From positions 1 to 64,000 of IMG/VR virus record IMGVR_UViG_3300031555_004349: a stretch of 64,000 bases of DNA, one strand, 5' to 3'. The DNA comes from a virus (taxonomy: Duplodnaviria; Caudoviricetes). The notes below the pieces were generated by a model. It saw only the letters and a program-made list of their open reading frames with translations, was not told the DNA's origin and ran no database searches. Shown here piece by piece: positions 1 to 64,000 of the stretch. Position numbers and translations under genes: made by a program. How positions within the stretch are numbered: the first letter of the stretch is position 1; each line of letters opens with the position of its first letter.

Positions 1-79
1 AAAGTCCTTCTTTGATAAGCATTTCAAAAGCTCTCTCTCTTAACATTTCATTCTTTTTAGCAATTGTTAATTTTTCCAT
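1..79 (-). CDS. Hypothetical early protein, partial (runs off left edge)
   Basis: ATG at 79 preceded by AAGGAG RBS; open frame MEKLTIAKKNEMLRERAFEMLIKEGL to the window edge; consensus promoter just upstream. Confidence 0.7.
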   Translation of the reverse strand, partial: MEKLTIAKKNEMLRERAFEMLIKEGL

Positions 80-136
80 ATTTTTTTCTCCTTCTATGTT
101 TTTAAGAGTTTATCATCTCTCTTATTTATTATAATT

Positions 137-165
137 ATTATACTATATATTATAACCTTTGTCAA
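137..165 (-). promoter_or_regulatory. Consensus sigma70/sigmaA promoter (early type)
   Basis: Minus strand TTGACA (165-160), 17-nt spacer, TATAAT (142-137). Confidence 0.85.
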
Positions 166-171
166 TAGTTT

Positions 172-357
172 TTATACATTTTTTTCATATTTTTTGATTA
201 TTTTTTGTATCTTTAAAATCATAAATCTTAAATCAACATACTCTTTTGTGTTTTGTGTTTCTTTCATTTCTGCATTTAATAAAGGCTCTAATTTTTTTAA
301 GTATTTTTCTAACTGTCTATATTCTGCCACAGTTAAGTTATCAATATACTTATTCAT
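172..357 (-). CDS. Hypothetical protein, 61 aa
   Basis: ORF with GGGAG RBS, directly downstream of a consensus promoter. Confidence 0.7.
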   Translation of the reverse strand: MNKYIDNLTVAEYRQLEKYLKKLEPLLNAEMKETQNTKEYVDLRFMILKIQKIIKKYEKNV

Positions 358-390
358 TTTATCAACTCCCTTTCTCTTTTTACTATAATA

Positions 391-419
391 ATTATACTAT
401 AATTATTTCCAAATGTCAA
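391..419 (-). promoter_or_regulatory. Consensus sigma70/sigmaA promoter (early type)
   Basis: TTGACA (419-414), 17 nt, TATAAT (396-391) on the minus strand. Confidence 0.85.
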
Positions 420-457
420 TAAAATTATTCAAAATAATTCAATTTATTTGCAAATGA

Positions 458-495
458 TTATGTAAACTCGCGCACGCTTGAATTAGTTTACATAA
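458..495. repeat. 11-bp inverted repeat TTATGTAAACT...AGTTTACATAA
   Basis: Arms 458-468 and 485-495; the same 11-mer recurs at 1362 and 1391. Confidence 0.7.
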
Positions 496-509
496 ATAAA
501 AGAACTTGA

Positions 510-692
510 TTATTTATCAAGTTCTTTTTTTAACATTTTTATTGCTATGTATCCAATTATTCCTATACCTAACAAATATCTTCCATTGTCTGCCATTAAC
601 CAATTAGCAACTGCTCCTAATAAATTTATAACTCCTAATATAACTCCTACTAATACAACTCCTACTAATACATTAACTAATAATTTTTTCAT
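510..692 (-). CDS. Small membrane protein (two hydrophobic segments)
   Basis: 60 aa with two hydrophobic stretches; purine-rich AAGGAAG upstream. Confidence 0.7.
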   Translation of the reverse strand: MKKLLVNVLVGVVLVGVILGVINLLGAVANWLMADNGRYLLGIGIIGYIAIKMLKKELDK

Positions 693-732
693 AATTTTTT
701 CTTCCTTTCCTTTTTTATTTTTTATCTAGGTG

Positions 733-1212
733 CTAAGCTACATTTAGCTTAGCAACCTTTTCTATTGTTCTCAATTGTGTCAAGCTAGCATTTTCATATT
801 TTACTTGTATCTTTTTTCTCTTTAAGTTTACATCTCCTGCTTTATCAAACCTTGTGCTATCTAGTTCATATGCTAAACCTCTTGCTTTTGCTGATAAGTA
901 TTCACATACTTGACCTTTGTTAAGTTCTAGTTCTTCTGCTTTTTCTTCTAGCTTTTGCTCGCTCATCACTATTTTGGCTTTTCCAGATAGTAACCACTCT
1001 TGTTTTTTTGCACTGCTTATTGATAATCTCAATTTTTCGTGCCCACCTTTTTTTGAACTTTCACGACCTAGTTTTACAATGTCCAAGCCTAGCTCTTTTA
1101 GTTCTATTTTGTAAATTGTATGCTTAAAATTAAAATATATTTCATAACAGTTGCAACCGTTTAGTTCTTCGTATTTTTCTAAATAAAATTTAATTTTTTC
1201 TTGTTCACTCAT
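733..1212 (-). CDS. Hypothetical protein, possible PD-(D/E)XK nuclease fold
   Basis: NKGQVCE...AGDVNLKRKKIQVK pattern; RBS and consensus promoter upstream. Confidence 0.55.
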   Translation of the reverse strand: MSEQEKIKFYLEKYEELNGCNCYEIYFNFKHTIYKIELKELGLDIVKLGRESSKKGGHEKLRLSISSAKKQEWLLSGKAKIVMSEQKLEEKAEELELNKGQVCEYLSAKARGLAYELDSTRFDKAGDVNLKRKKIQVKYENASLTQLRTIEKVAKLNVA

Positions 1213-1240
1213 TTTGTATCCCTTTCCTTTCTACACTCTA

Positions 1241-1269
1241 ATTATACTATATATTTTTTCCGTTGTCAA
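1241..1269 (-). promoter_or_regulatory. Consensus sigma70/sigmaA promoter (early type)
   Basis: TTGACA (1269-1264), 17 nt, TATAAT (1246-1241) on the minus strand. Confidence 0.85.
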
Positions 1270-1352
1270 CACTTTTTATACATTTTTTAAAAAATTTTTA
1301 ATTGTTAAAAAGACAAACTAAACGCAAGTTTTACCAAAAGACAAAATCGAAT

Positions 1353-1401
1353 TGTAACTCATTATGTAAACTAAATAAAAGTGTAACTGATTATGTAAAC
1401 T
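1353..1401 (+). repeat. 20-bp direct repeat TGTAACT(C/G)ATTATGTAAACT x2
   Basis: Copies at 1353-1372 and 1382-1401, one mismatch. Confidence 0.8.
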
Positions 1402-1412
1402 TCTTTGAAGTA

Positions 1413-1426
1413 CGAACATTTGTTCG
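1413..1426. promoter_or_regulatory. LexA (SOS/Cheo) box 1
   Basis: CGAACATTTGTTCG matches Firmicutes CGAAC-N4-GTTCG. Confidence 0.75.
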
Positions 1427-1489
1427 ATCGAAGGTCGATTTGATGAGTGTCTTTGTCTTTGTGGCAAGCTTCGTCCCGAGGGTCGCACC

Positions 1490-1503
1490 CGAACATCTGT
1501 TCT
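1490..1503. promoter_or_regulatory. LexA (SOS/Cheo) box 2
   Basis: CGAACATCTGTTCT, GAAC-N4-GTTC core intact. Confidence 0.7.
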
Positions 1504-1553
1504 CCGAACGCTTGTATGGGGCATAGTTTTGGGAAAGTTGTCAAAATGAAAAA

Positions 1554-1567
1554 CGAACGGGTGTTCG
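1554..1567. promoter_or_regulatory. LexA (SOS/Cheo) box 3
   Basis: CGAACGGGTGTTCG matches CGAAC-N4-GTTCG. Confidence 0.75.
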
Positions 1568-1572
1568 CCTGG

Positions 1573-1623
1573 AAACTACACCTATTTAATAATATTTTTT
1601 CAAAAACTACACCTATTTAATAA
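1573..1623 (+). repeat. Perfect 20-bp direct repeat AAACTACACCTATTTAATAA x2
   Basis: Copies at 1573-1592 and 1604-1623 (31-bp period), upstream of the rightward promoter. Confidence 0.85.
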
Positions 1624-1648
1624 ACTTTCCCAAACCAAACTCCCCTAC

Positions 1649-1677
1649 TTGACTTTTTGGCCTTTTCGGAGTATACT
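1649..1677 (+). promoter_or_regulatory. Rightward sigmaA-type promoter for the packaging/morphogenesis region
   Basis: TTGACT (1649-1654), 17 nt, TATACT (1672-1677). Confidence 0.7.
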
Positions 1678-1751
1678 AGTCTTAAGACAGGCTAAAGTTA
1701 GCTACTCATACTAACATCGCCAACTTTAGAATTTTTAAGGAGATAACTAAA

Positions 1752-1802
1752 ATGAATATAGATGAAAACTTGAATGGAGGGGCCTATGAATTTAGGAATT
1801 AG
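1752..1802 (+). CDS. 16-aa upstream ORF overlapping the next gene start
   Basis: AAGGAG RBS then ATG; MNIDENLNGGAYEFRN*. Confidence 0.35.
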   Translation: MNIDENLNGGAYEFRN

Positions 1803-3057
1803 AAAAGCATTAGACTATAACCTATACTCAAATGCTGACCGCGCAAACTTTGTCATTGACTTATTTACACCTGAGTTGGAGCAACAGGCCAAACTTCACT
1901 ACGAAGAAGACTCAACTAAACTCGAACTTGAAGCAGCCGCAAACTTTATTTTGTATGGCAAAGACCCAAAAACCGACAAAAACTTTGTCCAAAAAAAGGA
2001 AGTTCAAATTGATACGAAACATACATGTTGGAAACGTAAGGAACCTGAATCACTTGACGCTTTAATGGAAGACCCTCTTGTTGACCAAACTCAATTTATG
2101 GAAGTAAAGAAGAATTGTTATAAAAAGCCTAAACCAACAATTGATAGAGAGAAGGATAAGGATATACCTGGTATGCAGGACTTATGGAGTGCAATTGACA
2201 TTTTAGCTGCTCGTGTTAAGGAGCTTAAGGACCAACAGCTTTTGAACTTGGAATATTACAAAAAGAATCATTTACTAATTCAACTTAGAAAAGAACAATT
2301 TGTGTTAAAAGATTCAGCTAAGGAAGAAGTTCATGGACATATGTTTATGGGAGGAGCAAAACCTGGACTTTGCTATACATCTGATACGGGATATGTGAAG
2401 GATAATTATACTGATTTTAAATATAAGGTTTGGAAAGCAGACCACTATCGTTCCCAATTTGGTGAGGACTGGTACGCGCGAGAACAAGAAGAAATTGCAA
2501 ATCGTATTAGAGATGGGAAAATTGATGATTGGGAATGGGTTGAAGTTAGTGAGAATTTGATTGATTTTACCAACCCTAAACATGTGTATGAAGTTTTGGA
2601 AATGTATGGAACTTTGAAGGAGAATTCTTGGGACCAACTTAACTCAGACTTAAAATTCCTAATTTGGGAATTGGAAGATTATATTGAGAAGGCAAATTTG
2701 AATCCTGCGCGAAAACATATACTTGTTAGAAAAATTGACAAAGCGACAAACGAAAGAATTAGTCAAGAATTACAAGAAATGTTTGGACTAGCTTATAGTG
2801 ATAATTATATTAGTACAATTTATAAACAAATGATTTGTGAGAAAATAGCTAAAGCTGCACAACTTTCACTTGATGAGTTTAATTTTAGAGATAAACCTGA
2901 AATGTTCAAAGTGTGTTCAACTTGCGGGTGTAGAATGTTAAGAGATAGTAGAAATTTTGTAAAAAAACAAAATTCAAAGGATGGACTAAGCGCAAGATGT
3001 AAAAGTTGTGATAAGGAAATTAGAGACAAGAAAAAAGAAGAAGAGAAAAATAAATAG
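1786..3057 (+). CDS. Phage protein with C-terminal HTH-like segment and CxxC...CxxC zinc finger; possible transcription regulator
   Basis: GGAGG RBS before ATG 1786 (ORF track starts at 1774); RKHILVRKIDKATNERISQELQEMFG...YISTIY segment; CSTC...CKSC. Confidence 0.55.
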   Translation: MNLGIRKALDYNLYSNADRANFVIDLFTPELEQQAKLHYEEDSTKLELEAAANFILYGKDPKTDKNFVQKKEVQIDTKHTCWKRKEPESLDALMEDPLVDQTQFMEVKKNCYKKPKPTIDREKDKDIPGMQDLWSAIDILAARVKELKDQQLLNLEYYKKNHLLIQLRKEQFVLKDSAKEEVHGHMFMGGAKPGLCYTSDTGYVKDNYTDFKYKVWKADHYRSQFGEDWYAREQEEIANRIRDGKIDDWEWVEVSENLIDFTNPKHVYEVLEMYGTLKENSWDQLNSDLKFLIWELEDYIEKANLNPARKHILVRKIDKATNERISQELQEMFGLAYSDNYISTIYKQMICEKIAKAAQLSLDEFNFRDKPEMFKVCSTCGCRMLRDSRNFVKKQNSKDGLSARCKSCDKEIRDKKKEEEKNK

Positions 3058-3069
3058 GAGGAATACATT

Positions 3070-3315
3070 ATGCATGAGTTTGAATATGTAATACAACACA
3101 AAATGGATTATGAAGTGTTGCAAACAATGTTTGATATGTTTGATATGGATTGTTATTTGGATAAAGCTTTTTATTGTAGTGAAGTAACTTATCCAGTGTA
3201 TATACCAGAAATTACTTGGAAATATAAACTCAAATTTGTATTCGTTGAAGAATTAACGAAAGAAGAAATAGAAGAATTTATAGATTTTTTATCAAAAATA
3301 GATACGGAGGAATAG
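3070..3315 (+). CDS. Hypothetical acidic protein
   Basis: AGGAGG RBS, 81-aa ORF within the operon. Confidence 0.7.
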   Translation: MHEFEYVIQHKMDYEVLQTMFDMFDMDCYLDKAFYCSEVTYPVYIPEITWKYKLKFVFVEELTKEEIEEFIDFLSKIDTEE

Positions 3316-3316
3316 A

Positions 3317-4327
3317 ATGAGTGATTTTGACGATTTATTGGGCACTTCTAGAAGAGTTGACCCAATTGTTAGAACTACACCAAAAGTAGTGGGTAAGAAT
3401 TGTAGGAAATGCGGCGAGTATTTTCAACAAGATATGTTTATACCTAGTCAGTCATTCTTCTTTCCAGATGGTTATATAGATATTTGTAACAATTGTTTAG
3501 ATAAGTATTTAGATGATTGCACTGATATTGAAAAAGCTGATAGATTTTGTCAGTATGCCGATTTACCTTTTAATATAAATGATTGGATGACACTTGTTCA
3601 TAATAACGGAAGAGGTATGTTTAAATTATATGCCCTTCAAAACTGGTCTAAAGAATATGATAAGATTAATTGGAAACCAGTTCATGATGAGTGGAAAAAG
3701 ATTTTAGCAGAAGGTCAGGAAAGAGAAAAGATTGGCGCGTTTAGCATAGAGGATATGAAACAATTGAGAGAATTTTGGGGATATGAATATACAGAAGACC
3801 AACTTAAGAGATTTCAAGCTCTTTACGAAGATATTGAAAAAACTCAATCTATTACAACTGCAATTCAAAAAGATAACGCGCGTAAAATGTGTATGTTATC
3901 TTATCAAGTTGAAAAAGCAATTTGGGATGGAGAAAGTAAAGGGTCTGATGTAAAAGCTCTTGTTAGCTCTTATAATGATTTAGCAAAAGCAGCAGATTTC
4001 TCTCCAAAAACAGCAAGAAATGCTGGAGACTTTGAATCAATTGGGGAATTATGCGCTTATTTGGAGAAAAAAGGTTTCTTAAATCATTTTTACGATTGGA
4101 AACCAAAAGACCAAGTTGATTTGGTTATGAAGAATTTGCAAAATTACACTAGAAGAATAGTGGTTGGAGAAACCAATATTGCAGAAGAGCTTAATGAGAA
4201 ATTAGACCAAATTCAACATATGAATAGATTAGAAGATTATCAAGAAGAAGACGATAGATATGAAAAAATAGTAGTTGATGATACGCTTGCGGATGAATTC
4301 AATGAAGAATTTGAGGTGGATGACTAA
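3317..4327 (+). CDS. Zinc-binding protein, candidate terminase small subunit
   Basis: CRKC...CNNC N-terminal motif; stop codon overlaps the TerL start. Confidence 0.5.
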   Translation: MSDFDDLLGTSRRVDPIVRTTPKVVGKNCRKCGEYFQQDMFIPSQSFFFPDGYIDICNNCLDKYLDDCTDIEKADRFCQYADLPFNINDWMTLVHNNGRGMFKLYALQNWSKEYDKINWKPVHDEWKKILAEGQEREKIGAFSIEDMKQLREFWGYEYTEDQLKRFQALYEDIEKTQSITTAIQKDNARKMCMLSYQVEKAIWDGESKGSDVKALVSSYNDLAKAADFSPKTARNAGDFESIGELCAYLEKKGFLNHFYDWKPKDQVDLVMKNLQNYTRRIVVGETNIAEELNEKLDQIQHMNRLEDYQEEDDRYEKIVVDDTLADEFNEEFEVDD

Positions 4328-6093
4328 TGGCAGAATTAGTTAAAGAGCCTGAAAATATGAGAGACGGTATTCTAATTGAAAAAGGTGTTGTTTTAACAGA
4401 AGACCGTATTATGAATAATTTTGATTTGTATGCAGAACAATTTTCATTTTTTACGGTTTATCCAGACTTATTCATAGATTTAATTACACCCAAAGACTCA
4501 AATTGGTGCTTATTTCCTTACCAAAGGATATTTTTAAGAGCCAGTATGAGATATCGTTATCACTATTGTACTGCGCCCAGAGCGTTTGCGAAGTCATTTT
4601 TATCAATTTTAGCTTTATATTTGAGATGTATATTTTTACCTCGTTCAAAAGTGTTCATTTGTGCACCTGGAAAGGAACAAGGTACAAAAATTGCGTTAGA
4701 AAAAATAACTGAAATCTGGGATAACTTTCCTTTATTGCGCGAAGAGGTATTATCACATAACTTTACAGCAGATTTAGTTCGTATAACTTTTAAAAATGGT
4801 TCTGTATTTGATATTGTTGCTGCTCAAAATGCAACCCGTGGTGGTCGTAGACATGCGGGAATTATAGATGAGGTTCGTGACCATGATGGAGACGACCTTA
4901 ACGCTATTGTATTACCATTAATGAACGTTAATAGAAGAACAATTAATGGTTTGTTAAATGAAAGAGAACCACATCAAGCTCAAATTTATATTACATCTGC
5001 TGGTGCTAAAAACTCATATGCATATGAGAGATTAAAGGAACTAATGTTACAATCCATAATTGCGCCAGACCAAGCTTTCGTATGGGGCTGTGATTATAGG
5101 ATTCCAGTAATGGCTGGACTTATTCCTAAGAACTATGTACAAGAATTAAAAATGAGTGGAACTTTCAAAGAAGACGACTTTGCAAGAGAATATATGTCAA
5201 TTTGGACTGGCGGCTCTGCCGACAGTTGGGTAACCACTGATATATTAGATAAACATAGAGTAGTAGTTAATACTGAAATGAAAATGAATACCAATGTTCA
5301 AAAAGTTGGATACAATCCTGAACAATTCTACATTCTAAGTGTGGACGTAGGTAGATTAGGTTGTGACACAGTATGTTGTGTATTCAAAGTTTTACCAAAC
5401 TTAAATGGGTTTATTAAGAAACTTGTAAATATTGAAGTTTTTCCAAGTAAATTACATTTTGAACACCAAGCTGCAAGAATTAAAGAAATGGTTGAAGCTT
5501 ATAAGCCAAAAGAAGTTGTAATAGACGGTAATGGTTTAGGTGTTGGTTTAATGGATTATATGATACAATATAATCAACATGATATAACAAGACAAGTTTA
5601 TCCACCACTTGGTTCAATAAATGATGAAGATTATTTAGCTAAACAACCAAGAGATTGTGAAAAACTTATTTATGTAATAAAAGCCAATTCTACACTACAA
5701 GGAGAAATAAATAGTGTAACATATTCAGAATTAATTAGTGGTAAAGTACATTTTTTAATTTCTGAACAACGCGCGAAAACAAAACTTTTATCAACTGTTA
5801 AAGGTGCAAAAATGCCGGTTGAGCAAAGAATTAGAAAGTTAAAACCTTATACTTTAGAAAGTATTTTAATTGATGAAATTTTAAATATGAGAATTAAAGA
5901 TGGAAGTATTAATCAAAAAAACTTAGTTTTGGAAAGAATTAATACAGGTATGAATAAGGATAAGTTTAGTGCGTTTCAATATGGATTATATAGAATTAAA
6001 TCATATGAAAGTGATTACATTAAAAAGAAAACAAGAGCTAAACGTAATTTAGCAGATTTTATGAAATTTGCAAGTAGAGGAGGTGGAAGATAA
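4327..6093 (+). CDS. terL: Terminase large subunit
   Basis: Walker A APRAFAKS, Walker B IIDEVRD, nuclease motifs LSVDVGR, VIDGNGLG, KDKFSA. Confidence 0.93.
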   Translation: MAELVKEPENMRDGILIEKGVVLTEDRIMNNFDLYAEQFSFFTVYPDLFIDLITPKDSNWCLFPYQRIFLRASMRYRYHYCTAPRAFAKSFLSILALYLRCIFLPRSKVFICAPGKEQGTKIALEKITEIWDNFPLLREEVLSHNFTADLVRITFKNGSVFDIVAAQNATRGGRRHAGIIDEVRDHDGDDLNAIVLPLMNVNRRTINGLLNEREPHQAQIYITSAGAKNSYAYERLKELMLQSIIAPDQAFVWGCDYRIPVMAGLIPKNYVQELKMSGTFKEDDFAREYMSIWTGGSADSWVTTDILDKHRVVVNTEMKMNTNVQKVGYNPEQFYILSVDVGRLGCDTVCCVFKVLPNLNGFIKKLVNIEVFPSKLHFEHQAARIKEMVEAYKPKEVVIDGNGLGVGLMDYMIQYNQHDITRQVYPPLGSINDEDYLAKQPRDCEKLIYVIKANSTLQGEINSVTYSELISGKVHFLISEQRAKTKLLSTVKGAKMPVEQRIRKLKPYTLESILIDEILNMRIKDGSINQKNLVLERINTGMNKDKFSAFQYGLYRIKSYESDYIKKKTRAKRNLADFMKFASRGGGR

Positions 6094-6098
6094 GGAAT

Positions 6099-7640
6099 AT
6101 GTTAGAAGATGTTATGAATAATGGAAAACGTGAACCTCGTAATTTTGATACTTTTAAAAAGTCTTTAGAAGATATAGCTTCTGCAAATCTTAATGAGATT
6201 ACAAGACGTATTAATAAGACTAAAAAAGTTGATAGAAAAACAGCTGAAGAAATTGATGAGATATTATTGAAAGATAATGAAAGAGAATTAAGAGAATTAT
6301 CAAGAACTTATTGGGCTGCAAGTGGTTTATACAAAAGATTAATTCAATATATTGCTAATATGATGACTTATGATACTTTGGTTATACCAAAGATGAACAG
6401 CGCGAAAACACCAGATAAAGATAAAGTACTTAATGTACTAACGCAAGCTACATACTTTATTGACAATCTTGATGTTGAACAAGAATTACCAAGAATCTTC
6501 ACTACTTTATTAGTTGATGGTGTATATTACGGATTTTTTAAAGAATGTGATAATGGAAGATACATTTTTCAAGACTTAAGTCCTGAATATTGTAGAACAA
6601 GATATAAATCAGCTAATAATTTACCTGTTTTAGAATTTGACTTAACATATTTCATTCAAATTGATGGATTAAGAGCAACAACTAATGTTGATGAATTAGC
6701 GCTTTATCCTAAATATGTCGTTAAAGCATATGAAAAATATTTTAAGAAAGTTACTAAAACTGGAAAAGACGGAAGAAATTACTTAGCAAGTAAGAAAGAT
6801 TTAGAACAAGGAAGATGGTTAATTATACCAGATTCAATTGGTGTAGTATTTTATTATAAAGATACAAAACCTTTCTTTGCAACAGTAACAAAATCTATTG
6901 AAGATTTAAATGAATATAAAGGTATAGAAAAAGCACTTGATAAACAAGAATTAAAGAAAATTATGTTACAAAGAATTCCAATGGACTCTAAAGGAGAATT
7001 GTTATTTACTTTAGAAGAGGCTGAAGAAATGCACAAAGCTGCGGTTAAAATGTTAAGAAACAATCCAGACATAGATGTATTTACTTCTCTTGCGGAAACA
7101 GAAATTCTTGATTTACAAGATAGCAAACAAGCTAATCGTGATAATTTAGAGAAAATTGAACGTTCAGTTTATAATGAAGCTGGTGTAAGTAAAAACTTAT
7201 TTGCTTCTGATGGAACAACTGCATTAGATTATTCTCAAAAAGCAGACTTTGCATTAGCATTTGATATAGTAAAAATCTTTGCAAACTTCTTAACTTATCA
7301 CGTTAACAGAAAATTTATGGATAAAAAATTTTTTCTTGAAGTTACTATATTGCCAATAACACATTATAATCGAGAAGAAATGTTTGATTTATATTTGAAA
7401 GGCGCACAATATGGTTATAGCAAAATTATGGCCGGTGTTGCGGCAGGTATAAAACAAAGCAATTTAATAAACCTAAATATCTTAGAAAATGATTATTTAG
7501 ATTTAGTAAATAAAATGGTGCCTTTACAATCATCACACACTACTTCTGGTAAAGAAGCTACTGCGGACGAAGGTGGAGCACCAAAAAAGGACGGACTAGA
7601 TAAGTCTGATAAGACTCGTCAAAATGAAGAGTCAAAATAA
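6099..7640 (+). CDS. Portal protein
   Basis: 513 aa directly after TerL; helical composition and canonical position. Confidence 0.8.
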   Translation: MLEDVMNNGKREPRNFDTFKKSLEDIASANLNEITRRINKTKKVDRKTAEEIDEILLKDNERELRELSRTYWAASGLYKRLIQYIANMMTYDTLVIPKMNSAKTPDKDKVLNVLTQATYFIDNLDVEQELPRIFTTLLVDGVYYGFFKECDNGRYIFQDLSPEYCRTRYKSANNLPVLEFDLTYFIQIDGLRATTNVDELALYPKYVVKAYEKYFKKVTKTGKDGRNYLASKKDLEQGRWLIIPDSIGVVFYYKDTKPFFATVTKSIEDLNEYKGIEKALDKQELKKIMLQRIPMDSKGELLFTLEEAEEMHKAAVKMLRNNPDIDVFTSLAETEILDLQDSKQANRDNLEKIERSVYNEAGVSKNLFASDGTTALDYSQKADFALAFDIVKIFANFLTYHVNRKFMDKKFFLEVTILPITHYNREEMFDLYLKGAQYGYSKIMAGVAAGIKQSNLINLNILENDYLDLVNKMVPLQSSHTTSGKEATADEGGAPKKDGLDKSDKTRQNEESK

Positions 7641-7656
7641 AAAGGAGGAAAGTAAT

Positions 7657-8988
7657 ATGGGTAACCAAAAAATTACTCCTACCAATTTTATTGCAACTGT
7701 CTATGGAAATTTAACTCCATTGAACAATTCTGCTTTTTCAAAAGCAAGATTAAAAATTTTTTATAAAGGACTTAACAGAAATGGTTCATATATTACAGAC
7801 GAAGTAGCTGAAAAACTTTTGGCGACATTACCTGGAACTCCAATCGTTGGATACTTTGATGGAGACAATGATGATTTTCTAGGACATGTTTCACCAGAAC
7901 AAAATAAGCCTTACGGATTTGTACCTCAAGATATGAACTTCAAATGGGAAATGTCTTTAGACCCAGATGGAGTATATAGAACATATGCTTGTACAGATAT
8001 AGTATTATGGACTGGGCGCTATCCTATTGCCTCAAGGATAGTTGGGAAGAGTCATTCAATGGAACTAAATCCTAATACTGTAGAAGGAGAATGGGTGGAT
8101 GATGGAGATGATTTTTATTATCAATTTTCAAACGCCGAATTCTTTGGGTTATGTATTTTAGGGGATGAATACGAGCCTTGTTTTGAAGGGTCTTCATTCT
8201 ATGAATTACATAGTAATAAAGAAGAAGAAAATTCTATTTCTAACGAGCTACAAGAAATGTTTAGCTTATACAAAAGGGAACTAGGCATTGCAGATGAAAA
8301 TCAAACAGGAGGTCAAGAAATGGAAGAAGAAAACAAAGACTCTGTTGTTGAAGAAGTTGTTGTTGAAGAAGAAGTTGTAGTAAACAATGAATTAGACCAA
8401 GAAGAAAAAGTATCAGATGAAAAAGATGATAAAGAAGTAAAAGAAGAAGAAAGTTCAGAAGTTGAAGAAAACAACGAAGAAGAAAACAATGACGAAGAAG
8501 AAAAAGAAGAAGAAAAACCTGAAACTGAAGAGGTTTCTGAAGAAGAAGATAAAAAAGACGAAGAAGAAGAACAAGAAGAAGTATCTGAAGAAGAAGAAAC
8601 AAAAGAAGTTGCAGAAGAAGCTTCTGAAGAACCTGAGTCAGAAGAACCTGATTTAAATTCTCAATTAGCAGAAAAAGATGCTGAAATAGCTTCTTTAAAA
8701 GCTCAATTAGCAGAATTAAACAGCTATAAAGCACAAAAAGTTCATGAAGAAAAAGAACAAGTTATTGAAACTTATTCAAATAAATTAAGTGAAGAAGAAG
8801 TAGAAAACTTTAAATCTAAAATAGATGAATTTGAAAGCGCTATTGAGTTAAAGAAAGAAATTGCTTTATGCATTTTAGATAAAGAAATTCAAGAAGCTGA
8901 AGAATCATCAAACTTCTCTTATGTGAAATCTCACAAAGAAGAATTAAAAGGCGCAGAAGCAATTGTTGCTAGATACGCTAAAAAATAA
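7657..8988 (+). CDS. Prohead protease-scaffold fusion
   Basis: AAGGAGG RBS before ATG 7657; N-terminal NRNGS...SHSMEL...GLCILG...EPCFEG protease-like region, then Glu-rich linker and coiled coil. Confidence 0.75.
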   Translation: MGNQKITPTNFIATVYGNLTPLNNSAFSKARLKIFYKGLNRNGSYITDEVAEKLLATLPGTPIVGYFDGDNDDFLGHVSPEQNKPYGFVPQDMNFKWEMSLDPDGVYRTYACTDIVLWTGRYPIASRIVGKSHSMELNPNTVEGEWVDDGDDFYYQFSNAEFFGLCILGDEYEPCFEGSSFYELHSNKEEENSISNELQEMFSLYKRELGIADENQTGGQEMEEENKDSVVEEVVVEEEVVVNNELDQEEKVSDEKDDKEVKEEESSEVEENNEEENNDEEEKEEEKPETEEVSEEEDKKDEEEEQEEVSEEEETKEVAEEASEEPESEEPDLNSQLAEKDAEIASLKAQLAELNSYKAQKVHEEKEQVIETYSNKLSEEEVENFKSKIDEFESAIELKKEIALCILDKEIQEAEESSNFSYVKSHKEELKGAEAIVARYAKK

Positions 8989-9003
8989 TAGGAGGAAATT
9001 TAA

Positions 9004-9558
9004 ATGGCTATAAATAAAAGATTAGTAGAAAACGCTAATGGTGTTTTAGAAAAAAATAATGTTGAATACCCAAGAACAGGTAACATTATGGCTATGTATC
9101 CTTTAGCTGCAGAAGTTGAAAAAGCTGAAAACGGAATGTTATTAGGAGTTAACTATGCTAAAGGTGAAATCGTATATCCATCTGCTTCAGCAGACGCTAT
9201 AATGATTTTAGACACAGCTGAAAAAGAATATGATGCAAACGTTGCTGGTTTAGACCAACACTACATCACACCTAACTATGGATATATGCCAAGATTAGGA
9301 AAATTAGTTGTTAACGATAGATTCACAACAAGTACAGTTGCTTATGATACAGCTGTATTCGCTGATGTTGAAGCTATAGCAGCTGCAATCGAAGCTGGTT
9401 CAGTTTATGGAAAAGCTTGCGAAGTTGCTGGATTCAAAGGATGTATCGAATTAACAAAAACTCTTCCAACAGGAAAAGTTGTATTAAAAGCTATTAAAGC
9501 TACTACAATACCAAACGGAGATGCTGGAATTAAATTCGCAGTTATCAAAGCTGACTAA
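9004..9558 (+). CDS. Head decoration/cement protein
   Basis: Between scaffold and capsid; ENGMLL motif; optimal codons (TTC/ATC/AAC/TAC). Confidence 0.6.
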   Translation: MAINKRLVENANGVLEKNNVEYPRTGNIMAMYPLAAEVEKAENGMLLGVNYAKGEIVYPSASADAIMILDTAEKEYDANVAGLDQHYITPNYGYMPRLGKLVVNDRFTTSTVAYDTAVFADVEAIAAAIEAGSVYGKACEVAGFKGCIELTKTLPTGKVVLKAIKATTIPNGDAGIKFAVIKAD

Positions 9559-9589
9559 TTTTAGCAAATAATTTAAGGAGGAAAATATA

Positions 9590-10600
9590 ATGGATAAAAA
9601 TTTAAAAGATTTAGCTATTGCTGCAGTAAGAAATATGCCTGTTGCTAATTTCTCTAAAGAAGATGTTGAAACAGCTTTAAGAGAAGAATTAAAGAAAATC
9701 GCTAGTACACCACAAGATTTCGAAAGAAATAAATGGGATATCTTCGCATTAATTCAATCTGCTGCTGATGATATAATCCCAGTTAGAGTTGAACAAATAA
9801 TGGGACAATTCGCTGAAACACAACAAGTTGGACAAGGAAATAAAGCTACTTTCAAAAGAAGATTAGGAAAAAGAAGAGGAAAAACTTTTGTAACAAAAGT
9901 ATCTCCTGCTGGAACTTATGAATCTTTCAGATTAGATAGCGAAACAATGGAAATCCCTACTGAAGCTATCGGTGCATCTGCAATCGTTGATTGGGAAAGA
10001 TATTTAGACGGAATGGATGATATGTCTGATTTAGTTGACATAATCATGGAAGGATTAGAAGACGCTATTTATAAAGCAGTTTATGCACAATTAGTTGCTG
10101 CATACACAAATACAAAAATGCCAGACGCTAACAAAGTTACAGCTGCTGGATTTGACAAAGCTGCTATGGACAGATTAATAGCTGTTGTTAACTCTTACGG
10201 TGGAAACTGTGTAATATTCTGTACACAATTATTCGCTGCTAACTTAGACAACGAAATTAAAGGTTCATATTTAAATGACGCTGACAAAATGGAAGTTAGA
10301 AATCAAGGATACGTTGGAATATTCCACGGAACACCTGTTGTAACTTTACCTTTAGCTACTGAAACAGAAGCTAATTTAAAATGGGCTTATGACCCATCAT
10401 TCGCATTCGTAATGCCTGCAGGACAAGAAAAAGTTGTTAAAATCGTATTAGAAGGAGATTTACAAATGAACAGCTGGGTAAACAAAGATTGGTCAATTGA
10501 AATCCAATTCTACAAAAAATACGGTGTAGGTATGTTATACTTCAATAACTGGGGTATTTATAAAGATACTTCATTATCTGAAGACGTATTAAGTGCGTAA
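9590..10600 (+). CDS. Major capsid protein
   Basis: 336 aa, strong RBS, optimal codon bias, GYVGIFHGTPVV motif, canonical position. Confidence 0.85.
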   Translation: MDKNLKDLAIAAVRNMPVANFSKEDVETALREELKKIASTPQDFERNKWDIFALIQSAADDIIPVRVEQIMGQFAETQQVGQGNKATFKRRLGKRRGKTFVTKVSPAGTYESFRLDSETMEIPTEAIGASAIVDWERYLDGMDDMSDLVDIIMEGLEDAIYKAVYAQLVAAYTNTKMPDANKVTAAGFDKAAMDRLIAVVNSYGGNCVIFCTQLFAANLDNEIKGSYLNDADKMEVRNQGYVGIFHGTPVVTLPLATETEANLKWAYDPSFAFVMPAGQEKVVKIVLEGDLQMNSWVNKDWSIEIQFYKKYGVGMLYFNNWGIYKDTSLSEDVLSA

Positions 10601-10627
10601 TTAATGTTTACAAATTGTAAAATTTGA

Positions 10628-10659
10628 GTTTACGGTGGGCGCGAAGCCCACCAGTAAAC
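10628..10659 (+). other. GC-rich stem-loop after the capsid gene (no U-tract)
   Basis: GTTTAC-GGTGGGC-gcgaa-GCCCACC-a-GTAAAC. Confidence 0.7.
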
Positions 10660-10680
10660 GAGTTTAAAGGAGGAAAATCA

Positions 10681-11169
10681 ATGAGTGATTTAAGTAAAAT
10701 AAGAGTAGTGGTTAAGAGTTTAGTTCCTGGAACTGTAACATATAGTAATGAATTTAGACATGTTCGTAGAGTATGGACAAGACAAAATCAAACAGTTGTC
10801 ATTCCAGCTGATGAATTACAAGAAAGTATTTATGATATAGGTGTGTATAATTTATTCCACCAAGGATACTTAGGAATTGATAATGCCGAACATAGAAGAT
10901 TAATTGGATTAGATGATGATACTTTTGGCACAAACGCGCCATTTAGTACAGAAGATGCTAGAAAACTTTTATTAGAAGAAACTAACTTAGAAAACTTTAG
11001 AAAAAGAATTAGTGTTTTACAAAAAGGTAGTATCGATGTTTTAATTACAGAAGCTTATAATATTAGAAATGTAAGCTATGATAAATTAAACATTATGAAA
11101 GAAGTTTTAGGTGTTAATATTACTAATATGTTAGTTAATGACGAAGAACCAGTACAACCAAATAAATAG
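10681..11169 (+). CDS. Hypothetical head-associated protein
   Basis: AAGGAGG RBS before ATG 10681 (MSDLSKI...); ORF-track start 10624 lies just before the hairpin and is unlikely. Confidence 0.65.
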   Translation: MSDLSKIRVVVKSLVPGTVTYSNEFRHVRRVWTRQNQTVVIPADELQESIYDIGVYNLFHQGYLGIDNAEHRRLIGLDDDTFGTNAPFSTEDARKLLLEETNLENFRKRISVLQKGSIDVLITEAYNIRNVSYDKLNIMKEVLGVNITNMLVNDEEPVQPNK

Positions 11170-11184
11170 TAATGGAGGTGTAAA

Positions 11185-11646
11185 ATGGGCACTCCATTTA
11201 GAGAAGTATATGATGCTTTCTTAGGGAAAATAGACCAAGATGAGTGGAATTTATACACTGATTTGGAAATGTTAGAACAAGACTGGTTTATGTTATTGAA
11301 AAGCGCAGTCGAACGTTTTATGTTCCCTAGAGTTAGTTTAGAATATTCAGTTGAAGCACAAAGCTTTACTGAACAACTTGGACAACAAGAAATTCAAATC
11401 TTAGCAGTTTTTATGAGAAATGAATGGTTAAAAAGAGCATTATATTCTTGGTCATTAATTAGACAAGAATATAGTACCAAAGATTTCCAACTTACCTCTC
11501 AGGCTAATCATATGGATAAATTAAAACAATCAGTTGATTTATCAGATTATGAATGTAAACATATGATTAATTTATATAGTAGAGTTATCGAACATAAACC
11601 TGTTGATTGGACTGCAAAATTCGCAGGAGGTAATTATGGAGAATAG
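11185..11646 (+). CDS. Putative head-tail connector (adaptor)
   Basis: Position after capsid; TPFREVYDAFL N-terminus; GGAGG RBS. Confidence 0.55.
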   Translation: MGTPFREVYDAFLGKIDQDEWNLYTDLEMLEQDWFMLLKSAVERFMFPRVSLEYSVEAQSFTEQLGQQEIQILAVFMRNEWLKRALYSWSLIRQEYSTKDFQLTSQANHMDKLKQSVDLSDYECKHMINLYSRVIEHKPVDWTAKFAGGNYGE

Positions 11647-11923
11647 AGATATAGAAGAAATTAAAGAAGGATATCTTAATAAGTTAAAAGGTAAATTTTA
11701 TGGCTTATTAAGAGAAAGAGAAAAGCAAGGCGAATGGGAAGCTTTTCTTGGAACTATTGAAATAGAATTAATTGGTTTAGAGCAACAATTAGCTTCAATT
11801 GATTATTATGAATTGAGAGCTAAAGTTAGTTCTTTAAGATATCTAAAATTCTCTTGTTTCAGAAAGACTATTTTTGAATGCATGGAATTAATAGGTTCTT
11901 TTAGTAAAACTGATGAGTTATAG
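11636..11923 (+). CDS. Hypothetical neck-region protein
   Basis: GGAGG RBS before ATG 11636. Confidence 0.65.
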   Translation: MENRDIEEIKEGYLNKLKGKFYGLLREREKQGEWEAFLGTIEIELIGLEQQLASIDYYELRAKVSSLRYLKFSCFRKTIFECMELIGSFSKTDEL

Positions 11924-13148
11924 TTATTATGAGGTTTTTCAACAACGTTGTTTCAATAAAGGTCTTGGTTTAAAACAAGCGGTTGAAGCGCAAGTTGAAC
12001 ATAATTTTCAAAAGTTCTTAAAAAGTTCGCCAAATGCAGTTGATATAAAATTAAACAATAAAGGCAACTCTATTAGGGTTGCTACTCTTTCGAATAAAGA
12101 AAATGATACTTTATATAGAAGATATTTTCTTTGTGATAAAGCTGATAATATAAAAGTTGGAGATTTTTTATATTGGGAAGATACAGTTTGGCTAGTTTTT
12201 AAAAAAGAAATTGATACAATTGATGCCTATGATAAATTTGATTGTATTCAATGTAGACATACAATTAAATGGATTAATAGTGTTGGAGTTTTGAAAGAAA
12301 CTCCTTGTTATTTAGTTGCGCAAACTGATGAAAAAATCAAGTCTAATTTTAGAACTTGGAACAATATGATTACTCCACAACCAAACAAGTTTATGGAAAT
12401 TATAACTAGTAGAAATGATATTGAATTAGGACAAAAGTTTTTAGTTGACGAAACTGCTTGGTTTGTAGTTGAAAGCGACTACATAAGTGTAAAAGATATT
12501 TTGTACTTATCTTTAACTGAAGATAAAGTAGATGAATATGTTGATGATGTTGAAAATAATATAGCTAATATTATTGATTTGAATAAGTTTGAGTTAGATA
12601 TTCAAAGTAATGAGATTAGTTTAGGAATAGATGAAGAATATCAGGTTGAAGGAAGAATTTATTTGAATGGAGTTTTTTATTCAGATGATATTGAATTTGA
12701 AATAGTGGAAGGTAGAAGAAATATTGAGGTTTTTGAAAATGAAAGTGGAAATTTAATAATTAAAGCACTTTCTGTTGGAGACTCTCATGCGCGTATTTTT
12801 ATGACTGACCATCCTGATATTTATCAAGATTTAACTATCACGATTAGTGAAACAGCGCAAGAACCTATTATTACTTATGAATTGCGTGGAGACGCAAGCA
12901 TTAAATGGGGTAGAACTAAAGTTTATCAATTTGTGGAAATCACTAATGGAAGTGAAAAACTAGTTCCTTGTACTTTCACCATCGAAGATAGCGAAAACTT
13001 ATTAATAGAAAAAGAAATTAAATCTTCTTCAATTGTTTTAACAGCCAATGAAGATAATAGAACTGGTGTGATTAAAATAATTGTAGAAAATGAAAATTTA
13101 GAAGAACCGCTTGTAAAAGAGGTTAAAATAGTAAGTTTATGGATGTGA
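11913..13148 (+). CDS. Putative head-closure protein with beta-rich (Ig-like) C-terminal extension
   Basis: Neck position; IKVGDFLYW...CRHTIKW; beta-rich acidic C-terminal half. Confidence 0.5.
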   Translation: MSYSYYEVFQQRCFNKGLGLKQAVEAQVEHNFQKFLKSSPNAVDIKLNNKGNSIRVATLSNKENDTLYRRYFLCDKADNIKVGDFLYWEDTVWLVFKKEIDTIDAYDKFDCIQCRHTIKWINSVGVLKETPCYLVAQTDEKIKSNFRTWNNMITPQPNKFMEIITSRNDIELGQKFLVDETAWFVVESDYISVKDILYLSLTEDKVDEYVDDVENNIANIIDLNKFELDIQSNEISLGIDEEYQVEGRIYLNGVFYSDDIEFEIVEGRRNIEVFENESGNLIIKALSVGDSHARIFMTDHPDIYQDLTITISETAQEPIITYELRGDASIKWGRTKVYQFVEITNGSEKLVPCTFTIEDSENLLIEKEIKSSSIVLTANEDNRTGVIKIIVENENLEEPLVKEVKIVSLWM

Positions 13149-13159
13149 GGTGAATAAAT

Positions 13160-13654
13160 TTGGCTACTCAAAGAAGATTTGAAGTTATGGGAGAAGATAT
13201 CTTTAAAATGATAAAGAAAATTCAAGCCAATCAGAAAATTTTAAAATTATTAAAATATACTGATAGTGACCCTCTTAATCATCCAGATTTAACTCAAGAT
13301 GAGATAGATGAAATGTTACACAAAAATATTCAAATTATACCAAAATTACCAGACCATTACGACGAGAAATTATGTACTGTTGCTATAATATTAAATAATT
13401 ATGATATAGACCCAGTCAATCAAGATTTCAAAACTGCAACGGTTCGTTTTGATATTTTGTGTCCAATGGATAGATGGGTTATTAATGCTAAAACTCTAAG
13501 ACCTTATTTAATAATGTCTGAAATTGATACAATGTTTAATGAAAAAGCAATAGCTGGCATTGGTAATTTGAGTTTTATAACAGCAAGGCCTCTAGTTGCT
13601 TCACCGCAATTGGCCGGTTATTCGTTGGTTTATGGACATTACGAATTTAATTAA
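13160..13654 (+). CDS. Putative tail completion/terminator protein
   Basis: TTG start with GAGGTG RBS; LRPYLIMSEIDTMFN...GIG motif; precedes tail genes. Confidence 0.5.
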   Translation: MATQRRFEVMGEDIFKMIKKIQANQKILKLLKYTDSDPLNHPDLTQDEIDEMLHKNIQIIPKLPDHYDEKLCTVAIILNNYDIDPVNQDFKTATVRFDILCPMDRWVINAKTLRPYLIMSEIDTMFNEKAIAGIGNLSFITARPLVASPQLAGYSLVYGHYEFN

Positions 13655-14414
13655 TATTGAAAAGTTTATGGCAGGAGTTCCTATAGAAATACCTGCAAAA
13701 ACAGAAGGGGAAGAAAGAATTTTGTGTACTGTCTATCCCGTAACTTTAAGACAAATTGCGACTGTAGGGGCTAAAAACTTTTACAGTTATCTTAATGTTT
13801 TTACATTAAATAAAGAAGATGTTGACGAGTACTTTGCAAACGAACAAATGGATATGGATTTAACTCCTTTTCAATTTTTGTTAGTTATGACGCAAATGGA
13901 CTCGCAATATTATATAACCGTTCAGGAGGCATTTAAACTATTTTTGCACGAAGATAATTTTACTCTTTTAAGACAAAATGAGGCAATTGTGTTAGGAGAT
14001 ATAAATGATAATCGAGTAATTGATAGCGAAATGTTTGAAGTTATTAAAAAAATTGTTGAAGCTTCAAATATATTAGATACCGAAAGTTCGGAGGCGCGAA
14101 TGGATAATCCTTCTGATGCCAAAGCAGCGCAAATTATTAAAAAATTGAAAGAAGGAAAGAAAATGCGTGAAAAAGCTAAAGGAAATTCTAGTTTAAGTTT
14201 TTCTGATTTAGTTGCTTCTCTTGCGGCAGGCGGTAATGGGTTAAACATATTAAATGTTTGGGATTTACCTTATTATGCATTTAATGACCAATTTAAACGT
14301 ATGCAAATGAGAGAAGAATATGAAAATACTTATAGAAGTTTATTAGCTGGCGCAGACCCTAAAAAGGTAAAATTAAGATATTGGGTTGATACAATCCAAG
14401 ACAAGAAAGATTAA
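13632..14414 (+). CDS. Putative tail assembly chaperone-like protein
   Basis: C-terminal NILNVWDLPYYAFNDQF motif; adjacent to tail tube; start uncertain. Confidence 0.4.
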   Translation: MDITNLINIEKFMAGVPIEIPAKTEGEERILCTVYPVTLRQIATVGAKNFYSYLNVFTLNKEDVDEYFANEQMDMDLTPFQFLLVMTQMDSQYYITVQEAFKLFLHEDNFTLLRQNEAIVLGDINDNRVIDSEMFEVIKKIVEASNILDTESSEARMDNPSDAKAAQIIKKLKEGKKMREKAKGNSSLSFSDLVASLAAGGNGLNILNVWDLPYYAFNDQFKRMQMREEYENTYRSLLAGADPKKVKLRYWVDTIQDKKD

Positions 14415-14429
14415 TAGGAGGAAAAATAT

Positions 14430-15206
14430 ATGAACATGTTTGAAAAATATGGTTTAAAAGAAGTTGCTAACGTAACATTCTATGATATAACAACTAAAAA
14501 ACCAGTTTTATTCTTAGATACATTAAAAGTTTCTACTATCGAACAAACAGCTGAAAGTACAGAAGCTAGAGGTGGATGGGGAAATCCAGCTTTAATTACT
14601 TGGGATTATAACAAAGAAGTTAACGTAACATTAGAAGATGCTTTATTCTCAGCTGCATCATTAAAAACTATAATGGGTGCTGGAATTGAAGTAGCTACAG
14701 CTGCTAATACAAAATTAATCGAAGTTAACGAAAACTTAACAGTTGACGTTGATGGAAAAGCTACTTTATCTTATGCTGCTAAAGCAGAAGAAAAAGTATA
14801 TGCTTTAGATGCAGCTGCTGGAGAATATGTTGAATTAACATTATCAGAAGCTGATAATAAAGTTGTAATTCCTGAAACAGTTGCTACAAAAGGAAGCGCT
14901 GTTCAAGTATTCTATAAAGTTGAAACAACTGGAGAAGATAGCGCTGTTGAAATCACAATTGGTGCTTCTCAATTCGGTGGAACATACAAAGTAGTTGGAG
15001 ACACTATCGTAAGAAGTGAAAAAACAGGTAAAGACGAACCATTCCAATTCGTTATCGAAAAAGCTAAAATCCAATCTGAAGTTACATTCACAATGGAAGC
15101 TGAAGGAGACCCTGCTACATTCAACTTACCTTTAAAAGTTTTAAGAGATGAACATAACCAAATGTTCAAATTAATTAAATACAACTTAACTCCTTTCTCT
15201 GCTTAA
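14430..15206 (+). CDS. Major tail (tube) protein
   Basis: Strong RBS, optimal codon bias, EARGGWGNP motif, followed by a terminator. Confidence 0.75.
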   Translation: MNMFEKYGLKEVANVTFYDITTKKPVLFLDTLKVSTIEQTAESTEARGGWGNPALITWDYNKEVNVTLEDALFSAASLKTIMGAGIEVATAANTKLIEVNENLTVDVDGKATLSYAAKAEEKVYALDAAAGEYVELTLSEADNKVVIPETVATKGSAVQVFYKVETTGEDSAVEITIGASQFGGTYKVVGDTIVRSEKTGKDEPFQFVIEKAKIQSEVTFTMEAEGDPATFNLPLKVLRDEHNQMFKLIKYNLTPFSA

Positions 15207-15223
15207 TTAGAGATTGGTAAATA

Positions 15224-15259
15224 GGGGATAGGAGATTTACTCCTGTCCCCATTTTTTTT
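15224..15259 (+). terminator. Rho-independent terminator
   Basis: GGGGATAGGAG-loop-CTCCTGTCCCC followed by a T-run. Confidence 0.85.
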
Positions 15260-15277
15260 ATTTTAGGAGGAAAGTTA

Positions 15278-16096
15278 ATGGAAAACACACAAGACTATTT
15301 CGGATTAAAAGAATTACGTTCAGTTGTTATCCGCGCGAAAGGAGATATTACTATTGGTAATAGACACTTTGAAGACGGAGAGCCTGTACTTTATTTTGAA
15401 AAAGTTCAAATTAGTGAACTAAAAGAGGGGAAGAGTATTAAAGCTGCGCGTGGAGGTTTTCATAATTATCCTCACGTAGTTTGGGAAAGTTTTAATGATT
15501 TAAGCTTTCAAATGACAGAAGGCGTTTTGTCTAAAATGAGTTTCAGTATACTTTCTAGTGCTGAAATTTTTGATAAGGGAGAAGATGAGAAAGATATAAT
15601 TAAAGTTCCAAAGCGTGAAACATTAACTGTTTATAATGGAACAATTAAACCTTTACATGCTCCTTTAGAGGAAAAATTATTCGTTTATTTATTAGACGAT
15701 GATGGAATTATAACTGAGAAAATTAGTGAGTTTATATTGATTGATGGAACTATTGAGTTAGACGAGAAATATAATGATAAACAAGTAGTTGTTGATTATT
15801 ATTTCGAATATGCTAACAAATATTCTCAATATATATTAGGAAGTAAAAGAATTGACGGATTGCTTAGTCTTGAAGGTAAAGCATATTTTCAAGATGATAA
15901 ATATGGTCTTAAAAAGACGTTTTTATTTGAGATACCAAAAATGAAAATTACATCTAATTTGGATATAATAATGGGAGAAAAGGCAAGTCCGACAGTTTCG
16001 GTCTTTAGTATAATTGGTTTACCAATAAAGGAGAATAATCAGTGGGTGGTTTCAAAAATGAATTTACTTTCTGATGACATAGATAGTGATATATAA
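15278..16096 (+). CDS. Tail tube paralogue (minor tail protein)
   Basis: Shares FGLKE / PVLYF / ARGG motifs with 14430-15206. Confidence 0.65.
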   Translation: MENTQDYFGLKELRSVVIRAKGDITIGNRHFEDGEPVLYFEKVQISELKEGKSIKAARGGFHNYPHVVWESFNDLSFQMTEGVLSKMSFSILSSAEIFDKGEDEKDIIKVPKRETLTVYNGTIKPLHAPLEEKLFVYLLDDDGIITEKISEFILIDGTIELDEKYNDKQVVVDYYFEYANKYSQYILGSKRIDGLLSLEGKAYFQDDKYGLKKTFLFEIPKMKITSNLDIIMGEKASPTVSVFSIIGLPIKENNQWVVSKMNLLSDDIDSDI

Positions 16097-16110
16097 TAAA
16101 GATTTTAAAT

Positions 16111-16143
16111 GCGGGTTAGCCTTTGAGCTAACCCGTTTTTTTT
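16111..16143 (+). terminator. Rho-independent terminator
   Basis: GCGGGTTAGC-ctttga-GCTAACCCG followed by T8. Confidence 0.85.
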
Positions 16144-16161
16144 GTTAGATGGAGGTGAAAT

Positions 16162-17514
16162 ATGGCTTTAAAAGGACAATCTGATGAGCAAGTAATTCAG
16201 AGTGGTTTAAATGAGTTATCTAGCTTACAAAAACATGGATATTTGCATAACTATCAGGGCAATTATGAAGCAATTGGTGGAGAATTTGAAGATATTGAAA
16301 TTTTAATGATGGATTCACTATATAAAAAATTAATTGCAAAACAAAAAGCTGAGGAACAAAAAATTTATCAAATTTTAGAAGTAAAAGACATTGATGAATT
16401 AAATGAAAAATATTTTAACGAAGTTGGAGACAATTCTTTGCTAGAAATGAATATCGCAGATATTTTTTCAGAAGCTAGTAAAAAGGCTTTTTCTGATGGA
16501 AATATTACTAGAAACAAAAGTAACGAAAGTGCTTTTGCAAATGTTGTTCAGTCTACTATGGAAGAAATGCTTGAAAAAGAATATGGCATGACCAATCCTG
16601 AATTAATTAAACAATTAGCCAACGGTTTGGGAATGAACGTTGCTGCACAATTGGCAAAACAATTTGATAAAAAGAAAGGCAAATCTCGTTACATGAATAA
16701 ATATATTTCTGATTTAGCTAATAAGATGCGTAGTCAATGGAAAGGAGATATTCTTGAACAAGAAACTGCTATTGTTATGCAGCGTTTGGTTGATAATTTA
16801 AAAGGCAGACGAGGTAATGTAACTATTACTGGAAAAACCACTAGAAATGGTAAATCTATAAAAGCAGATGATACAATAGTTATTGATAATGATTTTACAA
16901 TAGGTATTTCTGCAAAAAATTATCAGCTACCTAAAAATGGTAAACAATTGGAAATTACTTTACATAGTTCGGGTTCTTTAAGAAATTTTTATAATTTAAT
17001 TGAAAATATGCAGTTGAATGGAGAAAATTCTATTAATATTACCGCTATGAAAAATTTAGCAAAAGAATTTCAAAGTCCATATTTTAAATATCATTTAATA
17101 AATCAAGCTGCATTTGCGGGCACTAAAAAAATTAGTGGAACAGATGTGGGTCAAAATATGTTAAAATTTATAAAATATTGTTTGCCATTATTTATGGGTA
17201 CACAATTAAAAATTGAGGGAGATAAGATTAATGTAGATTTTTTTAATATTAATGGAAAATTAATACCGGCTTCTACTATTATGGAACAAGTGTTTAATAG
17301 CGCGAGTGGGTATGGAACAAGAATTAATCTATATTCAAATTATCAAATCCCTTGGGTTGAAATGAGGAGTAAAAAATTAGACGCGCCTTTTGATGGGATA
17401 AATTACTATTCGAAAGAAGCTCAACAAATAGGTGGTTTCTATGGAAATAATTTATACGAACAGATAAATGTAGGAAGAATACATTTACGAATTGCTTTAG
17501 CAAAATTAAAGTGA
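16162..17514 (+). CDS. Uncharacterised 450-aa protein, possible restriction-endonuclease-like fold
   Basis: GGAGGTG RBS; KGDILEQ...KADD...GISAKNY. Confidence 0.5.
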   Translation: MALKGQSDEQVIQSGLNELSSLQKHGYLHNYQGNYEAIGGEFEDIEILMMDSLYKKLIAKQKAEEQKIYQILEVKDIDELNEKYFNEVGDNSLLEMNIADIFSEASKKAFSDGNITRNKSNESAFANVVQSTMEEMLEKEYGMTNPELIKQLANGLGMNVAAQLAKQFDKKKGKSRYMNKYISDLANKMRSQWKGDILEQETAIVMQRLVDNLKGRRGNVTITGKTTRNGKSIKADDTIVIDNDFTIGISAKNYQLPKNGKQLEITLHSSGSLRNFYNLIENMQLNGENSINITAMKNLAKEFQSPYFKYHLINQAAFAGTKKISGTDVGQNMLKFIKYCLPLFMGTQLKIEGDKINVDFFNINGKLIPASTIMEQVFNSASGYGTRINLYSNYQIPWVEMRSKKLDAPFDGINYYSKEAQQIGGFYGNNLYEQINVGRIHLRIALAKLK

Positions 17515-17526
17515 GGTGAATAGTGA

Positions 17527-20500
17527 ATGGCGAAACGTAATCAAGTTACTACTGATTTACGAATTAGCGCAGATGCGCAATTAAAAACTAGTCGTAGTTT
17601 TCTTAATCAGTTAGATAAAATGATTGATAAATTTGATTTTGGTGATAAAATTAATAATCAATTATCAAATGCAAAAAATCAATTAAAAGATTATAATAAA
17701 GTTTTAGAAAGAGTTCAAACTAAATCATTAATTAGTGATAAAGAATTAAAAGATTTAGTTAAAGCAGGTAAAGAGATAGCTAATATTATTACAAAGACTG
17801 AAAAGTTATATAATAATTTAAGCAGTAGCGAATTACAAAAATTTTCAAAAGAATATATCAAACAAGTAAAAGCGCAAGAAGCTCAAATTGCTAAAATTAA
17901 AGAAAGTTATACTGCAAAAACAGGAAAAAACTTTGATAAAGAATTAGCTAATTATGACAAAATAAAAAATAAAGTTAAAGAGCTTCAAAGAGAAAAAGAT
18001 AATTTAGCTAAAACTGGTGCAAATGATATTGCAACAAAAGAAGTTGAACAATTAAATAAAAAATTAGAAGAACAAAAGAATAAATTAAGTGAAATTAGAA
18101 AATTACAAAAAGAGAGTGCTGCAGCCTACACGTCTACAGTTGAAACAGAAAGTCAAAAAAGAGGTTATAAAAATTACGCAGAAGTAAAAAATATAAAAAT
18201 TTCTAGTGAAGACCAAATTAGAAGACAGTTAGGAACTGCAGAATATAAAGAACAAGCAAGTTTAATTTCTACTATAAATAGAGAAATTAAAGAATTAGAA
18301 AAAACTAAAGAAGATGCAAATGACTTAGATAGAGAGGCAATTTCTTTAGCTAAACAATACAAAATTGAAAATGTATCTGGTTTAGATACTTTAAAACAAC
18401 AATTAAAAATTAAAAAAGATATTTTAAATAGTTATAAAGGGAATAAAAGTGCTTTAGCCGCTGAAAAAGCAGTTACTGCCGAAATGGAAAAACAGAAAAA
18501 ACAAGCTGAAGATATAGCCGCCATTGAAAGTGCCGGTAAGCAAGCTGAATTAAGTGTTATTCAAAAAGGTGGTTATAACTCAAAAGCTTCTTTAAGTGCA
18601 AGCGCAAGTGCAACTAATAAGTCTGTTAATAATTTGACTGGTCAATTAACTGAAGAGGGAATTGAGAACATAGTTAATAATGCTTCATTGGTTATTGCAC
18701 AAAGAATAGATAAGTTAACAGCTGAAATTAGTAAAGGTAATGGAGATTTAGCTGCGATTGATGAAACTAACAAAAAGTTAGCTACTCAGTCTGAAAGAAC
18801 TGCTGATGAGCAGGACATAAAGCAGAACGGAGAAAAAATTAGCAATGTCGTAAGAGATGATGGAGACATTACTAGAAACAAGAATGAAGCTGCAATTAAT
18901 AATTTATTAGAGGAATTTAAAGCCCCAGACAGAAGTAATAACATTAATCTTGCAAGAGAATCAGAAGCAGGAAAGGCTTTAGAGGAAGCAATGACTTTCG
19001 TAACTGCAGAAGGTCAATTAAAACAATTATGGGGTTCTGATAAATTAATAGAGGGCAATCAAGGTATTAAACGTTATTTAACAATGGTTGAAGAAATGGA
19101 GGATATTTCTTTTGATTTTCCAGAGACCAAAAAAGAATTTAAAAGTAAAATGGAAACGGTTTTAGACGAAAGCTATAAAAAGATTTTTGAAGGGTTAGAA
19201 GAAGCTATTGTAGATATTCAAATTCAAATAGATAATAAAACCGCGGAAATGAATAAAAAAATAGATAAAGATGGTAATATTAAAAAATCTGCTAGAAGAA
19301 AGGGATATAATGACGAAGATTATGACAAAGACCAAGCAAAAATAGAAAGTTTGCAAACAGATTTATCAAATTTTAAAACTTATAAACATGACACCGAAAT
19401 AGAATATTCCGATGAAAAAAATTATTTAAAAAATTATAGTGACGAACTTAATAAAATTAACATCAAAACGAATACTAGTACAACATTATTTAAAAAACAT
19501 ACAGATGTGGTAAATAAAGATAGTTTGGCTTTAGAAAATGCTGCATACCAATCGTCTTTTTTAGCAAGCACTTTTGATGATATTAAAAATAAAATAGGTT
19601 ATTTCTTATCTTTGAATTACGTATTTGACCAAATGACGCGTAAAATTTCTGAAGCTGTTCAAACAACTAAAGAAATGGATAAAGACATGACTCAAATTGG
19701 TTTGGTGCTTGGAAAAACATCGGGACAGGTATGGAAAAATTTTGACAATTACGCAAAAATGGCCGAAAGATTAAATACCACTACTTCTCAAGTAACAAAC
19801 TCAATGAAGTTATTTTATCAACAAGGTTTAAACACAAGTGAAGTTAATAAAATGGTTGAAGCTTCAGCAATAGCAGCCGCTCTTGGTGAATCAACTATGG
19901 CGGATGCGTCAGAAACATTAACTTCTATTATTAATTCTTACAGTTTAAGTGCAAATGAAGCAATGATGGTTACTGATAAAATTTCACAAATTGCTATTGT
20001 ATCAGCCGCAGATTTTGGTGAATTATCAACAGCAATTGAAAAAGTGGCTTCATCAGCTGCAAGTGCAGGTTTAGATTTAGACCATATGATGGGTTACTTA
20101 GCAAAAATGATTGAAACAACTCGTGAAGCACCAACTAACGTAGGTACTGCATTAAAAACAATCGTTGCTAATTTTACACAATTTAAAGAAGACCCAAGCG
20201 GATTAGCTGAAGAAGGTAGTGAAATTAATAAAGTTGATAAAGCTTTAAAATCTGTTGGTATTAGTTTAACTAATACAAACGGAGAAGTTAGAGATTTAGG
20301 TGAAGTAATTGATGAATTAGGTGGAAAATGGGGAAATTTAGATAGAAGTCAAAAAGCTTATTTAGCAACTGCAATAGCAGGTACTAGACAACAGTCTCGT
20401 TTTTATGCTTTAATGAATGATTATGAAAGAACGTTAGAATTAGTCTCTGAAGGTTCAAACAGCGCCGGAAAAGCTCAACAACAATTTGCTCTATATAGTG

Positions 20501-23500
20501 AGAGTTTAAATGCTGCTACTGAACAATTAACTAACGAATGGGAAAAATTTTTTAGTCAAATAACTTCAGGCAATGGAGTAATTAAATATTTTACGAATAC
20601 TCTTACTTCTTTAATGAAAGTAATTAATGAAATTGGTCCAATTGGAACTAGTTTAGGACTAATTAGTTTTATTACTCAAATTAGAAAAGGTATAATTAAT
20701 ATAGAAGATTTTTCCAAATCTATAGAAATTTTATCTACTAAACAAGCAACAAGAGAAAAAATGCAACATGCTTTTAGTATTTATAGTAAAAATAATACTA
20801 TTGATAATCGTAAAAAATTATTGGATGTTGCACAAAATGAAGGCTTAGGAAAATTAAATATTAAAAACATAAATAAGGCTTTAAAAATAACTGAAAATCA
20901 AAAACAAATTCAGAACTTATCCAAAGAAATAATGGTCTCTTCTAAATTTTCAGAGAAATTTGGAAAAACAGTAACGAAAACTGGAATACAAATTAAAAAT
21001 GGTTTCTTAAAAGGACAGGTTGCAGTAAAAGCATTTGCTAAAAGTCTAGCAACAGCCGGATTGCAAATGATGGCTATTTATTTAGCTGGAAAAGCAATTA
21101 GTTTTATTGTTGATGCGTTTGATAGAGCTTCAGTCAGTGCAGAAGAATTCGCTGAACAAGCGGAAAAAGCAGCTGAAAATGCAGAAACATTAACAAGTTT
21201 AAGAAACGAATATGAAGGTTTAGTAAATACCATAGATAGGACAACAGAAGAAGAAGAACGTTTAAAAGAAATTACAGAAGAAGTTTCAGAGGTTTCAGCA
21301 GAATTAGGAAATAATTTATCTAATAATGTTGATGCTTTCAAAGCTAATATAGATGTAATGGATGAATACATTGCTCGTCAAAAACAAATTGCAGGAACAA
21401 ATGCAATAAATGCAGCTTTAAAAACTGCTCAAGAAAATAATGGTTTCTGGGATAAAGTAGGTAGATGGCTAAGCAGTGGTTTTGCTTCTGATGATGAAAG
21501 AGAAAAAAGTGATATAAGTATTGCAAAAGGATTATATGGAGAAATAGATTCTGGCGCGAGTCAACAACATAATTTAGATAGCGCAAGACAAAATATTTTA
21601 AATACTTATGCTAATAATTTAATGAAACAATTAGAATCTTCTAATAAAACAGCAGATGATTGGTACGAAGGATTATTAGATTATAAAGCAAAAGTTACTG
21701 CAATGGCTGAAAATTTAGCTAATTTAAGCTCCGTAACTTTAAAAGTTTATTCTCAATTACAAACTGATTTTGCAAACAAGGATTTAAATTATGCCGAATT
21801 AAGAGAAAAAATTGAAAATGCAAATATTGATGAAACAATTAAACAAGGTTATAGAAATTCATTAAATGCAGCTAGAGTAGGTTCAATTCAAACTGTTCAA
21901 AATAGAACTGGTCTTGATACTACAAGTGCAACAAATATTGTTGATAGTTTATCAAGAGAAAGTTTAAAACAAATTTTTGACCCTGATAATTTAGATGTAT
22001 TAAGTGAAGAAGAGCAAAAACAATATTGGGAATCTATTGTTCAAATTTTCAATGATGAAAATTTAAAAAATCAATTAATTGAAGCAGTTGCAAAAAATGG
22101 TATAGATGGCTTACAAGCTTTCATTAATAATTTAGATGAAAGTAGTGTTGCTGCTTTAGATATAGTACAAGATACTATTTCAGGATTACAAACTTTAGCT
22201 GAAAGAGTTGAAACAGCAAAAACAGCTTTTGAAAAATTATCAGAATTAATGTCTTCTAAAATTTTAACTGGTGATTTTTCTCAAATGGATTTAATTTCTG
22301 GTTTGCTAGATGGTACTTATAATATTCAAGATATTTATTCAATCGGTAAAGGTAGTACTTTAGGATTAAGTTTAGATACGATTATTAGTCAAACTGAAGC
22401 ACGTTTTCAAGAATTAAAAAAACCTTTTGAAGAACAAACTGAGAATTTACAAAAACAAATTGATTATTATAATAATTTCGGAGACAATTTAGTTAATGAT
22501 GCTACTAAGAAATTAGAAGAACAACAAAAAATAGTAGACCAGGCACAACAAGAATATGATGTAGCAGTAAATAAAACACAAAAAGATAATGCTTCTTATG
22601 AGAAAAGTGAACAAGATATAACAAATAGAGGAGTAATAGCAGGCACAATAGCAGGCGTTGTTGGTGGCGTTATTAGTGCAATTGCTTTACCAATTGGAGG
22701 AATAGTTACTGCAGGAGCGGCAACGGCGATAGGAGCCAATACTGATAAACAATTACAAGATTTAAATAATGAGAGAACAAAAGTTACTGCTCAAAATCAA
22801 ACTAATGAAAATACTAAACTACAAGAGTTAAAAGAACAACAAGCGATTTATAATGAAATTAAAAATGAATTAGAACAAGCTCAAAACATTAAAATTGCAA
22901 TGGTAATGACAGATGAGCAATTGCTTCAGAAAGCTAAAGAAAATGTTAACACTTGGATAGAACAAAATAAACAAACTGAAAAATGGGTATCTGTTTTAGA
23001 TGAACAGGGAAATGAAGTAGGTAAAGTTAATAGTGAAGTTTATAATAAAAATCTTTTTACCGATAAAGGTATAAGCTTAAAAGAAGCCAAAGAGCTTCAA
23101 AAAGACAATGCTTCATTGGCAGAAGATAACGTAAAATTATACGAAGATGAAGCAAAGGTTTTAAGAGAATTGGGTAATGAAGCTTCCCAATACGCAGAAG
23201 ACCAAGTTAATGCAGCTACTGATATTCAAAAAGGTTATAAAAAGACTTTAACGGCGATTGAGAAAATTCAAGAAAAAACATTGGGATACCAAAAAACTTA
23301 TAAAGCTGTTTTTGAAAGTTTCTCAAGTGCTGGTCAAATTTATAATGAATTAGAAAAAGTTGCAGATGCTTACGAGTTATGTGACCAAGGAGCGAAAGGT
23401 TATTTTGATGTTGCTCAAGCGATTGCTAATGACCCAAGTTTAATTGAAGCAATAGATATGGAAAGTAAATATTTAGAGCTTAATAAAGAAAAAGTAGTTG

Positions 23501-26500
23501 AACTTGGAAAAACAAAGGTTCAAGAGCAAATTGATGAGTTGAAAACAAAATTAAAAGGTACTGACGCAATTATAGGTTTAATTAAAGCTCAAATGGCTGC
23601 AGGAAATGACCAAGTTGTTGCTGAAGCAGAATATACAGACGATAAGGGAGAATGCATTGCGGCGGCTTTAGCTTATAATGAAGACCTTACAAAAAGTGAA
23701 GAAGAATCAGTCGAAACAGAAGGACAAAATTTAGAAATAAGTGTTGCTAATTGGACAAATTGGCAAGAAGCTATTCTACAAATTATGCAACGTGTTGAAG
23801 ACCAACGTGCTGAATTGGCAAAAAGAATTGCAAGTGGAGAAACAGTAGCTGGTTCAACAAGTACAGCTAAATTAACTGGCATAAAAGTTAATTACAAAGC
23901 ACAAACAAGTGTCTCAGCAGATGAAATAGAAAAAACTGATAAAGAAAAATATGATAGTTTAATAAATACCATTACTTCACAAAATACTGATTTAAGTGCA
24001 ATGCTTGAATCTTATCAAACTCAACGTGCAATATTAGAAAAATCTATTAATTCTTTACAAGCGTACAAAAAAAATATGGCTAGCAATTTGGCTGATATTG
24101 CTGGTACTTCAGGTTCTAAAGATGAATTCGACCCTATCATAGAAAAACTTGAAAAATTCTACAATTACTTAAGACAACTTGAAGAATTAGAAGCTAGATT
24201 AAACCGTTTAAGAGAAAAACGTAATTTAATTGATGCAACTAAAAATTATTATATAGATGATTTAGTAAAAGAAAATGACTTACTAAGAGAACAACAATCA
24301 ATTTATAATGATTATATAAGAGACCAAGGCGCTTATTTAAATGAGCTTAAAGCACAAATTCAAGAACAATTTGGCAATTGGGCTTATTTTAATGAAAATG
24401 GAGTAATTCAAGTTAAACAAACTGAATTTACTGCAAATTCTGAAGATGAAGAAGAGAGACTTAATACTTTCTTAGAATTGGTTGACTTATATGAAAACGA
24501 ATATAACACAAGAGAAGAAAATATAAATAAACTTTACGAAATAGAAAATACTCAATTAGAAAATATTTCTGCTTCTTATGAAAAAATTCTTACAAGAGTT
24601 GAAGATATTACAGATGCCTTAAATAAACAAATTGATTTATTAGACCATGACATGAATATGAGCTTCAGTAATATTGGTAAATTTGATATAATGGATGACC
24701 AAACTTTAAAAGCCGTAGAAGGAATTAAAACTTCTCAAGGCTATATTAAAGATTTCAAAGAAGAAATTGCAGGATTAAATACAGAAGTTAAAAACGGACC
24801 ATTTAGTGAATTACTATTATGGGATGAAACATTAGAACACTGGCGCGTGAACGAAGAAGCTCTTCAAGATGAGTCAATTGTAGCTAAATATGAAAAAATG
24901 GGTTACAACTGGCAAGAAATTGATACTTATGTTCGTTCAGTAGCAACTGAGTCACAAGCTTTAGATGAAGCTATGGAAGGCGCAGTTGATAGTGCAAATG
25001 AGTTTGCTGAACTTTTAAAAACATTAATTGAAGATAGAATTGATACAATTAAAGATTTCTATAGTGCTTCAACAGATGAATTTAATAAGATATTTGATAC
25101 ATTTGAAAATAAAATGACAGATATTGATAATCAAAATAATTTATTTGGTGTTGCGTCAGATAGTTTAGAAGATAAGTATTTAACTTTAGTAACTGCAACT
25201 GTTATATTAAAACAAACTATTCAAGATTTAAAAGCTAATAAAGATGGAATTCTAGAACAAATTCAAAAAGAATATCCTGAATATGTTAAAATGATTAATG
25301 GAGTTGCTGTTGTAAACAAACAAGCAATTGAAGAGTCAACAGGATTAACGGAAGACCAAAGAGCTCATTTATTACAACTTTATGGAATTTTAGAAGCTTC
25401 TGAAGAGCAAATTGATGAAATGGAAGACAAATTAGTTGATTATTTCAATACAATGTTAGAAATGGAAGAAGCTAAACGCGACGCTATAATAGATTTAAAA
25501 CAACAAGTTCATGATGAATTAATTGCAAGAGACCAACAAGAAATTGATGATTTACAAGAAAAATACAGCAAAATGAGTGAGTTAGATAATGAGTATTATA
25601 GTGAACTTCAAAGAAGAGTAAGCGATGCAAGAGAAGCTAGAGAACAAAGACAAGAGTCTGCTAATATAGCTCAAATGCAAGCACAATTAAGTTTAATGAG
25701 AGCTGATAATAGCGGAGCTTACAATGCGGAAATGATTGAATTACAAAAACAATTAAATACTGCATTACAGACTCAAGCAGATAATGATGTTACAAGGGAA
25801 TTAGAAAGAATTCAAAGAGAACAACAAGAGAGAGAACAAGATAGACAAATGACAATTCAAGCTATGGAAAATGTATTAACATTCAAAGATGAAAATAGCT
25901 GGTATTGGCAAGAAGCACAAAGAATTTGGGATGAAGGTCCTGAGTCAATTACTGGTTTCTTAAGAACAGCTAATGAGTATTCTAATATTTCTGACGAACA
26001 AAGAGCAGTTGAATTTGAAAACTTAACTAATAATATGAATACAGCATTTACTACTTTGCAAAACGAAGCTGGCTTAAGCGATAGAATTAGTGATGGCGTA
26101 GTTTCAAACGCTTCGGCTGAAATGCAAACAAAACTTGAAGTGATTAATAATAATTTAAACTTTATAGAACAGCAATTAGAAGGTAAAATCGATTGGGCAA
26201 ATTCGCAAAATATGCAAAAATTACAAGATGTAATTAATGATACAACTACAGCAATGGGAGAAAACGCAGCAAGTATTAAAGCAAATATGAATACACTTTA
26301 TACTCAAGAAGTAGGACCAGGTTTTGAAGGTATCAATCAATCAATTGAAGATTACTTAGGTGCCAACTCTCAAATTTGGAAAAAGCTTGATGTGTCTGAA
26401 GGTAAAATAGGTACTGTTGATGGAACTGTGCGCACAGGCTTTGAAGATACTGTTAAAGCAGTTTCTGAGGCTAGAGATGGAATAGTTAATACTTTAAATA

Positions 26501-27198
26501 CAGCTAAAAGAGAATATTTAGAAAAAACTACTAAGTTATATGCTTGGATAGACAAAAAATATGCAGAAGAAGTTGCTCCAACTATTAATAGCGGTGCATC
26601 AAAAGTGGATACTCAATTACCAACAACAACTGGAAATGGAAACTCAAGCTCAAGTGCTGGTGGAAATGGACCTGGAAGTACAACTGCGGCAAAACCAGAT
26701 TTGAAAATTGGTTCAGTTGTATCTGTAAAACCTGGAACAAGATGGTATTACGACTCATATGGAAAAGACCCTTCTGGTGTAGCAACTGGTGGTGCAATTA
26801 AATATGTTAACTTAAAAGGTTCACATCCATACAATATTAAAGGTTTAGGATGGATTAAGAAATCAGATATTGTTGGATACAGTAAAGGTGGATATGTAGA
26901 TTATACTGGTGTAGCAAATGTTCACGGAACTGCGCGCGAACCTGAAGCATTCTTAAATGCAAAACAAACAAGATTATTTGAAATGTTAAGAGACGGTTTA
27001 ACAAAAACAACTTCAAATAGAACTTACGATAAAACTCCTAGCGAAGTTGCTAAGGAAGAATATAATATTGATAGTATCAATATTGAAGTTAAAGAACTTG
27101 CCGATACAGACTCTGTTGAAAAAATTACTCGTAAAGTTAAAGAAGAAATTTATAAAGACTCAACAGGAAGAAACAATATGGCAGTTAGAAGGAGGTAA
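17527..27198 (+). CDS. Tape measure protein (3223 aa)
   Basis: Long coiled coil; TP901-type TMP core around 19600-20600 (GTALKTI, ATAIAGTRQQSRF); C-terminal KGGYVDYTG...HG...PEA motif. Confidence 0.9.
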   Translation: MAKRNQVTTDLRISADAQLKTSRSFLNQLDKMIDKFDFGDKINNQLSNAKNQLKDYNKVLERVQTKSLISDKELKDLVKAGKEIANIITKTEKLYNNLSSSELQKFSKEYIKQVKAQEAQIAKIKESYTAKTGKNFDKELANYDKIKNKVKELQREKDNLAKTGANDIATKEVEQLNKKLEEQKNKLSEIRKLQKESAAAYTSTVETESQKRGYKNYAEVKNIKISSEDQIRRQLGTAEYKEQASLISTINREIKELEKTKEDANDLDREAISLAKQYKIENVSGLDTLKQQLKIKKDILNSYKGNKSALAAEKAVTAEMEKQKKQAEDIAAIESAGKQAELSVIQKGGYNSKASLSASASATNKSVNNLTGQLTEEGIENIVNNASLVIAQRIDKLTAEISKGNGDLAAIDETNKKLATQSERTADEQDIKQNGEKISNVVRDDGDITRNKNEAAINNLLEEFKAPDRSNNINLARESEAGKALEEAMTFVTAEGQLKQLWGSDKLIEGNQGIKRYLTMVEEMEDISFDFPETKKEFKSKMETVLDESYKKIFEGLEEAIVDIQIQIDNKTAEMNKKIDKDGNIKKSARRKGYNDEDYDKDQAKIESLQTDLSNFKTYKHDTEIEYSDEKNYLKNYSDELNKINIKTNTSTTLFKKHTDVVNKDSLALENAAYQSSFLASTFDDIKNKIGYFLSLNYVFDQMTRKISEAVQTTKEMDKDMTQIGLVLGKTSGQVWKNFDNYAKMAERLNTTTSQVTNSMKLFYQQGLNTSEVNKMVEASAIAAALGESTMADASETLTSIINSYSLSANEAMMVTDKISQIAIVSAADFGELSTAIEKVASSAASAGLDLDHMMGYLAKMIETTREAPTNVGTALKTIVANFTQFKEDPSGLAEEGSEINKVDKALKSVGISLTNTNGEVRDLGEVIDELGGKWGNLDRSQKAYLATAIAGTRQQSRFYALMNDYERTLELVSEGSNSAGKAQQQFALYSESLNAATEQLTNEWEKFFSQITSGNGVIKYFTNTLTSLMKVINEIGPIGTSLGLISFITQIRKGIINIEDFSKSIEILSTKQATREKMQHAFSIYSKNNTIDNRKKLLDVAQNEGLGKLNIKNINKALKITENQKQIQNLSKEIMVSSKFSEKFGKTVTKTGIQIKNGFLKGQVAVKAFAKSLATAGLQMMAIYLAGKAISFIVDAFDRASVSAEEFAEQAEKAAENAETLTSLRNEYEGLVNTIDRTTEEEERLKEITEEVSEVSAELGNNLSNNVDAFKANIDVMDEYIARQKQIAGTNAINAALKTAQENNGFWDKVGRWLSSGFASDDEREKSDISIAKGLYGEIDSGASQQHNLDSARQNILNTYANNLMKQLESSNKTADDWYEGLLDYKAKVTAMAENLANLSSVTLKVYSQLQTDFANKDLNYAELREKIENANIDETIKQGYRNSLNAARVGSIQTVQNRTGLDTTSATNIVDSLSRESLKQIFDPDNLDVLSEEEQKQYWESIVQIFNDENLKNQLIEAVAKNGIDGLQAFINNLDESSVAALDIVQDTISGLQTLAERVETAKTAFEKLSELMSSKILTGDFSQMDLISGLLDGTYNIQDIYSIGKGSTLGLSLDTIISQTEARFQELKKPFEEQTENLQKQIDYYNNFGDNLVNDATKKLEEQQKIVDQAQQEYDVAVNKTQKDNASYEKSEQDITNRGVIAGTIAGVVGGVISAIALPIGGIVTAGAATAIGANTDKQLQDLNNERTKVTAQNQTNENTKLQELKEQQAIYNEIKNELEQAQNIKIAMVMTDEQLLQKAKENVNTWIEQNKQTEKWVSVLDEQGNEVGKVNSEVYNKNLFTDKGISLKEAKELQKDNASLAEDNVKLYEDEAKVLRELGNEASQYAEDQVNAATDIQKGYKKTLTAIEKIQEKTLGYQKTYKAVFESFSSAGQIYNELEKVADAYELCDQGAKGYFDVAQAIANDPSLIEAIDMESKYLELNKEKVVELGKTKVQEQIDELKTKLKGTDAIIGLIKAQMAAGNDQVVAEAEYTDDKGECIAAALAYNEDLTKSEEESVETEGQNLEISVANWTNWQEAILQIMQRVEDQRAELAKRIASGETVAGSTSTAKLTGIKVNYKAQTSVSADEIEKTDKEKYDSLINTITSQNTDLSAMLESYQTQRAILEKSINSLQAYKKNMASNLADIAGTSGSKDEFDPIIEKLEKFYNYLRQLEELEARLNRLREKRNLIDATKNYYIDDLVKENDLLREQQSIYNDYIRDQGAYLNELKAQIQEQFGNWAYFNENGVIQVKQTEFTANSEDEEERLNTFLELVDLYENEYNTREENINKLYEIENTQLENISASYEKILTRVEDITDALNKQIDLLDHDMNMSFSNIGKFDIMDDQTLKAVEGIKTSQGYIKDFKEEIAGLNTEVKNGPFSELLLWDETLEHWRVNEEALQDESIVAKYEKMGYNWQEIDTYVRSVATESQALDEAMEGAVDSANEFAELLKTLIEDRIDTIKDFYSASTDEFNKIFDTFENKMTDIDNQNNLFGVASDSLEDKYLTLVTATVILKQTIQDLKANKDGILEQIQKEYPEYVKMINGVAVVNKQAIEESTGLTEDQRAHLLQLYGILEASEEQIDEMEDKLVDYFNTMLEMEEAKRDAIIDLKQQVHDELIARDQQEIDDLQEKYSKMSELDNEYYSELQRRVSDAREAREQRQESANIAQMQAQLSLMRADNSGAYNAEMIELQKQLNTALQTQADNDVTRELERIQREQQEREQDRQMTIQAMENVLTFKDENSWYWQEAQRIWDEGPESITGFLRTANEYSNISDEQRAVEFENLTNNMNTAFTTLQNEAGLSDRISDGVVSNASAEMQTKLEVINNNLNFIEQQLEGKIDWANSQNMQKLQDVINDTTTAMGENAASIKANMNTLYTQEVGPGFEGINQSIEDYLGANSQIWKKLDVSEGKIGTVDGTVRTGFEDTVKAVSEARDGIVNTLNTAKREYLEKTTKLYAWIDKKYAEEVAPTINSGASKVDTQLPTTTGNGNSSSSAGGNGPGSTTAAKPDLKIGSVVSVKPGTRWYYDSYGKDPSGVATGGAIKYVNLKGSHPYNIKGLGWIKKSDIVGYSKGGYVDYTGVANVHGTAREPEAFLNAKQTRLFEMLRDGLTKTTSNRTYDKTPSEVAKEEYNIDSINIEVKELADTDSVEKITRKVKEEIYKDSTGRNNMAVRRR

Positions 27199-27200
27199 AA

Positions 27201-28457
27201 ATGAATAAGGAGTATATAGATATTAAATTCGGAGATAAATGGGCTAGCGAATTTAATTTAGTAACGGTCTCAACAGGAGACCGTTACACACCTCCTGTAT
27301 TTGGAAATATTAATGCTAATACTTCCACAGTTGCAGGAAAAAGAGGTGTGTATAAATGGAAAACTCAATATAACGAAAAAATTTTTACAATTAATATGGC
27401 CTTTGATAATCTTTCAATGAGAGATGTGTCAAAGATAAAGGCTTGGTTAAATCCAAGTAAAATACAAAAATTAATTTTTAGTGATGAACCTTATAAGTTT
27501 TATTATGCTTCTTTAAATTCAGACCCTAAATTTGAGTTTTTACCTTTTAAAGAAGAGGAAGGAACAAAAGTAGGAAACAAAGAAGTACTTAGGGGAATTT
27601 ATAAAGGAGATTTAACTTTAGAATTTATAGCAATTGATGGAGTAGGTTATAGTGAAGCTGGAAATTATGAACAAGTTGAAATCGAACCTGGATTAGAATA
27701 TATGAATAGTGAATATTTTGATACTATACAACCTTGGGTTCAAGCAAGCAATTTATTAAACAATGATAGATATCAAACAGCTGCAAAAATTTATACAAAA
27801 TCTTTTATTGATGCAGATACAGGAAATGAAGATTGTGGTTTAGCGGCTGATTTAGACCATAGATTTTATTTATTAAATAGCGGCGATGCGGAAGCTAAAT
27901 TAAATCTTAAATTTGATTTAGTAGTACCTGGAGATGAGTCAATTGTCATTTATACTAAAAAAGTTATTAAAAAAGATGGTTCTTCTTGGGAAGATGGTGA
28001 AATTCTTTCAGCAATTGTAATTGAAAGTTTCAAAGATTATATACCTTTTATTAATTATCTTGGGCAAGAAAATTATGATATATTAATGACAGAAAATCCT
28101 GATGAAGAGACTAAACAAGCACAACAAGAAATAATCAATAGTTATCAAATTCAAATTGATAGTGACTTAAGAGAAGTTTACATTGTAGAAAAATTAAATG
28201 AAAATAATGTATTAAATTTAAATAAGTTTAATGGTAATAGAGACTTTTTAAAACTATGCGAAAGTAATTTTGTGGATTATTCAAAACCATTTCCTACAAT
28301 ATCTTTAGATGAAGAAGGAGCTATAGAGCGTGAAAATATTGTCTATAGCGGAACTGCAATTGAAAATGTTTATTTTAACGAAGTATTTTTAGGAGAAACT
28401 TCTAAAAATTATAGATTGTTAAATGTTCATTTTGATTGGAAACACACTTATAATTAA
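27201..28457 (+). CDS. Distal tail protein (Dit-like)
   Basis: Directly after TMP; IKAWLNP...LIFSDEPYKFYYA. Confidence 0.75.
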   Translation: MNKEYIDIKFGDKWASEFNLVTVSTGDRYTPPVFGNINANTSTVAGKRGVYKWKTQYNEKIFTINMAFDNLSMRDVSKIKAWLNPSKIQKLIFSDEPYKFYYASLNSDPKFEFLPFKEEEGTKVGNKEVLRGIYKGDLTLEFIAIDGVGYSEAGNYEQVEIEPGLEYMNSEYFDTIQPWVQASNLLNNDRYQTAAKIYTKSFIDADTGNEDCGLAADLDHRFYLLNSGDAEAKLNLKFDLVVPGDESIVIYTKKVIKKDGSSWEDGEILSAIVIESFKDYIPFINYLGQENYDILMTENPDEETKQAQQEIINSYQIQIDSDLREVYIVEKLNENNVLNLNKFNGNRDFLKLCESNFVDYSKPFPTISLDEEGAIERENIVYSGTAIENVYFNEVFLGETSKNYRLLNVHFDWKHTYN

Positions 28458-28475
28458 TAAAGGAGGTAATGGCAA

Positions 28476-31400
28476 ATGAGTGAAAAAACTTATACTGGAC
28501 AAGAAATAACAGTGCCATTCACACAGGAAGGAACTTTAAAGGGTTTTGAGATAAAAGGTAAAAGTGTTCAAGAAACAAGAGAAGGATATAACTTATTTGA
28601 TATTACTAATGCAACCAATCATTTCATAACTGATGAAGGAGTGGTTGAGAATACCAGTGCTATATTTAGTGGATATATAGAAGTTGAAAACAATACTTAT
28701 GTCACAATAGGAAGTAATAGTTACTGGTATAATATATTAGGTTTTTTTGATGCAGATAAAAATATATTATCAAAAAAATATTTCAATTCAAATAATACAT
28801 TAGATTTAGGTGAATATGCAAGCGATAATATAGAAATTCCAGAGGGAACTGTTTATATAGCAATGTCAGCCTATAAAGAAACAACACAATTGTTATTGGC
28901 ATTTGGACAAGACAAAGAATATGAGCTATATGGGGTGAGCCCAAGTTCGGAATTTCCAAGTGAAATACAAAGCGTTGGAGAAGAGGGTTCAATTGAGTTA
29001 AGACAATATGGAAAGAATCTATTTAATGCGAATGCAATACAAACTTCAAGAATAGTAGTTAGCGATAATGGAAAAACAATTACGATGCCTATTGCTACAT
29101 CTGGAAATGGTTCTGTAAGTACTGGCGCGACTTTATCTGAATTATGTCCTAATTTAAAAGTTGGAGATACAGCTTACTTATTGTTTGATAAAACACCGGC
29201 AGAATATAACAAATATATTTATTTACAGATAAATGGTAACAGTGTGCCATGGAACCAAAATGCTGTCAGAACAATTACGCAAGATGATTTAGATAGTAAA
29301 GTTATATTTTATGGGAATAGATTTAATCAAGGCCAAACAGAACAAGTTGTATTAACTAATTTTAGAGTAACTAAAAATAAAGATGACGAATGGGAAAAGA
29401 ATAGAGACAATAGCTATGTAATACCATTATCACAACCATTAAGAAGTTTATCTAACGGGATATGTGATACAGTAGAGATAGATGGAATACATAGAAAAGT
29501 TGGAAGTGTTGTTTTAGATGGTAGTGATGATGAAGGTTGGACTTTATTCACTTATGGAACTGCTCACGAAAAAACTACAATGTTTGTAAGCGGTGCAATT
29601 ATTGATATGTTAAGGTCTAATGGTGTAGTAATTGATTTTATGTGTAATTTATTTACTGCAAAATCTAATACAGTAACAACATTAAATACAGATAGCCAAT
29701 GGATAATACACGCAATTAATAATAATTTTTATGTTTGTATAGAAAATGAAAAAGCAAGTACAGTAGATGAATTTAAAACTTGGTTATCAGAAAATAATTT
29801 AGAAATAAATTATCAATTAGTAGAAGAAGTAATAGAGCCTTTTGACGAACAACTCCAAATAAAAGTACAGCCTGGAGTAAATACTTTTGCATTAGCTAAT
29901 AATGGTTTACAAACTACAATATCAATCAATGCAAGAGAAATGGTTCCAACAGAGACTCCAGAGATGTATGCAGCAAGAGATGCTCAACCAAATGAAGGAA
30001 CTAGTGTCTCAATTGAAATTTGGACACACGAAGATGAATTTGTAGATACACTATATAATACAGATTATGAATTTGAAGGTCAATGTATAGACCCTAAAAT
30101 TACTCTTAACGCTAATGGCGCAAAAACTTTAACTTTAGGACTGCCATTATATATAATTGATAAAAAAACTTATGAATATATTGAAAATCCGCGCTGGTAT
30201 TATATAACTCAACAATACAAAATTAGAGTTAAACAAGACGAAAATATTAATGAATTTGTATTAAAAGATTATACAGAATCTCATGATGTAAATGACCAAT
30301 TAATGATTAATATAAATGCTCAAAGTTTGGAAGAGTTTGAATTGTCACAAACAGGTTATAATATAACTTTTGATGAAAATACTTTATATAAATATAATTC
30401 AAACGAAGACCCAAATGACCCAGATACAGTTCCAATTGGTGTTTATGACGCAGATATACATTTTTGGAACGAAAAGCTATTAGAAAATTCTGAATGGAAA
30501 TATAGAGTTGAAAGTTATTATCCTCTTGATACAGATGAAGATTTAATAGAAGATAATAGACAAAAAATAAATCCAGATTTAGAATATAAAAATGGACCTG
30601 AACAATTCTACGAAGCCGACAGAATAATTGATTATAATGAAAATAACGAACCTCAAAAAGACCCAAATGGTTATGAAGTTAAAAAGAGAGTAGTAAAAGC
30701 TTCAAAATCAAATATTTTTAATATAGTTCAAGATATTTGTGAAGCTTTTGAATGTTGGCCTACTTTTGAAATAAAGTACAAAGATGAAAAAATTGTAGAA
30801 AAAACTATTGTATATAAGAATGATGTTCCTCAAGACGCAAAATTTTCAGTTAATTATCAAACAAACTTAAATTCAATCGAAAGAGTTGTAGATAGTTCAC
30901 AAATAGTAACAAAAATGTATGTTACTCCAATTGAAAATTCTAATGTGGATAATGGAACAATTACAATTGCAACTAATGGCAAAAACTTTATGAAAGAAAG
31001 TTATTTATTAGATTTAAGTTGGTATTTAGGAGAAAATCGCGCTGATACTGAATTATCAAATGCATCTCTAATTGACCCTAATATTGGAATGACCTTTGCA
31101 GAGTCAAAATATACCGAACCTCAATTTGAGTTAACAACGACAACTAATACCACTGATACTATTAAGACTTATGAAAAAAATATAAGAAATAGAAATACTT
31201 ATATTGAAAATACTTCTTTACAATTGAGCAAAGACCAACAAGAACTAATAAATTTAAAAACTGAACGAGAATATGTGCAAAGTCAAAAAGATAGCGCACA
31301 AGAAATCGTAAACAATTTAGTAGATGAAATGGCATTAATTGGAACTACTGAATTAAGAAAAGAAAATAAAGCTTGCTATTTATATACACAAAATAATGTA

Positions 31401-34400
31401 ACAATTATTAGATTTTCTGAAATTGGTATTAAAGCTTTACCAAGCGCCGAAACTTTTAATAGTGCTATTAATATAATAAATGATGAAGGTTTACCTTATT
31501 ACGATGAAAGCCAAATTCCTGAAAATTTAAGTGAAAATGAATGGAATAATATTAAAACTTTACAATTAGTAACTTATAAAGTAGACCCTATAATTGGAAC
31601 TATTTTAGAGGCGCAAGTTGTGAATGGTAAAATTGGTACGGAAGCTGACTATGCTTCTTTCAAATGTAGCTTTGATTATGACCCTTATGACTATTATAAA
31701 AAATTAATAGCTTATTGGCGCGCGAAAATTACTGGTTTTGAAAATCGTTTAGTTGTTTTGGGCAAAAGTCGTGAAGATGGTGGTACAAACGGTTTAATTT
31801 ACGATTTAGAAACTAAAGTATTAATGGAAAAACAAAATGTTTATCTTGCCCAAAAAGAAAAAAATCAAGTAATAAAAGAATTTGAAAATAAATTTACACC
31901 TTATATTAGAGAAGGTTACTGGGAAAATACCGATTTTGGAATTTATATGAACCAAAATCAAGTTCAAACTCATATACCTGATGAAGAAATGGTGTTAAAA
32001 TACGGACAAACAGAAGAAAGCACAGGAACGAATGAAGAAAAATTTGATTGGACAAAAGATTATATATGTTTTCAAATTCCAAATCAATTAATACAAAATG
32101 CTGAAGGAGATAAAACTTCTTTATATAATATTATTGATATAAATGAAATTGAAGCTATGAATGATAATCCTTCAAATAGTTTAAATACTGAATTTAGAAC
32201 ATATATTAAAGGAACAGATTTTTCAATTAATTATGGTTACTCTTCGGCGACTTGTGACACAGAAAATAGAGGAATTTATATTTGTTTTTATAGACCTGAA
32301 TCTGCAACAACTGAAGAAACTTTAATGTCTGCAAATACACAAATTTACGTTAGAGTAAAACCTCGTGGAAATAATCAGTTTATTTGGTCTGGTTTTATTA
32401 AACCTAGTTTTTATACTGAGAATGATGAACAAAAACGTAAATGGTTCTGTCCTCTAGAACAAAGAATTACAATTACAGACACAGATATTATTTTATCTTC
32501 CATTAAAGTTAAACTTAATACTGCAAAAATCAACTTTGAAAACAATAATCCAATAATTGATAAAACTCAATATGAATTAGTTTATGGAAAAGATTATTAC
32601 ACAAGTAAAGAAATTGTTGATGGTAAAACAGTTTCACGAATTACTTTTTATCAAACTACAAATGTTCCTTTAATGATTTTTGATGGAGAAAACAATAATT
32701 ATACTATTGAATATAATCAAGATATTACGGCAAAATATTATTATAATGACGCTCTTGAAGTAATGAAAGAATCTTCAGTACCTCAAACAACTTATAATAT
32801 TAGCGTATTAGATATTTCAGAAGCTGAAAACTTTTTAACTAATTTAAGATGGTACAAACCTCAAGTTGGCACAAGAGTACCAATTTATGACGAAGAATTA
32901 AGATTTAAAGGGTTAGTTGGATTTATTAATTCTATTACTTTTGATTTATTAAATCCACAAAATACACAATTATCAATTACAAACTTTAAAGATAAATTTG
33001 TTGATTTATTCCAAAAAATTACAGCTAGTACGATTGCCCTTCAATCAAAAGAATATGCTTACGATAGGTCAACTCAAATAGTTACAGTTGAAGGTGGAAT
33101 TAATGAGACAATTTTAAAGGATACTTTTGAAAAACCTGAAAGTTCTTTCAAAGTTAGCGCGAACAGTAACGTTACTTGGGATTATACAGGTATAACAGCT
33201 GTAAGTAATACTTTAAATGAAAATGGCGTTTATGCAAAAATGAAAGTAACTTCAGAAGGTATTTTTACAGCTACAGAAAAAGATGCTTATGGAAATTATG
33301 TTTGGACAACTGCGATTACTCCACAAGGTATTAATGCAAGTCAATTAACTCTTGGTAAATTAGATACTAGACAAATTCAAATTTTTAATAGTTCTGAACC
33401 AAGATTTTTATGGAACGAAAATGGTTTATATGCTTATGGACAAAATGAAGGAAAAACAGATTATGAGACTTATGTATTATATAATGAAAATGGAATTAAA
33501 TTTAGACAATTAATGCATAATACAAATAGTGTCCTTTTAACTAACCTTATAAAAACTCCTAATTTTAATCCAGTTTCAGATTGGGAATTAAATTCTACTG
33601 ATGGTGACATTTTCACAGCAACTAGTATTGAAGAAGTGGAAGTAGAAGGAGGAGCCACTGTTCCAGCTTGTCAATTAACACTTACCGATGGACAAGTAAG
33701 TAGCGATGTTACTTTTAATTCATCTTCAACAAGAAAAGATTTATTAAGTAACCATAAATATTATTATAGAGTATATATTAAAGTAAATGGAATTCCCGAA
33801 CTTTCTAGTATTGATATTAATGGAGGTTTTACAGGATTTTATAAAAATATACAATATTCACAAAATAATCAGTATATAAAAATAGATGGTTTTGTAACAG
33901 GAGTTACCGATACAAATAAATTTGGAATACAAGTAGTTTTACCAGAAAAAATTAATAATTGGTCTGTTATAGTTAAAAAACCAATGATAATAGATGTAAC
34001 AGATAGCTTCGGAGAAACTATACCTTCTTTAAAATGGTTTAGTGATTTACCTGATATTACAGATACTTACACATGGACAACAGAAATGGATGTTTATGGA
34101 GATAGTCTAAGGTTAGATTGGGGTGGATTAACTATTGGCGCACAAAACAATAGTTTACAATTAACATCTGAGGATGGTTTAGTTATTTATCATCCTGTTA
34201 CTACAGAAACAAACAATGAAAAACGTGTAAGATTACAATTAGGACAATGGACAGGAAAAGCTGTTAAAAATGGTACTGAAGTGGTTTATGAAGAACTATA
34301 TGGTCTTCGCGCGAATAATTTAGATGGAGATATGATTTTCCAAATTACTCAACATGGTGTAGAATTTGATTTCACCAGTGACTTGGAAAATACAATTAGC

Positions 34401-35360
34401 AATTATTCAAAAGAAGCAGCTTTAGGTGCAATCGCTTCTACGAGTACCGCCAACTTATTGAAAAACTCTTGCGGCTATGTTTATACAGAACTTAAAGATG
34501 CAAATGGAAATCCTAATGGTTTCTATAAATTTGCAGAATGGACCGTTACCAACTATCAATTTGTTTTCCCAATTAATTACACCTTCGAAGAAATTAACAA
34601 AGATGGAGAACGAAAACCAATTGTGGATAATACTTTTTCAAGACACGCCTTTAAATTAACAGGTGATACAACAGGTCTTGAGCCTACAATTGAACAAAAG
34701 GTAACAGTAGCAAACATTATTGATACAACAAGTAACGAAGTTGATAAGCCTTTTACTTTTAAATTTTTAATGAAGGGAAGTAATGTGCATACAGATGCAA
34801 TATCTTGCGGTATTCGTTTAGAAATGACTGATGCAAGTAATCAAGTTAATGAAGTTAGAGATATACCTTATACTGCAACAGATGGTGGTTGGCAAATAGT
34901 ACAAGAAACAATTCGTACAAGAATGTCTGATTTTACTATTAAAATTACTAATAAATCAAAAATTACTTATGATGACAATGGTGATATTGCAACAGGTATA
35001 ATTTATTTGTCAGACTTAATGGTTACTTCCGGAGAAGATACACCTTCTTGGACAGTTTCACCTGGTGAAATTTATAATAACTATGTAACAATCGGTAGTG
35101 AGGGTGTTGTAGTTACTTCCGGTAGCGAAACTGGTTTAACGGTCAGAACAGTTATGGATTCTCACTCATTTAGAGTTGAAACTATAAATCAAAATGACCA
35201 AGTTAGTACTAATATTCTAGTTGATGAAGATAGTACGATTTTAGGTCCTACAGAAGTTAGAGGACAATTAGATATTGGTATTTTGAGTCGTTTAAGATTT
35301 ACTGAATATAATGATACAGACGGAAAAGACTCAGGAGTCGATATTACATTAATTATATAA
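28476..35360 (+). CDS. Large tail tip/baseplate hub (Tal-like) protein, 2294 aa
   Basis: Follows Dit; SNIFNIVQDICEAFECW, NLNSIERVVDS and ITPQGINASQLTLGKLDT motifs. Confidence 0.75.
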   Translation: MSEKTYTGQEITVPFTQEGTLKGFEIKGKSVQETREGYNLFDITNATNHFITDEGVVENTSAIFSGYIEVENNTYVTIGSNSYWYNILGFFDADKNILSKKYFNSNNTLDLGEYASDNIEIPEGTVYIAMSAYKETTQLLLAFGQDKEYELYGVSPSSEFPSEIQSVGEEGSIELRQYGKNLFNANAIQTSRIVVSDNGKTITMPIATSGNGSVSTGATLSELCPNLKVGDTAYLLFDKTPAEYNKYIYLQINGNSVPWNQNAVRTITQDDLDSKVIFYGNRFNQGQTEQVVLTNFRVTKNKDDEWEKNRDNSYVIPLSQPLRSLSNGICDTVEIDGIHRKVGSVVLDGSDDEGWTLFTYGTAHEKTTMFVSGAIIDMLRSNGVVIDFMCNLFTAKSNTVTTLNTDSQWIIHAINNNFYVCIENEKASTVDEFKTWLSENNLEINYQLVEEVIEPFDEQLQIKVQPGVNTFALANNGLQTTISINAREMVPTETPEMYAARDAQPNEGTSVSIEIWTHEDEFVDTLYNTDYEFEGQCIDPKITLNANGAKTLTLGLPLYIIDKKTYEYIENPRWYYITQQYKIRVKQDENINEFVLKDYTESHDVNDQLMININAQSLEEFELSQTGYNITFDENTLYKYNSNEDPNDPDTVPIGVYDADIHFWNEKLLENSEWKYRVESYYPLDTDEDLIEDNRQKINPDLEYKNGPEQFYEADRIIDYNENNEPQKDPNGYEVKKRVVKASKSNIFNIVQDICEAFECWPTFEIKYKDEKIVEKTIVYKNDVPQDAKFSVNYQTNLNSIERVVDSSQIVTKMYVTPIENSNVDNGTITIATNGKNFMKESYLLDLSWYLGENRADTELSNASLIDPNIGMTFAESKYTEPQFELTTTTNTTDTIKTYEKNIRNRNTYIENTSLQLSKDQQELINLKTEREYVQSQKDSAQEIVNNLVDEMALIGTTELRKENKACYLYTQNNVTIIRFSEIGIKALPSAETFNSAINIINDEGLPYYDESQIPENLSENEWNNIKTLQLVTYKVDPIIGTILEAQVVNGKIGTEADYASFKCSFDYDPYDYYKKLIAYWRAKITGFENRLVVLGKSREDGGTNGLIYDLETKVLMEKQNVYLAQKEKNQVIKEFENKFTPYIREGYWENTDFGIYMNQNQVQTHIPDEEMVLKYGQTEESTGTNEEKFDWTKDYICFQIPNQLIQNAEGDKTSLYNIIDINEIEAMNDNPSNSLNTEFRTYIKGTDFSINYGYSSATCDTENRGIYICFYRPESATTEETLMSANTQIYVRVKPRGNNQFIWSGFIKPSFYTENDEQKRKWFCPLEQRITITDTDIILSSIKVKLNTAKINFENNNPIIDKTQYELVYGKDYYTSKEIVDGKTVSRITFYQTTNVPLMIFDGENNNYTIEYNQDITAKYYYNDALEVMKESSVPQTTYNISVLDISEAENFLTNLRWYKPQVGTRVPIYDEELRFKGLVGFINSITFDLLNPQNTQLSITNFKDKFVDLFQKITASTIALQSKEYAYDRSTQIVTVEGGINETILKDTFEKPESSFKVSANSNVTWDYTGITAVSNTLNENGVYAKMKVTSEGIFTATEKDAYGNYVWTTAITPQGINASQLTLGKLDTRQIQIFNSSEPRFLWNENGLYAYGQNEGKTDYETYVLYNENGIKFRQLMHNTNSVLLTNLIKTPNFNPVSDWELNSTDGDIFTATSIEEVEVEGGATVPACQLTLTDGQVSSDVTFNSSSTRKDLLSNHKYYYRVYIKVNGIPELSSIDINGGFTGFYKNIQYSQNNQYIKIDGFVTGVTDTNKFGIQVVLPEKINNWSVIVKKPMIIDVTDSFGETIPSLKWFSDLPDITDTYTWTTEMDVYGDSLRLDWGGLTIGAQNNSLQLTSEDGLVIYHPVTTETNNEKRVRLQLGQWTGKAVKNGTEVVYEELYGLRANNLDGDMIFQITQHGVEFDFTSDLENTISNYSKEAALGAIASTSTANLLKNSCGYVYTELKDANGNPNGFYKFAEWTVTNYQFVFPINYTFEEINKDGERKPIVDNTFSRHAFKLTGDTTGLEPTIEQKVTVANIIDTTSNEVDKPFTFKFLMKGSNVHTDAISCGIRLEMTDASNQVNEVRDIPYTATDGGWQIVQETIRTRMSDFTIKITNKSKITYDDNGDIATGIIYLSDLMVTSGEDTPSWTVSPGEIYNNYVTIGSEGVVVTSGSETGLTVRTVMDSHSFRVETINQNDQVSTNILVDEDSTILGPTEVRGQLDIGILSRLRFTEYNDTDGKDSGVDITLII

Positions 35361-35369
35361 AAGGATAAA

Positions 35370-35399
35370 ACAAAAGAGAGAATAAAATCTCTCTTTTGT
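35370..35399 (+). terminator. Stem-loop, probable terminator
   Basis: ACAAAAGAGAGA-ataaaa-TCTCTCTTTTGT. Confidence 0.6.
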
Positions 35400-35421
35400 A
35401 TTTTATAAAAGGAGGAATAAA

Positions 35422-38400
35422 ATGGGCACAGGAAATTCGGGAAGATATACCTTTAGTACTGGTAGTACGGCTTTAAAAGGTTATGTAGATTGGACAGAAA
35501 CATATGATGATTCAACATATCTTACAACTAATCAAACTACAGTTACGCAAAAGGCATATATATACAGAACCAATACTTATAGTGGAAATTATAATATAGC
35601 TGCAAAATATACAAGAACATTTTATTTTGGTTCAGAAACAGTAGGAACAACTGCTAAAGCAACCCTTACAGTAGGACCAAATCCGCCAGGAGACCCTACA
35701 CTTGTATATGAAGCTAGTATGGTAATTACTCACGATGCAGACGGTGCAAAATCAATCACTTTAGGATTTGAAGCAGATACTCCAACTGTTGATGTTGGTG
35801 GTTACGATGTTTCTAAAGTAACTAGTACGGTAACTTTAATGACAGTTCCTAGAGCATCTTCTATAAGCAACACTCCAAGTTGGACTGCACCAGGAAGTGT
35901 GACCTGTAATATTAGTAGAAAAACTGATGCTTTTACTCACACAGTTTGGTTAGATGTAACAGATTCGAATGGAACTTGGCAAAATATAGGAAGTCTAACT
36001 GGACAAGGAGCAAGTGCAACTTTTAATACAGAAGCAGTAATGAAAAATGCTTATACTTATTTAGCTCAAAGAGCATCAACTTCAGCTCGTTTTCGTATTC
36101 AAACTTATAATGGTTCTACTGCAATTGGTAGTCAAGTTACAAGTGGTACTGGTACATGTTATGCAGCAAATGCTAATACAGCAACTGCGCCAACTTTCAC
36201 AGCTACGAATAGTGCAACTACGACAATTACAAAAGGCAATAGTTCTTTTACAAGTTATGCAGAAGTTTGGATAAATAGTCAATGTATTGGTAGTTATTCG
36301 GGAGGTGCTACTTCATGGAGTTTTAATACTGATGTTACACTTAGAACAAGATGTTTTACTGGATTAGCGCAAAATGCAAGTTTATCATATTTAGTTAGAA
36401 CTTGGACATACTATTCAGGAGTACAGGTTCAAGGTTATACAGATGCTTGGGGTACTTGTAATGCACCTGCAGTAAATACAATTACTGCACCAACTTGGAC
36501 AGGAGGATATCAATTTAGTTCGACAGTTTCTACAGCAGATAGTGCTTTATCGCGCGCTGTAACATTACAAATTGCTGATTCAAGTGGAAATTGGGTAACT
36601 GTTCAATCATCTGGAGTAACTAGTTCCACAACTATTACTTGGGATGGTTCAAGTACAACTAGAGATATAATTTTTCCAACTTTAAATGGAAGGACTTCAA
36701 CTAGTTCTAGATTTTTACTGACAACTTACTATAATGGTGTTCAAGTTAGAGGTGCAAACGCTGTAACTTCAGGAACTTGTACAGCACCTACTGCAATTAG
36801 TTGTAATGCTCCAACTTGGTATGCTAATCAAACTTATAGTATGAGTTTTAGCTATGCTTTTCCAAGTTGGCTTGAGTGTAGTTCTTATGTAGATGTTAAA
36901 GATAGTAGTGGAAGTTGGTATCGTATATTTAGTGGTGGTTTTTCAAATTATTTAACTGCAGCAATTGCATTTAATGCCTATACGGAAAAAAGAAAAGAAT
37001 GTTTTCAAGTGTTGGCACAAGCGGCTTCAAGGGAGACAAGAGCCTTAATTACAACTTATTATGTTTCAAGTTCAGGAACCTATGTTCAAGTTAGAAGTAC
37101 AGTAACAGTTTCTGGTACTTTAAATGCTCCAGCAGCGAGTACTTTAAGTACAACTCCTTCATGGATAGCAGGAGATTCAATGACTTGCAATATTTCTAGA
37201 GTAGATGATAATTTTACACATACTTTAGTAATTTCAGTTGGAGGGAAAACAAAAACAATAACTGGTATTGGAACTTCTACTACTTTTGGTACATCTGAGG
37301 CGGATAGAATTTTATTTTATGAAGCTTTAAACAGTGCAGCTTCAGCTTCTGTTTCAACACAATTAACAACATATTATTCTGGTGTGCAAGTTAGAACTGC
37401 AACGAGTGCGTCAGGTACATTATCCGCGCCATCGGTCTCAACTATTACCATTCCAACGTGGACTGCAGGTAATAGTTTTACTGCAACAATTACGCCATCG
37501 AAAGATTATTTAGTTAACTCAATTCAATTGAAAGTTAATAATACAGTAGTAGAAAAATATGATTATCAAACTGTTACCTCTATTGGTTTTATGAGTACTA
37601 CTGAACTAAGTATGTTAGCTTATCAAGCCCTTGCTCAACAAGCAAGTGCAACTGCAAGTTTTATAGTAACTATGTATTATAAAACAAGTAGTAATACTTA
37701 TATACAGGTAAATGCTTCTAAAACAACAAATGGAACTTGTACAGCTCTAGAGGCTAGTACAATTACTGCGCCTAACTGGACTGCAGGTTCAACTTTTACT
37801 GCAACTATTAGTAAAAAATCATTAAACTTATATGAAGTTGTAAGATTAAAAGTAAATGGACAATTGGTGCAAGAATATCCAATACAAGGTAGCACAAGTT
37901 TAACTTATGCTTTAACTTTTGCTAACACAAAAGATATTAATACAAAAATATATAGCGCTTTGGCGCAAGCAGCTTCAAAAACTGCGACATTAGAGATTGT
38001 TACTTATTTTGGTACTAGTACAACTAATGTACAACAAGTTAGAAGTACAGTTGTTGCAACTGGTGTTTGTAACGCTTCAGAAGCAGTAGTTGGAAACTTG
38101 ACTTTGAGTCAGACTCCTGCTATAATTGATAATACAGAGATAACTTGTAATTTAACTAAAGCATTATCAGATTATACAGTTGTTATTGATGTAAGTTGTA
38201 ACGGAGTTGTGATAACAAGTTTAACTCCTGCTGATACAGAAACAAGTGCAATATTTAATAGCGCAGATTATGTAAATGAATTATATCAATCTATTCCAAC
38301 ACAAAAAAGTGGTTCTTTACAATTCAAAGTAATTACTTATTACAATGGAGTACAAGTGCAACAGCCAAAAACAGTTGCAGTTGATATAAATGCTAACGAA

Positions 38401-39429
38401 GAAACTGTTAAAATAAAAATAAATGAAGAAATTGCACTTACAACAAAAGCTAATGTATTTACAGAAATTGAAAAAGTTTTTATAGACGACACTAGTATGA
38501 TAGCTTCTAAATTGAGTAATTTAGCAATTTCAATTGCTGAAGGTTATTTTTATTTGGAAAACAAATATGGTGGTTATATTACACAAATTAAAGCGCAAAT
38601 TTCTAACTCTTCAGGAATGATGCAAACTTTTAGTTTTACAAGTAACGATGTAATATTAAATAATGAAAAAACTCGAATTGTTTCTACTGCTTTCTTAGAT
38701 ACTGATGCAATTGTAATGGGTCCTTATGATTTTATGGATGTTACAACTGCGGGAACAGTTTATAATTTAAATATTGTTGCTACAGACTCAAGAGGGTATA
38801 GTACTACAAAAGTAATTCCTTTAAAAATATTCCCTTATTCTGCACCAACAATAAAACTGGATAAGAAAGCAACAGTTAGAGGAACGGGTGATAATAATAA
38901 ATATTGTATTATTAATTTAAATGGTACTATTTCTTCTTTATTTACAGAATCAACTGGAGAAAAAGTACAAACTAACTTAATTGATACTCTTTCATTAGAA
39001 TATAAGACTTATGGGTCAACAGGAGCATATAGTATTTATAATATAACTGCTTATACTTATAACGATACTTATACAGCTTATAATTTAACTAGTTTCTCAA
39101 CTGCAGGAACAGGAATTTCTGATTTTGATATAAGTTCAACTTATGAATTAAAAGTAACAGTTAAAGATGCTTTTGGAAAGACAAATTCTGATAGTATTAT
39201 TATATTACCAGACAGACCAGCATTAAGCTTCAGAGACCAAAGAATCGGTATTAATATTATTCCAAGAAAATTAGGAAGTTTTATAGAACGTGAGTCAACT
39301 GATGATGAAAATCCTTCATTAGATGTAAATGGCTATATTTATTCAAACGGTAGAGAAGTACCTACTTTTGTATATCAAATGAAAGAAAATGATGAAGGAG
39401 AATTAGTAATAGATGAATGGACAATTTAG
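35422..39429 (+). CDS. Tail fibre/adhesin-like minor structural protein with tandem repeats
   Basis: N-terminal ITHDADGAKSI...VPRAS siphovirus motif; about eight Thr/Ser-rich ~100-aa repeats. Confidence 0.7.
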   Translation: MGTGNSGRYTFSTGSTALKGYVDWTETYDDSTYLTTNQTTVTQKAYIYRTNTYSGNYNIAAKYTRTFYFGSETVGTTAKATLTVGPNPPGDPTLVYEASMVITHDADGAKSITLGFEADTPTVDVGGYDVSKVTSTVTLMTVPRASSISNTPSWTAPGSVTCNISRKTDAFTHTVWLDVTDSNGTWQNIGSLTGQGASATFNTEAVMKNAYTYLAQRASTSARFRIQTYNGSTAIGSQVTSGTGTCYAANANTATAPTFTATNSATTTITKGNSSFTSYAEVWINSQCIGSYSGGATSWSFNTDVTLRTRCFTGLAQNASLSYLVRTWTYYSGVQVQGYTDAWGTCNAPAVNTITAPTWTGGYQFSSTVSTADSALSRAVTLQIADSSGNWVTVQSSGVTSSTTITWDGSSTTRDIIFPTLNGRTSTSSRFLLTTYYNGVQVRGANAVTSGTCTAPTAISCNAPTWYANQTYSMSFSYAFPSWLECSSYVDVKDSSGSWYRIFSGGFSNYLTAAIAFNAYTEKRKECFQVLAQAASRETRALITTYYVSSSGTYVQVRSTVTVSGTLNAPAASTLSTTPSWIAGDSMTCNISRVDDNFTHTLVISVGGKTKTITGIGTSTTFGTSEADRILFYEALNSAASASVSTQLTTYYSGVQVRTATSASGTLSAPSVSTITIPTWTAGNSFTATITPSKDYLVNSIQLKVNNTVVEKYDYQTVTSIGFMSTTELSMLAYQALAQQASATASFIVTMYYKTSSNTYIQVNASKTTNGTCTALEASTITAPNWTAGSTFTATISKKSLNLYEVVRLKVNGQLVQEYPIQGSTSLTYALTFANTKDINTKIYSALAQAASKTATLEIVTYFGTSTTNVQQVRSTVVATGVCNASEAVVGNLTLSQTPAIIDNTEITCNLTKALSDYTVVIDVSCNGVVITSLTPADTETSAIFNSADYVNELYQSIPTQKSGSLQFKVITYYNGVQVQQPKTVAVDINANEETVKIKINEEIALTTKANVFTEIEKVFIDDTSMIASKLSNLAISIAEGYFYLENKYGGYITQIKAQISNSSGMMQTFSFTSNDVILNNEKTRIVSTAFLDTDAIVMGPYDFMDVTTAGTVYNLNIVATDSRGYSTTKVIPLKIFPYSAPTIKLDKKATVRGTGDNNKYCIINLNGTISSLFTESTGEKVQTNLIDTLSLEYKTYGSTGAYSIYNITAYTYNDTYTAYNLTSFSTAGTGISDFDISSTYELKVTVKDAFGKTNSDSIIILPDRPALSFRDQRIGINIIPRKLGSFIERESTDDENPSLDVNGYIYSNGREVPTFVYQMKENDEGELVIDEWTI

Positions 39430-39449
39430 CGTTAACGCGCTAAATTGTC
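39420..39449. other. 12-bp perfect stem-loop over the fibre stop codon
   Basis: GACAATTTAGCG-ttaacg-CGCTAAATTGTC. Confidence 0.65.
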
Positions 39450-39473
39450 TTGTGATAAAAGGAGGCTTGTTTT

Positions 39474-40529
39474 ATGGCTACAGGTCGTAGAATTAATTTA
39501 AAGGACAAAAAAGGAAATATAATTTATCCAAATATACACAATTTAATAACCATAGATTCAGCAACTGGTTCTTTTGATGCGCCAAAATTAACACAAAATG
39601 GTGTAGAAGTAATGACAAAAGAAGATAAAAGTGAAATTGACGCTCAAATTGCAAAAATTTATCCAGTTGGTGCCGTTTATATAAACGTAAGTGGTACAAA
39701 TCCATCAACTTTATTGGGTGGAACTTGGGAACAATTTGGACAAGGTAGAACATTAGTAGGTGTCAATACAGATGATACAGATTTTAAAACTCCATTATTA
39801 ACGGGTGGAGCAAAAACAGTAACTTTAGCAACTACACAAATACCTTCACACAATCACGGTTTTACAGGTTCTGCACATACACACAGTTTTAGTGCAACTT
39901 CTGGTAATAATAGCGTAGGACATACTCATAGTGTTCCAGCTCATGCACATGGTTTGAATAATCACACCCACTGGTTTGGAGTTACCTCTGGCGGACAAAG
40001 TCAAGGACATACTCACTGGGTGGCTCAAACAACTGGAACCGTAAGCGCAGACCATACTCACTCTGGTACAACAAGTGAAAATGGTGCACATACGCACAGT
40101 ATTCGTTGGAAAGCTTACTCAGGCTTGAGTGCAAGTAGCGGTGGTTATGTATTATTAAGAAGAAACTCTACCGATGATGCTTATGATGGTACAGATGGAA
40201 ACTCTGCTATTTCAAATGGTGCACATACTCATACAATGACAACTGGAGGTATAAGTGCAAATCACACTCACTGGTTCGGAGTTACTTCTGGTGGCAATAG
40301 TGTAGACCATACTCACTGGTCTGAAGGTTGGACAGGAGGAAATACTGGAAGTACAGCCAATTCAGCTGCTCTTACTTCAGGTGGAATTAGTGCTAATCAC
40401 ACTCACTCTGTATCTGGGACAACTGGTGAAACCACTCAAGGTGGTTCAATTGGTAATACAGGCGGTGGTGGAGCACATAGTAATGTTCAGCCATATATAA
40501 CAGTATATTTTTGGAGAAGAACTGCATAA
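39474..40529 (+). CDS. Baseplate/short tail fibre protein with HxH repeats
   Basis: IYPVGAVY...NPSTLLGGTWEQ...GRTLVGV and C-terminal VQPYITVYFWRRTA flanking many HTH/HSH repeats. Confidence 0.75.
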   Translation: MATGRRINLKDKKGNIIYPNIHNLITIDSATGSFDAPKLTQNGVEVMTKEDKSEIDAQIAKIYPVGAVYINVSGTNPSTLLGGTWEQFGQGRTLVGVNTDDTDFKTPLLTGGAKTVTLATTQIPSHNHGFTGSAHTHSFSATSGNNSVGHTHSVPAHAHGLNNHTHWFGVTSGGQSQGHTHWVAQTTGTVSADHTHSGTTSENGAHTHSIRWKAYSGLSASSGGYVLLRRNSTDDAYDGTDGNSAISNGAHTHTMTTGGISANHTHWFGVTSGGNSVDHTHWSEGWTGGNTGSTANSAALTSGGISANHTHSVSGTTGETTQGGSIGNTGGGGAHSNVQPYITVYFWRRTA

Positions 40530-40609
40530 TAAATTTAGATATTTACTTTATAAAAAGTACATTATAAATTAGAAGAGAAATCTTCAAACTCTATAAAAGG
40601 AGGAAAACA

Positions 40610-40756
40610 ATGAAAGAAGAAAAGCAATTAGAAATTGGACAATTAGTAGATGAAATGACAGAAGAAGAAAGAAAAGCTTTTAGAATGTCAATCAATCCTG
40701 ACGAAATGGGATTTGATGGTATGGAGGGAATGGAAGAAGATGAAGACAATCAATAG
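40610..40756 (+). CDS. Small acidic protein (48 aa) overlapping the endolysin start
   Basis: AAAAGGAGG RBS; MKEEKQLEIGQLVDEMTEEERKAFRMSINPDEMGFDGMEGMEEDEDNQ*; not in the ORF track. Confidence 0.65.
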   Translation: MKEEKQLEIGQLVDEMTEEERKAFRMSINPDEMGFDGMEGMEEDEDNQ

Positions 40757-41882
40757 AAAAATATCTTTAATCAACTTCACAGACTCTAATCGTGCCGCAA
40801 GCAAAATAGAATTTATAGTTTGGCATTATGTTGGTGGTACTTCAACTGCTAAAAATAATGCAGATTACTTCTATAATAGATATTGTGGCGCAAGTGCTCA
40901 CTACTTTGTAGATTCAAAAGAAATCTGGCAAGTTGTTGAAGATAACGATGCTGCTTGGCATTGTGGAACAAAAAATGGATATAAACATCCAAAATGCAGA
41001 AACTCAAATTCAATTGGAATTGAGATTTGCTGTAAAAAAGATATCAATGGAAATTGGTATTTCGAAGAAGAAACTTTAAAAAATGCAATTGAACTTGGAC
41101 AATATTTAATGGAAAAATATCCACAATTAAAAGATGAAAGTAGACATATTAGACATTATGATGTTACTGGTAAAATATGTCCAGCACCTTTTGTAAAACA
41201 TCCTGAGTTATGGGAAGACTTCAAAAATGATTTATTTAAAAAAGAAGAAGTAAAAACAGAACCTACTGTTTATGCAGAAACTAAAACAGAATATTTGGTA
41301 GAAGTTACAGCTTCTTGTTTAAATGTAAGAAAAGAACCTTCTTTAAACGCAGATATTAAAGAACAAATAACTTCAAAAGGTCCTTTTACAATCGTTGGAG
41401 AAGTTAAAAATAGTGAAGATGGTATTACTTGGGGTAGATTAAGGTCTGGCGCAGGTTGGATAAGTTTAGCTTATACTAGAAAACTTGCAGAAGAAGATAA
41501 AACTACAGCAGTAAATAAAACAATGGAAGTTACTGCAAAAGTAGGGCTTAACGTAAGAAAAACTCCAGGTGGAACAAAAGTTGGAGCATTAGCTTATGGT
41601 TCAATTGTAACTGTCACAGAAGAAAAAAATGGTTGGTCAAAAATCGGAGAAAATAAATGGGTTTCTAGTCAATATTTAAAGGCAACAACAAAGACCATAT
41701 CAACAAAATTAGAAAAAGGGGATATAGTTAAAATAAAATCTAGCGCGAAGAAATATGCAACTGGACAAAAAATTCCATCAAAATATAAAAATCAATCTTA
41801 CACAATCGCGCAAAAAGATACTAAAAAGTCTTTATTAAAAGAAATCGTAAGTTGGGTTAACGACGTAGACTTAACTAAATAG
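40740..41882 (+). CDS. Endolysin: N-acetylmuramoyl-L-alanine amidase with SH3b-type cell-wall binding domains
   Basis: IVWHY...ASAHYFVD...AWHCG...NSIGIE...RHYDVTGKICP amidase_2 motifs; LNVRK...W repeats. Confidence 0.9.
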   Translation: MKTINRKISLINFTDSNRAASKIEFIVWHYVGGTSTAKNNADYFYNRYCGASAHYFVDSKEIWQVVEDNDAAWHCGTKNGYKHPKCRNSNSIGIEICCKKDINGNWYFEEETLKNAIELGQYLMEKYPQLKDESRHIRHYDVTGKICPAPFVKHPELWEDFKNDLFKKEEVKTEPTVYAETKTEYLVEVTASCLNVRKEPSLNADIKEQITSKGPFTIVGEVKNSEDGITWGRLRSGAGWISLAYTRKLAEEDKTTAVNKTMEVTAKVGLNVRKTPGGTKVGALAYGSIVTVTEEKNGWSKIGENKWVSSQYLKATTKTISTKLEKGDIVKIKSSAKKYATGQKIPSKYKNQSYTIAQKDTKKSLLKEIVSWVNDVDLTK

Positions 41883-41893
41883 GAGGAAATTAA

Positions 41894-42286
41894 ATGGATA
41901 TTATTGATTTAATATTTACTTATGTTCCATTAGATTATGTATTAATAATCGGTGGATTAATAGTAGTAGGAGAAATGTTAAAAAAATTCACTACATTACC
42001 TAACTACTTTTTAACAACAGCTTTACCTATATTAGGTGCTATCTTAACAGGCGCTATTTATTTATCAGGTAATGAGATTGTTCTTGCAGCTGATTTAATT
42101 AAACAAATTTGTATCGGTTTACTTATGGGATGGGCTGCTACAGGTGGATACGAATGGTTTAGAAATACATTTTTAACAACAAAGGAGGAGAAAAAAGTAA
42201 TTGCTATCGAATCTATTACAAAAAGTAAAGAAAGCAATGAAGTACCTAACGAAGCAACAGAAGAAAATTCTGAAATTGAAGAATAA
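41894..42286 (+). CDS. Holin
   Basis: Three hydrophobic segments and a charged C-terminus, after the endolysin. Confidence 0.75.
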   Translation: MDIIDLIFTYVPLDYVLIIGGLIVVGEMLKKFTTLPNYFLTTALPILGAILTGAIYLSGNEIVLAADLIKQICIGLLMGWAATGGYEWFRNTFLTTKEEKKVIAIESITKSKESNEVPNEATEENSEIEE

Positions 42287-42325
42287 AACGAAAAAACAGT
42301 TAAAGAAAATAATTGATAAAATTTA

Positions 42326-42358
42326 AAGGGAAGTCTTAATTGACTTCCCTTATTTTTT
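42326..42358. terminator. Terminator between convergent late and replication operons
   Basis: AAGGGAAGTC-ttaatt-GACTTCCCTT with flanking T/A runs. Confidence 0.8.
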
Positions 42359-42749
42359 ATTCTTGTGAATCATCTAAAATAATTGGTAATAATGCTTCAA
42401 TTGTTTGAATAGAAACATTAACTTGATTTAAAGCACTTAATGGAATTTCTTTTATTGGTAATTCTATATCTGTATCAAATAATTTTTTAATTTCTTCATT
42501 GAAATAAACTATTTTGCTATCTTCAATTTTAATCATTCCATTTTCTTGTGTATCTATACTTCCATCTTCCTTTTTAGCTGCACATTGCATTATTAAATTT
42601 TGTCTTGCTTCATCTATTGAAGTAGCTTCTTCTTTAATAATTTTTGTGTTTTTTGCAATGTGGAAAGCTGTAGGCATAGGAATTGCTTCTTTTGATAAAG
42701 CATTAATAGCTTCAAACATTCCATATATTTCTTGAGCTTTTAATTTCAT
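42357..42749 (-). CDS. Hypothetical phage protein
   Basis: GGAGG RBS; 130-aa ORF. Confidence 0.7.
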   Translation of the reverse strand: MKLKAQEIYGMFEAINALSKEAIPMPTAFHIAKNTKIIKEEATSIDEARQNLIMQCAAKKEDGSIDTQENGMIKIEDSKIVYFNEEIKKLFDTDIELPIKEIPLSALNQVNVSIQTIEALLPIILDDSQE

Positions 42750-42760
42750 CTAAATTCCTC

Positions 42761-43504
42761 CTAAACAAAATTTATCATTTCATTATTTTTTATATGCTTT
42801 TCAACCATATATGTTCCGATACAAATTGCATCTGCCTCGTCTTGAGTAACATTCTTTTCATATTTTGTTTGAACATATAATTGAGCGGCTCTTTTTTGGT
42901 CTGCTCTCGATTTCGCAGTTATTTTACAATGAGCGCGCCAAGTGGCTGTATGAATTATTGAATGAGTTATATTTTTTTCAAAACAAGTTACTGCTAAAAC
43001 TCCCTGTAATTGCGCAAGAACCTTATAAGTTGTCACCGCGCCTTCCGTTGCACCATTTTTACCAGTAAATTTCTGTAATTGAATATCTTCCAATGCAATT
43101 CTATCTGGTTTCCAAGTTTCAATTATATTTAATAACCATCCTCTAATTTTACTCATTCTTTCAAAAGCATCACTTTGTGTGAAAGTAATTTTTCCATAAG
43201 CGACCAATTCTTTATTATCAAAAATACACCAACCAGTTGTATTTGTGGCTTGGTCTAATGCTAAAATTCTACTAACTCCTTTTGACTTAGGTTTAATTTC
43301 AGTAGAACCATAAACTTTCTCAGCTTCTGCGCAAGAAGGACAGGAAAAATTTTCTCTTAACTTTTTCCACGAAGTATAAACAATATGACCTTCTGGACAA
43401 GCAAATTCCATTTCGGTATTTAAGTTTTTATATTCTTTTGATAAAAGAGTCCAGCCATGAAAAGCTACTGAATCTTTTACGTCTTGATATTTTATTGTTC
43501 CCAT
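42761..43504 (-). CDS. RuvC-like Holliday junction resolvase with N-terminal zinc ribbon
   Basis: ILALDQAT, IALEDI and DEADAICIG RuvC motifs; CPEGH...CPSC. Confidence 0.8.
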   Translation of the reverse strand: MGTIKYQDVKDSVAFHGWTLLSKEYKNLNTEMEFACPEGHIVYTSWKKLRENFSCPSCAEAEKVYGSTEIKPKSKGVSRILALDQATNTTGWCIFDNKELVAYGKITFTQSDAFERMSKIRGWLLNIIETWKPDRIALEDIQLQKFTGKNGATEGAVTTYKVLAQLQGVLAVTCFEKNITHSIIHTATWRAHCKITAKSRADQKRAAQLYVQTKYEKNVTQDEADAICIGTYMVEKHIKNNEMINFV

Positions 43505-43505
43505 T

Positions 43506-44171
43506 TTACATCACCGTTAATTTGGCATATTTATCAATTGGAAAATCTGTATCATATTGAACATCTTTAAAAATTTCAGGCATTTCTTCTTTAAATTTTA
43601 ATAATAAAGGTATTAACACTTGTCTAATTGCTGGATGTGCCATCTTCGCGCATCTTAATTCCAATATATGTTTCCATTCTCTTATATTGGCTGTCATTGT
43701 AACTTCCGCAGCGGTTGAATGGGGTAATATCATTCTCATTTGGTCAGGTGTTGCGCCATTATTAGACATATGTATATAGTTCATTTCAACTCTATTCATT
43801 GTGTGTTCCCAAAATGCATATAGGTCTGAATCTTCATCTATATTACAAGGTTTAATAAATTTTATTTCATTTTCAAATTTATCTTTTCCATAATTACAAT
43901 ATCTTGTGCTTTCAATTGAAAAACTTCCAAATCTATGTCTCGTTAAATCTTTATATACTCCTACATCAACACACATGCGGATTGTTATCTTTTCATGTTC
44001 TAATACACTTTCATGCCCTCTATTAATACAATTTTTTAATAAAGTTTTATAGCTATCTTCTGTAATTAATCCCTCTGAGCGATAACAGGTTCTACACGCG
44101 CGTTCAATATTTTTCATTATTTTCTTACCGTCAAAATTTTCTACCTCTATCCAAGGTTCAATAATTTTCAT
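43506..44171 (-). CDS. thyX: FAD-dependent thymidylate synthase
   Basis: GHESVLEH and RHRFGSFSIESTRY ThyX motif. Confidence 0.93.
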   Translation of the reverse strand: MKIIEPWIEVENFDGKKIMKNIERACRTCYRSEGLITEDSYKTLLKNCINRGHESVLEHEKITIRMCVDVGVYKDLTRHRFGSFSIESTRYCNYGKDKFENEIKFIKPCNIDEDSDLYAFWEHTMNRVEMNYIHMSNNGATPDQMRMILPHSTAAEVTMTANIREWKHILELRCAKMAHPAIRQVLIPLLLKFKEEMPEIFKDVQYDTDFPIDKYAKLTVM

Positions 44172-44197
44172 TTATTATCCTCCAGTATATATTAAAA

Positions 44198-44956
44198 TTA
44201 CTTTCCTGTACTTCCGTAACCGCCATTACGATTTGTACCAGCAATTTTAGTTATATCTTCAACCTGATTGAAAATTCCTTTTGGTACAACTGCTAAAACT
44301 CCTTGTGCAATTCTGTCACCTTTTTTAAATTCTAAATCTGTATCTCCAATATTGTCACAAATAATTCCAATTTCGTTACAATAACCACAATCAATTGTTC
44401 CAGGAGCATTTGCTATCCTTAAAGTTGTTTTAACTGAATTACCACTTCTTGGTCTAATTTGTAATTCATAACCTTCAGGGATAACCATTTTTATTCCTGT
44501 TGGCGCGATTTTTCCGTATTCATGCGCTTTGATTATAAAGTCTTCTGGTAAATAAAAATCAAAACCTGCGTCGTGATTATGAGCATAAGTTGGTAATTGT
44601 GCATCTGGTTTGCATAGTTCTACTGCAATAGTAACTATATCTCTCATTCCAGTTTCAAGAATTTTATCATAAATTCCCATTGTTATTTCAACAACTTTAT
44701 TTAATAATTGTATTTTAGTTTCACTAAATTCTTCATTTTTTTTCATTGCTTCAACAACACTATATAAAGATTCTTTATCGTTTTGTATATCAATTGTAGT
44801 CATTCCTGTTGCTTTCATAGTGTGTCTTGTTTCATTGATTAATTCTTGATTGTTAAGCATCCCTTCAAAAAGATTATCAAAAGAATCCTTTAATTCTTCT
44901 ATTTTTGTATCGTCCATGCTTGCAATTCTATTAATTAACTCATAAAAAGCTTCCAT
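44198..44956 (-). CDS. dut: dUTPase (trimeric type) with ~105-aa N-terminal extension
   Basis: AGFDF, QIRPRSG, GTIDCGY, GDRIAQ, RNGGYGSTG motifs. Confidence 0.9.
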   Translation of the reverse strand: MEAFYELINRIASMDDTKIEELKDSFDNLFEGMLNNQELINETRHTMKATGMTTIDIQNDKESLYSVVEAMKKNEEFSETKIQLLNKVVEITMGIYDKILETGMRDIVTIAVELCKPDAQLPTYAHNHDAGFDFYLPEDFIIKAHEYGKIAPTGIKMVIPEGYELQIRPRSGNSVKTTLRIANAPGTIDCGYCNEIGIICDNIGDTDLEFKKGDRIAQGVLAVVPKGIFNQVEDITKIAGTNRNGGYGSTGK

Positions 44957-45189
44957 TATTCTTTATCCTCCTTTGTCTCATCATCGAAATCTGCTCTAGC
45001 TTCGTTATAGGCTTTTGCATTTTCTAAGATTTTTTGTAAGAATAAATTTCTACTATCTATTTTATCTTGAGCCATTTTATCAGAAATTTGTCTTGCTCTT
45101 TCCAATGCAAGTTCATTTTTTTCTTTTGGTGTTAATTTTCTTCTTTTGTTTTTAAAAAAAGAAAAAATAGATTTAATATCTTTACTCAT
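44956..45189 (-). CDS. Hypothetical protein
   Basis: GGAGG RBS; stop overlaps the dut start. Confidence 0.65.
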   Translation of the reverse strand: MSKDIKSIFSFFKNKRRKLTPKEKNELALERARQISDKMAQDKIDSRNLFLQKILENAKAYNEARADFDDETKEDKE

Positions 45190-45198
45190 GAAAACCTC

Positions 45199-45516
45199 CT
45201 ATTTGTCTTGTATATCAGCATTATTTAGTAATCTTTTAAATTCATTTCTTTTTAACAATTTTTTAGCTATTGCCATTGCCAATCCTTTTTCTTTATCGAA
45301 ATCTTCTTCTGAACATTTTACAACAGTTCTTGTTTTATCATCCCATATAACTATTGTATGTTCTTTTTGAAAAATAACTTTTTCAACATTTGGTATTATA
45401 TTAATAGTTTGGACAGGTTGATTTCCTGTTAAAGAACAAATTGACATTTCATCTGGTTGATGAATGAAAGTTAATCCACTTATTGCAGAAGATGATGTTG
45501 TTGTTAATACTCCCAT
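45199..45516 (-). CDS. Hypothetical phage protein
   Basis: AGGAGG RBS; EKVIF...TIVIWDD.TRTVVKC...FDKEKGLAMAIAKK. Confidence 0.7.
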   Translation of the reverse strand: MGVLTTTSSSAISGLTFIHQPDEMSICSLTGNQPVQTINIIPNVEKVIFQKEHTIVIWDDKTRTVVKCSEEDFDKEKGLAMAIAKKLLKRNEFKRLLNNADIQDK

Positions 45517-45543
45517 TGATATTCCTCCTTTTAACTCTTATTT

Positions 45544-45581
45544 TATAATATAATTATAACATAATTTCCAATTAAAATCAA
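45544..45581 (-). promoter_or_regulatory. Promoter with conserved 18-bp core (copy 1)
   Basis: TTGATT-17-TATAAT containing TGTTATAATTATATTATA. Confidence 0.75.
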
Positions 45582-45584
45582 TTA

Positions 45585-46088
45585 TTATATATCTTTTAAA
45601 ATCATTGTTTGAAAATATTGTGAAGCTCTTATATCTATTATTCTTTGATTTGATGAACCTCTAAAAGCTAAGCTTAAATCTTTTTGTTCTTCTATAAAAG
45701 GCCCATCTACTAAAACATCTACTAAATTTATAATGTTCGCGCGAAGTGGGTCATTTACTAAAAACTCTGCTTTGTAGCCTGTCCATAGCCAAATTGTTTT
45801 ATCATAGTCAAATTTTTTTCTAAAAGCTGTAATTAAATCATAAATTCCATTTAGATTACAATTTTCAAGTGGGTCGCCACCTAATAAACTTAAACCTTCA
45901 CATTTATCATCTATACTATTTAAAATTTCTTCAATTGTTTCTTTTGTAAATTCTTGACCAAAGTTTGGGTCCCAGGCTTCTGAATTAAAACATCCTGGAC
46001 ATTGTCTGCTGCAGCCGCTAACAAATAACGATACTCTAACTCCTGGTCCATTTGCAAAGTCTCTTTTAATGATTTTGCTGTAATGCAT
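45585..46088 (-). CDS. nrdG: Anaerobic ribonucleotide reductase activase
   Basis: NGPGVRVSLFVSGCSRQCPGCFN radical-SAM motif; FRGSSNQR. Confidence 0.93.
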   Translation of the reverse strand: MHYSKIIKRDFANGPGVRVSLFVSGCSRQCPGCFNSEAWDPNFGQEFTKETIEEILNSIDDKCEGLSLLGGDPLENCNLNGIYDLITAFRKKFDYDKTIWLWTGYKAEFLVNDPLRANIINLVDVLVDGPFIEEQKDLSLAFRGSSNQRIIDIRASQYFQTMILKDI

Positions 46089-46326
46089 TTTTTATTACCT
46101 CCGTAGTAAAAACTCTTATTTCAGGCTCTCTTTTTGTCAATTGATTTATTAAAAAATCAGGTGTAATAATCCATTTTTTGTCAGGGAGAATAAATGTTTC
46201 ACTTATCTCCCTGAATCTACAGCTTGTATGTTTTTTATATCTTTCTTTTAATAATTTTATAATTTCTTCTTTTTCTTCATTTGTTTTATAACTAATCATA
46301 TTAATTTGCAATTTATCACCTAACAC
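46066..46326 (-). CDS. Hypothetical protein between nrdD and nrdG
   Basis: ORF overlapping both neighbours; likely TTG start at 46311 after AGGTG. Confidence 0.55.
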   Translation of the reverse strand: MLGDKLQINMISYKTNEEKEEIIKLLKERYKKHTSCRFREISETFILPDKKWIITPDFLINQLTKREPEIRVFTTEVIKNALQQNH

Positions 46327-48533
46327 TCGCTATGTTTCACTCTCATTTCTACTTCTTGTTGCTTTCCTTTATTGAAAGCTGTTTTATAATCTCCGGTCAA
46401 ATAACCAGTTACTCTTCTTAATCTTTGAATGTCAGTACTTCCGCACATTGGGCATTCATCGTTTAATTCTTCTGTATATCCACATTCCATGCAACAATCA
46501 TTTGGTACATTTAACGCAAAATAAGGAATATCTTTATCCATTGCATAATTTACTAAAGTTTCTAATCCTTCTAAGTTATGTTTAACTCCTGAGTCAAGTT
46601 CAACATAAGTTATGCAACCTGCGCTAGAATATCCTGTTAATTGAGACTCAATATCTATTTTTTCAAAAGGATTTACTTTTTCCCAAACTGGAACATGCAT
46701 ACTGTTTGTAAAATACTCTTTATCTGAAACTCTTTCTATTACACCATATTTATTTTTGAATTTTTGTAAAGCAGTATAACATAAGTTTTCAGCTGGAGTA
46801 TAATATACACCAAAATTTAATTTGTATTCCTGTTTAAATTCAGCACATTTATCTTTAAATAATTGTTCAATTCTTTTAGCTAATTCCATACCTTTTGGAT
46901 GAGTATGATTTTCTCCGATAAGAATTTCAAGTGTTTCGGCTAAACCTAATTGTCCTAAAGCTAATGTTCCATGTTTTAATGCGCTTCTAATTCCTTCTTC
47001 TGGAATATAACCTTCCATAGTACCATTTTCATACATAAATTTTGCAGAACCGGCATCTTGTGAACAAATATACTCAAATCTTTCAATTAACATATCTTTT
47101 GCTTCATGAATTTTGATATCTAAAATTTGCATAAACTTTTCAACTGGGTCAATGTAAATATCCGCGCCAGGAATAAAAGTTTCACTAATTTCTTTTGCTT
47201 GCATTGCAAGTGTAGGCATTATAATTGTAACTGGGCAAATATTGCCTCTACCATCTTTAGTTTGTCCAAAACCATTGATATCAAAACCATTAGCTGTTCT
47301 ACATCCCATTGTACTAAAATAAGTTTTTGGGTCTTTAGGGTCATATCCAGCATTTCCGCTCCAATCAATATTTGCATAATTAGGATATAATCTTAAAGAA
47401 GTAGATTTTAATGCTAATTGAAATAAGTCATAATTAGGGTCTCCTGGTTCACGATTAATTCCTTTTCCTAATTGAAAAATTCCACAAGGGAAAATGCTTG
47501 TTCTATGTAATCTTCCCAAACCGTCAATAGAAACATCTAATATTGCTCTTGTTACCATTCTACCTTCTGGTAAAGTACATGTTCCATAATTAATACTACT
47601 AAAAGGTAATTGATTTCCACTTCTTGATTGTAAAGTATTTAAGTTATGGTACATACCTTCCACCGCTTGATAAGTTTCTTTAGCTGTTTTTTCAACTGCA
47701 TACTTATAAGCTTTTGGATACATTGTATAACTATCATCATTAATAGAAACATCTTCTGCGCTCATTTGTGCAGGAATTTCTTTTTCTTCTATATATCTCA
47801 TTCCTTCATTGAAATGTTTTCTAAAAGATTTTCTAACATAAGGCACCATTGTCCAATCTAAGTGAGTAGCACTTACACCGCCGAATTGTTGTAAAGATTG
47901 AATTTGGAATATTACAGCTACTAATTGAAAAGCTGTATTAATTGATTGCGCAGGTCTAACATCTATTTGTCTTGTATTAAAACCTGTTTTTAATAGTTTA
48001 TCGAATGGTACACTTAAACAATTATGATTTCCAACGGCGTATGCACTTAAGTCGTGAATATAAATTTCATTATTTAAATGATTATTTTTTGATTTTTCGC
48101 TCATACAAAATTCTAATGCATATTCTTTCATTACTAAATCAGATGCAGAGCCAATTCTTCCACCAAATGAATGTTCATCCATATTAGCATTTTGATTTTC
48201 AACATTACTACAACTAATTTTATCAGTAATCGCGCTCATTAAAGTTTTATATTTATCTCTTGCTAAGCCATGTAAATAACGATATCTAATATAAGCTTGA
48301 GCCACATCTTTTCTGCTGCTTTTCATTAATTTATCTTCTACTATGTCTTGAATTTCTTCAACATTAATTTTTTTCTTTTTTAATTGTTTTATATATTCGC
48401 TAATTTTCTTAGCAATATTTTGTGCATCAACTGTAATCTCTTTATCTACATCATTGAAAGCTGCTAAAATCGCGCGTATAACTTTACTATCGTCATACTC
48501 AGCTATTTCTCCATTTCTTTTTATAACTTCCAT
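46320..48533 (-). CDS. nrdD: Anaerobic ribonucleoside-triphosphate reductase (class III)
   Basis: N-terminal ATP cone (VIKRNG), YIHDL, MGCRT, CxxC...CxxC, glycyl-radical RRVTGYL. Confidence 0.95.
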   Translation of the reverse strand: MEVIKRNGEIAEYDDSKVIRAILAAFNDVDKEITVDAQNIAKKISEYIKQLKKKKINVEEIQDIVEDKLMKSSRKDVAQAYIRYRYLHGLARDKYKTLMSAITDKISCSNVENQNANMDEHSFGGRIGSASDLVMKEYALEFCMSEKSKNNHLNNEIYIHDLSAYAVGNHNCLSVPFDKLLKTGFNTRQIDVRPAQSINTAFQLVAVIFQIQSLQQFGGVSATHLDWTMVPYVRKSFRKHFNEGMRYIEEKEIPAQMSAEDVSINDDSYTMYPKAYKYAVEKTAKETYQAVEGMYHNLNTLQSRSGNQLPFSSINYGTCTLPEGRMVTRAILDVSIDGLGRLHRTSIFPCGIFQLGKGINREPGDPNYDLFQLALKSTSLRLYPNYANIDWSGNAGYDPKDPKTYFSTMGCRTANGFDINGFGQTKDGRGNICPVTIIMPTLAMQAKEISETFIPGADIYIDPVEKFMQILDIKIHEAKDMLIERFEYICSQDAGSAKFMYENGTMEGYIPEEGIRSALKHGTLALGQLGLAETLEILIGENHTHPKGMELAKRIEQLFKDKCAEFKQEYKLNFGVYYTPAENLCYTALQKFKNKYGVIERVSDKEYFTNSMHVPVWEKVNPFEKIDIESQLTGYSSAGCITYVELDSGVKHNLEGLETLVNYAMDKDIPYFALNVPNDCCMECGYTEELNDECPMCGSTDIQRLRRVTGYLTGDYKTAFNKGKQQEVEMRVKHSEC

Positions 48534-48545
48534 TTAAATCCTCCC

Positions 48546-48779
48546 CTATCTGATTGTTTCTATTTGTTTGCCACAATAAGCACATTTACCATTTGGATTA
48601 ATAGTTAAATGCTTACATTGATTTTGGAAAGTAACAATCTTTTTATTTAATTCATCAATTTTTGGATTGTGAATAAATTCACCAACACATTTCATTACTT
48701 CTTCTTTTTTCTCTTCTGTTAATGTCTTAATTGCTGCTTGACAAAAATCACATAATTCTTTATCTGTCATATTTTCCAT
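48546..48779 (-). CDS. Small Cys/His protein
   Basis: CKH...CAYCG; GGAGG RBS. Confidence 0.65.
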   Translation of the reverse strand: MENMTDKELCDFCQAAIKTLTEEKKEEVMKCVGEFIHNPKIDELNKKIVTFQNQCKHLTINPNGKCAYCGKQIETIR

Positions 48780-48788
48780 AATAACCTC

Positions 48789-49001
48789 CTAAAATTCTTT
48801 TCCGCAAATCGCGCATTTTCTTCTTCCATTTTTTACAATATAAGTGGCATCTGTATCATTTTCCCACATATGTCTACACTTGCCTTGTGCAAGTTTTCGA
48901 CTTTGATAAGGGTTTATAAAATCTGTTTCTTCTCCGAATGAATGTTTTGTAGGCAATGATTGTAAGGAATGCTCCACTATGTTCCAATCTTTTTCAAACA
49001 T
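48789..49001 (-). CDS. Small Cys/His protein
   Basis: CRH...CAICG; GGAGG RBS. Confidence 0.65.
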   Translation of the reverse strand: MFEKDWNIVEHSLQSLPTKHSFGEETDFINPYQSRKLAQGKCRHMWENDTDATYIVKNGRRKCAICGKEF

Positions 49002-49003
49002 TT

Positions 49004-50041
49004 TTAGTCCTCCTTATTAATAATTCTACGAAACCACTTTTTGTATTCAGGTTTCTTTTCTAAAAAATTACGATAATATTTTATAACTTCAGGATGATAT
49101 TTATTGTCTACTAAAAATATCCCTTCGTAAGTAAAATCATTATATTTACCTTCCCTAAACCATCTTTCAAAAGAATAATAAACTGCTTTTGTTAAAGGTT
49201 TTTTTGAATAAAGCAATATATCTGCACCTGTAAAAGTAATATTTATTTTACTTAATAGCAATGCTTTTTGTACGGTTGGTATTAATTCTTTTAAATAAAA
49301 GTCTTCTGTATATAAATTATCTTTATTATAACCAATACTAAAATAAAGACGTTTTTCCATTTTCTTTAAAATTTCAGTATTGTTTGTAATTAATTGCTCA
49401 AACTCCTCATATGTGCTAGTTAAAATAACCCCATATAAGTTTACAAAATTAAATTGTAACAAATAATTAAAATCTTCTAAATTCTGTTGATTTCTAATTA
49501 TTACTGGACGCGCAAAGCAAATACTTCTTTCATATATTGAAATTTTTTTGAAATACTCGCGCCAGTTTTCTTTATCAAAAAAATCATTATCTACAATTAC
49601 TTTTCTATCTGGTATTAAAACTTTATAAATATCTATTGGTTTTTCATTTGGATAAAGTCTTAACCATTTAGCTCTTTTGATTTTTTCAATATCTTTTTCT
49701 GTATAAATATTACTATAAAAATAATATTTTAATAAATTATCATAAATCCTATAATTAGTTTCTTGTTCGTCTATTTCATTTCCAAAAGGAACAAATTTTC
49801 TATTGTTGTAGTAAGTTCCATAAAAATCAATATTAGGATGTTTTAGGAAACTCTCAATTGGTAAGTGTGAGTTACAAAATATACAAAGTTTATCATAATC
49901 ATAAATATAGCTTTTAGGATGTAGAACTTCAACTTGGTGTCCAAGTTCTTCATAATAAACACCAAGTTTCATTAATTCTACATTTAATATTTTAGAATTT
50001 GGTTGTATTAATAAATCTATATCTACTAAACCTATTTTCAT
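49004..50041 (-). CDS. Hypothetical protein, possibly a degenerate radical-SAM-family relative
   Basis: MKIGLVDID...NVELMKL...GHQVE N-terminus; no CxxxCxxC. Confidence 0.5.
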   Translation of the reverse strand: MKIGLVDIDLLIQPNSKILNVELMKLGVYYEELGHQVEVLHPKSYIYDYDKLCIFCNSHLPIESFLKHPNIDFYGTYYNNRKFVPFGNEIDEQETNYRIYDNLLKYYFYSNIYTEKDIEKIKRAKWLRLYPNEKPIDIYKVLIPDRKVIVDNDFFDKENWREYFKKISIYERSICFARPVIIRNQQNLEDFNYLLQFNFVNLYGVILTSTYEEFEQLITNNTEILKKMEKRLYFSIGYNKDNLYTEDFYLKELIPTVQKALLLSKINITFTGADILLYSKKPLTKAVYYSFERWFREGKYNDFTYEGIFLVDNKYHPEVIKYYRNFLEKKPEYKKWFRRIINKED

Positions 50042-52177
50042 TCTGCTCTTTCTCCCGCAACCTCTATTATTCCATTTTCATCAATTGAAGTTATTAATTC
50101 AATTGGAAATTCAAATAAACCATTTTTATAAACTTTTGGTACAAAATTGTCTCCTCTTCGAATTCCACTCAACATTAATTTATTTCCTCTTTTAAACCAA
50201 GAACGTTCTATTATAGTTTTCTTTCCAGTTAATTCATTTTTAACTGAAATTTGTTTATCATACTTACTGAATTGCGCTCTATATATTTTTACTCCAACTA
50301 CTCCATCATCTGTTAATAAAGTTACTAAATTTTTAGTTTTATTTTTATCTATAACTGTACCACAAATTCTAGTCAATTTAAATATAGGAATTTCTTTTCC
50401 ATCTTTTGTAGTCCATACTTTATCTATTATAGGTTCTTCAGCCAAATTATTATAATTACTTATACCATATCTTTCTTTATCAATATGTGCAAGTTCATGA
50501 GCATTATGATAGAAACATACACTATCCATTTCCCATTTACTAATATTTCCGCTCGCATATTTATTCCATATTTCTTCAAAAAGTTTATTATTTAAATCCT
50601 CTAAAATTGCTGGATTTTCTTTTATTTCAACTTTAACAGGTTCCATTTCTTTTTTATAAATTTTATCCCAAGTTGTTTGACCAATTACAAATTCACCTTT
50701 TTCATTTTGCTTAATTAAATCCATATCATATTTCTTTTCATAAAAAGTTAAAGCGCGTTCATCTAAAACATAATTAACTGAGTCTTTAAAATTTTTTAAA
50801 TACTTATTAAAGTTATAAACATGAACTTCGTTTTTATATTCTTCTGGAATACAATTATTTTTTATTAACATAGCCATATTTTGTAAAGTTAATCTTTGTT
50901 TTTTATCGCTAATTTTATCTATATAATTTCTCATTATTTCTTCGCGCGATTTCTTTTCAACCTTATCAAAACATCCAGCTTTTATTAAATTAATCATAGA
51001 TACTTTATTAGTTTTTACTTTACTCATAAAATCATCTATTCCAGTATAAGGTCTATTATCTATAATACTTTTTGCTAAATCATTATTAATTCTATTTATA
51101 CCTTTAATACCAAAAATGATTGTATTACTTTCAATATCGGGAGTGAAAGTAAATTCAGATTTATTTATATCTGGTAATTCAACACTAATTCCAAGCGCCA
51201 TCATTTTACCAATTGCTGAAGCTATTTTACCATAGTTAACAGTTTTATTTTGTTTCTTGACTTCTTCTTTTTCTTCTTTTGTCATATCTTCATCTAAGTC
51301 ATCATCTTCATTTATGTCTTCTTCGTCATTATTTTCAGTTACTGGGTCAAAATCTTCTATTAAATTTACAAACTCATCGTTCTCATCTATGCCAGCACTA
51401 TCTACTATTAAGTTTGCACAGTTCCAAAATATCGAAGGGTAATGATAAGCTAAATTCATTTCTTGTAAAGCTATTAGTGAATAACCGAAAGCATGCAACA
51501 TAGAGAAAGAATATCCTAACTGTCTTTTTACTTGTATATTCCAAACATAATTTAATAAGTTATCTGAAGTACCTTGTTCGCGTCCTCTTTTCATAAACAT
51601 GTCGTGCATACTATCAATTTCTGCAAGTTTTTTCTTTGCAATTGTTTTTCTCAATTTATTAGCTTCTTTTACACTAAATCCGCTAATTTTTTCATCCATT
51701 GAAATTAACATTATTCCTTCCTGACTTTCGCACACACCAGAGTTTGCTAACAAGTGTTTTTCCATAATTTTTATTTCTTCTTCTGTCAAACCATATCTTT
51801 TCATTTCATTATACCAAAGTTGTATATTATTTTTATACCTTGTAAAAGTCTCAGAAGGCATAACGCCACTTTCGTCTGCCATCAGCCTCATTAATGAGTT
51901 AGCAATAGCTAATTGCATTGTGTTAGTTGGTTTTATTTGTTTAGCCGTTGCTAAACCTACTGGAGTATCATATTGGAATAAGTTACTTATTTTATTTTCA
52001 CCAATTTCATTCCACATATCTTTTGTATCATAATCTAAATTACTTAAACCAACATATTTTTCATAAGTTTCTTTTAAACCATCTTCCCACTCTATATATC
52101 CATATTTTAATAATAAATCTAAACAAGTTCTAATTCTATCAAGTGCATCAGTTGTTAAAGCATCAAATTTAACCCCG
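50038..52177 (-). CDS. dnaE: DNA polymerase III alpha, C-terminal part (reached by +1 frameshift or assembly indel)
   Basis: GGVKFDAL (third catalytic Asp region), LFQY, YSFSMLHA, LPDINKS, C-terminal OB-like region; no credible RBS at ORF-track start 52227. Confidence 0.85.
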
Positions 52178-54079
52178 CCCCATATATTCGCTATCGTGTA
52201 ATTCAAATTGACTACACAAAGTTCCATTTGGCGCTTTCATAACTGCATTATGGTTACAAAAATCTTCATTAACAATTAACATTCCACATGCGTGTAAACC
52301 TCTACGACATATTGTTCCTTCTACTTTTTGAGCAACTTCCCAAATGTCAGGATATTGGTTCATTGCGCTAATAAATTGTGGAATGGGATTAAATTCCTTT
52401 TCTTCATCTCCATAATAACATTGATTTAAAGTTCTAACTTTACCTCTATCAATTGGTACTAAAGATGAGATATATAAACCTAAATCACTGTCGTAACCTA
52501 ATCCTCTTGCCGCAGTTTGTAATGCCGCTTTTGAAGTTTCTGTTCCAAAAGTTGCTATATTATAAACCTCTCCTCCAATACTTTCAAAATATTGTTTAAG
52601 TGCAGCTGTAACTCTTGGTCTTTTAGAAGCTTGGAAGTCTGTATCAACATCAGGAAGTTCAGGTCTATCTCTATGAATAAAACGCCAATACATATTTTCA
52701 ATTCCATATTTAATTGGGTCCATTTGAGTAATTCCTAATAAATAATTACTTACAAATCCTCCCGCAGAACCTCTTGAAACACCAACTAAACTGTCACCTT
52801 CGTTCCACATAATATCTACAACTTTTGCCATTGTGTTAAAATATGCCGAAAGGTCATTTCCAATTTTTTGAGTGATTTCCCAAATTTCAGCTACTTCTTT
52901 TTCAATTTGGTCTATATATTGTTCCCACTTATCTTTGCTTATTTTTTGTTCCAATCCTGCAAAAATACCGTTAATATAATACTTATCTTGCTCACTCTCC
53001 GAACTTAAAAATTTATTAATATATTCTTTTGTTTTTGCATAATTATATATTTCTGAACTATAACTAAATTCTTTTTCTAATTTAATTTTTGGAACTATTT
53101 CTTTATGATATAAACTATATTCTTCAATTAAAGAAGCTACATGATTTGTATTATCCAACATCCACTGTATATCTTCTTCTTTTATATTTGTCATATAACC
53201 TTTTATGTCATCTTCACTTTGTAAATAAGTTCCTGAATAAAACGCATCTGTTTCTCTATCTCCTTCACCAGCATTTAAATATGCTTTATGTAAAGGTCTA
53301 TCTTCTCTTCTTAAATAATGTGCGTCAGTTGTAATAATTGCTCTAATACCTCTCGCTTTTGCATAAGCAAGTGCGCAAGCATTATAAATATTTTGGTCAT
53401 CACTTTCAGATGATTGCAACTCAATAAAGAAATTTTCTTTCCCAAATTGTTTTTGACACCATTGAACAAAATTATCTATTCTGTCTCTAATTTCTTTTGA
53501 TTGTTTTTTATCTAAATATTCTCTAATCAAATTGGCAAATTCTGAACCTAAACAAGCTGTGCTACCAATAACATGTCCTGGATTACTACCAATTATTTCT
53601 TCTATATCTTTATAGTAAGTTGGAACTCTTTCTATAAATTGTCTAAATGAGTGAGACCACGCGCGAGAACTTAACTCTCTCAATTGTTTATGTCCTTCTT
53701 CATCTTTTGCTAACAAAATAAAGTGATAATATTTATCTTGTCCTTTTACATAATTGGCTTTAGTTAAATTATTTCTAGTTAAATAAATTTCATTTCCTAA
53801 AACTAATTTAAAATTATTCCAATAGTTCAATTCATTTTCAAGAAGTTTCCTCTTATCTTCATTTTCTTCTTTCTCATATTTATCCTTATATTTTTGGCGT
53901 AAACCATTAATATGCTGAATAGCCTTAATATGACCACTTAAACTTTCGTGGTCAGTTATGGCTACTCCTGTCATATTTAATTCTCTACATCTTTCAAATA
54001 ATAAAGGAAGTTGGTTAATTGAGTCTAACATACGAATATTACTATAATCAGTGTGTGTATGTAAGTTAATATAACTCAT
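52169..54079 (-). CDS. dnaE: DNA polymerase III alpha, N-terminal part (PHP + palm)
   Basis: HTHTDYS, AITDHE, TTDAHY, RGSAGG, PDVDTDF; stops at HDSEYMGRG*. Confidence 0.9.
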   Translation of the reverse strand: MSYINLHTHTDYSNIRMLDSINQLPLLFERCRELNMTGVAITDHESLSGHIKAIQHINGLRQKYKDKYEKEENEDKRKLLENELNYWNNFKLVLGNEIYLTRNNLTKANYVKGQDKYYHFILLAKDEEGHKQLRELSSRAWSHSFRQFIERVPTYYKDIEEIIGSNPGHVIGSTACLGSEFANLIREYLDKKQSKEIRDRIDNFVQWCQKQFGKENFFIELQSSESDDQNIYNACALAYAKARGIRAIITTDAHYLRREDRPLHKAYLNAGEGDRETDAFYSGTYLQSEDDIKGYMTNIKEEDIQWMLDNTNHVASLIEEYSLYHKEIVPKIKLEKEFSYSSEIYNYAKTKEYINKFLSSESEQDKYYINGIFAGLEQKISKDKWEQYIDQIEKEVAEIWEITQKIGNDLSAYFNTMAKVVDIMWNEGDSLVGVSRGSAGGFVSNYLLGITQMDPIKYGIENMYWRFIHRDRPELPDVDTDFQASKRPRVTAALKQYFESIGGEVYNIATFGTETSKAALQTAARGLGYDSDLGLYISSLVPIDRGKVRTLNQCYYGDEEKEFNPIPQFISAMNQYPDIWEVAQKVEGTICRRGLHACGMLIVNEDFCNHNAVMKAPNGTLCSQFELHDSEYMGRG

Positions 54080-54105
54080 TCAAGTTCCTCCTTTTTTCTT
54101 TAATT

Positions 54106-54143
54106 TATAATATAATTATAACATAAATTGAATTTTATTTCAA
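54106..54143 (-). promoter_or_regulatory. Promoter with conserved 18-bp core (copy 2)
   Basis: TTGAAA-17-TATAAT containing TGTTATAATTATATTATA, upstream of dnaE. Confidence 0.75.
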
Positions 54144-54148
54144 GCTTT

Positions 54149-54745
54149 TTATTTTACAACCCTTATTTGAAGCTGTTTTCTACCAAACTTTAATGCTTCA
54201 CTATGGCTATCAAAATATATGTCAAGTTTATTCCCAGTAATCGCGCCTCCACGGTCTTCAACTGTATAAACTCCCATTCCAGCTATTTCTATTTTTGTTC
54301 CAAATTTATATGTACTTGGTGCCGCAATTGTGTGATTTGCTTTAGCTTTCGCGCCAGAAGCTGTTATACCATTTGTTTTACCACAACATTTTACGCACGC
54401 ACAATAAGCGCTAACATTAGCCCAAACCCAACCAGGAGTCGAACTAGCAGTAACGCTTGTTTTAGTAGAACTACTACTACTTTTAGAAGTAGTAGTAGCT
54501 TTTAATTTTTTATTTTCTGTTTCTAATTTTTCAATTTGATTTTTTAATTCTTTTTGTGTTTTTTCCAATTCAATAATTTTATTTTCTTTTTCTTGTATTT
54601 CTGTTTGATAAGTAACTTCTGCATTTACCAATTGTGTATAAGAACCATCAAAGAATATAAGACAAGCTGTTTCTGCTAATATAACCAAAGGTAAAATTAT
54701 AATGAATATATTTTTCCATTTAATTTTTCTTTTATATTTTTTCAT
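54149..54745 (-). CDS. Membrane-anchored 3D-domain cell-wall protein
   Basis: N-terminal hydrophobic helix, coiled coil, GITASG...VEDRGGAI.GNKLDIY 3D motif. Confidence 0.85.
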   Translation of the reverse strand: MKKYKRKIKWKNIFIIILPLVILAETACLIFFDGSYTQLVNAEVTYQTEIQEKENKIIELEKTQKELKNQIEKLETENKKLKATTTSKSSSSSTKTSVTASSTPGWVWANVSAYCACVKCCGKTNGITASGAKAKANHTIAAPSTYKFGTKIEIAGMGVYTVEDRGGAITGNKLDIYFDSHSEALKFGRKQLQIRVVK

Positions 54746-54754
54746 ATGTCCCTC

Positions 54755-56470
54755 CTAAAACTCATAAGTCGTATCATGAATTTCATAATTTTCAATAAAA
54801 ATTTGAGGTGTTACATTTCCCATAAATTCATTTAAGTTTGCTCTTCCTAAAATAGTAACATTCATAGTTTGATTTTTAGTTAATTTTTCTAAAAGACTTT
54901 CATCTTTAAATTTAATGTAAGTAATTCCATTAACTGTAAATTTTACTGTATCTTTGTTAGCACCAATTGCTTGAACACTACTTTTTGCTAAATGAAGATT
55001 TTCAATTGCAATTAGTGGTTCTTCCATACCTTGTCCCCATATTTCGTTTAACTCTCCTAAAGTTACAATTATGTCTTGTAAATATGGATTTTCTCCGTCT
55101 ACAATTAAATCTACTTCATACACATTTTCATTAAAGTCTACATCTTTTAATTCTTCATCAGCATAATTTAAGAAGGTTTCTAACTTATTTTTTGGAATTG
55201 ATACACCGTGTGCATTAGCGTGCCCAGTAGCATATTCAAAATATCCACTATCCATAAAAAATTGTCTTAAGTCAGGAATTGGTCCGTGATTAACTCCACG
55301 CGCACTTCCTCTTAAATATCCATCTGAATTTTCTCTTACTACACAAACTGGTTTTTTATATTTTGTAACCAATTGCATAGCTACTAATCCAGTTAAAGTA
55401 TTATCGAATTCGTCATCATCTTCTACTTCAACTATAATTATTTTATGTTGGTCTAATTCTAATTTTTGTATTTTAAAGTCTAAATTTTCATAAACTTTTA
55501 ATTTCATTCTATCTTGTCTATTTTTCGCATTAGTACAAATACGAACTGCTTGACCACAAACTGTTTCTGTATCTCCTGGTTTGTGTCCTCTTTTAGTGCT
55601 TGGTACTATTTCATTAGGTTCTATAAAAGCTCTAAATAAAGTTTCTTTTTCTTCTTGTGTTCCAACTCTGATTAAAGCATTTATTAATGGAACTATATAA
55701 AATGCTATTCCCGTTGGAGTAACTTTATTACCCATAGAATATGCTTGCTTTTCTACCATAGCCATTAAACCTAAATTTGTTATATTATTTATACCAGTAT
55801 TAACAATATATCTTGTTTCTAAATCACAAAGCTCCATCATATCTCCAACCATTCCAATGGCTGTTAAATCTATTAAAGAATTTGCATATTTAGTACCCAA
55901 AATATTATCTAAGCAACAACAAAATTTATATGTTACTCCAGCACCACAAAGCGATTTATTTGGATAGTTTAATGATAATTGATTATTTACTACAATCGCA
56001 TCTTGACTATAACCTAAATCAGATTCGTGGTGGTCTAAAACAACTACATCTATTCCTTTTTCGTGTAAAATTTTATGCTGCTCATAATCGTTGGAACTTG
56101 AGTCCGGTGCTATTACTAGTTGTACATCATCTGGTATTGTATCTACTATTAAACCGTGTTGTTTACCTTCGTGTACGCGCCAAACAATCTCTATGTTTGG
56201 GTTAATTTTTTTAATATATAAATAAATTATTGCTGCAGATGTATATCCATCTGTATCACTATCAATTTGTATAAAGATTTTACTATTATTTTTTATATGT
56301 TTTAATAGACAATTTGCGGCCGTTACTATATTGTCCAATAACATAAAATCATAAAGCTCTTTTTCAGAAGGAGCTAAAAACAAATTTAAATCTTTAATAT
56401 GTCTTTCTTTTAAAAAGTTTTGTAAAAAATTATTGTCTGCTACTAATTCTGTTTTTTGTTTATAAATCAT
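54755..56470 (-). CDS. recJ: RecJ-like ssDNA exonuclease (DHH family)
   Basis: DSDTDG, LDHHE, LCGAGV, GSARG, GHANAHG. Confidence 0.88.
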   Translation of the reverse strand: MIYKQKTELVADNNFLQNFLKERHIKDLNLFLAPSEKELYDFMLLDNIVTAANCLLKHIKNNSKIFIQIDSDTDGYTSAAIIYLYIKKINPNIEIVWRVHEGKQHGLIVDTIPDDVQLVIAPDSSSNDYEQHKILHEKGIDVVVLDHHESDLGYSQDAIVVNNQLSLNYPNKSLCGAGVTYKFCCCLDNILGTKYANSLIDLTAIGMVGDMMELCDLETRYIVNTGINNITNLGLMAMVEKQAYSMGNKVTPTGIAFYIVPLINALIRVGTQEEKETLFRAFIEPNEIVPSTKRGHKPGDTETVCGQAVRICTNAKNRQDRMKLKVYENLDFKIQKLELDQHKIIIVEVEDDDEFDNTLTGLVAMQLVTKYKKPVCVVRENSDGYLRGSARGVNHGPIPDLRQFFMDSGYFEYATGHANAHGVSIPKNKLETFLNYADEELKDVDFNENVYEVDLIVDGENPYLQDIIVTLGELNEIWGQGMEEPLIAIENLHLAKSSVQAIGANKDTVKFTVNGITYIKFKDESLLEKLTKNQTMNVTILGRANLNEFMGNVTPQIFIENYEIHDTTYEF

Positions 56471-57542
56471 TTTCTGCTTTCACCTGTACCTTACTCATCA
56501 TTATTTTTTCAAAAATCTCCTTTCCTCTATCTATTGGCGCATCCTTTATGCTCAATAAACCTTTAAAATCAAATAAGAAATAAAAATTACAATAATTTAT
56601 ATATTTCCTACAAATTTTTTCTAATTTGTAATAATAATCTCTAGCTTCCTGTGAAGCGAAATTATCAAATTCTTTATCGTAAGCTATAATAATATCTTTT
56701 ACTCCTAATTCTTTTACTAACAATTCAACTTGTCTATAATTTAAAGAGCTTCCACAACTTGCAACAGATATATTATAATCATACATTTCTTCAAATTTTA
56801 AAACACTTTTTTCGCCTTCAAAAATTATCGCTGTTTGATATTTTTTAATATCTTCTTTATTTTGATAAAGTCCATATAAATTAAAGGATAATGGATGTCT
56901 ATATAAAATGTTTTCAACTCTCAAAGGCATGTATTTTCCATAAAGCTGTTCTTCTTCAGGCTCAAGAGCTCTTCCCCTTATTCCTATCAATCTTCCATCA
57001 ATATCATAATGAGGTATAACAATTTTGTTTCTATAAATATAATGACTAATTTCAAACTTACTCATTGATTTTTCAGTTATGCCTTCTCGCGCCCACTCTA
57101 CCGTTAAATATGGACAAAATAATTCTAAAACTGTTTTATCATATTCTTGTAAAATAATTTCTTCATTTTCTTTTTTAGAGTCTATATTACTAATGTATTT
57201 TTCCTCAGTGGTGTCGCTAAAAATGTTGTACGCCGCGAGGTCAGCAATTGAATATACGACTTCATAAAAATTATAAGGCTGATGATTAACTTCTTTTACT
57301 CTTTTTATTAAATCAAAGATATCAAAGTTTTCGCTACATTCTGTATAACAATGAAACATATGACTATCTTTATAATAATATAGTTTCATAGAAGCATCTT
57401 GGTCTAATGGATTATGACAGATTGTAGGAAATATAATTGTATTTCCTTTATCTTCATAATTATCTGCGCCCAAATGAGTCATTATACTTATAATATGTTG
57501 TTCTGTTAAACTTTCTCTTAATTCCTGTAAATTAATTTTCAT
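56460..57542 (-). CDS. DNA primase
   Basis: CHN...CYTEC zinc finger; GIRGR; TOPRIM IFEGEKS...AYDKE. Confidence 0.85.
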   Translation of the reverse strand: MKINLQELRESLTEQHIISIMTHLGADNYEDKGNTIIFPTICHNPLDQDASMKLYYYKDSHMFHCYTECSENFDIFDLIKRVKEVNHQPYNFYEVVYSIADLAAYNIFSDTTEEKYISNIDSKKENEEIILQEYDKTVLELFCPYLTVEWAREGITEKSMSKFEISHYIYRNKIVIPHYDIDGRLIGIRGRALEPEEEQLYGKYMPLRVENILYRHPLSFNLYGLYQNKEDIKKYQTAIIFEGEKSVLKFEEMYDYNISVASCGSSLNYRQVELLVKELGVKDIIIAYDKEFDNFASQEARDYYYKLEKICRKYINYCNFYFLFDFKGLLSIKDAPIDRGKEIFEKIMMSKVQVKAENDL

Positions 57543-57543
57543 A

Positions 57544-59178
57544 TTATATTAAATCCGCCAAAGAAACTTTTTTCTCAACTGTTCTTTCTTTTAATTCTTT
57601 AATTTCTTTGCTTTCTTCCTTTCTTTCAGATTGCAATTGTGATTGATTAATTATGCTTCCCATTTCATCACTAAATAAATATTCATTTGTAACTATACTA
57701 ATTTCATTTCCATTTTGGTCAGTTAAAAATAAATCTTCAGTTCTACAAGTTCCTAAATCTACTTTACTCCAAATTCTTACTCTATTATATTTTCCTCTAC
57801 GAACTTTATACAAATCTTGAACCTGTGTTGGTAAATCTTTTCCTAATTTTCTTGCAATTGCATCTACCTGTTCGTGGTCTTCTTGTGTTAAGGGTAAACT
57901 AATTCCACCAACATCTATTTTATCTGCAATAGCTTTTGAACCACGAATTAAATTATAATCTCTTATACCTTTATATTCTTTCCATTTTTCATTCAATTGA
58001 GTACCACTCATCATGAAAATATTAAGTTCATTTGCTAAATCTTTTAATGCTATACTTGTCATCATGAGAATAACATCTTCTCTTAAATTTAAATCTTTAT
58101 ATTCTGCAAGTAAACCTGGACTACTAAAAATATAATCATAAAAAACATATTGAATTCCATATTTTAATACTTCTCTTCTAATTAATGTTTTTATTTGTCC
58201 AATTGATGGGTCTCCAACCCTAACAAAAATAAAATTGTCTTGATAATGTTCAATTATTTTAATTGCATCATAAACGCGCTGTTTTTCCGCAGGTGACTCA
58301 TAATAATTATTTAAAATCTTATCTTCATTTACTCCTGAAATATGAGCTAAAATCATTGTTTGTATTTCTTCTTTTTCCATCTCAGTTGCAAAAAATAATA
58401 TTTTATGTCCTTCTCCTGTTACAACCCATTTATTTTTCTTTGTATCATATCGTTCTGGAAAAGCAATTGTACATGCGTGTCCAACCATCTGTCTAGTTTT
58501 ACCAGTTCCTGAAGCACCACTAATTAAATAATATTTTTTTAATCTAGCGCCTCTAACTAAAGTATTATAAATTTCACCTTGTAAAGGTATACCAATTTCG
58601 GGATTTTGCTGTAAATTTTCAAATAATTTATCTGTTCCAGTTGCAATTAATCCTTCTTCACTATCGTCTTTACAAATATAATCGTATTGTAAATCGTTAA
58701 TACCTTTTAGAAAAGTGTCAAAAATGTCTTGTAAAGTCATTTTGTCTAAATTTTCTTGTTGCTTTTTATCTTTAACAACATCTAATTCATTTTCATTATA
58801 AATTTTTGTTATATCAAAACCATCTTTTTTAAGTGCGCGAAGAGCACTTAATTTTTTTAAACGATTATAATAATAATTAAAACCGTCTAAGTTACTAACT
58901 GCTAAACAATCTTGTAAATATTGAGGTCCTCCCGCACGCTTATAAGTTTCATAACTTCCATCGAATTGTTGAAAGAAGTTATCAATATCTACAACTGAAA
59001 TATTCTCCATTAAATGATTTTCAAATAAATTTGAAATTGCCATATAAATATTTTTAGCCAATGGTAAATCAAAATCATTTTTCGTAATGATATATTTTGT
59101 GTCGGCTAATAAAATAGGAGATTTTAACAAGCAGCCTATTACTTGCATCATTGCATTCTTATCGCTAAGACTTGCCAA
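57544..59178 (-). CDS. DnaB-like replicative helicase
   Basis: SGASGTGKT, FATEM, FYDYI, GTQLN, RGSKAIADKID. Confidence 0.88.
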   Translation of the reverse strand: MASLSDKNAMMQVIGCLLKSPILLADTKYIITKNDFDLPLAKNIYMAISNLFENHLMENISVVDIDNFFQQFDGSYETYKRAGGPQYLQDCLAVSNLDGFNYYYNRLKKLSALRALKKDGFDITKIYNENELDVVKDKKQQENLDKMTLQDIFDTFLKGINDLQYDYICKDDSEEGLIATGTDKLFENLQQNPEIGIPLQGEIYNTLVRGARLKKYYLISGASGTGKTRQMVGHACTIAFPERYDTKKNKWVVTGEGHKILFFATEMEKEEIQTMILAHISGVNEDKILNNYYESPAEKQRVYDAIKIIEHYQDNFIFVRVGDPSIGQIKTLIRREVLKYGIQYVFYDYIFSSPGLLAEYKDLNLREDVILMMTSIALKDLANELNIFMMSGTQLNEKWKEYKGIRDYNLIRGSKAIADKIDVGGISLPLTQEDHEQVDAIARKLGKDLPTQVQDLYKVRRGKYNRVRIWSKVDLGTCRTEDLFLTDQNGNEISIVTNEYLFSDEMGSIINQSQLQSERKEESKEIKELKERTVEKKVSLADLI

Positions 59179-59190
59179 AATATCACACTC

Positions 59191-59691
59191 CTACCATTCA
59201 AATTCTTCTTTGCTATAAGTTTTTACATTAACTTTTGGGCCAGTTACTTCTGGCATTTTAACTTTTCTTGTTTCTTGTTTAACCTCTTGATGATTTTTAT
59301 TGTATTCAATAGCCTCTTTTAATTCTTTTTCCATCTTCTCTTTTCTCTCATAATATTTATTTGCTTCTTCGTAAACCCAAGGAATAATACCTACTCCATT
59401 GTCTGATTTAGTAATACTATTCTTTTTTACTTCATAAAAATATACTAAAGCTTTAGACATACCTTTATAAGTCATTCCCTGTCCAAGAAATTTACTTATA
59501 TAAGCATTGTTTCTAGGCCCTGGTGCTTTTAATTTAAAAATACGGCAGATAATTCCATGTAATTGTTTTCTATCTGCATATAAAACTGCGCACTCTGGAT
59601 GAAAATTTTTTTCATCTATTCTTATTGCTATATCTTTGTCTACTTTATTGCTTTGACTTTTGCAATATTGACATATAACTTCTCTTGCCAT
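59191..59691 (-). CDS. Zinc-binding replication protein (helicase-associated)
   Basis: GGAGG RBS before ATG 59691 (MAREVICQYC...FHPEC); immediately upstream of the helicase. Confidence 0.6.
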   Translation of the reverse strand: MAREVICQYCKSQSNKVDKDIAIRIDEKNFHPECAVLYADRKQLHGIICRIFKLKAPGPRNNAYISKFLGQGMTYKGMSKALVYFYEVKKNSITKSDNGVGIIPWVYEEANKYYERKEKMEKELKEAIEYNKNHQEVKQETRKVKMPEVTGPKVNVKTYSKEEFEW

Positions 59692-59713
59692 ATTTCCTCC
59701 ATTTTTTCTTTTA

Positions 59714-59751
59714 TATAATATAATTATAACACACTGCGAATAAAAAGTCAA
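59714..59751 (-). promoter_or_regulatory. Promoter with conserved 18-bp core (copy 3)
   Basis: TTGACT-17-TATAAT containing TGTTATAATTATATTATA. Confidence 0.78.
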
Positions 59752-59783
59752 ATAAAATAGAGTAAACCTATTCGGTTTACTCT
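59750..59783 (-). terminator. Rho-independent terminator
   Basis: AGAGTAAACC-loop-GGTTTACTCT followed by a T-rich tract on the minus strand. Confidence 0.65.
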
Positions 59784-59793
59784 TATACTCCTT

Positions 59794-60792
59794 TTAATTT
59801 AATAAAGCTTTCCACTCATCTAAAACTACTTCAACTAATTCTTGTTGTTCAGGTGTTGTTTCAGATAATTTAGTTGGTTTTCCAAAAGTTTTTAAAAGAA
59901 TTTCGTTTGTTAAAACCGCATTTTTTTCTTTATTTTCGTCCATTAATTTGGTAAATACTTTTTTCGCTTCATTAATTACTTCTGCAAAATCTCTTCCTTG
60001 TTTAGTAAAGAAAGAATTTCCTTTTTCTGTTTCACTAATTTCTGTGCTATCTTCCTTAGCTTGAGCTTCTATTGCACAATAAAGTTCTTCTACTAAATTG
60101 TCATAACTCATTTCTATTTTTGGGTTAAGGAAAGAGAAACGTGAACCAGCTTCAAATCTGTCATTTCCTCTAGTGTAAATATATCTATTTCCGTCCTCAC
60201 TTGATAATCTCAAGTAAGCTATAATATCAACTAATCTATTAACTATTAGTTTAGGTCTATCTGCCAATGTAGGCATAATTTTTTGGAATTCTTGTCCTGA
60301 CTCAGTTTTTATAGTTCTTGTTGTTTCATGAGAAATTATTACTAAACCATAACCTAGCATAGCTATTTGTCTAAGCGCGCCATCAAATTCTTTTTTACAT
60401 AAATCATACCCCTTACCCCAAGGAATATCTCCTAAGGCTTTTGGTACTTCTCCTGTACTTTCATTTATATTTGATGAGCATATATATTTCTCACAATAGT
60501 CCCAAGCTATATCAGCTGTATCAATTGTTATTGTGTTAAACTTCTCTTTTACTTCTGGTTTTTCTAATTGTTTAAGAACTTGCTTAAATTCACTCCATTT
60601 TAAAATAGGTTGAATCATTTTATTATTTAATGCATTGTAACCTGGTTCAAATGCTAATAATAAGTTCTTAGGAAACTGCGCGGCTAGAGTTGTTTTTCCT
60701 ATTTTTGGACTTCCATAAATTAATATATATTTTCCTTTTAAATCTTTATTAATTTTTACTGGTTCTAAATTCATTAAATCAATCATTCTCAA
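59794..60792 (-). CDS. AAA ATPase (Sak4-like recombination protein)
   Basis: YGSPKIGKTT, ITIDTAD, WGKGY, IISHE; adjacent to the SSB-like gene. Confidence 0.8.
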   Translation of the reverse strand: MRMIDLMNLEPVKINKDLKGKYILIYGSPKIGKTTLAAQFPKNLLLAFEPGYNALNNKMIQPILKWSEFKQVLKQLEKPEVKEKFNTITIDTADIAWDYCEKYICSSNINESTGEVPKALGDIPWGKGYDLCKKEFDGALRQIAMLGYGLVIISHETTRTIKTESGQEFQKIMPTLADRPKLIVNRLVDIIAYLRLSSEDGNRYIYTRGNDRFEAGSRFSFLNPKIEMSYDNLVEELYCAIEAQAKEDSTEISETEKGNSFFTKQGRDFAEVINEAKKVFTKLMDENKEKNAVLTNEILLKTFGKPTKLSETTPEQQELVEVVLDEWKALLN

Positions 60793-60826
60793 CTATCCTC
60801 CTCTTACCGTACTCAAAGACTTTGGA

Positions 60827-61705
60827 CTAAAATCCAAAGTCATTTGAAGTTGCAGCTACTTGTGTTTGTGGTTTTGGTTGTTGAGCTTCTTGTTTAACTT
60901 TTTCCATTCTGTCTTTTCTTACTGCTAATGCAGCTTTTATATCTTCATCACTATAAGAGTTTTCTTCGTCTAATCCTTCAGCTGAACCTCTTTCGATTAA
61001 TAATTCTTTAACTCTTCTTGTGTATGTTCTTACTTCATTTTCACCGAAACCTGCTTCAATTTCTTGTTCAACTGTTTCAGCTGTATATCTTAAACGTCCA
61101 CCCATTTGAACAGTATCTCCTTCTTTCCAGTTAGCTTTAATGAAAGTAATTGCAGTTGGTTCTTCAACTATAAATTTAATTACTTCTGTTTTGTCAGCGT
61201 AACCAACTAAAGCAGCTCTAATAATTAATCTTCCAGTATCAACCATTTCACCATCTTGATTTTTTTGTTCATCAATTATTTGTAATAATTTTCCAATTAC
61301 TCTGAATTTAGTTTCTGGTTTGAAATTTGTAGCATTTACTTTTGTAAAGAAATTACTATTGATTTTTGTTGTAGAAATAACTTCTGTACCATTTTGAGGC
61401 ATAAATAAATTTTCATTCATTTTTGCTCCTCTAATTTGTACTCTTGTAGCATTTTCTTCTCCTGCGCTTGCAATACTGTTAAATTCTTTTAATTGTTGTA
61501 ATCTTGCGTAGTTTTGGTTAGGTGTTCCATCTTTCTTTTTATCTGCTGATATAAATCCTACTGGAATTTCACTAACTTCTCCTTTTTCTTCTACTCTTAC
61601 AACTATTTCTCCAGCAACATATTTTTTGTCGCCTTTGTCTATATCTCTAATATTTACTTCTGATACAATACCTGTAATGTCAACTTGATTTAAACTTTCT
61701 TTCAT
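60827..61705 (-). CDS. Putative single-stranded DNA-binding protein
   Basis: NQVDITG N-terminus, beta-rich, acidic/aromatic tail DFGF, optimal codons. Confidence 0.65.
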   Translation of the reverse strand: MKESLNQVDITGIVSEVNIRDIDKGDKKYVAGEIVVRVEEKGEVSEIPVGFISADKKKDGTPNQNYARLQQLKEFNSIASAGEENATRVQIRGAKMNENLFMPQNGTEVISTTKINSNFFTKVNATNFKPETKFRVIGKLLQIIDEQKNQDGEMVDTGRLIIRAALVGYADKTEVIKFIVEEPTAITFIKANWKEGDTVQMGGRLRYTAETVEQEIEAGFGENEVRTYTRRVKELLIERGSAEGLDEENSYSDEDIKAALAVRKDRMEKVKQEAQQPKPQTQVAATSNDFGF

Positions 61706-61776
61706 TATTTTTCAATCCTCCAAAATACTTTAATAATTTAATTTTAACCTTTAACTATTATTAGAAATAAAGTGCC

Positions 61777-61813
61777 AAAAAGGAACTTGATTAATTTACT
61801 AATCAAATTCCTT
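61777..61813 (-). terminator. Probable terminator
   Basis: Minus strand AGGAATTTGATTA...TAATCAAGTTCCT followed by TTTT. Confidence 0.6.
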
Positions 61814-61837
61814 ATTTGGAATTATTTATATTATAAA

Positions 61838-62128
61838 TTATTCTGCTTCTACAACAGCGTCTGGGTCGAAACTATATCCAGCTTCTGTTAAGCTGATTAA
61901 TTTGATTTCTTTTTCAATATCGTTTCCATTTTTGTCTTTTGCTGGAACTACAGCTACTTCTCTCATAGCTAATCCTTTTTTACACATTCCTGTTACAGAA
62001 CCTGTAACTGCTGGAGATGTAACTCCTGCTGCTTCAGCTAATTCAGCTGTTTGCCATTTTTTTCCTTCTGCATAGTGTGCTTTTAATGTTTCTAATACTT
62101 TTCTTGAACCTTCTGTCATTTTTGCCAT
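61838..62128 (-). CDS. Winged HTH DNA-binding protein (LexA N-terminal-domain-like)
   Basis: TAELAEAAGVTSPAVTGSVTGMCKKGL HTH; own promoter and terminator; optimal codons. Confidence 0.7.
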   Translation of the reverse strand: MAKMTEGSRKVLETLKAHYAEGKKWQTAELAEAAGVTSPAVTGSVTGMCKKGLAMREVAVVPAKDKNGNDIEKEIKLISLTEAGYSFDPDAVVEAE

Positions 62129-62200
62129 TTTAAAAATCCTCCATAAATTTAAATATATTTTTTTTATTTTAACTCCGAGAGTTTTTCTCTCTTCATTTTC

Positions 62201-62238
62201 TATAATATAATTATAACATTTTTTTAGAAAAAAATCAA
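62201..62238 (-). promoter_or_regulatory. Promoter with conserved 18-bp core (copy 4)
   Basis: TTGATT-17-TATAAT containing TGTTATAATTATATTATA. Confidence 0.75.
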
Positions 62239-62258
62239 ATATTTTCTTTCAAAATTTT

Positions 62259-64000
62259 CTAATTTTCAAGCAAAATCGCATTTTTAACTAAGTTAGTATT
62301 GGTTACTTTTATCATTTGAACACCAATAGTCATACGACTTTGTGATGGAATAGTGTCTACTTTTAATTTTAATGAAGATAGTTTAGAATTTACTATAATT
62401 GTATCACTCTTTTTATTAGTTAATACAACACTTGCAACATAGTCATCTTCTTCTTTGAATTTACAAATTGAACTTCCTTTTGTTGCACGATTTGCTATAG
62501 AAAATTCTTTTATTGAAGTTCTTTTTCCATAACCTTTTGCCGTAATTGAAACCACTTCTTCAATACTATTATTAACAATTTCCATTGCAATAACTTCATT
62601 ACCTTCTGAAAGTCCTATTCCTTTAACTCCCATTGTATTTCTTCCAGTTGTAGGAAAATCTGCTTGGTCTAATAATAAACAATTTCCTAACTTTGTTGCT
62701 AAAAATATTTTATCATCTTCGCGCTCAATTAATTGTGTACTCACTAATTCATCATCTTCACGTACTTTTAAAGCAATTAATCCAGTTTTTCTACTTCCAT
62801 TTAAATATTCTCTCATTTCCGTTTTCTTAACTGTACCATTTTTGGTTGCAAAAATTACATATTTATAATGTTTTGCATTATCATAAGATAAAATATTTGT
62901 AACATATTCATTATTTTTCAAAGCTAAAAGTTGATTGATATAAGTTTCTTCATTAAGTGGAATATCAGCTAGCGAAATATTGTAGCTTTTTCCAAAGTTT
63001 GTAAACACCAAAACTTGTTCAGTTGTTTTTCCTACAATTGTTTTCCAGATATAATCTGTTTTACTTGCAAATTTAATTTTAGCACCTATCGTACCTCTTT
63101 TTTGAGTAGATAACTCACTAATTTCTTTTGCAACAATTGCGCCTCTATTAGAAATATAAGCAATAATAGCTTTTTCTTCTACAATTGGAGCTTCTTCGCT
63201 AACATTATCGATTATAGTTCTTCTGTCGTCTCCATATTTTTTACTTACTTCTAATAAATTATTTTCCATTACTTGTAAAAATTCTTTTTCGTTTGTTAAC
63301 AACAAATTATAATGCTCAATTTCTTCTTCAAGTTTTTCTTTCTCTTGTTGTATTTTTGCTATTTCCATATTAACTAAACGATTTAATTTTAAATCTAAAA
63401 TAGCTTTTGCTTGTCTTTCTGAAAAACCATAATTATTCATAAGAGCAATACAAGCTGCGGCTGAATTTGGTTGACTCTTAATTAAAGCAACTATTTCATC
63501 GATAATTGATAACGCTTTTAAGTAACCTTCTACAATTTCTAATCTAGCTTTTGCTTTATTTAAATCAAATATAATTTTATTTCTTAAAACTTTTTTACTA
63601 TGTGCTAGATATTCTAATAGAGCTTCTTTTAAACCAAAAATTTGTGGTATTTTACCATCTTTTAGCATAACCATATTTATACTAAAATAAGATTGTAAAG
63701 CAGTATTTTTGTATAAAAAGTCTTTTACTTTACCAAAGTTGGCATTGTTATCAACTGTAATTTTAATTAATGGTTGAGTTCCTGTTAAGTCTAAAAACTT
63801 TACTATACCACATTCGGGATTTGCTTCCATAGCTTCAGTTAATTGTTTACAAATCGTATTTGTGTATACACCATAAGGCAATTCTGTAACAACTAATTGA
63901 TTGTTTTGGAAATCACTTTCTATTTTTGCTCTAATTTTAATAGAAGTTCCAGTACCGTTTTTAATTGACTCTTTAATTTCTTCTCCATTAATTATTGTTG
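62259..64000 (-). CDS. gyrA: DNA gyrase/topoisomerase IIA subunit A, partial (5' end outside window)
   Basis: VTELPY, QAKAILDLKL, YGDDRRT, GyrA-box-like QKRGTIG, beta-pinwheel repeats; frame open to the window edge. Confidence 0.88.
   Translation of the reverse strand, partial: TIINGEEIKESIKNGTGTSIKIRAKIESDFQNNQLVVTELPYGVYTNTICKQLTEAMEANPECGIVKFLDLTGTQPLIKITVDNNANFGKVKDFLYKNTALQSYFSINMVMLKDGKIPQIFGLKEALLEYLAHSKKVLRNKIIFDLNKAKARLEIVEGYLKALSIIDEIVALIKSQPNSAAACIALMNNYGFSERQAKAILDLKLNRLVNMEIAKIQQEKEKLEEEIEHYNLLLTNEKEFLQVMENNLLEVSKKYGDDRRTIIDNVSEEAPIVEEKAIIAYISNRGAIVAKEISELSTQKRGTIGAKIKFASKTDYIWKTIVGKTTEQVLVFTNFGKSYNISLADIPLNEETYINQLLALKNNEYVTNILSYDNAKHYKYVIFATKNGTVKKTEMREYLNGSRKTGLIALKVREDDELVSTQLIEREDDKIFLATKLGNCLLLDQADFPTTGRNTMGVKGIGLSEGNEVIAMEIVNNSIEEVVSITAKGYGKRTSIKEFSIANRATKGSSICKFKEEDDYVASVVLTNKKSDTIIVNSKLSSLKLKVDTIPSQSRMTIGVQMIKVTNTNLVKNAILLEN

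Follow-up and report, generated by a model that had tools for sequence, protein, structure and literature searches.

The window, that is, the whole stretch of 64,000 nucleotides analysed here, belongs to a 118-kb phage genome, and the GC content, put at ~28% in a preliminary description of this DNA, was measured as 30.1%. A dispersed set of CGCG loci, enriched over protein-preserving nulls and assigned to no strand, extends from position 469 to 62724. The preliminary description had given ~59 loci, with ~54 extending to GCGCG or CGCGC; we counted 61 (74 overlapping CGCG occurrences), of which 56 extend to GCGCG/CGCGC or longer. The whole 118-kb genome contains 121 CGCG loci, and 108 of these extend in the same way. 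GCGCG occurs 35 times and CGCGC 39 times in the window, and 61 and 76 times, respectively, on the plus strand of the whole genome. GCGC itself is also abundant (189 versus 65), as had been noted before. The site consensus is T-S-GCGCG-A, typically in the form (G/C)GCGCG with A/T on both sides, and the site density is ~1 per kb (1.16 per kb in the phage) in both coding and non-coding DNA. Among the genes of this phage are a DnaG-like primase with an N-terminal zinc finger (56460..57542, minus strand; Toprim and DnaG_N matches), a helicase (57544..59178), its own AAA_24, RecJ and RuvC genes, GyrA and GyrB, and 21 tRNAs, none of which reads Arg.

Several individual sites illustrate the longer forms. 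The perfect palindrome TTCGCGCGAA, which exemplifies the CGCGCG sites, is present at 34306..34315 and again at 45736..45745 (no strand assigned to either copy), as described before. GCGCGCG runs lie on the plus strand at 26932..26938, within a 3223-aa tail gene (ACT GCG CGC GAA), and at 31718..31724 (TGG CGC GCG AAA). The heptamer GCGCGTG was found at the positions previously assigned to it, namely 15446 and 24843, with its complement at 44095, 53658 and 55297. The copy at 15446..15452 (plus strand) is the only site retained in all five aligned relatives. The spacing of sites is Poisson-like, and regular spacing or selection for coverage was ruled out because its coefficient of variation (0.90-1.26) is not below Poisson. 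RNA hairpins formed from GCGCG/CGCGC pairs were also ruled out, with 9 spacings of <100 nt observed and 9.3 expected.

Enrichment over null models

For each 5-mer, an order-0 model expects ~5 copies and an order-1 model ~3. A codon-preserving null, which had been proposed as a refutation test, was run and the excess survived it. When synonymous codons were shuffled so that proteins and codon usage were kept, the 42 CDS of the window showed 43 GCGCG compared to 4.9 ± 2.2 and 27 CGCGC compared to 4.6 ± 1.9, and the whole genome showed 65 compared to 9.0 and 42 compared to 8.4, respectively. A shuffle keeping the protein and all dinucleotides gave 13.8 ± 2.8 for the 65 GCGCG and 11.9 ± 3.0 for the 42 CGCGC. 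The 5-mers are 5-7x and CGCGCG 16.5x over the protein-preserving null, and the 5-mers are still 3.5-5x over it with dinucleotides also kept (CGCGCG 17 versus 1.7). Fold-enrichment rises with run length, from ~1.7x for GCGC and ~6x for the 5-mer to the 16.5x of CGCGCG. GCGC flanked by A/T reaches merely 1.2-2.2x, and it is the asymmetric 5-mer that forms the enriched unit. For bare CGCG there is no enrichment (9 versus 22.9), and its apparent depletion may be overstated since the null reuses the codons of the motif itself.

Other words of similar composition were compared with the same null. The GC-only words GGCC (0.63), CCGG (0.93) and GGGG (0.82) are at or below it. S-runs of at least 5 bp are in excess, mostly those bearing GCGCG (81 versus 14.4), and general GC-run clustering was ruled out on this ground. 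Generic dinucleotide-repeat slippage was ruled out as well, because other (XY)n repeats range from 0.6 to 2.0, whereas CG repeats range from 5 to 16. These values also bear on a possible physical role, in which alternating CG blocks in AT-rich DNA would serve as GC clamps or Z-prone elements during melting, supercoiling or packaging. No stack is more stable than alternating CG, which is also the classic Z-former, the enrichment is uniform, orientation-free and position-independent, and the phage carries both gyrase genes. However, no enrichment was seen for the other GC-only words compared, a length of 5-7 bp is short for a Z-DNA run, and the trait is absent in relatives of equal AT content that have gyrase. 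We consider a physical role improbable.

All three reading frames are enriched (4.6-9.4x), as are both orientations, and non-coding DNA is at least equally dense (30 sites per 19 kb). The word forces rare codons, as had been proposed: 40 of 55 CGC codons precede G, so that this rare Arg codon is used chiefly to spell the word, and 89 of 192 GCG codons lie inside GCGC. The preference for the coding strand that had been described turned out to be weak. Sites pooled over three phages show a sense:antisense ratio of 327:248, i.e. 56.9% sense compared to 53.8% in the null (z ~1.5). The central proposal of the preliminary description, a DNA-level signal written through the coding sequence in all frames and at the cost of rare codons, is upheld by these data, and in this SPbeta-like lineage of gut phages GCGCG is a genuine word at the DNA level.

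Candidate hosts and known sequence signals

Links to hosts come from bin membership only, which makes G001 and G002 candidate hosts. A host-wide bias had been named as the second refutation test, and no excess was found in the candidate hosts. The genes of G001 equal their own shuffle (GCGCG 18 versus 18.5; GCGC 128 versus 132), and contigs of G002 carry 0-3 copies of each 5-mer per 20 kb. In contigs of G019, a member of the G001 family with an AddAB-like pair, 9 sites in 313 kb were observed, with no skew. With hosts assigned by binning, the density is 1.16 per kb in the phage compared to 0.03-0.13 per kb in candidate hosts, a 10- to 35-fold difference. Comparison of GCGCGAA with a reversed control in 41 family genomes of G001 showed no excess, except for a modest one in G001, which itself contains the phage contig. 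A close relative of the phage is present in 1 of 49 G001-family genomes and in 1 of 301 G002-family genomes. As the candidate hosts, assigned by binning, show no excess of the word, host-wide codon-pair bias is refuted for them, and mimicry of a host Chi is disfavoured.

The genome avoids several palindromes strongly. The sole GATC of the 118 kb is located at 1426..1429 (no strand assigned), with 0 in CDS compared to ~175 expected, and CATG and ACGT are reduced to 0.42 and 0.45. GACC is raised, compensating for the avoidance of GATC. The near-absence of GATC is a companion composition signal that reflects restriction avoidance. It could be argued that the GCGCG excess is a by-product of such avoidance (GATC, CATG, ACGT, TCGA) or of a host-like codon-pair bias, and the strength of the avoidance and the compensating GACC fit this. 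On the other hand, the excess persists under the dinucleotide-preserving synonymous null, it is found in all frames and in non-coding DNA, and genes of the candidate host match their own null. Moreover, Lactococcus phage 949, a distant relative, avoids GATC equally and has 0 GCGCG in 50 kb. An origin as a by-product therefore seems highly improbable.

Chi mimicry, the first of three options in the preliminary description, would make GCGCG the Chi of a host AddAB/RexAB, accumulated to tame the nuclease or to recruit recombination, in the manner of Chi-rich lambdoid phages and P1. The Chi of Lactococcus/Streptococcus, GCGCGTG (RexAB/AddAB; PMC5959072), belongs to low-GC Bacilli and has the same GCGCG core. 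Chi-rich phages, such as E. coli phage LLS, P1 and Pseudomonas MD8 (Zheng et al. 2025, PMC12315714; Bobay et al. 2013, PMC3784561), likewise carry a short G/C-rich word far above chance throughout their genomes, with roughly 1-2 kb per copy (1.9 kb per site in PMC12315714). A PDDEXK_1 match over the cut-off was observed in 11 of 26 G001-family genomes, several of them with an adjacent AddAB-like ORF pair, and G002 encodes AddA and AddB. In Chi-rich phages, however, the word is the Chi of the host and is abundant in its chromosome, whereas here no candidate host over-represents it, including the AddAB carriers G002 and G019. In G001, no AddA above the cut-off and no PDDEXK_1 domain were found. 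Chi is strongly oriented in Chi-rich phages (LLS 20:3, MD8 32:0; PMC12315714), whereas GCGCG is symmetric in this phage. Chi-rich phages also lack a Rec module, whereas the RecJ, AAA_24 and RuvC genes found here are the phage's own. Additionally, the heptamer GCGCGTG is rare, with just 7 copies in 118 kb, and GCGCG is mostly followed by A. With a word neither frequent nor over-represented in candidate hosts and no orientation polarity, Chi mimicry appears unlikely.

The second option was a palindrome driven by methylation and repair, in which near-cognate words would be turned into the cognate one, in a HIP1-like or VSR-like manner, by a GCGC-type cytosine methylase acting together with a T:G mismatch endonuclease. 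The GCGC core is a classic C5-methylase site, and recent site differences are CpG transitions. HIP1 (GCGATCGC; Elhai 2015, PMC4390886), a cyanobacterial 8-bp palindrome spread over host genomes and tied to orphan methylases, is likewise a hyper-abundant GC-rich word spelled through coding DNA. Here, by contrast, there is no 8-bp palindrome, no spread through a host genome and no tie to an orphan methylase. The phage was searched for PF00145, PF01555 and PF03852 (C5 methylase, N4/N6 methylase and Vsr) without a match, and PF00145 was not matched in G001 and G002. The one-transition neighbours GTGCG, GCGTG, GCACG, CACGC, CGTGC and CGCAC are at 0.75-1.25 of the null. These neighbours thus show no depletion, which leaves a HIP/VSR-like drive without support. 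The asymmetry of the enriched unit, the weak enrichment of A/T-flanked GCGC and the lack of an excess in candidate host genomes also speak against it, and we regard such a drive as very unlikely.

Uptake sequences offer a further comparison. Neisseria DUS and Haemophilus USS are sequences of 9-12 bp in competent bacteria, driven by biased uptake and recombination. They resemble the word described here in their density of ~1 per kb, in their occurrence genome-wide, in both orientations and in all frames, and in the turnover of their positions. They differ from it in that GCGCG is a 5-6-mer in a phage, without a known uptake step.

Relatives and turnover of sites

The trait is clade-wide, with an enrichment ratio of 6-18 in eight relatives, and recurs in sister clades. 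Sister phages range from 4.6 sites per kb (G011) down to zero in 120 kb: G009, G007 and G010 are neutral, and G012 avoids GCGC and CGCG totally. Among the genomes compared, the enrichment is restricted to the phage lineage. A megablast search against cultured phages gave no match, and in the cultured comparators Enterococcus H1, Phass-1 and Lactococcus 949 the trait is absent; GCGCGTG is missing from phage 949, in which GCGC and CGCG are avoided. Literature searches did not find GCGCG enrichment in phages described.

Alignment of five genomes showed that 35 of 50 site clusters occur in one genome only and that site retention equals the neutral expectation. Because sites are not conserved beyond neutrality, selection is inseparable from biased mutation or repair on present data. 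In a 96.8%-identical pair, sites differ by single CpG transitions and once by two transitions, which rules out multi-nucleotide templated events. Orthologous alternatives to sites often involve transversions and Lys/Arg replacement. ORFs without homologues in relatives contain 0.51 compared to 1.1 sites per kb, i.e. half the density, consistent with sites accumulating while genes reside in the lineage.

A non-adaptive, context-dependent bias of mutation or repair, peculiar to the replication of these phages, might also build alternating CG runs. The growth of enrichment with run length, the Poisson spacing, the unconserved positions and the lower number of sites in ORFs without homologues agree with such a bias. 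Against it, generic slippage is out because dinucleotide repeats other than CG show no enrichment, and bare CGCG is not enriched either. Furthermore, some relatives share the DnaE, primase and helicase but are neutral or have no sites, and the alternatives at orthologous positions are often transversions or Lys/Arg replacements. We regard this explanation as rather unlikely.

A dispersed site and its possible reader

Of the three options in the preliminary description, we favour the third, a binding or recognition site for a putative phage protein. Tentatively, we interpret GCGCG as a dispersed site that selection maintains in the phage lineage and that a putative phage factor reads, although we hold this with less than even confidence. 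We infer that selection rather than mutation bias maintains the word and that its reader is phage-encoded. The force would act on site number rather than on positions, maintaining ~1 site per kb through weak selection on each site. Sites would be gained by synonymous or conservative recoding, for example from TTA AGA GAx to TTG CGC GAx, to xGC GCG, or by a change from Lys to Arg, and lost by ordinary CpG transitions. Such a recognition or identity site would be read by a DNA-transaction factor working in either orientation. Candidate readers may be the phage replisome (with GCGCG as primase start sites), the recombination/nuclease machinery or a DNA-organising protein.

The DnaG-like primase is one such candidate, by inference only. 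Its N-terminus carries a conserved Cys/His zinc-finger-like motif. T7-type primases recognize the pentamers GGGTC, TGGTC and GTGTC, and as with these sites, a pentamer would be needed approximately every kb while its position is irrelevant. We know of no genome-wide enrichment of the T7 primase pentamers, and GCGCG shows no lagging-strand bias. The trait does not follow the primase: homologous primases (40-46% identity) are present in the neutral or site-free relatives G007, G009, G010 and G012, the last of which has no GCGCG. An alignment of the primase zinc finger showed conservation in enriched and unenriched groups with no obvious split. DnaE, DnaB, RecJ, AAA_24, gyrase and RuvC are also common to the neutral and site-free relatives, and in a presence/absence profile against eight relatives no gene tracked the trait and no candidate reader emerged.

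A more specific version, which we think possible but doubtful, is that GCGCG serves the lineage as a private 'self' tag, equivalent to Chi or to an uptake sequence but owned by the phage and put to use by a phage-encoded factor. A phage nuclease/helicase, replisome or packaging factor would then distinguish phage from host DNA, for instance by leaving tagged molecules intact during the degradation of host DNA. Related phages might gain or lose the system as GCGC/CGCG restriction enzymes of their hosts permit.

Phage genomics has mostly reported restriction-driven avoidance of short words, and positive accumulation has hitherto been tied to host Chi. Here, a GC-only pentamer is spelled into a 70% AT genome at the price of rare codons that lack a tRNA, and the trait spans a deep clade of gut phages, uncultured and 100-130 kb in size, whose candidate hosts do not share it. 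Should a phage-encoded reader exist, the dispersed GCGCG site would constitute a genome-wide phage signal of a new class. It would also provide a simple sequence marker of the lineage and a way to study how large phages mark or organise their DNA. The contrast between sister phages with 4.6 sites per kb and with zero in 120 kb is a ready comparative system.

A 181-kb contig of G001 at first resembled a prophage with host flanks, but integration in the host chromosome was not upheld. The left flank contains tRNAs and short ORFs only. The right flank is itself phage DNA and forms a second region, distantly related, in which terminase-like (36%), tape-measure, CHAP and Mtd_N genes were found. This region shares its contig with the relative, and 1 site was counted in 50 kb of it.

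Enrichment of GCGCG and CGCGC in the phage genome

The phage record comprises 118,133 bp with 30.2% GC and a terminal overlap, and its first 64 kb form the window. The iterated CGCG signal of the preliminary description was confirmed: the window holds 61 CGCG loci, 56 of which extend to GCGCG or CGCGC, and the whole genome holds 121, of which 108 extend. The two 5-mers were seen 35 and 39 times in the window, compared with 3–5 expected for each under order-0 and order-1 models. The excess also withstood the codon-preserving null that had been proposed as a check. In our main null, a synonymous shuffle inside each of 99 CDS, GCGCG was observed 65 times versus 9.0 expected (z 18) and CGCGC 42 times versus 8.4 (z 12); GCGC (189 versus 65), CGCG (107 versus 39) and GCGCGA (37 versus 3.5) were likewise in excess. 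Words of the GCGC/CGCG family head the over-representation ranking of all 4- to 6-mers under this shuffle. The sole other strongly over-represented word is GACC, which compensates as a side effect for the avoidance of GATC. In a stricter null, synonymous codons were exchanged only where the flanking bases are identical, preserving all dinucleotide counts. The excess survived (GCGCG 65 versus 13.8, CGCGC 42 versus 11.9, CGCGCG 17 versus 1.7), which rules out a by-product of restriction avoidance.

As described before, all three reading frames are affected (4.6–9.4-fold in each) and rare codons are drawn on: of the 55 CGC codons, which make up 5% of Arg codons, 40 stand directly before a G. Almost half of the GCG codons sit within GCGC, and site density in non-coding DNA is at least that in coding DNA. 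The phage carries 21 tRNA genes (genome 87.6–100 kb and 111.4–112.9 kb), with no tRNA-Arg among them and UGC as the only tRNA-Ala.

Fold enrichment is 5–7 for the 5-mers and 16.5 for CGCGCG, and merely 1.2–2.2 for GCGC between A/T flanks; bare CGCG is not enriched (9 versus 22.9 expected). The flank consensus is T-S-GCGCG-A, and the flanks contribute little. Neither other dinucleotide repeats, whose lack of enrichment rules out generic slippage, nor other GC-only words are enriched in the phage. The two orientations are almost equally enriched over the null (7.3- versus 5.6-fold in this phage, 4.9 versus 4.8 in the G001 relative, 2.9 versus 2.6 in the G011 relative). The coding-strand form said to flip with the arm is therefore mostly sense-strand G>C skew and A-rich flanks. 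Spacing of the sites is Poisson-like, and the absence of an excess of close pairs over expectation rules out RNA pairing. The longest gap without GCGCG (6.4 kb, genome 71263–77640, outside the window) coincides with a cassette of DUF285/LRR and tail-fibre repeats, most of which has no homologue in the related phages.

About 175 GATC are expected in the CDS, and the whole genome contains a single copy, at window positions 1426–1429 within TTCGATCGAA. CATG (0.42 of expectation), ACGT (0.45), TCGA (0.62) and CTAG (0.68) are also depleted. A HIP/VSR-type drive, akin to the methylation/repair-driven palindrome of the preliminary description, fails on both counts: no C5, N4 or N6 methylase or Vsr was found in the phage, nor a C5 methylase in the candidate hosts G001 and G002, and near-neighbour words are not depleted.

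Distribution and turnover among relatives

The structural module is of the SPbeta type (in relatives: YonG, YonD, YonB, YomX, YomW, YomV and YomU domains); the terminase reaches at best 43% identity to any cultured phage. The phage is found in metagenomes from animal guts and faeces. Contigs with 77–95% identical terminases show the same excess (ratio 6–18 over the order-1 model) and likewise lack GATC, and a sister clade deeper in the terminase tree keeps the trait (ratio 3.5–9.6). Density is highest in the 116.7-kb relative in genome G011 (G011:C6, L078–L083; 36–42% GC), at 4.6 sites per kb; GCCGC/GCGGC and CGGCG/CGCCG also show an about 2-fold excess there. Among terminase-tree relatives the trait is missing from G009, G010 and an Oscillospiraceae-binned clade. 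G012, whose replication core is the same as in this phage, shows the reverse: G012:C1 (L091–L096) contains zero GCGCG/CGCGC in 120 kb, and the 18.7-kb locus L028 zero GCGC and zero CGCG, presumably reflecting restriction avoidance. Since the replication and recombination core is common to trait-bearing, trait-free and reversed relatives, no pattern of gene presence or absence explains the trait. Cultured comparator phages showed no GCGCG excess, and we found no description of a GCGCG excess in phages in the literature. Many related terminases contain 5–11 in-frame TAG codons (L010, L011, L013, L014, L017 and others), which suggests TAG recoding of a code 15-like type; in this phage, code 11 gives clean reading frames, and recoding among relatives does not track with the trait.

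When five genomes were aligned over 14 kb (72–80% nucleotide identity), 35 of 50 site clusters occurred in a single genome, and sites were retained about as often as neutral decay predicts. At orthologous positions the alternative to a site is often a synonymous or conservative change of codons (e.g. TTA AGA GAx versus TTG CGC GAx). In a 96.8%-identical pair, sites differ by CpG transitions. Site density is halved in ORFs that have no homologue among the relatives.

Candidate hosts and Chi

Close relatives were found in two MAGs, G001 ('uncultured Mollicutes') and G002 ('uncultured Clostridium sp.'), each being the only genome in its family with one, out of 49 and 301 respectively; the link is based on binning, and both are candidate hosts. 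In G001 genes (222 kb), every word matches its own synonymous-shuffle null (GCGC 128 versus 132, GCGCG 18 versus 18.5), which excludes codon-pair bias of this candidate host. In G002 chromosome contigs, each 5-mer occurs 0–3 times per 20 kb. G002 is also strongly GATC-depleted (0–22 per contig, mostly 3–9, versus 29–50 expected in sampled contigs L105–L123).

Mimicry of host Chi, as had been suggested, has good precedent in other systems. Chi of Lactococcus and Streptococcus is GCGCGTG (PMC5959072), and the Chi-rich phages LLS and P1 carry one site per 1.9 kb (PMC12315714). However, the word is not over-represented in the candidate hosts and shows no orientation polarity in the phage, and the proposal fails on both. 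In a family member that carries an AddAB-like pair, a single-replichore contig of 313 kb contains 9 sites, without skew. Across 41 genomes of the G001 family GCGCGAA was not in excess over its reversed control, save modestly in G001, which contains the phage contig. AddAB is present in G002; neither AddA nor PDDEXK_1 was found in G001. That the word is Chi of the true host seems improbable to us.

The 181-kb contig G001:C1 (L029–L037) joins a close relative (~10–127 kb) to a second phage region (~127–181 kb). The latter is from a distantly related SPbeta-like phage and has a terminase at 36% identity along with tape measure, CHAP and Mtd_N genes; it contains a single site in 50 kb, and its GATC frequency is normal. 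Attachment of the relative to host chromosome is thus unproven, and the arrangement is either a chimeric assembly or a pair of prophages in tandem.

Possible roles of the pentamer

What remains is a phage-lineage-specific force that favours precisely this pentamer at any position able to accommodate it. The replisome and nucleotide enzymes are the phage's own: split DnaE, DnaB-like helicase, DnaG-like primase, RecJ-like nuclease, AAA_24 ATPase, RuvC, GyrA and GyrB, ATP-dependent ligase, RNase H, NrdD and NrdG, ThyX, SHMT and dUTPase. The DnaE-type polymerase (window 50038–54079, minus strand) comprises two overlapping ORFs of 729 and 636 aa, and both halves are kept in all relatives. A primase recognition site is attractive in form, as T7 primase recognises pentamers and a primer made on GCGCG would consist of G and C alone; the idea is weakened because site-free relatives retain a homologous primase. 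A bias of mutation or repair peculiar to these phages, without adaptive value, is rather unlikely, and a physical role for CG blocks quite unlikely. We tentatively favour, as one possibility, weak selection that keeps up a dispersed site for recognition or identity, which a putative phage-encoded factor would read. This corresponds to the binding site for a phage protein put forward in the preliminary description; the comparison of gene content pointed to no candidate protein.

Some intergenic sites of the GCGCG type, at genome 114572, 115412, 117656, 108821/108849 and 109653/109678, are part of longer words that recur: CGCGCCGG, close to LexA-like boxes, and CTTCTCGCGCAAGTT, which occurs twice. 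These may be regulatory and separate from the dispersed set.
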